DNA of 58,865 nucleotides, the filler included, from Pristiophorus japonicus (Eukaryota): the NCBI RefSeq assembly GCF_044704955.1. It is 3 parts of 3 records of this genome, joined end to end, with 100 filler letters (N's around TTAATTAATTAA, not from the genome) between each part and the next. Parts side by side here need not be neighbours in the genome. Positions count along the whole stretch, not along the records: positions 32,736 to 58,865 come from NW_027254573.1; 2 more parts are not named here. One strand, given 5' to 3'. The notes under the pieces are model-generated. The model did not search any database. It saw only the letters and a program-made list of their open reading frames with translations, and was not told the origin of the DNA. Of the stretch, positions 1 to 58,865 are shown one piece after another. The translations under genes were made by a program, and so were the position numbers. Numbering within the stretch: position 1 is the first letter of the stretch; every line of letters starts with the position of its first letter.

Positions 1-1239
1 CAGCCATGATCTTATTGAATGGCCTAATCCTGCTGCTATTCTACAAGATGCAGAGGTTGTGAATGTTCTGCTTCAACTCAAAAAGATGGCCATAATGATG
101 GAATTGAATCAGTGGCAAGGCTAGAGTTTTGGCAGGAGCTACAGACATTGGCTTTGGTCATCCCAAAAGTGTGGCTCAACCAAGCCAGAGTGTCAGACAA
201 ACAGTCTGAGAGGCAGTTGAGCTGGGGGGGTTTGGTCAAAAGATATATCTCAGTGTCTTGAGTTAGAAGCAGACCCCCATCCCACCCATATGTCTTCAGA
301 TGAAGTAGCCAAGGGGCAGTGTGTAGATAAGGGAGGGGAGGGCACCAAGCATCAGCTCTTCAACCAGAGGTAACATTGGCTTCTCCTGCCCAGCATTGAC
401 AGATGCACTAACTGGAATTGGATTGTTAAGAGTGAAACCAAGTGCAGGCAACCCCATTGTCCAGCTCAAATGGAGGAGACACATTAGGGGAGGATGTCAG
501 TACTTTACTTTCATTAGTGGTTTCCTTTGTTAAAATCTGTTTCAGGTTTGAGCTGAAAAATACTAAAAGACTATTGCATTACAATCCATGTGAACAGATT
601 TAATGATATGACTATTACAGACCAAATACTGTACTTCTAAAGCACAGCTTTTTCTCCAAGACCATAAAGCACACCAGCTCCAATATATTATTGAGCATTA
701 CTAGATAGGTTTCGTGGTATGCTTTCTCTTCCACAACAGGGAGAGTTTGAGAGTCAGGGATTATCCAAACAATTCACCAAGTATTGGAAAACACCACCCT
801 TTAGTATGAAACAGGCTTAACTTGTGCAGGTAGCTGAACAGATGTGGGGCAAGTCAAAATTACAGGCAACACCCACTATTTCACCACAAAAATCCAACAA
901 CTAAACTAAAATTCCAGTATACTAAATAGATGGAAAAACACACTAGTTTCCAAAAGCAAGAAAAAAAAATTTAAAAAACGAGTACATGCTCACAATAGCT
1001 CAATGGACAAATAGTGTGATAAGGTATAATGACTATACAATCCAGGTTTTAGTCAGTGGTAGGTTAGCTGATCAGCAGGATATAGCTGATTATGTATCAC
1101 TGGTTTGGGGAGGGAAGAAAATTCACTCCAGATTGCTGTTCAGAGTCCTTGATAGGAAATATGTCAAATGAGGATCCATCATAGGCAGACCCACAAAAAT
1201 CAAAGACTTGCTTCCACTCAAAAAAGAGAGTTCTCAGGT

Positions 1240-2225
1240 GACAGGAATTACAGTCTCTGTCACAGGTGGGACAGACAGTCGTTGAAGGAAAGCGTGGGTT
1301 GAGTCTGGTTTGCCGCACACGCCTTCCGCTGCCTGCGCCCGTTTTCTGCATGCTCTGGGCGACGAGACTCGAGGTGCTCAGCGCCCTCCCGGATGCTCAA
1401 CCTCCACTTAGGGTGGTCTTTGGCTAGGGATTCCTAGGTGTCAGTGGGGATGTTGCAGTGTCAATGAGACTGAGGGTGTCCTTGAAACGTTTCCTCTGTC
1501 CACTGGGGATTGCTTGTCATGTAGGAGTTCAGAGTAAAGGGCTTGCTTTGGGAGTCATGTGTCAGGCCCGCAGGAACAATGTGACCTGCCCAACAGAGCT
1601 GGTCGAGTGTGGTCAGTGCTTCGATGCTGGTGATGTTGGCCTGAACAAGGACACAAACGGTGAGTCTGTCCTCCCAGGGGATTTGCAGAGACAACGCTGG
1701 TGGTATTTCTCCAGCAATTGGAGGGGTCTGAGCCACAGGAGGGCAGGTATTGCTACCGCCCTGTAGACCAGAAGCTTGGTGCCAGATCCGAGGGCCTGAT
1801 TTTCAAACACTGTTCCTCAGGCGGCTGAAGACAGCACTTAACTGCGTCACCGATGTCTGCCCTTGCTGATAATAGGCTCCCGAGATATGGAAAGTGGTCC
1901 ATGCCGTGGATCTTGATGACCAGGGGGGGGGGGGGTGAAGTGCTGTGTGGCAAGGTCAGGTTGGTGGATGACTGTCTTATGGATGTTTAGTGTAAGGCCC
2001 ATGCTTTCATACACCTTGGTGAAGATGCTAACTATGACTTGCCGTTCAGCCTCTGAATGTGTGCAGACGCAAGCGTCGTCCGCGTACTGTAGTACTGTAG
2101 CTCAAAGAGGTTGGGCCGGTCTTGGATCTGGCCTGGAGGCGACAAAGGTTGAACAGGTTCCCACTGGTTCTATAGTTTAGTTCCACTCGATCGGGTGTTG
2201 CGTGTGAGGTGGAGCATTGCAGCAT
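1240..2225 (-). mobile_element. RTE-clade LINE, degenerate fragment (RT C-terminal part)
   Basis: Minus-strand frames give RTE-like peptides (DHFPYLGSLLS, LEKYHQRCL, TLDQLCWAGHIV, CPTCDRDC). Homologous to the plus-strand copy at 56060-56895. Boundaries approximate. Confidence 0.8.
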
Positions 2226-5200
2226 TAATTATGTTTTATTTGTCAAATAGCTACTGGTACTTGTATCTTTTTGGTATGCTTGTACATCAATAGGAACAAA
2301 CTAGGGAAAGGGCAGAAATGGAAAAAAGCTCAATGAAATTTCTATTGAAGCGAGTGCGGAAAACCAAGCAGCGAAAGCTGCTTTCATTAGCGATCATTTT
2401 GTCTACCTACAGAAATGCTGTCAATGACAAAATTATTTGTCCTCATGGCCTTGAGGGTTCGAAAGAATAGTAATGCAATACTGAACTGATAAAGTACAGA
2501 TATGGAGCAGGCAAAAAAAGCAGCGACAGTACAGATTAGCAATCTGGGTTCATTTCTTGCTTATTGTATACATTTTTAAAACTATTGCAACAATTCCAGC
2601 ATAAATGAAAGCACTCAGCTTTACTGTCAAAATGCCAATCCCAACCATCACTTTCTGCTGCTGCATCTTAACATGCTAATCCCAATCTTATAAAGTCAAA
2701 ACAAGTCACCCATGGTGTCACACATAGGGAGTCAAGTTCAAGTACTGTCTTCAGATGAAGCACTGTGAAAGGGTGGGAGGACAATTGAAGGGCATAGACA
2801 TAATGCAGCCCCTTCACAACACAAAAGTTTACATTAGGCAATTTCCATATTAAATATGGACATACAAATTTATAATGGAAAAAAGTTGACAGGAAGGGTG
2901 AACAGATGCAAGATTTTCAATGTATTAAATATAAAGTACCAGTGGATCTCCCTCAGTGTTGCTTGCCCATCAGATAGAATATACCATTCAATGCAAATTA
3001 TAGTCTGCTGTTAACTGTACCCCTTTAAAGGGCACAAAGTCTAAATATTAAACAAACAGAGATTCAGATTAGAGTTTAAATGCTTGGTCAGTGAACTGAA
3101 AATTGGAATCTTGTCAGGCAAACTGAACAGCACAACATTTTTTTTTAAATAAATGTTTTGCTTCTATAACATTGACTTCTGCACACATACCAATACAAAA
3201 AGGTAGCTTGCCATTGAAAGAAAATTAAATCCATATAAACAAAGCCAGAATTCAATTATTTAAAATTTCCTGCTGGATTTACTTGACCAATTTTTTTTGT
3301 TTAATTGAAAGTTATCAGCAGTTCAGTCCCAAAGACCAGAGGGGAAAAGAGGGAGAGATATTTTTGAATATTCTAGAGTTAATTATAAGCTCTTGGTATG
3401 GATTTTGCTATGCAAAAAAAAAAAGAGACAGGATACTTAGTTTCGTCTACTCATGAAAAAGGTCTGGTACAATTTGCAATTCATGAATTAGAAGTATTAT
3501 AGGAAGTCTTCCTTTAATAAACTTGCTATTCCAGCATTTCATATCCATTGCAGACCAATGGTAAGAATATTGGGAGTTCCAAATGGTTGAGTAAATGCAC
3601 AAACCAGTGAGCCATAAGATCACAACTCAAGAAATAGGAGCAGGAGTTGGAGTAGGCCATACAGCCCCTCGAGCCTGCTCCGCCATTCAATATGACCCAA
3701 GAACTCATTTTGTGTGTGGAAGCAAGTCTTCCTCGATTTCAAGGGACTGCCTATGATGATGGCTGAACTCCAACTCTACTTTCCTGCTCTATCCCCATAT
3801 CCCTCAGTCTGTAATATACAAACAAAATGATGGTTGTGGGTTCTAGTGATACTGATTGATTGAATCAATCAGTGGGAATATGATTAAGAAATAAAAACAG
3901 GATTTATACATGTGATTGCTAGTCAGTTGCTCTGCTGTAAACCTAGAAATCATAGAAATTTACAGGCATTCGGTCCATCGTGTCTGCTCTGGTTGAAAAA
4001 AAGCTATCCAGCCAAATATGGGAGAGAAGACTGGAGGGATCACAGATCAAGCCAATCAGATAATTTAACTTCATGTGTGATTGAGCAAGGTAGAGGTCAG
4101 CTGCCATCACCACCACAGAACTTCACCCTAGATCAAAGCTTTATAAAAATTTGAATTGAAACATTGCAACATGTAATTTGGTCAACTATACTAGATAGAT
4201 ATTAAAGGTTCATACTTTTAAATTAAGTATTGTTCCAACTGGCAACTCCAGTTAAACTAACAGCTTTTGTTAAACATTTAAATACAATTAATAATTCAAA
4301 CACTACACATGGAAGGCTAGACATTTAAATTGGTAAAGATCATAGACAACAAAGTCAATTACAGATAAGTGATCTAGCACTGGATAAACAGTTTTCAAAT
4401 ACTACAGATGAAAAAATATTTACATTTATGTGAACAGTGCTATTCCCACATCACTTCAAAAGTTTGGGATATTTTGTGAATCTAGCAATAAGGGTCAAGA
4501 TACAAGAGCAGAAACCCTACAGTATATTTTATTCAGGTTTAGCATTGTTTACCATTTCATCCAGTTGACAAGTTATGAATAAACTTCATTAACCATTTCT
4601 TCATTGGAGTTATGGTCTTATCCACTTCATGTGCTGTTTTTATTGTTGTGAACCTCAACTTCTAAATCTTTGCTTTCTCGAAAATGTAATTATTTTAAAA
4701 ACCAAAATGTACTACTTCACATATACTGCCATTGAATTCAGCCACGTTTTGCCTATTCCACCATCTTATCAATACCTACTGAAGTTTCCTTTGGCTCAAT
4801 TATTTATTGCCTCTCCTATTTTAGTACATTCAGCAAATTTAAACCCAATCGATTTATAACAATTTTAGGTAGCCTCTAATCACAACAGCATGTTTGTGAT
4901 AATTCCGCAGGACCACTCACTGCGACAACTGATGGCTGAAAATTGAAACAAATTTATGCGAAAGGCTCGACCTCGCTTTCTCAACAGGGAAAATGGTTTG
5001 CTTGCACAAGTCACTGCACCCAACAAGGTGCAAACACAGCGTGCGCTAAAGGTCATGAAGCTGCTGTCACCAATGGAGAAAATGCTGAAGGGAATGTTAG
5101 TGGATTAAATACGTTTAAAACTAAACGAAGCGTAAAGTGAGCATCCTGTGCAAAATTCGAATAGGATTCAAAAGCACAGCGGAAGTGCTTAGTCTACAGT

Positions 5201-5753
5201 TTTATATTAACACAAGCAAATTTGCTCTGGGACGCCTACAAATGTTAAGTTACGCGGGTAATATGACAAAAGTGGAAGTACTGATATTCAGAATAACTTA
5301 TCAACTCGTTGACAGATACACAATTAAAAAAATCTCTTAAGCAGCGCCAAAGCAGAAAGTCAGGAAGAGTGAACAGGAACATAACCGCAAACGCCTATCA
5401 GCAGGCGATGTCATCTGAACCGATGACGCTGCGATATTCAACACTCCCCAGCTCAACGGGCAGAGGGCTGTGCGGCGGGCACAGGCCACTCTCCCGACTC
5501 GGGGCAGGGCCCCAACTGCAACCGCTCCAGTGACACTGCCCGGGTGATAGCGAATCTGGACCTGGCAAACACTGAAATCAGTGGGAAGGTCAGAAGAACC
5601 AATAGAAAGCTGTCCGGGCACCAGCTTCCAACCACCGGCTCCCTCCGGCAGGACACCGGGCAGGCCCGGGGACCTCAACAAGCCCGACCCCTCACAAGCC
5701 CGCCCGGCAGGCGTTGCCCGCGCCCCCCCCCGCCGCCGCCCCCCGCCGCTCAC

Positions 5754-5943
5754 CTCCAATGTCGTCCGAGTGTGGCTGTAAGGCGGGCGGCACCTCCCCA
5801 CCGTCCAGAATGCTGAACCCTTCATCGTTCTCGATCCCCGCGATCTCGCTCTCCTGCTGTGCGAGGAAGGCGGCGGCCGGGTCCTCCTCGGCGCTGCCCG
5901 TGGTGCCGTTGTCGGAGGAAAAGAAGCCAAAATCTTCCGCCAT
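5754..5943 (-). CDS. CLTA/CLTB: Clathrin light chain, coding exon 1 (190 nt, ends phase 1)
   Basis: ATG at 5943 gives MAEDFGFFSSDNGTTGSAEEDPAAAFLAQQESEIAGIENDEGFSILDGGEVPPALQPHSDDIG, containing the invariant vertebrate CLC segment EEDPAAAFLAQQESEIAGIEND. Donor GAG|GTGAGC at 5754/5753; lies in a CpG island. Paralog identity is ambiguous and no downstream exons were recognised. Confidence 0.95.
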
Positions 5944-5959
5944 CTTCAGCTGGTTCCTG

Positions 5960-6290
5960 CCACTGAACACCACCGGAAGCTAGCTGCGGCAAACCGGAAA
6001 CTCCTCCAGCTTCCCCCCTTACGTCACCTTTATTCAGCGGCGGCGCCAAAGCCCCGCCCTCCACGCGACCCCTTCCGCTTGCCCAAAGCCCCGCCCCTGC
6101 CGCCCACGTGATTCTCTCCGCCTGCTCAAAGCCCCGCCCCCACGTGACTCCCTCCGTCTGCCCAAAGCCCCGCCCCCACGTGACTCCCTCCGTCTACCCA
6201 AAGCCCCGCCCCTGCCCCCACGTGACTCCCTCCGTCTGCCCAAAGCCCCGCCCCTGCCCCCACGTGACCCCTCCGCCTGCCCCAAAGGTT
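5960..6290 (-). promoter_or_regulatory. CpG-island promoter of clathrin light chain with tandem GC-box + E-box units
   Basis: About six 37-43 bp units (AAAGCCCCGCCC...CACGTGAC...) with 6 GCCCCGCCC and 5 CACGTG sites. ETS-like CCGGAAG near 5974 and CRE-like TTACGTCA near 6019. Confidence 0.75.
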
Positions 6291-6786
6291 ACATTCCCAG
6301 TGATTATAAATCCAGTTCCAGTGTCAGATTTTGCTGGTCACATCGAGACACGGTGTCAGTTGCTTGCCCTTAAAGGAGTGACACCATTGGTATCCCCGGA
6401 AACGTGTTTGGTCCGCCGACATTGAACTTTAAAACTAAACTAACAAACTAAATCAGAAAGTTAAAATCAGGAGTGGTGAAAGCCAGCCTCAGAGTTGCAA
6501 CATTGTAATGGGCACGTTGTTCCCCAACAAGGGCGAGACAGCCATGAGCTACCATGTCCCACTCTTCTAATTGGACCAATGAGGAGACACTGGTTTGCTC
6601 CCAGTGTCATCAAACAAAATAATTTAATAGACGTGTCCCATTCTTAGCTAGCAACAAACACTTAAATTGTACAAAAAAAACCCAAAGAAATCATATCAAT
6701 TTAAATTATACATTATATATTTACACCATCCACTATGCATTCCAGTTCCCACGGAAGTCGCGGAAGACCTCAAGCATACTGGTTAA

Positions 6787-7200
6787 TCGTGGCTCAGTTG
6801 GTAGCACCCCCGCCTGAGTCAGAATGTTTGTGGATTCAAGTCCCACTCCAGGAACTTGAGAACAAAACTCTAGGCTGACATTCCAGTGCAGTGCTGAGGG
6901 AGTGCTGATCTGTCGGAGGTGCCGTCCTTTGAATGAGATGTTAAACTGAGGCCCCATGACACTATTTCGAAGAAGAGCATAGAAGTTATCCCCGGTGTCC
7001 AAACTAATATTTATCCCTCAATTAACATCACTAAAACAGATTATCTGATCATTATCACATTGCTGTTTGTGGGAGCTTGCTGTGCGCCAATTGGTTGCCG
7101 TGTTTCCTACATTATAACAGTGACTACACTTCATAAAGTACTTCACTGGCTGTAAAGCGTATTGGGTCGTGAAAGGCGCTATATAAATGCAAGTCTTTCC
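6787..7200 (+). mobile_element. tRNA-derived Deu-domain SINE (SacSINE1-like), near full length
   Basis: A-box-like TGGCTCAGTTGG and B-box-like GATTCAAGTCC head; core ATTATCACATTGCTGTTTGTGGGAGCTTGCTGTGC; tail AAAGGCGCTATATAAATGCAAG. Several copies in the window. Confidence 0.75.
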
Positions 7201-9354
7201 TTATTTCTCCAGGGAGTAACCCTGTCTTAATCTCTCCGGTTTTGTTTTGCATATAATAAAGCACTGAAATATTGTCATATTATTGTTAATTTACATTCAG
7301 AAATCTAGTTTAGGAATCGAGATTCTGAATGAGCATATCATTACTCTCTCTTTGGCCTCCCACACTGTTACAACCAGGCTCCATACAAATTTAAGGAATC
7401 ATATTTCATATTGTTTCTTATGTCTCTGCAGTCTTACGGTCTGACATTGACTTCAGTAGCTTCAAACCTTAGCTTTATCCCTATTTTAAGCATATAGTCA
7501 TTTTAGTTAGTTTTAACTAATAAAGTTATGTTGTATTCTGTAGTCTTTTTTTACCCTATTGGTTCATAAGCAAAAATATTTCAATAACAAGTTTGTTCTC
7601 CAGTCTCAGTGGAATGATGGAGCTTGTTTGAAATGCCTGCATTCAGTGTGATCAGAAAATGCTGCATACATTACAGGGTGAGGACTGCTTTTATTTTTTT
7701 AGAACTTAAAAAAGATGTACATTAACATACAGTGGAATCTCCATTATCTGTGTTCCAATTACCCACCTTCCAGGTTCATCCGCTAGAATTTTTTAAACAA
7801 AACCTATTGTGAGAATTCATCTCAGTGCACCACTCTCCTCTTATCTGATGTAAATCAATTCCAAAGCCCTCAAAATATTGTTAATTTTATGTTATTTCTA
7901 ATCTACTTCTCTTAATGATTATGCCAATGGTATTGCTGCACCCTATGTCTACAAAACTGGGGACACTATTATCTACCAATTTCAATTGATATCCAAGGAA
8001 GGACCTCCATTATTACAGATAATGTAGCTTCCATTATAGAAGAATTAGAGTGTAATGCATTTAATTTATGTGAACTAAAGCAAACATTGAATTTTCCAAA
8101 TATAACATATTCTGTTTATAACACTGATAAAAATTTAGACCAATGACTAATATTGTATTAATGCTAATAATGTATTAATTATGCAGGATCATCTCTACTT
8201 TAGGTAATATGTACAAATTAATTTTAATAGCTGGGGAAGCTCTTTGCCAACTACATCTTACAACTGGAAAACAGTAACGTGAATATAAAAAGTCAATGGG
8301 GCAAAACCTTTTTAACGAGCACAGCAGAAGGCCAAAGAAACTGCTTTAAATTACTTTTGTGAATGATGGGATTTTAATTTTGAAATCCTTTTACTGTTCA
8401 TGAGTGCAATGTTGAATTTTCTCCAGCATTGCATGGTGTTTTGGATATATACAACATACTAGTTGGGTCTATAGCATCTGCTTATGTTCAGGCAACAAGT
8501 CAGATAAACTGAAGAATATCTCCTTCTTTGGCTCAGTGTCAATATTTGTCTCACGCTTCTGTGAAGCATCTTGGGACTTTTTATGATGTTAAAGGTGCTG
8601 TATAAATGCAAGTTGTTATTGAATGTCCAGTTTCTGTCTATTTACCACAAAATATTGTATCTCAGATCATCCTCCATTTCCAGCTGCATTATGCATTGTG
8701 GCAAGTGATCTGGAATTTTAGTTATAATGGCAAAAAATAGTTACAGAATTAAATCAGATATAAAGTTAATAGGAGTGGGTCATTATTTCTTTTTAAATTG
8801 TTTTAAACTTATTTTTGTATAGATTGATTCATCTAAATGAGCAAAAATGCTTATATCGTATCTTGTTCATGTAGAATGCATCTATACTAAAATTCTTAAA
8901 ACTATGTATAAGCACTCAAAGTTTTAATTAAGGAATGTTGTATGAGACCACAACAACAACTTGTATTTAACATGGTAAAACGTCCCAAGGTGCTTCATAG
9001 AGAGCGTTATAAAGCTTAATTTAACACTGAGCCATATAAGGAGATATTAGGGCAGATGGACAAAGATTTGGGCGTACAAAAGGGATTAACATGATGAGAG
9101 ATATACTGAAATTTGGAGACATTTAATTTCCTACTCTTCGAAAGTCAATGAAAACAAAAACAGATTATCTAGTCATTATCACATTGCTGTTTGTGGGAAC
9201 TTGCTGTGCACAAATTGGTTGCCACATTTCCTATATTACTACAGTGACAATACATCAAAAGTGCTTCATTGGCTGTAAAGCGCTTTGGGATGTCCGGTGG
9301 TTGTGAAAGGCACTATATAAATGCAAGATTCTGTTTTATTTTACTCTTATTGGC

Positions 9355-9544
9355 CAATTCAGATGACACTGGATTGCCCCAGTGTCATCAATCAAATCAA
9401 AAAAGATCGAACAAAAGTGCCCACTTTTTAAAAGGGCACAAACAATAAACACCCAAATTAAAAAGAAAACAAAGAATACTTAATAAATTAAATCAAAATA
9501 TTGCCACCCATGTCAACAATGTTATTCAGCCTCTCCAGTGCCCA
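9355..9544 (-). mobile_element. Tx1/L1-like LINE 3' end (ORF2 C-terminus + 3' UTR), interrupted by the ERV; continues at 15925-16001
   Basis: Removing the provirus and one TSD restores the minus-strand frame VCAWVALAKERVVSTGMHEAFRNQWALERLNNIVDMGGNILI*, which resembles Tx1-clade ORF2 ends. Family assignment is from recalled similarity. Confidence 0.55.
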
Positions 9545-10098
9545 TGAGAATGTAGATAGAAGGTTTGCGAATGTGTTAGTAAGGGATCATGGGAAAATGG
9601 CCAAGAGAAATTGTCCAGCTGCGATATTTGCCCTGTCGACACAAACAAAGGATTACTCAGAGTTGTGGTCAAACACGAGTTACGCGAAAAAGCAAAAGTC
9701 AGACATGAGTCAGACGAGGGGCTGCTATAAACAGCCGTAAAATAGGGAAATGTGATGAAATTCGAAACAATAAACACATCCCTGGAGCCCGCCCTATTTG
9801 GAGAGTTGTTAGCCTGCAATTGGGTATGCTATGGGGGAAATCGACCAATGATTGTATAAACTGAGTGTCACTCAAATGTGTTCTGCTGTAACAATGTATA
9901 AGTGTTGAGCTTTTGTACTGTTACGGGACTTGTCAGGAGAGAGGAGGACAGGCTCGAACCGAGAGTGTTCCCTTTATCTTAACAGGTCCCGGCCGGAGAA
10001 TCTACAGAATAAAGGTCTTATGTTGCGAAGACTAAAAGTGTTCATGTGTCAGTGAATTCGCTGAAACAGATTGAAGGGAAAAGAATCCAGTATCAACA
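9545..10098 (+). repeat. ERV 5' LTR (554 bp)
   Basis: TGAGAATG...TATCAACA; direct repeat of 15369-15924; contains CCAAT, TATAA and AATAAA (near 10008). Confidence 0.95.
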
Positions 10099-10100
10099 TT

Positions 10101-10118
10101 TGGTGTCAGAAGTGGGAT
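10101..10118 (+). promoter_or_regulatory. Primer binding site, tRNA-Leu
   Basis: TGGTGTCAGAAGTGGGAT, 2 nt after the LTR, is complementary to the 3' end of vertebrate tRNA-Leu (ATCCCACTTCTGACACCA). Confidence 0.85.
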
Positions 10119-10664
10119 CTCAACGGACGACTGCCGAAAACTTGCGAATTAAGAGCTAGACTAGCCTTGGACGAGACGAGAGGAAAATGGCCACTGGAGT
10201 AAGTATAATTTCAATACTGCTCCAGTTTCCTCCAGTTTCAAAAGTCTGAGGAAAGTTTAGCCACTCGCTGGTTCTCAGGTGGTGTCTGAACGAGATCCAG
10301 GTCAATCTGGCGAACACTTTCTAAACTTAGGAAAAACCATGTAGCGACACGAAGAGAAAAATCGCGTAGCCGTGTAGCGACACGAAGAGAGAAATCGTGT
10401 AGGAAACTGTGCGGCGACACGAAGAGAAAAATCGCGCGAACCGCGTAGGGAAACGCGGAGGTTAGGGAATTACGTAAAATTAAGCTGCGAGACTACGCGG
10501 AACTGTGTAAATTTTAAATTGTACTTACGCCAGGTGCGGTGTCGATCTTGTATATCACTTGGTCCACCTAGGCTCTGGGTAAGCTAAACTGAGATCACCA
10601 CGGGGCAGCGTGGGGGACGATTCGGATTAATTAGGACCCCGATCCAACGTGCGGCGACACAAGG

Positions 10665-12315
10665 ATGGGTAATTTAGATAAAACTACGAATTCCCTGAAA
10701 GGTCATGGATCCCCGAAAAAAAAGACTCTTGTGAATGTCTGTTTTAAATGCTTGTATGCTTTTTACTGTGGAGAAGGAAGCTTGTGTGGGGAAACCGGGG
10801 AGTTGTGGTTTGCTTTAGCTCCACCCACCTTTTCAAACAGTGAAAGTTTTTTAACCCTTCATAGTGTTGTCCTGTATGTGGGAAGTTTAAGAGTGTGAAC
10901 CTTATTGAATTACGTATATTCGGATGATAAGTTACGGAGCCAGGAAATGCACAAAGGATAGGTTTGTTGAGTAAAAACAAAATATATGGTCCCAGTGGTT
11001 AAAAAAGGGATAAGGATTTAATAGCCAAATGGAGACAGTACTGTCAAAAGCTGAAAGATGAGTCCCTTCTGTCAAGCTGGCAGGAGAACGCCACTAAACT
11101 AGGACTTTCCTTGACAGGAGGACATGTTAAAACTGTAGACGTCTTAAAGAAAGAGTGCGCGCACGAGAAATGTACTAAGAATTCCCTTGGGACCTCTGAG
11201 AAGGGTACAGATAGACTACGTAGTCGAATGGTTGGCTTTGCGTTGACCGAGGCTGATGATGAAATTGATGAATGGACACAGCCGCGCCCAACGGCGCCTC
11301 CTGCAGCCTCTGACCCTTTGTCACAGCCTCTTTCCCATCCCCCTCCACCTTACACTCCGGCGAGAGGAGTTAAAGATAAATGTAACCCTACACCAACGAA
11401 GCGACAAGCCCAAACGGACTCCAGTTTATAGATCATTTTTGAACTACTATTTCAGTTTATAATGCAGAATCAAGAGACTTGTGGTCCTTAGTGCAGCAGA
11501 CCCTGAGCCCGACTGAACACATCCGGTTCTTAGAAAATTTGAGGCAAGCCACCCATGATGCATTAGTGACTGCTCACCCTAATAACGCCCAGGATCGCCT
11601 AAACGCTATCTTTAATGCTTTCAGTAAGAACCTTCAGAAGCCCATCAATATGGCAGCAGTATTAGAAACTAAACCCAAACGAGAAGAAACTGCCGACGAA
11701 TTCATGGAAAGATTTATTGAAATATACGGAGGTCAATCAGGAGATAAAACCTTCAGGGCAGGGGATAATTCACCTCAATTCTGCTTCAGTGCCTGCCCTA
11801 TTCGATTGCTCATGCTATCCGGACAAATAATATGAATTGGGCAGATAACAGTAAAGCCCAGATGGAAAGGGCGGTTAAATATTATTGACAGGAAAAGAAA
11901 GGAGAAGGGGGAGGTGTGCCCCCAACCCGGGTCAAGACTGAATACGTGACAAGAAAGGAAGAGCCGCCTCGGGTGGAAGGACCAAAACCCGACCCAAGGG
12001 GATACCAGATGGAACCGCAGTGTTGCGTGCAGGGTTGGGTGGATAAACAAGGATACGGTTATACCAAATGGCACGGGCCATGCTAATTACGGACCGCCCT
12101 ACTGTCCCCGGCCTGGTATGGGAAGAGGTCGGAGCTGGGAAAGACGAGATGGATGCTTTAATTGTGGGCAAGAAGGACATTGGAGTAGAGAGTGTCCCTC
12201 CCGTCGGCACGAAAGAGGAAGAGGAGGGGGGCAAGGGGGGAGAGGACGGGGATCTTACACTAACTTCTCCCAGAACAACCCCTTTGGCCAACCGTCCCCC
12301 GATTACGTAGCTTGA
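10665..12315 (+). pseudogene. gag: ERV gag remnant (frameshifted)
   Basis: MG start at 10665; PTAP and PPPY late-domain motifs; MHR-like KPKREETADEFMERF; CCHC knuckle CFNCGQEGHWSREC; TGA at 12313-12315. Confidence 0.85.
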
Positions 12316-12339
12316 TTGTACAGAGAACCTCCCCGGCTG

Positions 12340-14205
12340 ACGAACCAATTTGCCAGTTTCCAGTCCCTAGCACGGCTAAACAGATGCGGCAGTGGTTGGG
12401 GATGATCAATTACTGCAGATCCTGGATCCCTAATGTTGCCCTGATGACTAAGCACCTTACCCCGTATACAAATAAGGAAGGCAGCTTTGAAATAAAAACT
12501 GCAGACGTCCAAGCCTTTAAGGAACTAAAGACAGCCCTGCTGCAAGCTCCGGCTTTGGGCCGGCCCCTCTATGACCGGCCCTTTCAACTGTATTGTACAA
12601 TCCTGAAAGACTGTGCTACCGTTATCTTAACACCTCTCACTCCGTAGCTGCCCTCCTGGGCCAACTGCAGACTCAACACCTTACCATGGTCAGGCAAAGC
12701 AGATATGAGATCTACTACTGAATAGTCCTAAGCTGACCTTTAGGCACTGTACGGCCATTAATCCGGCCTGTTTTCTTACTGAGCCACCCCAAGATGAGGA
12801 AGAACCCAGTCATGATTGTTTATCTTTAATTCAGGAGGCCTAATCGGTCAGGGAAGATTTAGTTGACGTACCAATGGAAGACCCAGACTGTATTATGTAT
12901 GTTGACGGAAGTTCTTCTATTAATCCAGAAGGTACACGAATCTCAGGATAAGCCATAGTAAACCAGGAGAATCAGCTCTTGGAATCTGCCGCCTTTGAAA
13001 CCGCCTATTCTGCCCAACAAGCTGAACTATTTGCCCTCACCCGAGCCTGTATCTTGGCCAAAGACCTCAAAGTCAATATCTATACCGACTCTAGGTATGC
13101 CTTTAGGGTAGCCCATGATTTCGGACAATTATGGAAAAACAGGGGATTCCTAACCTCACAGGGGAATGAGATATCCCATAAGCAACTAGTATCTGATTTG
13201 TTGCAAGCCCTCATGCTCCCTAAACGCATTGCTATTGTTCAGTGCACTGCCCACACGACCGGAAACTCTCCGGTCGATATAGGAAACCGCCGTGCTGACA
13301 GAGAGGCTAAACAGGCCTCTTGCGGACAACAAATGGTGGTGCCTAGAATGATGAGTCAAACTAAAAGTCCTGCCAAGGATAAGTTAGCCTCGGAAAAACC
13401 AATGCCAACCATCCAAGATGTCATTAAAGCACAGGAGGACGCTCCTGAAAAAGATAAACTGTTGTGGAAAGATTATGGATGTACTTATGACAATGTTTCT
13501 AAACTCTGGACCACTCCCGCGGAACAGACTTGCATGTCTGACGAGTTGGCTCGATGGGTTATTGAATGTATGCATTTTGCTACTCATTGTGGAGCAAGGA
13601 CAACAAGTGACATGCTTTTGGCCACTTGGTGGCACCCTAGACTCCAGATGCTAGCCCAGAACATCAGTAGTCGCTGCCTTGTTTGCCAACAGCATAATCC
13701 AGGGAAGGGAGTCCCCTGTAATTGGGGTAAGACGCCCCTACCAGAAGGTCCCTTTGAGACCTTGCAGTTGGACTACATTGAGTTGCAAAGAGTTCAGTGT
13801 TACAAATATGTGTTAGTAATAGTAGATGTGTTTAGCAAATGGATCGAAGCCTACCCTACCCTGGACAATAAGGCTCAAACTGTTGTTAATGTGTTAATGA
13901 GGGAAATTATTCCTAGATATGGTATCCCAGCTCGACTGATGACCACCTATGTTCTTTCTCTGACTCAGGCTCTGCGACTAGCTCACAACCAGGTTCGAGA
14001 GGCTCACCTCGACCTCCCAGTTTTACCCGAATCGTCCCTCGTGGCACCAGGGAAGTATGTCCTGATTAAGAAATGGATTCGAAAAGGGTTGGAGCCACGA
14101 TGGGAGGGGCCCTTTCAGGTGTTACTCACTACCCCCACCGCAGCTAAGGTTGAAGGGAGAAGTGCCTGGGTTCACCTGCACCACTGTAAACTTATTACTT
14201 CATAA
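12340..14205 (+). pseudogene. pol: ERV pol remnant: RT thumb/connection, RNase H, integrase with core deletion
   Basis: MRQWLGMINYCRSWIP and LLQAPALG; RNase H YVDGSS...AQQAEL...YTDSRY...GNRRAD; IN HHCC, LQLDYI, VDVFSKWIEAYP; C-terminal WEGPFQVLL. No protease, no YxDD, and IN lacks its second D and E. Confidence 0.9.
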
Positions 14206-14406
14206 TGAGTCTCTCACTGGTCGTCCTAACCCTTGTTTCTGTTTCAGACTTCCTCTCCTCCATAGCTGAATAAACCACATCCTTGGGGCAGGAAGAAAAA
14301 CGGCAAGAACACGGCAGGAGAAAGAAACAAGCAGACTTAGCTGTTTTCTGAGCTATCCTTATCTTATTGTTAACTAATGTATAGTATCGTCTAAAATTAT
14401 TTAAAC

Positions 14407-15332
14407 ATGTGTAAGCTAGCAGGTATAATTGTGCTATCCTAGCAGAACTAGAAGGGCTACAGGATAACTTACTTTATCAGACCCATACCCAATTGCATGG
14501 CAATCGAACTGTGTGTTACCCACTAGCCCAATCAGTAAAGGCCTTGTTCGTGGCTACCCCTGGGTGGACCCCCCGCGACTTATATACGGTGGATACCACG
14601 GACGCACCCTGTGAGGGACAAACGCGCGAATATAGAAGGGGTATACCAGGAAGATGTGTGGAATTAATAGACTCCATGAATCCTGAGTACAGGAGATCCC
14701 AGGGAAAGAACGGAGCAGTATGCTCGGACATTGCAAGCTACCCGCTTTGCTTCTCAGGACAAGGGTGGGGTTGTGTATATGCCCTGGTTCCCGGGAACGC
14801 CACCTGTGTGCAGACGCAGTGTGCCCGTCAGCACTGTCGAGTGCGTAAGGGCCAGTTTACCTGTACCTGTAACGAGCAAAGATGCCTGAACGTGACCGCA
14901 GGAAGGCAAGTTATCTGCAGTCAGTGTAATGGAACTCATGTCAGCTCAGAAACATGGGCATACCCGTTTGATGTATAACACATGTCACGGATGAATCATA
15001 CAATATCACCCAAGCCATTGATGCCATAAGAAAGCAGCTGGATGAGTTTAGGCAGGGCCCAGAGAAAGGAAATGGTTGGTTGGATTGGCTATTAGGAGGA
15101 TCGTGGGGATCCTACTTGATGGATGCACGGAGCAGTTATTCTCGTTGTAATAATAGTTACCTGTTGTCTGATTATTGGTTGCTTTAATGTCTGTTGTAAA
15201 GTAATGATGGCGAAATTGGAGCAAACTCTTACAGTCACGAGCTCCCGGAATTTGGTTGAACAAACTAAAGGTTTATTCGAAGAGTATGAAAAACAAGAAT
15301 TCGAATGGCTGAATGCGATACTCCTGGAATAA
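14407..15332 (+). pseudogene. env: ERV env remnant (Cys-rich ectodomain fragment + transmembrane anchor)
   Basis: Lies between pol and the PPT, with a splice acceptor TTTCTGTTTCAG near 14236-14247. ORF 14493-14978 has 14 Cys and 4 N-glycosylation sequons; hydrophobic AVILVVIIVTCCLIIGCF in ORF 15123-15332. Confidence 0.7.
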
Positions 15333-15356
15333 TCACCAGGTTTATCATGGAATGAT

Positions 15357-15368
15357 AAAAGGGGGGAA
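15357..15368 (+). promoter_or_regulatory. Polypurine tract
   Basis: AAAAGGGGGGAA immediately 5' of the 3' LTR. Confidence 0.9.
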
Positions 15369-15924
15369 TGAGAATGTAGATAGAAGGTTTGCGAATGTGT
15401 TAGTAAGGGATCATGGGAAAATGGCCAAGATAAATTGTCCAGCTGCGATATTTGCCCTGTCGACACAAACAAAGGATTACTCAGAGTTGTGGTCAAACAC
15501 GAGTTACGCGAAAAAGCAAAAGTCAGACATGAGTCAGACGAGGGGCTGCTATAAACAGCTGTAAAATAGGGAAATGTGATGAAATTCAAAACAATAAACA
15601 CATCCCTGGAGCCCGCCCTATTTGGAGAGTTGTTAGCCTGCAATTGGGTATGCTATGGGGGAAATCGACCAATGATTGTATAAACTGAGTGTCACTCAAA
15701 TGTGTTCTGCTGTAACAATGTATAAGTGTTGAGCTTTTGTACTGTTACGGGACTTGTCAGGAGAGAGGAGGACAGGCTCGAACCGAGAGTGTTCCCTTTA
15801 TCTTAACAGGTCCCGGCCGGAGAATCTACAGAATATAAAGGTCTTATGTTGCTAAGACTAAAAGTGTTCGTGTGTCAGTGAATTCGCTGAAACAGATTGA
15901 AGGGAAAAGAATCCAGTATCAACA
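15369..15924 (+). repeat. ERV 3' LTR (556 bp)
   Basis: By eye, differs from the 5' LTR by 5 substitutions and one 2-bp indel. Confidence 0.95.
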
Positions 15925-16001
15925 CCCACTGGTTGCGGAATGCCTCATGCATACCGGTTGACACCACGCGTTCCTTTGCCAGGGCCACCCAGGCGCAGAC
16001 A

Positions 16002-16101
16002 NNNNNNNNNNNNNNNNNNNNNNNNNNNNNNNNNNNNNNNNNNNNTTAATTAATTAANNNNNNNNNNNNNNNNNNNNNNNNNNNNNNNNNNNNNNNNNNN
16101 N
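16002..16101. other. Artificial contig spacer
   Basis: 44 N + TTAATTAATTAA (stops in all six frames) + 44 N. Confidence 0.97.
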
Positions 16102-16872
16102 CTCCAGTGCAGTACCGAGGGAGCGCCGCACTGCCGGAAGGGCGGTACAGAGGGAGCGCCGCACTGCCGGAGGGGCAGTACTGAGGGAGCGCCGCACTGT
16201 CGGAGGGGCGGTACTGAGGGAGGGCCGCACTGTCGGAGGGGCGGTACTGAGGGAGGGCCGGTACTGAGGGAGGGCCGCACTGTCGGAGGGGCGGTACTGA
16301 GGGAGGGCCGCACTGTCGGAGGGGCTGTACTGAGGGAGCGCCGCACTGCCGGAGGGGCGGTACTGAGGGAGCGCCGCACTGCCAGAGGGGCAGTACTGAG
16401 GGAGCCCCGCACCGTCGGAGGGGCAGTACTGAGGGAGTGCCGCACTGTCGGAGGGGCAGTACTGAGGGAGTGCCGCACTGTCGGAGGGGCAGTACTGAGG
16501 GAGCGCCGCACTGCTGGAGGGACAGTACTGAGGGAGCGCCGCACTGCCGGAGGGGCTGTATTTCGGATGAGACATTAAACCGAGGCCCCATCTGCCCTCT
16601 TGGGTGGATGTAAAAGATCCCGGGGCTACTATTGGAAGAAGAGCAGGGGGAGTTCTCCCCGGTGTCCTGGGGCCAATATTTATCCCTCGACCAACATCAC
16701 TGAAACAGACGATCTGGGTCATTATCACATCGCTGTGTGTGGGAGCTTGCTGTGCACAAATTGGCATTTCCCACATTTCAACAGTGAGCGCACTACAAAA
16801 CTACTTAATTGGCTATAAAGCACTTTGGGACATCCAGTGGTCGTGAAAGGCGCTATATAAATGCAAGTCTTT
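16102..16872 (+). mobile_element. Deu-domain SINE with internal 33-bp tandem expansion
   Basis: About 13-14 copies of GTACTGAGGGAGCGCCGCACTGTCGGAGGGGCA followed by the SINE body and GGCGCTATATAAATGCAAG tail. Confidence 0.8.
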
Positions 16873-17169
16873 CGTCTTTCTATGTAAATGCGAGTCTATA
16901 GAAATAGGAGCAGGAGTCGGCCATTCGGCCCCTCGAGCCTGCTCCGCCATTCAATAAGATCGCATCTGATCTTGGGCTCAGCTCCACTTCCCCGCCCGCC
17001 CCTTCACTCCCTTATCGCTCAAAAATCTGTCTATCTCCACCTTAAATATATTCAATGACCCTTCTCTAAACTGCCTCCAATGCAAGTATGTCCCTCCTTA
17101 AATACGGAGACCAGAACTGTACGCAGTACTCCAGGTGTGCAACATCCCCACCGACACCTGGGAGTCCCT

Positions 17170-17442
17170 GGCCCAAAGACCAGTCCGCCCTCAGTGGATG
17201 AAGTGCATCCGGGAGGGCGCTTAGCACCTCGAGTCTCGTCGCCGAGAGCGTGCAGAAACCAAGCGCAGGCAGCGGAAGGAGGGTGCGGCAAACCTGTCCC
17301 ACCCTCCCCTTCCCTCAACCACTGTCTGTCCCACCTGTGACAGGGACTGTGGCTCTCCTTTTGGACTGTTCAGCCACCTAAGGACTCATTGTTAGAGTAG
17401 AAGCAAGTCTTCCTCGATTCCGAGGGACTGCCTATGATGATG
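17170..17442 (+). mobile_element. RTE 3'-end fragment
   Basis: Matches the RTE 3' end seen at 56670-56895, ending GGGACTGCCTATGATGATG. Another copy at about 25100-25375. Confidence 0.7.
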
Positions 17443-17561
17443 TCACCATCATAGGCAGTCCCTCGAATCGTGGATGACTTGTTTCCACGTCAAAAAGTTC
17501 ACAGGAGTTTCAATGAAGGACCTAAAATTCCAGGTCCGAACTAAATCTTGAAGTGTGGAAG

Positions 17562-18036
17562 ATGATTCCCGGGATGGCAGGACTGACATTTGAGGAGAGA
17601 CTGGATCGACTAGGCTTATATTCACTGGAGTTTAGAAGAATGAGAGGGGATCTCATAGAAACATATAAAATTCTGACGGGACGGGACAGGTTAGATGCGG
17701 GAAGAATGTTCCCGATGTTGGGGAAGTCCAGAACCAGGGCTCACACAGTCTAAGGATAAGGGGGAAGCCATTTAGGACCGAGATGAGGAGAAACTTCTTC
17801 ACCCAGAGAGTGGTGAACCTGTGGAATTCTCTACCACAGAGAGTTGTTGAGGCCAGTTCGTTAGATATATTCAAAAGGGAGTTAGATGTGGCCCTTACGG
17901 CTAAAGGGATCAAGGGGTATGGAGAGAAAGCAGGAAAGGGGTACTGAGGGAATGATCAGCCATGATCTTATTGAATGGTGGTGCAGGCTCGAAGGGCCGA
18001 ATGGCCTGCTCCTGCACCTATTTTCTATGTTTCTAT
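17562..18036 (+). mobile_element. CR1 LINE 3' fragment
   Basis: IPGMAGLTFEERLDRLGLYSLEFRRMRGDLIETYKIL and (TTTCTATG)n tail, matching the intact CR1 at 39408-44267. Confidence 0.9.
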
Positions 18037-18134
18037 GGCTGTGTGTGGATTTTTTTTAACGTGGGGTGACCGTTGCACACCAGCCACCACACGGGGCTTG
18101 ACAGAGCGAGGTCTTGGTCCAGTGGCAAGGGTTA

Positions 18135-18713
<579 letters not shown>

Positions 18714-18789
18714 TTACCCCCTCGGTCATCAGTATTTATCAGCCCTCCCCATGCACTGATATTCTCTCCCTCCCTGGGTATTTAACAAG

Positions 18790-19405
18790 CTTTCCCCGAG
18801 GTATTTACCCCCTCGTTATCCCCGCCCCCGGGGTATTTACCCCCTCGCCATCCCCGCCCCCGGGCTATTTACCCCCTCACTATCCCCGCCCCCCCAGGGT
18901 ATTTACCCCCTCGCTATCCCCGCCCCCGGGCTATTTACCCCCTCACTATCCCCGCCCCCCCAGGGTATTTACCCCCTCGCTATCCCTGCCCCCGGCCTAT
19001 TTACCCCCTCACTATCCCCGCCCCCCCAGGGTATTTACCCCCTCGCTATCCCTGCCCCCGGGCTATTTACCCCCTCGCTATCCCTGCCCCCGGGCTATTT
19101 ACCCCCTCACTATCCCCACCCCCCCTGGGCTATTTACCCCCTCACTATCCCCACCCCCCCCGGGGTATTTACCCCCTCGCTATCCCCGCCCCCCAGGGTA
19201 TTTACCCCCTCGCTATCCCTGCCCCCCGGGGTATTTACCCCCTCGCTATCCCCGCCCCCCGGGGTATTTACCCCCTCGCTATCCCCGCCCCCCAGGGTAT
19301 TTACCCCCTCGCTATCCCCGCCCCCGGGCTATTTACCCCCTCGCTATCCCCGCCCCCGGGCTATTTACCCCCTCACTATCCCCGCCCCCGGGCTATTTAC
19401 CCCGT
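18790..19405. repeat. C-rich minisatellite (about 32-35 bp unit)
   Basis: Tandem TATTTACCCCCTCGCTATCCCCGCCCCCGGG variants in NUDT16 intron 1. Confidence 0.9.
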
Positions 19406-19709
19406 CAGTATTTAGCGCCATTCTCCTCAATATGTCGCCCCCTTTCTCCTGCTCCCCGCCCACACTGTGTGCCTTTCTCCCCTCTCCCCTGCCTGGTTAC
19501 TTACCCCCTGGATATTTACTCCTTCACCCCAGATATTGAGATCATCGGGGGTGACCTCCCAGACATTGACCTCTACCCCTCGACCCCAGGATATTCCCCA
19601 CTGACCCCCAGGGCATCGGCCCGCTGACCCCTCGACCCCAGGGCATTGACCTCCCTGACCCCCAGACATTGCCCCCAATCTCACCTACAGCCCCTGCCCC
19701 CCCCCGGGG

Positions 19710-21263
<1,554 letters not shown>

Positions 21264-21326
21264 TCAGGCTCCGCTCACTCGACGCTGCCTTCCAACGGAC
21301 GCCGCTCGAGCGCCGGCTTCCCGCCT

Positions 21327-21930
21327 CCCCGCCCTCGGCCAATCACAGGCAGCGGCCCCCGCCCTCGGCCAATCACAGGCAGCGGCCCCCGCCCTCGGCC
21401 AATCACAGGCAGCAACTCCCGCCCTGGGCCAATCACAGGCAGCGGCCCCCGCCCTCGGCCAATCACAGGCAGCAACTCCCGCCCTGGGCCAATCACAGGC
21501 AGCGGCCCCCGCCCTCGGCCAATCACAGGCAGCGGCCCCCGCCCTCGGCCAATCACAGGCAGCAACTCCCGCCCTGGGCCAATCACAGGCAGCAACTCCC
21601 GCCCTGGGCCAATCACAGGCAGCAACTCCCACCCTCGTTCAATCAGCAACCCGCCCACCCAATCAACACCCACCCTCCCCCACAGCCAATCACATTACAG
21701 CGGTTGCCGCACTCGGCCAATCAACACCCGCCTCCCACCCACGCTCGCCATTGGATCCGGCCCCGTGGTGGGCGGCGCTGAGTGCCACGTGGGGTGAGCC
21801 GTTGGCCTGACAGGCGGCACAGCCAATCGGAAGCCGAATCCTGCCACTCACGCTCTGCGGGCGACCAATCAGATTCCGGATCTCTCTCCCCCCGCCCCCA
21901 CACAAACCCTGCCCCCTGAAGCCAATGTGA
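21327..21930 (-). promoter_or_regulatory. NUDT16 promoter: 30-bp tandem GC-box/CCAAT array plus dispersed CCAAT boxes
   Basis: 10 copies of CCCCGCCCTCGGCCAATCACAGGCAGCGGC-type unit (21327-21630), then further CCAAT/ATTGG sites and a CACGTG. Confidence 0.8.
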
Positions 21931-21949
21931 ACATCAACAATTCCACTTC

Positions 21950-22760
21950 ATACCTCCATTCACTCACTCCCTCCACCTCCAACTCTCTCACTCCCTCCCT
22001 CCCTCTCCATCTCTCACTCCCTCCATCTGTCACTCCCTCTACCTCCAACTCTCTCCCTCCCTTCATTCACTCACTCCCTCCCTCCATCTGTCACTCCCTC
22101 CACCTCCAACTCTCTCACTCCACCTCCATCTCTCACTCCCTCCACCTCCAACTCTCTCCCTCCCTCCACTCACTCCCTCTCCATCTCTCACTCCCTCCAT
22201 CTGTCACTCCCTCCACCTCCAACTCTCTCACTCCCTCTCCATCTGTCACTCCCTCTACCTCCAACTCTCTCCCTCCCTCCATTCACTCACTCCCTCCCTC
22301 TCCATCTGTCACTCCCTCCCTCCCCATCTCTCACTCCCTCCATTCACTCACTCCCTCCATCTCCAACTCTCACACTCCCTCCCTCTCCATCTGTCACTCC
22401 CTCCCTCCATTCACTCACTCCCTCTCCATCTCTCACTCCCACCACCTCCAACTCTCTCACTCCCTCCATTCACTCCCTCCCTCTCCATCTCTCACTCACT
22501 CCATCTGTCACTCCCTCTACCTCCAACTCTCTCCCTCCCTCCACTCACTCCCTCTCCATCTCTCACTCCCTCCACCTCCAACTCTCTCACTCCCTCCCTC
22601 CCTCTCCATCTGTCACTCCCTCTACCTCCAACTCTCTCCCTCCCTCCATTCACTCACTCCCTCTCCATCTCTCACTCCCTCCATTTCTATCTACTACTCC
22701 CTCCCTCTCCATCTCACTCCCTCTCCCTCCAACTCACTCCACCCACCACCCTCATCCTTC
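21950..22760. repeat. C/T-rich low-complexity repeat
   Basis: CTCCCTCCATCTCTCACT-type degenerate repeats. Confidence 0.85.
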
Positions 22761-22769
22761 ACTGAATTT

Positions 22770-23530
22770 TGAAGTGTTGTAATGTGGGAAACGCCAATTT
22801 GCGCACAGCAAGCTCCCACACACAGCGATGTGATAATGACCCGGATCGTCTGTTTTAGTGATGTTGGTCGAGGGATAAATATTGGCCCCAGGACACCGGG
22901 GAGAACTCCCCCTGCTCTTCTTCCAATAGTGGCCCCGGGATCTTTTACATCCACCCGAGAGGGCAGAGGGGGCCTCGGTTTAATGTCTCATCCCGAAATA
23001 CAGCCTCTCCGACAGTGCGGCACTCCCTCAGTACCGCCCCTCCGACAGTGCAGCACTCCCTCAGTACTGCCCCTCCGACAGTGCGGCGCTCCCTCAGTAC
23101 CGCCCCTCCGACAGTGCGGCGCTCCCTCAGTACTGCCCCTCCGACAGTGCGGCGCTCCCTCAGTACCGCCCCTCCGACAGTGCGGCGCTCCCTCAGTACC
23201 GCCCCTCCGACAGTGCGGCGCTCCCTCAGTACTGCCCCTCCGACAGTGCAGCACTCCCTCAGTACTGCCCCTCCGACAGTGCGGCACTCCCTCAGTACTG
23301 CCCCTCCGACAGTGCGGCACTCCCTCAGTACCGCCCCTCCGACAGTGCGGCGCTCCCTCAGTACCGCCCCTCCGACAGTGCAGCGCTCCCTCAGTACTGC
23401 CCCTCCGACAGTGCGGCGCTCCCTCCGTACTGCACTGGCAGCCTCGATTATTCTGCTCAAGTCTCTGGAGTGGGCCTTGAGCCCACAACCCTCTGACTCA
23501 GAGGCGAGTGTGCTACCCACTGTGCCAAAG
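22770..23530 (-). mobile_element. Deu-domain SINE with internal 33-bp tandem expansion
   Basis: Reverse complement of the SINE, with its head near 23525 and about 13 copies of the 33-bp unit. Confidence 0.8.
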
Positions 23531-23589
23531 CTGACACTTTAAAAGAACGTGGGGCGCACGACACTCGCATCTCCCACTGAATAAAAAAT

Positions 23590-23633
23590 GAGACACACAC
23601 ATACAACAGAGGCACCGTTCAATGGCGTTTATT
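23590..23633 (-). terminator. Candidate NAA10 polyadenylation signal
   Basis: AATAAA on the minus strand at 23633-23628, followed about 20 nt later by GU-rich TGTTGTATGTGTGTGTCTCATTTTTT. Confidence 0.5.
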
Positions 23634-24169
23634 TGGCGTTTACACTGTGGAGAGGGGACCTGCCGCTGCTCAGGTTACTAACCTCGCCGGGGGGGGGGGG
23701 GGGGGTGGGTGGGCGAGTTTTGGAACGTTTCCAGCCTCGTCGCTTCCGCTGGGCGCAAGGGCGCGAGGGCGCTCGGAGAGGGACGTGTGTCCGGGGATGG
23801 AGGGGGAGAACCGTGTGCGAGACAGACCCAGCCCCGCGTCGACTCCCTGCTTCACGCTGCTCGTCGCGCTGTTAGCGGCCCGGGAGACGCGGGGCGGAGA
23901 GCGAGCGAGCGAGCGAGCGATCACCGGCTCGCAATCGGGTCTTGGGGGCGCCGTGCGCTGTTTCGGTTGGGGCGATGCCGCGGGGCCTGGAGGATTGGGG
24001 GGGGGGGGTGAAACAGCGGTCTCGAATGGCACGGCCTGTACGGCAGCTGTCCCACGACCTCCCCGGCTTGGAGAGAAGCTGCTGGGCAGGCTGGGCGCCG
24101 ATTCGAACTGGTGGGAAGGTACCCAGCCCTCGGCCTACAGGGAACGGCGCATCCTCGCGGAGGGGAGAG

Positions 24170-24960
24170 GCTGATAAAGGCCAGGGTGCGGCCTCAACTG
24201 GAGTACTCTGTCCAATTCTGGGCCCCCGCACTTTAGGAAGGGTGTGAAGGGCTTGGAGAGGGTTCAGAAAGGATTGGCCAGAATGGTCCCGGGGGACGAG
24301 GGACTTCAGTGACGGGGAGAGACTGGGGAAGCCGGGGCTGTTCTCCTCGGAGCAGAGAAGGTTGAGAGGAGATTTGATCGAGGTGTTCTCAATCACGAGG
24401 GGGTCGGGACAGAGCAAGATCGAGGGACACTGTTCCCATTGGTGGAAGGGCGGCGAACCGGAGCGACACGGAGGGAATGGTAGCATAGTGGTAATATTGC
24501 TAAGTTAGTCATCGAGAGGCTTGGATGATCTCAGTGACAGGAGTTCAAATCCCACCATGGTAACTGTGAAAATTAAATACCTTTTCTTTTCTATGTTTCT
24601 ATTACTACTCGGGGGATCAAGGGTATGGTGAGAAAGCAGGAATGGGGTACTGAAGTTGCATGTTCAGCCATGAACTCATTGAATGGCGGTGCAGGCTCGA
24701 AGGGCCGAATGGCCAACTCCTGCACCTATTTTCTATGTTTCTAATGCGATCGGCAGAAAGGCCACACGAGGAACAACTTGTTTTCCGCAGCGAGGGGGTC
24801 AGGATCGGGAACGCGCTGCCCGAGAGGGCGCTGGAGGTAGACTCAATCGCGGCTTTCAAACGGGAGTTGGTTAAGTTCCTGAGGGTAAATAATGTACAGG
24901 GCTACGGGGGGGGGGGGGGGGGGGGGGGGAAAGGGCAGGCGGAGTGGGGCTGGCCGAGAG
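24170..24960 (+). mobile_element. CR1 3' fragments with a tRNA-derived SINE head (about 24475-24580)
   Basis: Degenerate LEY(C)VQFW.P...RL.GDLIEV homology, CR1 tail TTTCTATGTTTCT, and GTTCAAATCCC B-box. Confidence 0.6.
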
Positions 24961-25760
24961 ACAGCACGGGCCGGAGGGCTCGAACGGCCTCCTCCTGCGC
25001 TGTAACCGTTCTCGGCAGAGGGGGGGGGTCGGGGGGGGGGGTTCTGATATGGAGTGTGGAGGAGACGCCGGGAATATTCTGGAGGGGCGCACGAACGTAC
25101 AAAGACCGGTCCGCCCCAAGGGGAGGAAGTGCATCCGGGAGGGCGCTGAGCACCTCGAGTCTCGTTGCCGAGAGCGTGCAGAAACCAAGCGCAGGCAGCG
25201 GAAGGAGCGTGCGGCAAACCTGTCCCACCCTCCCCTTCCCTCAACCACTGTCTGTCCCACCCTGTGACAGGGACTGTGGTTCCCCGTATCGGGCTGCTCA
25301 GCCACCGAAGGACTCGTGTTAAGAGCGGAAGCGAGTCTTCCTCGATCCCCAGGGACTGCCGATGGAAGAGGAGGATGGTAATGGCAGGGAGGGGAAATGA
25401 TCCGACTTACAATGGGCCGGTGCCGGTGGTGCGTAGCAGAGTGGGAAACAGACACTGGTGTTCAGAGACCGGCGGTGCACTCCCGGCGGTGCAGCGGTAG
25501 ATGGGGGTGATGCGGCAGACAGCCTGTGATACCCCAGGCTGCACCCCAGGGCGGGGTAACGAGCGGGAGCTCCGACTGAAGAAAGCCACTGGGCCGGCGT
25601 AGGGTGAAGGGTTGCAGGGGAGGGAGGGAGGGAGGGAAGGGGAGGCGAAACACAAAGTAGGTGAGTCCCGGCGACTGGGGGGGGGCAGGGGCTGTGCGGG
25701 CGGGACAAGGGTGGGACGGACGGTCCTGGGGTTTGGGGGGGCGCGTCGAGCTGCCGTGCG

Positions 25761-26045
25761 TTACGACGCAGAGTCCGAGGCCTCCGAGCTGTCCTTGACA
25801 TCGGTGCTCTCCGTCGCCTCGCTGAATTCGCTCACGTCCCTGCTGTCGCCGCTGTCCTCCGCCCCGTTGCAGGCCCGGCCCCCGGGGGCCGGCGTCGCTG
25901 CCGCCCCGCCGCCCGACACCCCGCCCCCGCACCGCTCGTCGCGGCAGCAGTCGGCGAGGTGGTTAGACCGGTGGTGGGCCCGGTGATCCAGGGACCCCAG
26001 CACCACTGGTTTCAGCCTCTCCCTCGTGTCCGCTTGTTTCCTGAA
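25761..26045 (-). CDS. NAA10: N-alpha-acetyltransferase 10, last coding exon
   Basis: FRKQADTRERLKPVVLGSL...AEDSGDSRDVSEFSEATESTDVKDSSEASDSAS*, matching the NAA10 C-terminus. Acceptor TTCCTCCAG| at 26046. Confidence 0.93.
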   Translation of the reverse strand, partial: FRKQADTRERLKPVVLGSLDHRAHHRSNHLADCCRDERCGGGVSGGGAAATPAPGGRACNGAEDSGDSRDVSEFSEATESTDVKDSSEASDSAS

Positions 26046-26089
26046 CTGGAGGAAAAGCCAACGGCAGTGAAGCGGGTCCCCGGAACAGT

Positions 26090-26812
26090 GCATTACCGCT
26101 CCCCGGCAACACCGCCTCCCGCCCCGGCAATACCGCTCCCCGGCAACACCGCCTCCCAACCCGGCAATACCGCTCCCCGCCCTGGCAATACCGCCCCCCG
26201 CCACGGCAATATCGCCTCCTGCCCCGGCAATACTGCTCCCCGGCAACACCGCCTCCCGCCCCGGCATTACCGCTCCCCGGCAACACCGCCTCCCGCCCCG
26301 GCAATACCGCTCCCCGGCAACACCGCCCCCCGCCCCGGCAATACCGCTCCCCGGCAATATCGCCCCCCGCCCTGGCAATACCGCCTCCCGCCCCGGCAAT
26401 ACCGCCTCCTGCCCCGGCAATACCGCTCCCCGGCAACACCGCCCCCAACCCGGCAATACCGCCTCCCGCCCCGGCAATACCGCCCCCCGCCCCGGCAATA
26501 TCGCCTCCTGCCCCGGCAATACCGCTCCCCGGCAACACCGCCCCCAACCCGGCAATACCGCCCCCCCGCCCCGGCATTACCGCTCCCCGGCAACACCGCC
26601 TCCCGCCCCGGCAATACCGCTCCCCGGCAATACCGCTCCCCGGCAATATCGCCCCCCGCCCCGGCAATACTGCTCCCCGGCAATATCGCCTCCTGCCCCG
26701 GCAATACCGCTCCCCGGCAACACCGCCCCCAACCCGGCAATACCGCTCCCCGGCAACACCGCCCCCAACCCGGCAATACCGCTCCCCGGCAATACCGCTC
26801 CCCGGCAATACC
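26090..26812. repeat. GC-rich minisatellite (CCGCTCCCCGGCAATA variants)
   Basis: Tandem 16-21 bp units in the last NAA10 intron. Confidence 0.9.
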
Positions 26813-27269
26813 ACAATACCACCCCGACCATCCCCCCTCCCCCCCAGAATATTGCCCTCTTTTTTCCCCTTCGGAATATGGGGACTCTGCCTGCCCCACA
26901 GCCCCCCAACGAGGGTGCAGGGTTTTTAAAACAATATTCGTTCATGGGATGTGGCCGTCGCTGTACGAACCCATCGGCTTCACGGATGGCCTTTCGGGAA
27001 GGAAGTCAGCCGCCCTTACCCGGTCTGGGCCGATGTGTGACTCCAGACCCACAGCAGTGTGCTTGACGCTTAACTGCCCCCTGAAATGGCAGCTGACCAC
27101 CACCTTGAGGGCAATCAGGGCGAAGTACCCAAGGGAACAGGAGCGGGAGTCGGCCATTCGGCCCCTCGAGCCCGCCCCGCCATCCAATCAGATCGCGGCT
27201 GATCTTCGACCTCAACTCCACCTCCCCGCCCGATCCCTCGATTCCAAAAAATCCATCGATCTCAGCCTT

Positions 27270-27550
27270 GATTCCTCTAATTCTGCCCCCCCTGATTATA
27301 ATCGCTCCACCATCGGTGGCCGTGCCTTCTGTTGCCTGGGCCCCAAGCTCTGGAACTCCCTCCCTGAACCTCTCCACCTCTCTTTCCTCTGTTAAGACGC
27401 TCCTTAAAACCCCCCTCTGTGACCCAGCTTTTGGTCGCCTGCCGTTAATATCCGCTTCTGTGGCTCGGGGTCAAATGTTTTATTCTCACAATACCCCTGT
27501 GAAGCACCTTGGGACGTTTTGCTACGTTAAAGGCGCTATATAAACAGAAA
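27270..27550 (+). mobile_element. L2-type LINE 3' end
   Basis: STIGGRAFCCLGPKLWNSLP peptide and AAAGGCGCTATATAAA tail. Confidence 0.7.
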
Positions 27551-27983
27551 TTATTGCTGCTGTTGAATACACTCAAAGACTGAGCCTCCACAGCCCTCTG
27601 GGGCAGAGAGTTCCAAAGATTCACCTCCCTCCGAGTGAATAAATTCCTCCTCATCTCAGTCCTAAATGGCCGAGCCCTTATCCTGAGACTGTGTGACCCC
27701 TGGTTCTAGACTCCCCAGCCCCGGGGGGGGAAACACCCTCCCTGCATCTACCCCGTCTATCCCCGTTAGAATTTTGTACGTTGGATGGGAACAAATGCCG
27801 GCCTTGCAAGCGACGCCGATATCCCATGAACGAATGAGACACCGGTCACCCCCGCCAGCCTTCTCGCTTCACGGGTAACGAACCCCAACCCAGCCGGCTC
27901 AGTGGGGGAGAACCGCTTCGCACTGCGGGGGGGGGGGGGGGGGGGGGGGGGGTGCAGGGGGAAACAGATAGAGACGCACAAAC

Positions 27984-28068
27984 CTCGTCGGCCATCAGCG
28001 TTAAATCCCTCTTCATGGCGTATGCATCCTCCCCGTCTGCGTAGTACTTGGGCTCCACCTCACTGATC
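27984..28068 (-). CDS. NAA10: NAA10 internal exon (85 nt)
   Basis: [28 protein letters not shown]; AG/GT boundaries; phases fit the flanking exons. Confidence 0.96.
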
Positions 28069-28094
28069 CTGCACGGGGACAGGGGCAAAGGCTT

Positions 28095-29065
28095 GTGAGG
28101 TTACCCACTTTAGAAGAAAAAATAGAAAAGCAGAGTATTTTTCGAACCGGTGACAGGTTGCGAAATGTTGCTGTTCAGGGGGAACCTGGGTGTCCTTGAA
28201 AGTTGGCCATGCAGGTACAGCAGGCGGTGAAGGCGGCAAATGGCATGTTGGCCTTCATAGCGAGAAGATTTGAGTATAGGAGCAGGGAGGTCTTACTGCA
28301 GTTGTACAGGGCCTTGGTGAGGCCACACCTGGAATATTGTGTTCAGTTTTGGTCTCCTAATCTGAGGAAGGACATTCTTGCTATTGAGGGAGTGCAGCGA
28401 AGGTTCACCAGACTGATTCCCGGGATGGCAGGACTGACATATGAGGAGAGACTGGATCGACTGGGCTTATATTCACTGGAGTTTAGAAGGATGAGAGGGG
28501 ATCTCATAGAAACATATAAAATTCTGACGGGACTGGACAGGTTAGATGCAGGAAGAATGTTCCCGATGTTGGGGAAGTCCAGAATTAGGGGTCACAGCCT
28601 AAGGATAAGGGGTAAGCCATTTAGGACCAAGATGAGGAGAAACTTCTTCACCCAGAGAATTGTGAACCTGTGGAATTCCCTGCCGCAGAGAGTTGTTGAG
28701 GCCAGTTCGTTAGATATATTCAAAAGGGAGTTAGATGTGGCCCTTATGGCTAAAGGGATCAAGGGGTATGGAGAGAAAGCGGGAATGGGGTACTGAGGGA
28801 ATGATCAGCCATGATCATATTGAATGGTGGTGCAGGCTCGAAGGGCCGAATGGCCTACTCCTGCACCTATTTTCTATGTTTCAATGTACACCAATCACTG
28901 ACATTTAACAATCAGGTACAGCAAGCACTTAAAAAAGCAAATGGTATGTTGGCCTTTATTGCAAGAGGATTTGAGCACGAGTAAAGACGTCTTACTGCAA
29001 ATATATCGGGCCCTGGTGAGACCACACCTGGAGTATTGTGTACAGTTTTGGTCTCCTTACCTCAA
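28095..29065 (+). mobile_element. CR1 LINE 3' fragments
   Basis: ORF 28203-28796 is the CR1 ORF2 C-terminus ([19 protein letters not shown]...LWNSLP) with its tail; nested within or adjacent to an older CR1 fragment. Confidence 0.9.
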
Positions 29066-29069
29066 GTTA

Positions 29070-29968
29070 GAGTTAGGGAGGGGTGTAGGGGCTGGAGGAG
29101 GTTACAGAGATAGGGAGGGGTGTAGGGGCTGGAGGGGGTTACAGAGATAGGGAGGGGTGTAGGGGCTGGAGGAGGATACAGAGATAGGGAGGGGTGTAGG
29201 GGCTGGAGGGGGTTACAGAGATAGGGAGGGGTATAGGGGCTGGAGGAGGTTACAGAGATAGGGAGGGGTGTAAGGGCTGGAGGAGGTTACAGAGATAGGG
29301 AGGGGTATAGGGGCTGGAGGAGGTTACAGAGATAGGGAGGGGTGTAGGGGCTGGAGGAAGTTACAGAGATAGGGAGGGGTGTAGGGGCTAGAGAAGGTTA
29401 CAGATAGGGAGGGTTGTAGGCTGGAGGAGGTTACAGTGACAGGGAGGGGTTTGGGGCTGGAGGAGGTTACAGAGATAGGGAGGGGTGTAGGGGCTGGAGG
29501 GGGTTACAGAGATAGGGAGGGGTGTAGGGGCTTGAGGGGGTTACAGAGATAGGGAGGGGTGTAGGGGCTGGAGAGGGTTACAGAGATAGGGAGGGGTGTA
29601 GGGGCTGGAGGGGGTTACAGAGATAGGGAGGGGCGTAGGGGCTGGAGGGGGTTACAGAGATAGGGAGGGGCGTAGGGGCTGGAGGGGGTTGCAGAGATAG
29701 GGAGGGGTGTAGGGGGTTACAGAGATAGGGAGGGGTGTAGGGGCTGGAGGGAGTGACAGAGATAGGGAGGGAGATACAGAGATAGGGAGGGGTGTAGGGA
29801 GGGAGATACAGAGATAGGGAGGGGTGTAGGGAGGGAGATACAGAGATAGGGAGGGGCGTAGGGGCTGGAGGGGGTTACAGAGATAGGGAGGGGTGTAGGG
29901 GCTGGAGGGAGTGACAGAGATAAGGAGGGGTGAAGGGAGGGAGATACAGAGATAGGGAGGGGTGTAGG
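29070..29968. repeat. 37-bp G-rich minisatellite
   Basis: Tandem GGGAGGGGTGTAGGGGCTGGAGGAGGTTACAGAGATA. Confidence 0.9.
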
Positions 29969-29994
29969 CGAGGCGAGAGCCGAAGAGTACTTAC

Positions 29995-30039
29995 TGGAAG
30001 TTCAGCGTGTTCGAGTAAAGATGCAGAGCGGCTCGGTTG
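29995..30039 (-). CDS. NAA10: NAA10 internal exon (45 nt; absent from the ORF track)
   Basis: (S)NRAALHLYSNTLNF(Q); acceptor CACAG| and donor |GTAAGT; phase 2/2. Confidence 0.95.
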
Positions 30040-30299
30040 CTGTGAGGGAGAATTAAGAAATCAGATAAACAAGAATTAAAATTCTCTCGGCATCGATCCA
30101 ACGCATATCAACACCCATCAGACACTCCAGAATAATGTTCCACAGGCGTCGGAATGACAAATTCAGCCTCTCCAGACATGACGATTCCATTAATGCGAGG
30201 AGGGAGCTTGTAGGGGGTCGAGTGTGGAGAGTGGACACTGCCTCTCTGAACCATCACTCCCCTCATCGTCCCAGGCTCCACAACAGCCAACTCACAGAG

Positions 30300-32380
<2,081 letters not shown>

Positions 32381-32576
32381 TAGATAGGTCGAGGGGCCAT
32401 ACATCACAAAGTAATAACTCACCCCCTTCCCCCCCCGCCTCCGTAAGCGCGGGTTGTAGACACTGGGCGTCAGAAGGCCATTCAGCCATGAAGGGCATGA
32501 CAGTGTCTCCCATCTGGAGTGGAACACACTACCTTACACCTCCCAGCACTGTCACACAGTCTTCCATTGGAATGAG

Positions 32577-32610
32577 TGCAGTGCCGCACGGCCGCCAGTA
32601 GAGGGAGCTC
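32577..32610 (+). promoter_or_regulatory. Candidate CTCF site (core + upstream motif)
   Basis: TGCAGTGCC-N9-CCAGTAGAGGGAGC, a one-mismatch match to the CCASYAGRKGGCRS core with the upstream TGCAG module. Confidence 0.55.
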
Positions 32611-32635
32611 GGACACCTCAGCAATTGGGGCACAG

Positions 32636-32735
32636 NNNNNNNNNNNNNNNNNNNNNNNNNNNNNNNNNNNNNNNNNNNNTTAATTAATTAANNNNNNNNN
32701 NNNNNNNNNNNNNNNNNNNNNNNNNNNNNNNNNNN
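32636..32735. other. Artificial contig spacer
   Basis: 44 N + TTAATTAATTAA + 44 N. Confidence 0.97.
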
Positions 32736-33420
32736 ATCTGTCATTGAAAGTTGGAATGCAGGTACAGCAGGCGGTGAAGAAGGCAAATAGTATGTTGGCC
32801 TTCATAGCTAGGGGATTTGAGTATCGGAGCAGGGAGGTCTTACTGCAGTTGTACAGGGCCTTGGTGAGGCCTTACCTGGAATATTGTGTTCAGTTTTGGT
32901 CTCCTAATCTGAGGAAGGACGTTCTTGCTATTGAGGGAGTGCAGTGAAGGTTCACCAGCCTGTTTCCCGGGATGGCGGGACTGACATATGAGGAGAGACT
33001 GGATCAACTGGGCCTTTATACATTGGAGTTTAGAAGGATGAGAGGGGATCTCATAGAAACTTACAAGATTCTGACAGGACTGGACAGGTTAGATGCGGGA
33101 AGAATGTTCCCGATGATGGGGAAGTCCAGAACCAGGGGACACAGTCTTAGGATAAGGGGTAGGCCATTTTGGACTGAGGTGAGGAGAAACTTCTTCAATC
33201 AGAGAGTTGTTAACCTGTGGAATTCCCTATGGCAGAGAGTTGTTGATGCCAGTTCATTGGATATATTCAAGAGGGAATTAGATATAGCCCTTACGGCTAA
33301 GGGGGTCAAGGTGTATGGAGAGAAAGTAGAAAGGGGTACTGAGGGAATGATCAGCCATGGTGTTATTGAATGGTGGTGCAGGTTCGAAGGGCCGAATGCC
33401 TTATTTTCTATGTTTCTATG
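32736..33420 (+). mobile_element. CR1 LINE 3' fragment
   Basis: ORF2 C-terminus with an in-frame stop; TTTCTATG tail. Confidence 0.9.
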
Positions 33421-34835
33421 TAACATGCCATTTGCCTTCTTCACCGCCTGCTGTACCTGCATGCCAAACTTCAATGGCTGATGTACCATGACACCCAGGT
33501 CTCGTTGCACCTCCCCTTTTCCAAATCTGTCACCATTCAGATCATATTCTGTCTCCTTGTTTTTGCCCCCAAAGTGGATAACCTCACATTTATCCACATT
33601 ATACTGCATCTGCTATGCATTTGCCCACTCACCTAACCTGTCCAAGTCACCCTGCAGTCTCTTAGCATCCTCCTCACAGCTCACACCGCCACCCAGCTTA
33701 GTGTCATCTGCAAACTTGGATATATTACATTCAATTCTTTCATCTGAATCATTAATGTATATTGTAAATAGCTGGTGTCCCAGCACTGAGCCCTGTGGCA
33801 CCCCACTGGTCTCTGCCTGCCATTCTGAAAAGGACCCGTTTATTCCGACTCTCTGCTTCCTGTCTGCCAACCAGTTCTCTGTCCACATCGATACATTACC
33901 TCCAATACCATGTGCTTTAATTTTCACACTAATGTCTTGTGTGAGACCTTGTCAAAAGCCTTTTGAAAGTCCAAATACACCACATCCACTGGTTCTCCCT
34001 TGTCCACTCTACTAGTTACATCCTCAAAAAATTGCAGAAGATTTGTCAAGCATGATTTCCCTTTCATAAATCCATGCTGACTTAGACCGATCCTGTCACT
34101 GCTTTCCAAATACACTGCTATTTCATCTTTAGTAATTGATTCCAACATTTTCCCCACCACCGATGTCAGGCTAACCGGTCTATAATTCCCCATTTTCTCT
34201 CTCCCTCCTTTTTAAAAAGTGGTGTTACATTAGCTACCCTCCAATCCATAGGAACTGATCCAGAGTCAATAGAATGTTGGAAAATGATCACCAATGCGTC
34301 CATTATTTCTAGGGCCACTTCCTTAAGTACTCTGGGATGCAGACTATCAGGCCCTGAGGATTTATCGGCCTTCAATCCCATCAATTTCCCAAACACAATT
34401 TCCTGACTAATAAGGATTTCCTTCAGTTCCTCCTTCTCGCTAGACCCTCGAACCCTTAGTATTTCCGGAAGGTTATTTGTGTCTTCCTTAGTGAAGGCAG
34501 ATCCAAAGTATTTGTTCAATTGGTCTGCCATTTCTTTGTTCCCCATTATAAACTCACCTGATTCTGTCTGCAAAGGACCTATGTTGGTCTTCACTAATCT
34601 TTTTCTCTTCACATATCTATAGAAGCTTTTGCAGTCAGTTTTTATGTTCGCTGGAGGCTTCCTCTCATACTCTATCTTCCCGCTCCTAATTAAACCCTTT
34701 GTCCTCCTCTGCTGAACTCTAAATTTCTCCCAGTCCTCAGCTTTGCTGCTTTTTCTGGCCAATTTATATGCCTCTTCCTTGGATTTAACACTATCCCTAA
34801 TTTCCCTTATTAGCCACGATTGAGCCACCTTCCAC
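33421..34835 (-). mobile_element. CR1 LINE internal RT fragment
   Basis: NYRPVSLTSVVGK, YLDFQKAFDKV, GVPQGSVLG and FADD, with frameshifts. Confidence 0.9.
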
Positions 34836-35816
34836 TTATTTAATGGACCTGAGCCTTTAACCTCTCTTTACACTTCCTTCTCACACTTTCTCTCTCTTTC
34901 CCTCACTGGTCAATATCGAAACTGTAGTAAAATTGTTGTGAAGCGCCTTGGGGCATTTTACTATGTTAAAGGCGCTATATAAATAACAGTTATTATTAAT
35001 AAACCTGTTAACAATCCGTACACAAAGCCCCATCTATGGTGGGGGAGGGTAAGGTCATGCACTTGCGCTGGTGTAAGGAGGCACTTTGGCCCGGGGAGGG
35101 ATGTACTTGGACAGGGGTGAGGTACTTTGGCTGGGGGAGGGATGTACTTGGACAGGGGTGAGGTACTTTGGCTGGGGTAGGGATGTACTTGGACTGGGGT
35201 GAGGTACTTTGGGGGGGGTGCGGAGAGAGGGATGGGTTTGGACTGGGGTAAGGCACTTTGGCCATTGCTGTCTTCTGGGGAGCTTTGTCCTCTGTCGACA
35301 CAGGAAGTCAAAGTGGATCGAGTTACAATTTGCAAAGTCAGTGAGACCTTGGGATGGACGATTCCAGTTATACATTCCTGTGAAACTTCAGGGTGTGGCT
35401 TATCCTCCATGAGGACCAATCATTGACAAAGGGTGGAGCATGGCAGCCATTTTTGCAGTATAAATAAGTGTGCCCATTTCTTTTGTCATGTCTGTTTTCC
35501 ACTCTCGCTTCCCTTTTGTTCTGGGTGTCCAAAATGTCAACTCCTCCATTTTCTCCACAAAAAACAGACTGGCCGAGACATTCCGTATGTTCTGTTGTTG
35601 TTCCAGAGTTTTGATCCATTCTTACATCGCCACTATTCAACTCTGGCATTTCGCACATCACTAACAACATTCCCACTCTCTGTTCCACAGCACGACAGTA
35701 ACCACTGTGTCTGACGGTATATTTCCACTGGTCCACCCCACTGTGTGAAGGTTACATATGTTCCCAGTAAGGAGCTGTTACTGTGACCCTGCCAGTGTGA
35801 GTTAACAATGACTTGC

Positions 35817-36164
35817 CGGTTACATTGAGCTGGGTTCCTGCTCCATAGATGTAGCTCCACACACTGCAGCTGTAGGCAGCAGTATCACTGAGGGACACAT
35901 TCACGATGGTCAGAATGTAACTGTTACTGGTGATGTTCCTGGAAGGCAGAAAACGGTCGTGGATACCCCGGGACCTGGTAATGGTGCCATTCACAAACTG
36001 GCTCATCACCCACTCGCTGTTGTTCCCGGGTCGCTGGCAGTGCCAGTGGACATCAGTGTCACTCACACTGGCATTGTACATGGCACATTGTAACTGCACG
36101 GTTTCACCCTCTGGGACCTTGCTGACTGTTGGATGCTGAACAAGGACCGGATCAGCTAATGGAT
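35817..36164 (-). CDS. Ig V-set exon with integral J-like strand (VJ-type), copy C; 348 nt, phase 1/1
   Basis: DPLADPVLVQHPTVSKVPEGETVQLQCAMYNASVSDTDVHWHCQRPG...RFLPSRNITSNSYILTIVNVSLSDTAAYSCSVWSYIYGAGTQLNVT, with canonical C, W, DxAxYxC and GxGTxLxV. Acceptor CGTACAG|; donor G|GCAAGT. Confidence 0.9.
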
Positions 36165-36334
36165 CTGTACGTGGGAAATATATGGAGTCTGACACAAAGA
36201 AATATATTTCTCCAGCATTCAAAGTTGAACAATTTATAACATTTGGAATGTTATGAGAGCACCTGATGCTTAACCCAGCAGTTTGTAAACTGAGAGCCCA
36301 GACAAAGTGGAACTCGACATCATCAATAGTGTCT

Positions 36335-37155
36335 GCCATGACTCAGTGGGTAGCACTCTCGCCTCGGGGTCAGAAGGTTATGGGTTCATGTCCCACTCCA
36401 GAGTCTTCAACACAAAAATCTAGGCTGACACTCCCAGTGCAGTGCTGAGGGAGTGCTGCACTGTCCAAGGTGCTGTCTTTTGAATGACTTGTTAAACCGA
36501 GGCCCCGTCTGCTCTCTCAAGTGGATATAAAAGATCCCACGGCACTATTTTGAAGAAGAGCAGGGGAGTTATCCCCAGTGCCCTGTCCAATATTTATCCC
36601 TCAATCAACATCACTAAAGCAGATTATGTGATCATTATCACATTGCTGTTTATGGGAGCTTGCTGTGTGCAAAGTGGCTGCCGTGTTTCCTACATTACAA
36701 CAGTGTCTACATTTCAACAAGTACTTCATTGACTACAAAGCAATTTGGGACATCATGAGGGCGTGAAAGGCCCTATATAAATGCAAGTCTTTCTTTCTCA
36801 GAGTCACAATCCCACTCCAGAGATCCTAGCACATATCTAGACACTCCAGTGCAGCATGGAGGGTGTGCTACACTGCCAGAGGTGCCGTCATTGAAATGAG
36901 ATTGCCATCTCAGTTGGATGGAAAAGATCTCACGGCATTATTCGAAGATTAGCAGAGGAGTTCTCCCAGTGTCCAGGTCAACATTTATACCTAAAACACA
37001 TGATCTGGCTATTTATTTAATTGCTGTTTGTGGGACATTGTGTGTTTCCTAAATTACAACAGTGATTGCACTTCACATGTACGTTATTGGCTTATGTAAA
37101 GTGGTTTGGGACATCCCGAGACTGTGAAAGGCGCTATCGAAGTGCAGGTTCTTTC
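36335..37155 (+). mobile_element. Two tandem Deu-domain SINE copies
   Basis: Homologous to 6787-7200, each with a single unexpanded copy of the 33-bp unit. Confidence 0.75.
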
Positions 37156-37171
37156 TCTTTGTGTCCCTTAT

Positions 37172-39407
37172 TACATAAGAACATAAGAAATCGGAACAGG
37201 AGTAGGCCATATGGCCCCTCGAGCCTGCTCCGCCATTTAATAAGATCATGACAGATCTGATCATGGACTCAGCTCCACTTCCCCGCCCGCTCCGCATAAC
37301 CCCTTATCCCCTTATCGTTTAAGAAACAGTTTATTTCTGTCTTAAATTTATTCAATGTCCTAACTTCCACAGCTCTCTGAGGCAGAGAATTCCACAGATT
37401 AACAACCCTCAGAGAAGAAATTTCTCCTCATTTCTGTTTTAAATGGGCAGCCCCTTCTTCGAAGATCATGCCTCTATAGTTCTAGTCTCCCCTATCAGTG
37501 GAAACATCCTCTCTATATCCACCTTGTCAAGCCCCCTCATAATCTTATACGTTTCAATCAGATCACCTCTCATTCTTCTGAATTCCAATGAGTAGAGACC
37601 CAACCTACTCAACCTTTCCTCATGTCAACCCCCTCTGAAATCAACCAAGTGAACCTTCTCTGAACTGCCTCCAAAGCAAGTATATCCTTTCTTAAATATG
37701 GAAACCAAAACTGCACGCAGTATTCCAGGTGTGGCCTCACCAATACCCTGTATAACTGTAGCAAGACTTCCCTGCTTTTATACTCCATCCCCTTTGCAAT
37801 AAAGGCCAAGATTCCATTGGCCTTCCTGATCACTTGCTGTACCTGCATACTATCCTTTTGTGTTTCATAAGTACCCCCAGGTCCCGCTGTACTGCGGCAC
37901 TTTGCAATCTTTCTCCATTTAAATAATAACTTGCTTTGCCAACATTATACTCCATCTGCCAAATTTTTGTCCACTCACTTAGCCTGTCTATTTCCTTTTG
38001 CAGATTTTTTGTGTTCTCCTCACACATTGCTTTTCCTCCCATCTTTGTATCGTCAGCAAACTTGGCTATGTTACATCAGTCCCTTCTTCCAAGTCGTTTA
38101 TATAGATTGTAAATAGTTGGGGTCACAGCACTGATCCCAGCTAGTTACTGGTTGCCAACCAGAGAATGAACCATTTATCCCGACTCTCTGTTTTCTGTTA
38201 GTTAGCCAATCCTCTATCCATTCTAATATATTTCCCCCAACCCCTTGAACTTTTATCTTGTGCAGTAACCTTTTATGTGGTACCTTGTCAAATGCCTTCT
38301 GGAAGTCCAAATACACCACATCCAGTGGTTCACCTTTATCCACCCTGTTCGTTACATCTTCAAAGAACTCCAGCAAATTTGTCAAACATGACTTCCTCTT
38401 CATAAATCCATGCTGACTCTGCCTGATCGAATTTTGCTTTTCCAAATGTCCTGCTACTGCTTCTTCAACAATGGATTCCAACATTTTCCCAACCACAGAT
38501 GTTAGGCTAACTGGTCTATAGTTTCCTGCTTTTTGTCTGTCTCCTTTTTTAAATAGGGGCGTTACACTTGCAGTTTTCCAATCTGCTAGGACCTTCCCAG
38601 AATCCAGGGAATTTTGGTAAATTACACCCAATGCATCCACTATCCCTGCCGCTACTTCTCTTAAGACCCCAGGATGCAAGTCATCTGGTCCAGGGGATTT
38701 ATCTGCCTTCAGTCCCATTATCTTACTGAGTACCACCTCCTTAGTGATTGTGATTGTGTTAAGTTCCTCCCCGCCTATAGCCCGTGGACTATCCACTGTT
38801 GGGATATTGTTAGTGTCCTCTACCGTAAAGACTGATACAAAATATTTGTTCAGAGTTTCTGCCATCTCCATGTGCCCCATTACTAATTCCCCGGTCTCGT
38901 CCTCCAAGGGACCAACATTTACTTGAGCCACTCTTTTCCTTTTTATATACCTATAGAAACTCTTGCTATCTGTTTTTATATTTTGCACTAGTTTACTTTC
39001 ATAGTCTATCTTCTCTTTTTTAATCATTTTTTTAGTCATTCTTTGCTCGCTTTCAAAAGGATCCCAATCTTCTGTCCTTCCACTAGTTTTGGCCACTTGT
39101 TTTTAATTGGATACCATCCTTTTATTTCTTTAGTTAGCCACGGATGGCTATCTTTTCTCTTACACCCTTTCCCCCTCACTGGAATATATTTTTCTTGAGA
39201 GTTGTGAAATATCTCCTTAAATGTACACCAGTGTTCATCAATCATCCTATACTTTAATTTACTTTCCCAGTCCACTATACCCAACTCTGCCCTCATATCT
39301 TCATAGTCTCCTTTATTTAATTCTAGTATGCTAGTTAGAGATCCAACTTTCTCACCCTCCATCTGAATTTGAAAATCAATCATGCTATGATCACTCATTC
39401 CGAGGGG
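37172..39407 (-). mobile_element. Older CR1 LINE, interrupted by the intact CR1; continues at 44268-44455
   Basis: RT ORFs 38098-39096 and neighbours; (TTCTTATG)n tail. The endonuclease peptide VLCNETGLINNL | PLGMSDHSMIDFQI is split across the insert. Confidence 0.85.
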
Positions 39408-39506
39408 ATAGAAACATAGAAACATAGAAAATAGGTGCAGGAGTAGGCCATTCGGCCCTTCTAGCCTGCACCGCCATTCAATGAGTTCATGGCTGAACAT
39501 GCAACT

Positions 39507-42413
39507 TCAGTACCCCATTCCTGCTTTCTCACCATACCCCTTGATTCCCCTAGTAGTAAGGACTTCATCTAATTCCTTTTTGAATATATTTAGTGAATTG
39601 GCCTCAACAACTTTCTGTGGTAGAGAATTCCACAGGTTCACCACTCTCTGGGTGAAGAAATTCCTCCTCATCTCGGTCCTAAATGGCTTCCCCCTTATCC
39701 TTAGACTGTGTCCCCTGGTTCTGGACTTCCCCAACATTGGGAACATTCTTCCTGCATCTAACCTGTCTAACCCCGTCAGAATTTTAAACGTTTCTATGAG
39801 GTCCCCTCTCATTCTTCTGAACTCCAGTGAATACAAGCCCAGTTGATCCAGTCTTTCTTGATAGGTCAGTCCCGCCATCCCGGGAATCAGTCTGGTGAAC
39901 CTTCGCTGCACTCCCTCAATAGCAAGAATGTCCTTCCTCAGGTTAGGAGACCAAAACTGTACGCAATACTCCAGGTGTGGCCTCACCAAGGCCCTGTACA
40001 ATTGTAGCAACACCTCCCTGCCCTTGTACTCAAATCCCCTCGCTATGAAGGCCAACATGCCATTTGCTTTCTTAACCGCCTGCTGTACCTGCACGCCAAC
40101 CTTCAATGACTGATGTACCATGACACCCAGGTCTCTTTGCATCTCCCCTTTTCCTAATCTGTCACCATTCAGATAATAGTCTGTCTCTCTGTTTTTACCA
40201 CCAAAGTGGATAACCTCACATTTATCCACATTATACTTCATCTGCCATGCATTTGCCCACTCACCTAACCTATCCAAGTCGTTCTGCAGCCTCATAGAAT
40301 CCTCCTCGCAGCTCACACTGCCACCCAACTTAGTGTCATCCGCAAATTTGGAGATACTACATTTAATCCCCTCGTCTAAATCATGAATGTACAGTGTAAA
40401 CAGCTGGGGCCCCAGCACAGAACCTTGCGGTACCCCACTAGTCACTGCCTGCCATTCTGAAAAGTCCCCATTTACTCCTACTCTTTGCTTCCTGTCTGAC
40501 AACCAGTTCTCAATCCATGTCAGCACACTACCCCCAATCCCATGTGCTTTAACTTTGCACATTAATCTCTTGTGTGGGACCTTGTCGAAAGCCTTCTGAA
40601 AGTCCAAATATACCACATCAACTGGTTCTCCCTTGTCCACTCTACTGGAAACATCCTCAAAAAATTCCAGAAGATTTGTCAAGCATGATTTCCCTTTCAC
40701 AAATCCATGCTGACTTGGACCTATCATATTACCTCTTTCCAAATGCACTGCGATGACATCCTTAATAATTGATTCCATCATTTTACCCACTACCGATGTC
40801 AGGCTGACCGGTCTGTAATTCCCTGTTTTCTCTCTCCCTCCTTTTTTAAAAAGTGGGGTTACATTGGCTACCCTCCACTCCATAGGAACTGATCCAGAGT
40901 CAATGGAATGTTGGAAAATGACTGTCAATGCATCCGCTATTTCCAAGGCCACCTCCTTAAGTACTCTGGGATGCAGTCCATCAGGCCCTGGGGATTTATC
41001 GGTCTTCAATCCCATCAATTTCCCCAACACAATTTCCCGACTAATAAGGATTTCCCTCAGTTCCTCCTCCTTACTAGACCCTCCGACCCCTTTTATATCC
41101 GGAAGGTTGTTTGTGTCCTCCTCAGTGAATACCGAACCAAAGTACTTGTTCAATTGGTCTGCCATTTCTTTGTTCCCCGTTATGACTTCCCCTGATTCTG
41201 ACTGCAGGGGACCTACGTTTGTCTTTACTAACCTTTTTCTCTTTACATATCTATAGAAACTTTTGCAATCCGTCTTAATGTTCCCTGCAAGCTTCTTCTC
41301 GTACTCCATTTTCCCTGCCCTAATCAAACCCTTTGTCCTCCTCTGCTGAGTTCTAAATTTCTCCCAGTCCCCGGGTTCTCTGCTATTTCTGGCCAATTTG
41401 TATGCCACTTCCTTGGCTTTAATGCTATCCCTGATTTCCCTTGATAGCCACGGTTGAGCCACCTTTCCTTTTTTATTTTTACGACAGACAGGAATGTACA
41501 ATTGTTGTAGTTCATCCATGCAGTCTCTAAATGTCTGCCATTGCCCATCCACAGTCAACCCCTTCAGTATCATTCGCCAATCTATCCTAGCCAATTGACG
41601 CCTCATACCTTCAAAGTTACCCTTCTTTAAGTTCTGGACCATGGTCTCTGAATTAACTGTTTCATTCTCCATCCTAATGCAGAATTCCACCATATTATGG
41701 TCACTCTTCCCCAAGGGGCCTCGCACAACGAGATTGCTAATTAATCCTCTCTCATTACACAACACCCAGTCTAAGATGGCCTCCCCCCTAGTTGGTTCCT
41801 CGACATATTGGTCTAAAAAACCATCCCTTATGCACTCCAGGAAATCCTCCTCTACCGTATTGCTTCCAGTTTGGTTAACCCAATCTATGTGCATATTAAA
41901 GTCACCCATTATAACTGCTGCACCTTTATTGCACGCACCCCTAATTTCATGTTTGATGCCCTCCCCAACATCACTACTACTGTTTGGAGGTCTGTACACA
42001 ACTCCCACTAACGTTTTTTGTCCTTTGGTATTCTGCAGCTCTACCCATATAGATTCCACATCATCCAAGCTAATGTCCTTCCGAACTATTGCCTTAATTT
42101 GCTCCTTAACCAGCAATGCTACCCCACCTCCTTTTCCTTTTATTCTATCTTTCCTGAATGTTGAATATCCCTGGATGTTGAGTTCCCAGCCCTGATCATC
42201 CTGGAGCCACGTCTCCGTAATCCCAATCACATCATATTTGTTAACATCTATTTGCACAGTTAATTCATCCACTTTATTGCGGATACTCCTTGCATTAAGA
42301 CACAAAGCCTTCAGGCTTGTTCTTTTAACACCCTTTGTCCTTTTAGAATTTTGCTGTACAGTGGCCCTTTTTGTTCTTTGCCTTGGGTTTCTCTGCCCTC
42401 CACTTTTCCTCAT
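39507..42413 (-). CDS. CR1 ORF2: AP endonuclease + reverse transcriptase (968 aa)
   Basis: LNARS, ITETW, GDFN and SDH endonuclease motifs; YRPVSLTS, LDFQKAFD, GVPQGSVLGP and FADD RT motifs; uninterrupted. Confidence 0.95.
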   Translation of the reverse strand: MRKSGGQRNPRQRTKRATVQQNSKRTKGVKRTSLKALCLNARSIRNKVDELTVQIDVNKYDVIGITETWLQDDQGWELNIQGYSTFRKDRIKGKGGGVALLVKEQIKAIVRKDISLDDVESIWVELQNTKGQKTLVGVVYRPPNSSSDVGEGIKHEIRGACNKGAAVIMGDFNMHIDWVNQTGSNTVEEDFLECIRDGFLDQYVEEPTRGEAILDWVLCNERGLISNLVVRGPLGKSDHNMVEFCIRMENETVNSETMVQNLKKGNFEGMRRQLARIDWRMILKGLTVDGQWQTFRDCMDELQQLYIPVCRKNKKGKVAQPWLSREIRDSIKAKEVAYKLARNSREPGDWEKFRTQQRRTKGLIRAGKMEYEKKLAGNIKTDCKSFYRYVKRKRLVKTNVGPLQSESGEVITGNKEMADQLNKYFGSVFTEEDTNNLPDIKGVGGSSKEEELREILISREIVLGKLMGLKTDKSPGPDGLHPRVLKEVALEIADALTVIFQHSIDSGSVPMEWRVANVTPLFKKGGREKTGNYRPVSLTSVVGKMMESIIKDVIAVHLERGNMIGPSQHGFVKGKSCLTNLLEFFEDVSSRVDKGEPVDVVYLDFQKAFDKVPHKRLMCKVKAHGIGGSVLTWIENWLSDRKQRVGVNGDFSEWQAVTSGVPQGSVLGPQLFTLYIHDLDEGIKCSISKFADDTKLGGSVSCEEDSMRLQNDLDRLGEWANAWQMKYNVDKCEVIHFGGKNRETDYYLNGDRLGKGEMQRDLGVMVHQSLKVGVQVQQAVKKANGMLAFIARGFEYKGREVLLQLYRALVRPHLEYCVQFWSPNLRKDILAIEGVQRRFTRLIPGMAGLTYQERLDQLGLYSLEFRRMRGDLIETFKILTGLDRLDAGRMFPMLGKSRTRGHSLRIRGKPFRTEMRRNFFTQRVVNLWNSLPQKVVEANSLNIFKKELDEVLTTRGIKGYGEKAGMGY

Positions 42414-42490
42414 CTCCTTTCTGTCTTTTGCTTTTGCCTCCTTTTTGTTTCCCTCTGTCTCCCTGCATTGGTTCCCATCCCCCTGCCATA

Positions 42491-43438
42491 TCAGTTTAAA
42501 TCCTCCCCAACAGCACTAGCAAACACTCCCCTTAGGACATTGGTTCCGGTCCTGCCCAGGTGCAGACCGTCCGGTTTGTACTGGTCCCACCTCCCCCAGA
42601 ACCGGTTCCAATGCCCCAGGAATTTGAATCCCTCCCTGTTGCACCACTGCTCAGACCACGTATTCATCTGCGCTATCCTGCGATTCCTACTCTGACTATC
42701 ACGTGGCACTGGTAGCAATCCCAAGATTACTACTTTTGAGGTCCTACTTTTTAATTTAGCTCCTAGCTCCTTAAATTCGTTTCGTAGGATCTCATCCCTC
42801 TTTTTACCTATGTCGTTGGTACCAATGTGCACCACGACAACTGGCTGTTCTCCCTCCCTTTTTAGAATGTCCTGCACCCGCTCTGAGACATCCTTGACCC
42901 TTGCACCAGGGAGGCAACATACCATCCTGGAGTCTCGGTTGCGGCCGCAGAAACGCCTATCTATTCCCCTCACCATTGAATCCCCAATCACTATTGCTCT
43001 CCCACTCTTTTTCCTGCCCTCCTGTGCAGCAGAGCCAGCCACGGTGCCATGAACTTGGCTGCTGCTGCCCTCCCCTGATGAGTCATCCCCCTCAACAGTA
43101 CCCAAAGCAGTGTATCTGTTTTGCAGGGGGATGACCACAGGGGACTCCTGCACTACCTTCCTTGCACTGCTCTTCCTGTTGGTCTTCCATTCCCTATCTG
43201 GCTGTGGACCCTTTCCCTGTGGTACGACTAACTCGCTACACGTGATACTCACGTCATTCTCAGCATCATGGATGCTCCAGAGTGAATCCACCCTCAGCTC
43301 CAACTCCGCAACGCGGTCTGTCAGGAGCTGGAGGCGGATACACTTCCCGCACACGTAATCGTCAGGGACACCGGAAGTGTCCCTGAGTTCCCACATGGTA
43401 CAGGAGGAGCATAACACCCGACCGAGCTCTCCTGCCAT
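42491..43438 (-). CDS. CR1 ORF1: Cys zinc-finger, coiled coil and SGNH esterase-like domain (315 aa)
   Basis: CSSC...CGKC; VIGDS; HIGTND; DGLH. Confidence 0.9.
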   Translation of the reverse strand: MAGELGRVLCSSCTMWELRDTSGVPDDYVCGKCIRLQLLTDRVAELELRVDSLWSIHDAENDVSITCSELVVPQGKGPQPDREWKTNRKSSARKVVQESPVVIPLQNRYTALGTVEGDDSSGEGSSSQVHGTVAGSAAQEGRKKSGRAIVIGDSMVRGIDRRFCGRNRDSRMVCCLPGARVKDVSERVQDILKREGEQPVVVVHIGTNDIGKKRDEILRNEFKELGAKLKSRTSKVVILGLLPVPRDSQSRNRRIAQMNTWSEQWCNREGFKFLGHWNRFWGRWDQYKPDGLHLGRTGTNVLRGVFASAVGEDLN

Positions 43439-43619
43439 GACTTAACCCTTATATACACTTAAATTGGCAACAACAATGTTAAAAGTTACTGACTGATATA
43501 GAAGAGAAAAAAGAAAAACTACTCACCAATCACCAGCCAATCACTTACCCTCTTGGCTGTGACGTCACCTTTTGATTTCTTTCTACTTCTTTTTTGCCTT
43601 CTCCCTGTAGCTGCACAAG

Positions 43620-44267
43620 TCCCGCCTTTTATAGGCCTCTCCACGCACCTCCTCGAGGCTGGGCCCCGGACTCCCTGCTGTGCCTTTTATAGGCCTCTCC
43701 ACGCACCTCCTCGAGGCTGGGCCCCGGACTCCCTGCTGTGCCTTTTATAGGCCGCTCCACGCACCTCCTCGACGCTGCTCCCGACTGCCGCCGACGCTAG
43801 CCCCGGACTCCCTGCTGTGCCTTTTATAGGCCTCTCCACGCACCTCCTCGACGCTGGGCCCCGGACTCCCTGCTGTGCCTTTTATAGGCCTCTCCACGCA
43901 CCTCCTCGACGCTGGGCCCCGGACTCCCTGCTGTGCCTTTTATAGGCCTCTCCACGCACCTCCTCGACGCTGCTCCCGACTGCCGCCGACGCTGGGCCCC
44001 GGACTGCCTGCTGTGCCTTTTATAGGCCTCTCCACGCATCTCCGACGCTGCTCCCGACTGCCGCCGACGCTGGGCCCCGGACTGCCTGCTGTGCCTTTTA
44101 TAGGCCTCTCCACGCACCTCCTCGAGGCTGGGCCCCGGACTCCCTGCTGTGCCTTTTATAGGCCTCTCCACGCATCTCCGACGCTGCTCCCGACTGCCGC
44201 CGACGCTGGGCCCCGGACTCCCTGCTGTGCCTTTTATAGGCCTCTCCACGCACCTCCTCGACGCTGG
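43620..44267 (-). repeat. CR1 5' UTR tandem monomers, each with TATAAAAG
   Basis: 10 occurrences of (G)GCCTATAAAAGG on the minus strand in units of about 56-80 bp. Confidence 0.85.
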
Positions 44268-44898
44268 GAGATTGTTTATTAATCCTGTTTCATTACACAG
44301 GACCATATCTAAGATAGCCTGCCCCCCTGATTGGTTCCGTTACATACTGCTCAAGGAACCCGTCCCTTACGCACTCTATGAACTCCTCCTCAAGGCTACC
44401 CTGACCAATTTGATTTGTCCAATCAATATGGAGGTTAAAATCACCCATGATTATTCTAAGTTTTAGTTTCCCCTATGAACGGAAATATCCTCTCTGCATC
44501 TACCTTGTCGAGCCACTTATGCTTCAATAAGATCACCTCTCATTCTTCTGAACTCCAATGGGTATAGACCCAACCTACTCAACCTATCCTCATATGTCAA
44601 CCCCCTCATAAGAACATAAGAAGTAGGAGCAGAAGTAGGCCATATGGCCCCTCGAGCCTGTTCCGCCATTTAATACAATCTTGGCTGATCCGATCATGGA
44701 CTCAGGTCCACTTTCCTGCCCAGCTCCGGAATCAACCTAGTGAACCGTCTCTGAACAGCCTCCGATGCAAGTATATCCTTCCTTAAATACGGAGACGAAA
44801 AATGTACGCAGTACTCCAGGTGTGGCCTCACCAATACCCTGTACAGTTGCAGCAGAACTTCTCTGCTTTTATACTCAATCCCCCTTGCAATAAAGGCC

Positions 44899-47800
44899 AT
44901 AGAAATATAGAAACATAGAAAATAAGTGCAGGAGTAGACCATTCGGCCCTTCGAGCCTGCACCGCCATTCAATAAGATCATGGCTGATCATTCCTTCAGT
45001 ACCCCTTTCCTGCTTTCTCTCCATACCCCTTGATCCCCTAAGCCGTAAGGGCCATATCTAATTCCCTCTTGATTATATGCAATGAACTGGCATCCACAAC
45101 TCTCTGCGGCAGGGAATACACAGGTTAATAACCCTCTGAGTGAAGACGTTTCTCCTCGTCTCAGTCCTAAATGGCTTACCTCTTATCCTAAGACTATGTC
45201 CCCTGGTTCTGTACTTCCCCAACATCGGGAACATTTTTCCCGCATCTAACCTGTCCAGTCCCGTCAGAATCTTATATGTTTCGATGAGATCACCTCTCAT
45301 CCTTCTGAACTCCAGTGAATAAAGGCCCAGTTGATCCAGTCTCTCCTTATATGACAGTCCAGCCATCCCTGGATTTAGGCTGGTGAACCTTCACTGCACT
45401 CCCTCAATAGCAAGAACATCCTTCCTCAGATTAGGAAACCAAAACTGAACACAATACTCCAGGTGAGGCCTCACCAACTGGAGTAAGACCTCCCTGCTCC
45501 GTTACTCAAATCCCCTAGCTATGAAGGCCAACATACCATTTGCCTTCTTCACCGCCTGCTGTACTTGCATGCCATCCTTCAATGACTGATGAACCATGAC
45601 ACCCAGGTCTCGTTGCACCTCCCCTTTTCCTAATCTGCCGGCATTTCACATAATATTCTGCCTTCGTGTTTTTGCCCCCAAAATGGATAACCTCACATTT
45701 ATCCACATTATACTGCATCTCCCATGCATTTGCCCACTCACCTAACCTGTCCAAGTCACCCTGCAGCCTCTTAGCGTCCCCCTCACAGTTCACACCACCA
45801 CCCAGTTTAGTGTCATCTGCAAACTTGGAGATATTACAGTCAATTCCCTCATCCAAATCATTGATGTATATTGTAAAGAGCTGGGGTCCCAGCACTGTGT
45901 CCTGCGGCACTCCACTAGTCACTGCCTGCCATTCTGAAAAGGACCCGTTTATCCTGACTCTCTGCTTCCTGTCTGCCAACCAGTTCTCTATCCACGTCAG
46001 TACATTACCCACAATACCATGTGCTTTGATTTTGCACACCAATCTCTTGTGCGGGACCTTGTCAAAAGCCTTTTGAAAATCCAAATACACCACAGCCACT
46101 GGTTCTCCCTTGTCCACTCTGCCAGCTACATTCTCAAAAAATTCCAGAAGATTCATCAAGCATGATTTCCCTTTCATAAATCCATGCTGACTTGGACCGA
46201 TCCTGTCACTGCTTTCCAAATGCGCTGCTATTTCATCCTTAATGATTGATTCCAACATTTTCCCCACTACTGATGTCAGGCTAACCAGTCTATACTTACT
46301 CGCTTTCGCTCTCCCTCCTTTTTACATTAGCTACCCTCCAGACCATAGGAACTGATCCAGGGTCGATAGACTGTTGGAAAACGATCACCAATGCATCCAC
46401 TATTTCTAGGGCCACTTCCTTAATACTCTGGGATGCAGACTATCAGGCCCGGGGGAGTTATCGGCCTTCAATCCCATCAATTTCCTGAACACAATTTCCC
46501 GCATAATAAGGATATCCTTCAGTTCCTCCTTTTCACTAGACCCACTGTCCTCTAGTACATTTAAAAGGTTATTTGTGTCTTCCTTCGTGAAGACAGAACC
46601 GAAGTATTTGTTCAATTAAGAACATACATAAGAAGATAAGAACATAAGAATTAGGAACAGGAGTAGGCCATCTAGCCCCTTGAGCCTGCTCCGCCATTCA
46701 ACAAGATCATGGCTGATCTGGCCGTGGACTCAGCTCCACTTACCCGCCCGCTCCCCGTAACCCTTAATTCCCTTATTGGTTAAAAATCTATCTATCTGTG
46801 ACTTGAATACATTCAATGAGCTAGCCTCAACTCCTTCCTTGGGCAGAGAATTCCACAGATTCACAACCCTCTGGGAGAAGAAATTCCTTCTCAACTCGGT
46901 TTTAAATTGGCGGAGCAGGCTCGAGGGGCTAATGGCCTACTCCTGTTCCTAATTCTTATGTTCTTATGTTCTTATGTACTCCATCCCTCTCGCAATAAAG
47001 GCCAACATTCCATTCGCCTTCCTGATTACCTGTTGCAACTGCAAACTAACTTTTTGGGATTCATGCACAAGGACCCCCAGGTCCTTCTGCACCGCAGCAT
47101 ATTGTAATTTCTCCCCATTCAAATAATATTCCCCTTTACTGTTTTTTTCCCCAAGGTGACCTCACACTTTCCAACATTGTATTCCATCTGCCAAACCTTC
47201 GCCCATTCGCTTAACCTATCTAAATCTCTTTGCAGCCTCTCTGCGTCCTCTACACAACTCGCTTTCCCACTAATCTTTGTGTCATCTGCAAATTTTGCTA
47301 CACTACACTCTGTCCCCTCTTCCAGGTCATCTATGTATATTGTAAACAGTTGTGGTCCCAGCACCGATTCCTGTGGCATACCACTAACCACCGATTTCCA
47401 ACCCGAAAAGAACCCATTTATCCCGACTCTCTGCTTTCTGTTAGCCAGCCAATTCTCGATCCATGCTAATACATTTCCTCTGACTCCGCGTACTTTTATC
47501 TTCTGCAGTAACCTTTTGTGTGGCACCTTATCGAATGCCTTTTGAAAATCTAAATACACCATATCCATCGGTACACCTCTATCCACCATGCTCATTATAT
47601 CCTCAAAGAATTCCAGTAACTTAGTTAAACATGATTTCCCCTTCATGAATCCATGCTGGGTCTGCTTGATTGCACTATTCCTATCTAGATGTCCCGCTAT
47701 TTCTTCCTTAATGATAGTTTCACGCATTTTCCCCACTACAGATGTTAAACTAACCGGCCTATAGTTACCTGTCTTTTGCCTGCCCCCTTTTTTAAACAGA

Positions 47801-49250
47801 GGCGTTACATTAGCTGTTTTCCAATCCGCTGGTACCTCCCCAGAGTCCAGAGAATTTTGGTAGATTATAACGAATGCATCTGCTATAACTTCCGCCATCT
47901 CTTTTAATACCCTGGGATGCATTTCATCAGGACCAGGGGACTTGTCTACCTTGAGTCCCATTAGCCTGTCCAGTATTACCCCCCTAGTGATAGTGATTGT
48001 CTCAAGGTCCTCCCTTCCCACATTCCACATTGGTCTGCCATTTCTTTGTTCCCCATTATAAATTCACCTGAATCCGACTGCAAGGGACCTACACTTGTCT
48101 TCACTAATCTTTTTCTCTTCACATATTTGTAGAAGCTTTTGCAGTCAGTTTTTATATTCCCTGCAAGCTTCCTCTCATACTCTATTTCCCCCCTCTGAAT
48201 TAAACCCTTAGTCCTGCTTTGTTGAATTCTAAATTTCTCCCAGTCCTCAGGTTTGTAACTTTTTCTTGCCAATTTATCTGCCTCTTCCTTGGTTTTAACA
48301 CTATCCTTAATTTCCCTTGTCAGCCACGGTTGAGCCACCTTCCCCGTTTTATTTTTACTCCAGACAGGGATGTACAATTGCTGAAGTTCATCCATGTGAT
48401 CTTTAAATGTTTGCCATTGTTTATCCACTGTCAACCCTTTCAGTATCCTTTGCCAGTCTATTCTGGCCAATTCACGCCTCATACCGTCGAAGTTACCTTT
48501 CCTTAAGTTCAGGACCCTAGTTTCCAAATTAACTGTGTCACTCTCCATCTTAATAAAGAATTCTACCATTTTATGGTCACTCTTCCCCAAGGGGCCTCGC
48601 ACAACAAGATTGCTAATTAGTTGCTTCTCATTACACATCACCCAGTCTAGGATGGCCAGCTCTCTAGTTGGTTCCTCGACATATTGGCCCAGAAAACCAT
48701 CCCTAATACTCTCCAGGAAATCCTCCTCCACCTCATTGCTCCCAGTTTGTTTAGCCCAATCAATATGTCGATTAAAGTCCCCCATGATAACTGCTCTACC
48801 TTTATCGCACACATCCCTTATTTCTTGTTTGATGCTGTCCCCAATCTCACTGCTACTGTTTGGTGGTCTGTACACAACTCCCACGAGCGTTTTCTGCCCT
48901 TTGGTATTCCACAGCTCCACCCATACCGATTCCACATCATCCAGGCTAATGTCCCTCCTTACTATTGCATTAATTTCCTCTTTAAACAGCAATGCTACCC
49001 CACCTCCTTTTCCTCTCTGCCTATCCTTCCTAAATGTTGAATACCCCTGGATGTTGAGTTCCCAGCCTTGGTCGCCCTGGAGCCATGTCTCCATGATGCC
49101 AATTGCATCATATCTGTTAACTCCTGTCTGCGCAGTTAATTCGTTCACCTTATTACGAATACTCCTCGCATTGAGGCACAGAGCCTTCAGGCTTGTCTTT
49201 TTAACACACTTTGCCCCTTTAGAATTTTGCTGTAATGTGGGCCAACATTC
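44899..49250 (-). mobile_element. CR1 ORF2 copy (degenerate), interrupted by another CR1 at 46618-48028
   Basis: The peptide GNKEMADQ | LNKYFGSVFTKEDT is split across the insert; endonuclease ORF at 47976-49253 and RT ORF at 45515-46267. Confidence 0.85.
46618..48028 (-). mobile_element. Nested 5'-truncated CR1 of a different subfamily
   Basis: RT ORF 47119-48030 and (TTCTTATG)n tail at 46618-46650. Confidence 0.85.
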
Positions 49251-49454
49251 CATTTGACTTCCTGATTAATTGCTTGTTGTGGTCTTATCTTCACCGGGGG
49301 AGTGACACATTGGAGAGGGCTCAGAATAGCAGCGCAAAGGATTTCAAGCCGATTAACAAGTGTGATGATAGAATTAAATTAGTTCTCACTGGAGCAGGGA
49401 TATTTCATTGAGAGAGGACATGAAGCAGGTATTTTAAATGCTGAAAATAGACTG

Positions 49455-50340
49455 GGATTTAGAGGGCATAATTTCAAAGTTTGCAGATGAGGAGGAAAGC
49501 AGCAGTCTCCAGGAGGACTGGTGAAATGGGCAGATACATGGCAGATACAATTTAATGCAGAGAAGTGTGAAGTGATGCATTTTGGAAGGAAAAATGAGGA
49601 ATGGTAATATGAACTAAATGGTGCAATTATAAAGTGGGTGCAGGAACAGGGAGCCCTGGGGGTTCACGTATACAAATCTTCATAGTGGCAGGACAAGTTG
49701 ATGAGGCTTTAAAAGCTAAAAAAAAACCCTGGGTTTATAAATCGAGGTGTAGAGTACAAAAGCAAGGAAGTGATGCTAAACGTCCATACATCACTGGTTA
49801 GGCCTCAGCTGGACTATTGTGTCCAATTCTGGGCACCACACTTTAGGAACGATGTCAAGGCCTTGGCGAGGGTGCAGAGGAGATTTACTAGAATGTGACC
49901 AGAGATGAGGGACTTCAGTTATGTGGAGAGACTGAAGAAGTTAGGATTGTTCTCCTTAGAGCAGTGAAGTTACAGGGGGATTTAATCGAGGCGTTCAAAA
50001 TTCTGAGGGGTTTTGCTGAAGTAAATGAGGATGAAATGTTTCCAGTGTGGGGAGGATCAGTAACCAGAGCACACAGATTGAAGAACCAGGGGGGAGGGGG
50101 GAAAGAGATGAGAATTCCTTTTTACGCAGCGAGTTGCTGTGATCTGGAATGCGCTGCCTGAAAGGGCGGTGGAAGATTCAATAGTAACTTTCAAAATGGA
50201 ATTGGATAAATACTTGAAAAGGAATAAAATTGCAGGGCTGTGGGGAAAGAGCAGGGGCAGTGGGACTAATTGGATCGTTCTTTCAAAGAGCCAGCACGGG
50301 CACGATGGGCCGAATGGCCTCTTTCTGTGCTGTAAGATTA
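49455..50340 (+). mobile_element. Old CR1 3' fragment
   Basis: Degenerate KFADD...KCEVMHFG...VRPQLDYCVQFWAP...GDLIEAFKIL...WNALP. Confidence 0.75.
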
Positions 50341-50714
50341 TATAAAGGCATGGATAATACAAGTGTAAATTTTATCAAAGTTTGATTCAAACAGAAGGAA
50401 GTCGGAGCATAAAACTGGTCAATGGGACTGTGGAGCGAGAACAGCTTGTATTGTGAGACAGCAAGTACCTAAAATATACAGCGCATGGTGTTTGTCTCAA
50501 TGTTATACCAGTGATGGTCATCCCTGCCCTACTTCAATAACTGCACTTGGTGCGAGGGGGAACACATCCTCTGCCCAGAACATCGCAAATCCAGCCAAAC
50601 AATTTTTATAGAATTAACCACAAATCATTATTTCAGGTGAATTTATAAAGAATGAACAAATCCTGTCGGGAGCGGAAAGGAGCTGCATAAAAATCAACTT
50701 CGGAATTAAATCGA

Positions 50715-51195
50715 GGGTAAGGGAGGGATATGTGGGTGGGGGAGGGGCGATGTGGGTGGGGGTGAGGGAGGGGGGGAGGAGCGGGCGGGGAGGGAGGAGG
50801 GGACGTGTTGGGGGGGGAGAGGGGACATGTGGGAGGGGAGGGAATGTGTGGGGGGGCGGGGAGATGGGGGTGTGGTGGTTAGACGCGAGTGGGGGAGGGG
50901 GGATGTGGGTGGGGGAGGGGATGTGGGGGAGGGGTGATGTGGGTGGGGGGGGACGTGGGGGAGGGGGAGGGGTGATGTGGGTGGGGGAGTACGTGGGGGA
51001 GGGGGAGGGGTGATGTGGGTGGGGGGGGACGTGGGGGAGGGGGAGGGGTGATGTGGGTGGGGGGGACGTGGGGGAGGGGGAGGGGTGATGTGGGTTGGGG
51101 GGGACGTGGGGGAGGGGGAGGGTGATGTGGGTGGGGGGGGACGTGGGGGAGGGGGAGGGGTGATGTGGGTTGGGGGGGACGTGGGGGAGGGGGAG
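50715..51195. repeat. G-rich minisatellite (G-quadruplex prone)
   Basis: Tandem GGGGGAGGGGGAGGGGTGATGTGGGTGGGGGGGACGT variants. Confidence 0.85.
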
Positions 51196-51812
51196 ATCAG
51201 CACAGCCCGGGTTCAGCTTTCCCGATGTGAAACTTTGAATGGGCCGCGCCGCCCATTAAAGGAACCACGCATCAAAAAGCAAATGCAGGGTAACACTGAT
51301 GGGGATATGTGTGGGTGTGAATGGTAACTTGGGCAAGGAGTCAGGGCCTGTGGACTGGACCATCACGAGGAGAAAATAGGCGCAGATAAATGTGAGAAAT
51401 TATTGCAAAACTATCTGCTGCTGAGTTGCACTGTGACGGATTACTGGCACTTTAACGTGTAGTAATGTTGAATTTTAAAAGAATCAAATCGCGTTAGAAT
51501 TTCTAATTCCTGTCAGTATAAGTGAAATCACACTTTAGGCTAAACAAAATATTTCCATCAAGTTTGGGAAGCTCCTGTGTTCTATTGAGAAGTGAAGTGT
51601 GTATAAGAGGGATCCCACAATGCCGTGCTCCCAGTGAGAAGCCACAGTCCCATGGAATGTGGGTCAGATATAGGGCCACAACATCACAGCCCCAATTCTC
51701 CAGTCCATGCTCCCAGTGTGTGTGTGCCTCTCGACTGGGAGTGTATTGTTGCAAAATTACCCTCTATGTAGTAATGCTATTATGAATAAAACCAAATGTA
51801 ACTTATACTTAC

Positions 51813-52157
51813 TGGTTACATTGAGCTGGGTTCCGCTCCCGCTGATATCGCCCCACACTTTACAGTAATAGGCGGCAGTGTCACTGGGCTGCACGTCTGT
51901 GACTGTTAGAATGAAGCTGTTATTGGAGGTGTCTCTGGAAGGCTGGAGACGGTCAGTGGAACCTGGGCTCCCTCGTGTGCTGCCACTTGCCTTATGTGTT
52001 AAAACCCACTCCGTATCTTGCCCCGGTAGTTGCCGGTACCAGTGGACATCGGTGTCACTCACTCTGGCGTTCCTCATGGTGCACTGTAACCGCGCCGTGT
52101 GACCCTCTGTGACACATTCCAGGCTCGGAGACTGGGTCAGGACAGGGACAACTGCAC
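51813..52157 (-). CDS. Ig V-set exon with integral J-like strand (VJ-type), copy B; 345 nt, phase 1/1
   Basis: GAVVPVLTQSPSLECVTEGHTARLQCTMRNARVSDTDVHWYRQLPG...RLQPSRDTSNNSFILTVTDVQPSDTAAYYCKVWGDISGSGTQLNVT. Acceptor CCCATTAAAG|; donor A|GTAAGT. Confidence 0.92.
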
Positions 52158-52329
52158 CTTTAATGGGAAAATATCAATCACTTAAAAACCGGTCTGAAGG
52201 TTGATAAATGTCTGAAGTGTTTCAATGAAAACTGCAGGCAGCTCACCTGAGCTTCAGTAAATTCTAAACAAATGATCATTATATGGCCTGATATGAAAAG
52301 CTCCAGGATTTCTTTGCTTCATGCACACA

Positions 52330-53530
52330 GCTGCCTCTGCCACTTCCTCCCCAACCTCCCCGAGTCTTCCTCCCTGATCCCCATCACTGCAGATTCTCCC
52401 CAATCTCCCTCCCATGCCTTCTCTTCACTTATTTCCCAAATGATGCTCACACCCTGGCCCATTGATTTCTTCTCCATACATCTCCTGACTCCTCTTTATC
52501 CCTTACTGTGTAGCTCACACTACTAGTGACTTTCCTCAAACATTCAAAACCAGTCATCAATCCCCTCCTCAAACAAGCCACCCACCCGCCTGTCCTCTCT
52601 GCCTGCTGACCCATCTTCACCTAAACTCCAAGCCCAACCCTCTCAATGCTGCCTGTTCCAATCTGTCCAGTCCAATTCCAGCTCACAGCATTGAAGTGGC
52701 CCTGCCCAAGGTCACACCTGATACCCTACAACACTGACATCCTTATCCATGCTCCTGTCACCTCTGGTCTTGATGGCTCCAATGCTCTCATTGCTGGCCT
52801 CACATCCTCAGTGAACTCGACTGATTTGTCCAAAATACAGTCGCTCATATCCTGTCCCACAGGAAATCCTCCTCACTGTCATCGTACAGAGGCTCCCTGT
52901 CCCTCAATGCACTAAATATAAACTCTTGTCCTCAGCTTCAAATCTCTCACTGCCATGTCCCACCTCCAACCTTCTGTAACCTCCTCCAGGCTGATAACCC
53001 CGGCACTCTTTGCTTCTTTAACTGTGCATTCACTCCCCCTTCCCCTCCCCCCATTGGTGGAAAAGCCTTTCGTTGCCTCAGCCCTACTCTCTGGAGCTCC
53101 CTCGCTAAACCCCTCCATAATGCATTTGCTTCATGGGTTCTTTGCTTTAAGAATTCAGAGCAACACATTATTATCAAGAACGAGTTGGTTTATTAACAAA
53201 GGTTTAACAATCCCACTACACATTAGCAGTTCATCCACTAGGCTCACAACTGCATACCTCATTAAGGTTTTATTGAGTTTTGTGAACATCACGTGACTGG
53301 CTGAGCCACTCACAATGCAACAGCTCCATAAACTTCATATATTACGCCCTCCAACTCTCCACTTCTCTCTCCAACTTTAGAAACTGTTACAAAAACCCAT
53401 CATTTTGACCAGCATTTCCGACACCTCTACCAATTTCTTCCTTGACGGCTTGGTGCCTGTCGCCCTAGTTCCATTGTTGTGAAGCACTTTGAGACAATTA
53501 TGTGAAAGGAGCTTTGTAAATGCAAGTGTT
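52330..53530 (+). mobile_element. Old L2-type LINE fragments
   Basis: ILIHAPVTSGLDGSNALIAGL (L2 ORF2-like) and a degenerate L2 tail near 53480-53530. Confidence 0.55.
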
Positions 53531-54529
53531 TGTTGTCTTCCACCTGCACTGCCTTTATGTCGATCTAATTCCCACTGAAATCACTGTCACACTGACTCAA
53601 TGTCAGACTGGAGGGGCGGTGCTCTGCAGCCAGTGCACAAGCAGCGCGGGATGGGGCAGGCGGTCCGGGTGCAACAGATGCAGCCGGAGAAGACATCTGA
53701 AGTATTTTCAGGTTATGTTGAAAGCCTGCGTGGATTCATTATACCCTGAGAAATATGTAAATAGATGTCACTCAGTCCCATGGTGAATCCCCACGTGTCC
53801 TCACTTGGTGCCTTTTGCTTGCCCGTTTACAATGGACACTTGTGGTCTTCCCAGCTGCTCACCGCAGAATGTCCACTCGAAGCTGGGACAGAGGGACTGA
53901 TTTTTGGAAAGTTGTTTTTTTCCCCTCCATCTCCCGTACTGCTGTTTCTGCATCGTTGTCCGTGCAATAGTTATTTTCTGATGTTTCCTTTTTGCACAGC
54001 TCCCCAGCCACTGTATTGTTGCTGTCAAGCTGTGAATCTCCTCTCTAACCATACTGCTCTGCACGGAGGCTCACTGGGCCTTGCCAGTGGCTCCTGTGGA
54101 TTTGGAGGTGGAAGAGGAGTTCAGGGAGGGGGCAGAATGAGTGATGGACTTGTACCTCAGGTGCCTGGCAGCCACTTGTAATTGGCCCTGACACACCTAG
54201 TTGGCCAAGTCCGTGCAGACCTACACTTGCCACTTCTGCTACACGTGAAAGCCTGCGACACAGTTGGACCTATTATATTCTTGGGTCTCTTACTCTGGAT
54301 CCTTCAGCTTCTAAAGTTTTAGATTCATAGGTGAATCTCCTCGGCCCCAGCAACATCTTCAATGGCTCTGATATACATAGAAGTTACAACATGTGTCACC
54401 TGCCCTAATATCTCCTCATGTGGCTCGGTGTCAAATGTTGTCTGATAACGCTCCTGTGAAGCTCCTTGGGATATTTTACTATGTTAAAGGCGCTGTATAA
54501 ATACAAGTTGTTGTAGCTTGGGGAGGACA

Positions 54530-54730
54530 GAGCCAGATCAGTAATTCCCTCATGTTGGTCCTCTCACCAGCTGCCGCAAGCCCAGTCTGGCAGCAATGTC
54601 CCTCAGGACTCGGCCAGCTTGGTCAGTGCTGGTACTCCCGAGTCTTGGTGATGGACATTGAAGCTGCCTAGCCAGAGTACATTCTGTGCCCTTGCTACCC
54701 TCAGTCCTTTCTCCAAGTGGTGCTTATACA
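54530..54730 (-). mobile_element. LINE AP-endonuclease fragment
   Basis: LRVARAQNVLWLGSFNVHHQ resembles the GDFN motif region. Confidence 0.5.
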
Positions 54731-55053
54731 AAGTGTGCACTTGTCTTTCGAAGTGGTACCTGGCATTGGACACGAGGAAAGAACTTCTTTTGCATAGGCT
54801 TTTTTGAGAAGGCAAAAAAGGTAACGAGACCAGAGCTCTGCAAGGAATCTCGCTGCCAGATGGTCAGAAAATCGTGGGCGGCATCTGCTGAACCTTCCAT
54901 ATACTGTCCCAGTGGGCGAGGCTTCCAACATTACTCCTTTACAGTCACATTCTAGCCGTACATCGATATGTTTGTTTAAATCATAAATTGTCAGTTCACA
55001 GATCTCAGGCTTCCGACCAGGTTGGTCATGTTCTCTCTCTGGGTCACACCCTC

Positions 55054-55850
55054 CCAGACCCACTACAGTCTGTGTGTATTGGGCACATTCCAGGCCCACT
55101 ACAGTCTGTGTGTATTGGGTACATTCCAGGCCCACTACAGTCTGTGTGTATTGGGCACATTCCAGGCCCACTACAGTCTGTGTGTATTGGGCACATTCCA
55201 GACCCACTACAGTCTGTGTGTATTGGGTACATTCCAGACCCACTACAGTCTGTGTGTATTGGGTACATTCCAGACCCACTACAGTCTGTGTGTATTGGGT
55301 ACATTCCAGACCCACTACAGTCTGTGTGTATTGGGTACATTCCAGACCCACTACAGTCTGTGTGTATTGGGTACATTCCAGACCCACTACAGTCTGTGTG
55401 TATTGGGTACATTCCAGACCCACTACAGTCTGTGTGTATTGGGTACATTCCAGACCCACTACAGTCTGTGTGTATTGGGTACATTCCAGACCCACTACAG
55501 TCTGTGTGTATTGGGTACATTCCAGACCCACTACAGTCTGTGTGTATTGGGCACATTCCAGACCCACTACAGTCTGTGTTTATTGGGTACATTCCAGACC
55601 CACTACAGTCTGTGTGTATTGGGTACATTCCAGACCCACCACAGTCTGTGTGTATTGGGTACATTCCAGACCCACTACAGTCTGTGTGTATTGGGTACAT
55701 TCCAGAACCACTACAGTCTGTGTGTATTGGGTACATTCCAGACCCACTACAGTCTGTGTGTATTGGGTACATTCCAGACCCACTACAGTCTGTGTGTATT
55801 GGGTACATTCCAGACACAGTACAGTCTGTGTGTATTGGGTACATTGCAGG
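55054..55850. repeat. 36-bp minisatellite, about 22 nearly identical copies
   Basis: CAGACCCACTACAGTCTGTGTGTATTGGGTACATTC head-to-tail with no spacers. Confidence 0.95.
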
Positions 55851-56059
55851 CCCATGGAAGAGAATCTCACGGGACACCATTATTAAATAGTTTCTGGCTT
55901 TCAACTCCAAAACAAGACGCTGTTCTTTGCCGCCCAGCCATTCAGAAAGCCGATTGCACATTCCTGAATTACATTAGCAAGCTGAAGGATGGTTTATTGC
56001 ATCTTGGAAAGTGTCGAGAGGTCATTTGTTTGTATTGATGAGTGCAGATTTGGTCACTA

Positions 56060-56895
56060 AGAGATGTGACTGCGCACATACAGAGGCTGAACTCCAGGAC
56101 ATAGTCGACATATTTACTGAGGCGTGCGAAAGCATGGGCCTACCGCTAAACATCCATAAGACAAAGGTCCTCCACCAGCCTGTCCTCGCCGCACAGCACT
56201 GTCCCCCAGTCATCAAGATCCACAGCGCAACCCTGGACAAGGTGGATCATTTCCCATACCTTGGGAGCCTCTTATCAACAAAAACAGACATTGACGACAA
56301 GATTCAACACCGCCTCCAGTGCGCCAGTGCAGCCTTCGGCTGCCTGAGGAAAAGTGTGTTCGAAGACCAGGCCCTCAAATCTGCCACTAAGCCCTTGGTC
56401 TACAGGGCTATACGCGCCCTCCCGTGTGGCTGAGAGACATGGACCATGTACAGTAGACCCCTCAAGTCGCTGGTGAAATACCACCAACGATGTCTCCGCA
56501 AGATCCTACAAATCCCCTGGGGGGACAGACACACAAACATTAGTGTCCTCGACCAGGGCAACATCCCCAGCATTGAAGCACTGACCACACTTGATCAGCT
56601 CCGCTGGGCAGGCCACATGGTCCGGATGCCAGACACGAGACTCCTAAAGCAAGCACTATATTGGGAACTCCTGTCCACCTCGAGTCTCATCGCCGAGAGC
56701 ATGCAGAAATCAAGCGCAGGCAATGGAAAGAGCGTGTGGCAAACCTGTCCCACCCTCCCTTACCCTCAACGACTATCTGTCCCACCTGTGACAGGGTCTG
56801 TGATTCTCGTATTGGGCTGTTCAGCCACGGAAGGTCTCATTTTAAGAGAGGAAGCAAGTCTTCCTCGATTCCAAGAGATTGCCTATGATGATGAT
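56060..56895 (+). mobile_element. RTE-clade LINE 3' fragment
   Basis: AHTEAELQDIVDIF...KTKVL...DHFPYLGS...QLRWAGHMVRM; (GAT)n tail. Confidence 0.85.
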
Positions 56896-57220
56896 ATGAT
56901 GTTTTATACATTTACCCTGTCAATGTCCTGATTTTATCAGGTAGGTGTCTGTTATTCCTATTATTGCATTTTTCCTTCAAGATGTATTTTACCATTTAAT
57001 CCTGTGTGTGAGAGTTTTTTCCCACCATGTGCTCACATGTTTTTGTTCAATTAAAAACAAATTGAGTTTGGCCCAGATTTCACCCTCTATTCTATGCTTA
57101 GAACTTCCACTCAGTGTTGTTACTGTAAAAGTGGCAACATTGTACAACATTTTTAAACACGAGATGTTGGTATTGTAACATTATTAGATAGAAAACTGAT
57201 ATAATATAGAAGGTACTTAC

Positions 57221-57574
57221 TGGTTACATTCAATGGGGTTCCATTTCCATAGATTGTTTTCCAAATACCACAGATATAGACCGCGCTGTCTCTGTGCTGC
57301 ACGCCTCTGATGGTCAGAATGTAGCTGTTACTGGCAACATCTCTGGAAAGCTGAAACCGCTCAGAGAAACCGCGTGATCGGTAAATCCTGCCATCTGCAT
57401 AATGAGTAAGTATTTTGTGATTCCTATCTTGTGAGAGGAACCAGTGTACATCATATCTGTCCACACTGTATTGCACTTTGCTTCTCTCCAAGGTACATCG
57501 AAACTGCACCGTCCCACCCTTGGGCACAGTCATAACTTCTGGGGACTGGATAAGAACCGGACTTGCCTTTAGAC
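57221..57574 (-). CDS. Ig V-set exon with integral J-like strand (VJ-type), copy A; 354 nt, phase 1/1
   Basis: GLKASPVLIQSPEVMTVPKGGTVQFRCTLERSKVQYSVDRYDVHWFLSQ...RFQLSRDVASNSYILTIRGVQHRDSAVYICGIWKTIYGNGTPLNVT. Acceptor ATTCACAG|; donor A|GTAAGT. Confidence 0.92.
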
Positions 57575-58284
57575 CTGTGAATAATAAATAACTGATGATC
57601 AGAACAGATGAGGAACCACATAAAGTAATAACTTGAAGCCGAAGCGATTATAAAATTTCCTGTCTGTTTGCGAATGGATATTGTGTATTATCAGTAATTT
57701 GTAGCTGAGTTGTTTCAAACATATCCTGAGCTTAGCTGTCCCACATTGCCCTGTACTGACCAACAATCCCAGTGTGAACAGGCAGCCCAAAAACACACAC
57801 ACTGCAACTGAACTCAGAACTCTTGCTGTGGATATGTTCTTTGCTGCTTTTACCACAGAGGTTGGTATTAAAAGCATAAAATCAGGTAAAAAGTTGCCAG
57901 TTTTAGTAATATTTTGCGATACCCAACACAAGATTCTGATGTAGGTTCAGATACAGAAGGCTCTCGGTCCACTTCATCTCATCCTTCCAGAATTCCAATA
58001 CTACCATCGTCCCATTGCAGCGTCCAGCGGTTTGTAAACCTGTCCCGTGTTCTGGCCTCGCCTGGGAACCTGTTCCAGCTTTTGATCACCGTCTTCAAAT
58101 AACTGAGTCCTGAACTTGGCCTTTACAATCCTGACTGTGCCCTCCTGCTCTGGTTATATCTGAAAGTAGTGTTCTGGGTTTGCTTTAACTTCCTCCACAA
58201 CATGTGGCTGTTCTTCCCATGGAGCACGGGTGCCTCCTGTTTTTTTACTTACAATATTTGTTTTGATTTATTCACTCACAGAAT

Positions 58285-58592
58285 GTATTGCCCACACTTA
58301 ATTTCCTTAGAGAAGAAGGTGGTGAGCCACCTTATACAACTGAGAGGCTTGCTGGGGGGGGGGGGCGCTGAGGGGGCGGTATTTCAGAGGGCAGTTAAGA
58401 GGACTGTGGATCTGGAGTCACATATCAGTCAGCATAAGGGAGGCAGATTTCCTTCCCTAAAGAACATTCGTGGACCAGATGGGTTTTTATGACAATCCAG
58501 TAGTTTCATGGTCACCATTATTGATAATAGTTTTTTATTCCAGATTTATTTACTAACTGAATTTAAATTCCCCAGCAGCGGTGGTGGGATCA
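58285..58592 (-). mobile_element. HE1-like / V-type SINE fragment
   Basis: GGCAGATTTCCTTCCCTAAAG...GGGTTTTTATGACAATC...CATGGTCACCATTA resembles shark SINE cores (recalled similarity); related pieces near 26930-27120. Confidence 0.5.
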
Positions 58593-58599
58593 CTGCTTC

Positions 58600-58865
58600 T
58601 CATCCGAAAGCAAGGAAGCAAGACAGACAAAGAGAAGCAGAACAGAGCGAGAAACAAAAGAAGACGAGGAGAGAGAGGCAAAACAGGAGGGGGGAGGGGG
58701 GGAGAGGGAGAGAGAGGCAAAACAGGAGGGGGAGGGGGGAGGGGGGGAGAGGAGGGGAGAGGAGGGGGGAGAGGAGGGGGGAGGGAGAGGAGGGGGGGAG
58801 GAGGGGGGAGGGAGAGGGGGGGGGAGGGAGAGGAGGGGGGGGAGGAGGGGAGGGAGAGGAGGGGG
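58600..58865. repeat. GA-rich low-complexity tract
   Basis: (GGAGGGGGGAGA)-type repeats to the window end. Confidence 0.85.

Follow-up and report, generated by a model that had tools for sequence, protein, structure and literature searches.

A multi-V, germline-encoded and probably inhibitory receptor gene with fused light-chain-like VJ exons in Pristiophorus japonicus

Gene content of the locus

The window analysed here is a stretch of 58,865 nucleotides of Pristiophorus japonicus DNA joined from three parts. The gene described occupies the minus strand of its last 26 kb, a cut of contig C3961, and comprises three exons, A, B and C, each carrying a fused V and J (Table 1). All three are intact, with lengths that are multiples of 3, AG acceptors and phase 1 ends; lengths and splice sites confirmed the symmetric 1/1 phases given in the initial annotation. 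The splice donors are GT in exons A and B and GC in exon C. Pfam V-set scores of the three exons range from 50 to 64 bits, and all ectodomains of the receptor are V-set domains with two canonical cysteines; exon B encodes an extra Cys that is absent from the sister copies. The Gly codon and short leader-like remnant noted earlier before PVL were also found, reading GLKAS, xAVV and xPLAD in the V exons. The predicted structure of domain B has an antibody V fold (pLDDT 93). In a structure search with the domain model, every match was a V domain of an antibody or TCR (top match: Z 19.2, rmsd 1.5, 111 aligned), a result that allows no ranking between V families, and an atlas search matched generic V-set clusters.

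Table 1. Coordinates of the gene and associated features, within the window and further along contig G000:C3961
Feature	Position	Strand	Properties	Remarks
End of first intron	57575..58865	(-)		leader exon beyond contig end
VJ exon A	57221..57574	(-)	354 nt; V-set match	membrane-distal first V domain, variable among paralogues
VJ exon B	51813..52157	(-)	345 nt; V-set match	second V domain, nearest sigma-2/type I light-chain V
LINE retrotransposon in B-C intron	39507..43441	(-)	open frames 316 + 1002 aa	endonuclease and RVT_1 matches
VJ exon C	35817..36164	(-)	348 nt; V-set match	third V domain; GC donor; skipped in model P0108
Start of intron after exon C	32736..35816	(-)		gene runs on outside window, contig G000:C3961
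V exon 4	G000:C3961 238144-238491			same contig, outside window
Half relic of C exon	G000:C3961 225660-225827			outside window
Single TM exon	G000:C3961 about 223950-224094			outside window
Three tail exons	G000:C3961 about 216612-216655, 210821-210864, 202238-202350			outside window

Exons A and B are separated by an intron of 5.1 kb, and exons B and C by one of 15.6 kb; in most sister genes the latter measures about 7.3 kb. The difference is due to the LINE, which we take to be CR1-type, and to older copies; 10.3 kb of the B-C intron matches a single LINE family.

No C1, TM or convincing leader exon had initially been seen between the VJ exons, and frame and leader scans bore this out. The C1-set profile search and the contig extension suggested at that stage were both carried out. 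Among 158 minus-strand frames of at least 70 aa from the whole gene (52 from the 26 kb part and 106 from the 50 kb downstream), none of the 25 with Ig-like Cys-Trp-Cys spacing matched C1-set, and the leader search inside the gene gave no match. Extension of the contig revealed further exons downstream: a fourth for a V domain, a single one for the TM and three for the tail. Those for TM and tail lie 24-46 kb past the other end of the 26 kb part. Upstream, exon A is only 1.3 kb from the contig end; a near-identical copy on C3977 has one leader, 23.6 kb upstream of its exon A. The promoter octamer, which PMC2193156 mentions, is a feature of Ig/TCR genes, and no exact match to it was found in the 1 kb upstream of the leader in this sister copy. 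An RSS scan of the 26 kb gave one relaxed RSS-like match, about 1 kb from any exon; the same scan recovered the RSS next to a light-chain V that is split from its J.

Joining of the V domains

The initial annotation left two options, i.e. one tandem-domain protein or alternative VJ cassettes spliced to a shared constant region. The former is borne out by transcript contigs, which are short-read assemblies from relatives (27 differences over 347 nt of exon A) in runs not recorded as RNA. A 1022-nt contig of run X15 contains A (1-347), B (346-690) and C (691-1021) in this order, its A and B-C parts being taken as one record from their equal length and depth. In a contig of run X13, C is joined to TM across GT..AG with a short side of 147 nt, and in one of run X2 exon C is followed by a B-type exon. 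B and C are bridged with at least 31 nt on both sides in one run and with 23-29 nt in three others. The B-C-TM joints were placed by aligning the contigs to a sister copy, and splice joints were read from 15 of 280; no B-to-TM skip joint was among these 15, an absence that carries no weight. Exon A was covered by transcript contigs and the neighboring intron was uncovered. Tandem domains are also the rule among related database models (101 of 105 have 2-9 V domains; 80 have a TM).

The same arrangement recurs in related genes. Leaders occur only upstream of A, none of the 18 type-1 TM genes has a leader or TM between A, B and C, and L-A-B-C(-B) precedes 12 of the 18 type-1 TM exons. The four-V layout A-B-C-B-TM is also present in several other species, and A, B and C are distinct types whose order is kept across sharks and rays. 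Together with the A-B-C contig and the B-C, C-B and C-TM joints, this fixed order makes it very improbable that a transcript combines just one VJ cassette with a shared downstream region, as in a Dscam-like array of mutually exclusive exons, even though symmetric phases, V-skipping isoforms and the single V in 3 of the 80 TM-bearing models would suit such an array. No constant (C1) region was found for cassettes to share, and diversity sits in separate genes. What remains of the proposed exon choice is a weaker form. All V exons have symmetric 1/1 phases, so any of them can be skipped in frame, and annotated isoforms in P0108 (the database model of this gene), P0016 and P0061 do skip V exons. 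Skipping of whole V exons alters the number of domains, not the distal binding domain.

Least probable of all is that A, B and C are three independent single-V genes, each with an overlooked leader and TM, a case already raised in the initial annotation. The candidate TM exon for this reading, a frame at 34961-35419 ending in a hydrophobic stretch, passes through a 41-nt tandem repeat, lacks a Pfam match and is absent from the database models read; the position of the leaders and the joined transcript contigs contradict the three-gene reading as well. The architecture is almost certainly that of a type I membrane protein, leader-V-V-V-V-TM-tail, without a constant domain.

Transmembrane segment, tail and proposed function

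The tail exons carry an ITIM and an ITSM (motifs LYYADI and TEYAAI), and the TM is uncharged. Among the 80 related TM-bearing models, 64 have an ITIM or ITSM and one has a charged residue in the TM core. No activating partner with a charged TM was found for the receptor. By analogy with ITIM/ITSM receptors, an inhibitory role is probable. Domain A would bind a ligand of self or pathogen origin. The remaining V domains (B, C and the fourth) would form a glycosylated spacer, with exon skipping determining its length, and the tail, once phosphorylated, may recruit SHP-type phosphatases.

Gene family and diversification of the distal domain

The gene is a member of a cluster that counts dozens of copies and pseudogenes (18 + 4 TM exons), with placed copies at C9:0.6-6.2 Mb. 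The 105 related database models come from 23 named cartilaginous-fish species (sharks, rays and chimaeras), and database searches gave no close bony-vertebrate match. A literature search found no description of the family, although it may be mentioned in work on shark NCR3 or in supplements. A link to the human 14q32/IGH region was considered and rejected: TEDC1 matches and one of three TMEM121-family matches lie on C15, and none on C9.

Many neighbors of this copy are broken, the contig ends before its leader, the donor of exon C is GC, exon B has the extra Cys, and exon A is identical on C2932. The copy might be decaying, with no working protein, or C3961 might repeat C2932 in the assembly. 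We regard this as unlikely, since all exons are open, TM and tail are intact, a database model (P0108) exists, and the A-B-C-B-TM layout matches that of several other species.

Over 21 copies, omega was 1.95 for exon A. The value rose to 4.4 for CDR2 and CDR3 of domain A (p = 1.5e-4 vs omega 1), a set picked after the regional table had been seen and a ratio that gene conversion is able to inflate; it was 1.07 for the rest of domain A and 0.54 for domain B. As judged from these codon comparisons, the distal domain A shows diversifying selection in CDR2/CDR3.

Origin of the VJ exon

For each domain, the best-scoring matches outside the family are to type I light chains, in most cases at about 94-133 bits, and lambda and TCR-like matches reach 67 bits or less. 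Mean identity of B-type domains is 45% to type I, 40% to caecilian and 36% to coelacanth sigma-2-like chains, and 26-32% to sigma, lambda, kappa, IgH, TCR, NITR and NCR3. The Cys-Trp-Cys spacing is 13/58 in the family, as in 22 of 22 type I chains and likewise in shark IgH. In the tree, the family forms a clade (100/92) within the sigma-2 clade (99/92), a placement with support of 86/93 in a smaller set; when J is included, shark IgH joins the same group (93/87) and family plus type I receives only 78/57. AU tests did not reject grouping the family with NITR (p = 0.12) or with NCR3 (p = 0.19 and 0.21).

Because sigma-2 V domains are its closest outside relatives, the family likely descends, on the sequence evidence, from a germline-joined sigma-2 (type I) light chain that turned into an innate receptor. 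A joined VJ exon may well have shed its C exon, undergone tandem duplication and been spliced to a TM/tail unit before the chimaera-elasmobranch split. The type I light-chain locus was not found in the assembly, the best C-domain match being about 50% among the 150 of 1513 candidates scored. Type I genes with short junctions were set aside as donor in view of their position deep within the type I group.

Rather less probable, though to be taken seriously, is that the VJ exon never rearranged and is a relic of an unsplit VJ lineage beside the light-chain ancestor, as UrIg, NCR3 and NITR are thought to be, within the same multi-V receptor. AU tests do not reject a position of the family outside all light chains (p = 0.27) or outside all rearranging Ig (p = 0.085), one fixed short junction is found in all domain types, and the exons are not flanked by an RSS remnant; coelacanth, gar and turtle have joined V and J in sigma-2 itself (PMC5985310). 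Against this, the 45% identity to type I exceeds what type I itself shows both with lambda, sigma or kappa (31-35%) and with sigma-2-like chains of bony vertebrates (40-41%), three trees group the family with sigma-2, no close match is named outside cartilaginous fish, and split sigma-2-type genes with an RSS exist. Overall, the locus is best explained as a multi-V, germline-encoded, likely inhibitory receptor, likely from a germline-joined sigma-2 light-chain VJ, and we hold this with good though not complete confidence.

Implications

We tentatively propose that the locus could belong to a family of innate inhibitory receptors that is undescribed, is chondrichthyan-wide and was built from a germline-joined light-chain VJ exon. 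Lee et al. 2000 (PMC2193156) considered that an Ig gene, once rejoined, could become a new receptor and stated that a direct example was missing. The family, if so derived, would be that example, with adaptive immunity run backwards. The family, with its dozens of copies and diversifying distal domain, would then be a shark counterpart of KIR/NITR-type receptors; NITR homologues are reported missing in sharks (bioRxiv 10.1101/2021.06.11.448072). Single-exon VJ genes have been sought as relics of the gene split by the RAG transposon (PMC12227049). The receptor family provides a large new set of such exons and a test of the opposite route, from germline joining to innate use; relic or rejoined, either outcome affects how unsplit VJ genes are read. 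Its members are candidates for the receptors that mediate inhibition in NK-like or myeloid cells of sharks, and CDR2/CDR3 of domain A offer a defined variable surface for a ligand search.

Comparison with known systems

Sigma-2 light chains (sigma-cart, type I, NS5) have the closest V and share an FQPSRD-type motif and an xLADPVL-type start; many are germline-joined. Three orectolobiform genes have the same six-residue junction, which looks independent since they nest deep in type I. Sigma-2 chains have a single V plus a C1 and form pairs with heavy chains, whereas the receptor has 2-9 V, no C1, a TM and tyrosine motifs. In Ig/TCR cluster genes, a C1 exon follows V/J and RSS lie beside split V and J; here VJ is fused and the TM directly follows the last V.

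CD300/pIgR-like, SIRP and CEACAM are also clustered, modular Ig receptors in which the tails are inhibitory and the distal domain evolves fast. MDIR share these traits (PMC3031540), with V domains described as CD300/TREM-like; by that description alone they differ from the light-chain-like V with J motif found here, which best matches antibody V. UrIg/UrIg2 are shark non-rearranging VJ genes with a split leader and duplicated exon pairs, and they combine one VJ with many C1 (PMC12227049), unlike the several VJ without C1 of the receptor.

Shark NCR3/NKp30 genes are likewise non-rearranging, single-exon VJ and expanded, some with several V (P0264). They form their own cluster, with 37 of 37 matches on C19, the contig richest in MHC class I matches, whereas none of 41 MHC_I matches lies on C9. 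Identity is 24-29%, and the two families form separate clades (99/96 each), yet a joint clade has an AU p of 0.21. A charged TM residue is typical of mammalian NKp30, in contrast to 1 of 80 models in the receptor family.

NITR of ray-finned fish are clustered single-exon VJ genes with ITIM tails and predicted NK-type receptors, as described in bioRxiv 10.1101/2021.06.11.448072. They differ in a six-cysteine I domain and in charged activating members, both absent here, and V identity is 22-27%. With its single-exon VJ, cluster and ITIM tail, the receptor would work like an NITR without being a member of that family.

Exon composition and layout of the receptor gene

The stretch 32736-58865 lies at the end of contig C3961 of the Pristiophorus japonicus genome and carries three VJ exons (A, B and C), each closed by a J-like motif just six residues past the second cysteine. 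Database proteins labelled Pristiophorus japonicus match these exons at 95-98%; one of them, P0108, was read by eye as the model of this very gene. In the 50 kb downstream of this stretch, we found a B-type fourth V exon (B'), one TM exon, three tail exons with LYYADI and TEYAAI at their end, and half of a decayed C exon. A near-identical copy on contig C3977 has the same exon order and a single leader exon, positioned upstream of A at a distance of 23.6 kb. Over the whole gene, Ig-like spacing was seen in 25 of the 158 minus-strand frames, and none of these matched C1-set. The initial annotation of three phase 1/1 VJ exons, with no C1, TM or clear leader exon identified between them, stands. 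Because the fourth V, TM and tail exons share the contig, the leader is present in the C3977 copy and no C1 domain was found, the gene layout is leader-A-B-C-B'-TM-tail.

VJ exons of the receptor gene (window positions)
Feature	Position	Strand	Properties
VJ exon A	57221-57574	minus	V-set; length divisible by 3, phase 1 ends, GT donor
VJ exon B	51813-52157	minus	V-set; length divisible by 3, phase 1 ends, GT donor
VJ exon C	35817-36164	minus	V-set; length divisible by 3, phase 1 ends, GC donor

The long B-C intron is mostly LINE sequence. One element, presumably of CR1 type (39507-43441, minus strand, the orientation of the receptor gene), has both of its reading frames (316 aa and 1002 aa) still open, encodes endonuclease and reverse transcriptase, and is likely recent. 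Unrelated to the receptor gene, a frame in the second stretch (30999-31595, minus strand) contains an exon resembling an N-terminal acetyltransferase, which we take to be NAA10-like.

Joined transcripts

The contigs used here were short-read assemblies from related organisms, representing copies other than that in the window. They cover exon A and leave the adjoining intron bare; one loose contig end continues past A with the start of a B-type exon. In all four runs (three studies) placed on a sister copy, B and C were joined across GT..AG, with at least 31 nt on both sides in one run only. The sister copy also showed a C-TM joint in one run, and C followed by a B-type exon within one contig. 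A 1022-nt contig of run X15 contains A, B and C in order; that all belong to the same record was inferred from length and depth. This contig and the joints in relatives support the tandem multidomain protein, the first of the two readings proposed initially, and speak against the second, alternative VJ cassettes with a shared constant region. The three exons are parts of one protein.

Family copies and species range

Genome counts are lower bounds, and certain contigs appear to be the two haplotypes of one region. We found at least 27 full leader matches, at least 29 open full-length A exons among at least 54 matches, and at least 18 type-1 and at least 4 type-2 TM exons. Exons were ordered by the coordinates of open A, main-class B, C, leader and TM exons, leaving out other B classes and broken copies. 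The order L-A-B-C(-B)-TM was found at 12 of 18 type-1 TMs (with the leader 120 kb away in one); three more, at a contig end, lacked only the leader, two units began at B or C, and one was L-B-C-TM with a distant leader. Broken A-B and other exon pairs were common. The family behaves as a birth-and-death cluster, with some of its copies placed at C9:0.6-6.2 Mb. Divergent side members occur at C9:0.65-4.6 Mb (L050, L051, L053) and among database proteins (P0148, P0156, P0179); in the models of some, the tail is very short or the TM missing, and decoy or activating forms are possible.

Of 106 proteins returned by a database search, 105 belong to the family; they represent 23 named species, comprising sharks, rays and one chimaera. 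Two to nine V domains were present in 101 of the 105 models and a TM in 80, of which 64 carry an ITIM or ITSM pattern and one a charged TM core. By analogy with ITIM/ITSM signalling, the tail would probably be inhibitory. Gene models with A-B-C(-B)-TM were also found in Heptranchias, Heterodontus, Stegostoma, Rhincodon, Pristis and Mobula, where some isoforms drop a whole V exon. P0108 omits exon C, consistent with its GC donor; donors of 14 C exons were GT (nine), GC (three) and AT (two). Skipping of whole V exons, as in the models, would therefore set receptor length without swapping the distal domain.

Variation in domain A

Among 21 distinct A exons (23 tried, two not extracted), pN was 0.059 and pS 0.033 overall, versus 0.166 and 0.037 in the CDR2 region. 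Codon models for these copies gave an omega of 1.95 for A, 1.07 outside CDR2+CDR3, and 4.4 for CDR2+CDR3 (p = 1.5 × 10−4 against 1), a value of uncertain size because the loops were picked with the table already in view and gene conversion among copies is likely. Domain B (10 copies) had an omega of 0.54; for C, with seven copies and very few changes, it was 1.39. The pattern fits a distal domain A that would bind ligand on a conserved stalk.

Origin of the V domain

In a profile search over 1.84 billion representatives, rescored per domain, type I light chains were the nearest group after the family itself; the group includes P0295, a skate protein labelled as a type I light chain. PMC5985310 equates type I with sigma-2. 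B-type domains shared on average 45% identity with type I light chains, 40% with caecilian and 36% with coelacanth sigma-2-like chains, and 26-32% with the remaining groups. In a tree restricted to V-gene columns (80 of 102 rows after removal of near-duplicates), the family formed one clade (100/92) within the sigma-2 clade (99/92). A 46-row set placed it with sigma-2 (86/93); when J was included and shark NCR3 rows were added, IgH fell into the group as well (93/87). A place inside sigma-2 would mean germline joining, because split, RSS-bearing sigma-2-type genes exist, both in this genome (L048) and in horned shark type I, as PMC2193156 describes. We lean slightly towards a V exon derived from a germline-joined sigma-2 (type I) light chain. 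A never-split relic seems a rather unlikely source. AU tests rejected none of the alternatives to the placement in the trees (p = 0.085-0.27). The horned shark paper also proposes germline-joined genes as a source of new receptors and states that a direct example is lacking (PMC2193156); the family offers a testable link to the origin of unsplit VJ exons.

Several light-chain observations stand beside this. Locus L047 (C23:8897001-8907000) has a sigma-2-type exon in which V and J are fused, with a light-chain-like C1 exon, seemingly frameshifted, about 2 kb on; the contig also holds L048, whose V is split and bears an RSS. Among the scored candidates in the genome, none closely matched the type I light-chain C domain, which may be absent from the assembly, unscored or lost. 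Carpet-shark type I models (P0280, P0284, P0285) have a family-like six-residue junction (C-E-V-W-G-Y-I-F/Y-G), which apparently arose independently. The caecilian light chain P0330 (Microcaecilia unicolor) groups with coelacanth sigma-2-like V (98/88); amphibian sigma-2 is absent from the table of PMC5985310, where frog is the only amphibian examined.

Comparison with known receptors

The gene is of an ordinary kind, a clustered inhibitory Ig receptor, built from unusual parts. The family appears undescribed in the literature searched. Mammalian NKp30 has a charged TM. A shark protein resembling NKp30, with NCR3 as its best PDB hits, matches at least 37 places in the genome. All of them are on C19, which also has more MHC class I matches than any other contig; the family is located elsewhere and is not this NKp30/NCR3 cluster. 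The NKp30-like VJ exons (at least 37) cluster at C19:15.7-18.0 Mb (L117-L126), some in tandem 1.5-2 kb apart as multi-V NCR3-type genes. At C3:316.6-319.3 Mb, nine near-identical MHC class I-like matches with the full alpha1-alpha2 profile sit in single open frames of 419-777 aa. The family lacks the I domain of NITR, as defined in bioRxiv 2021.06.11.448072, and likewise the C1 domains of UrIg (PMC12227049).
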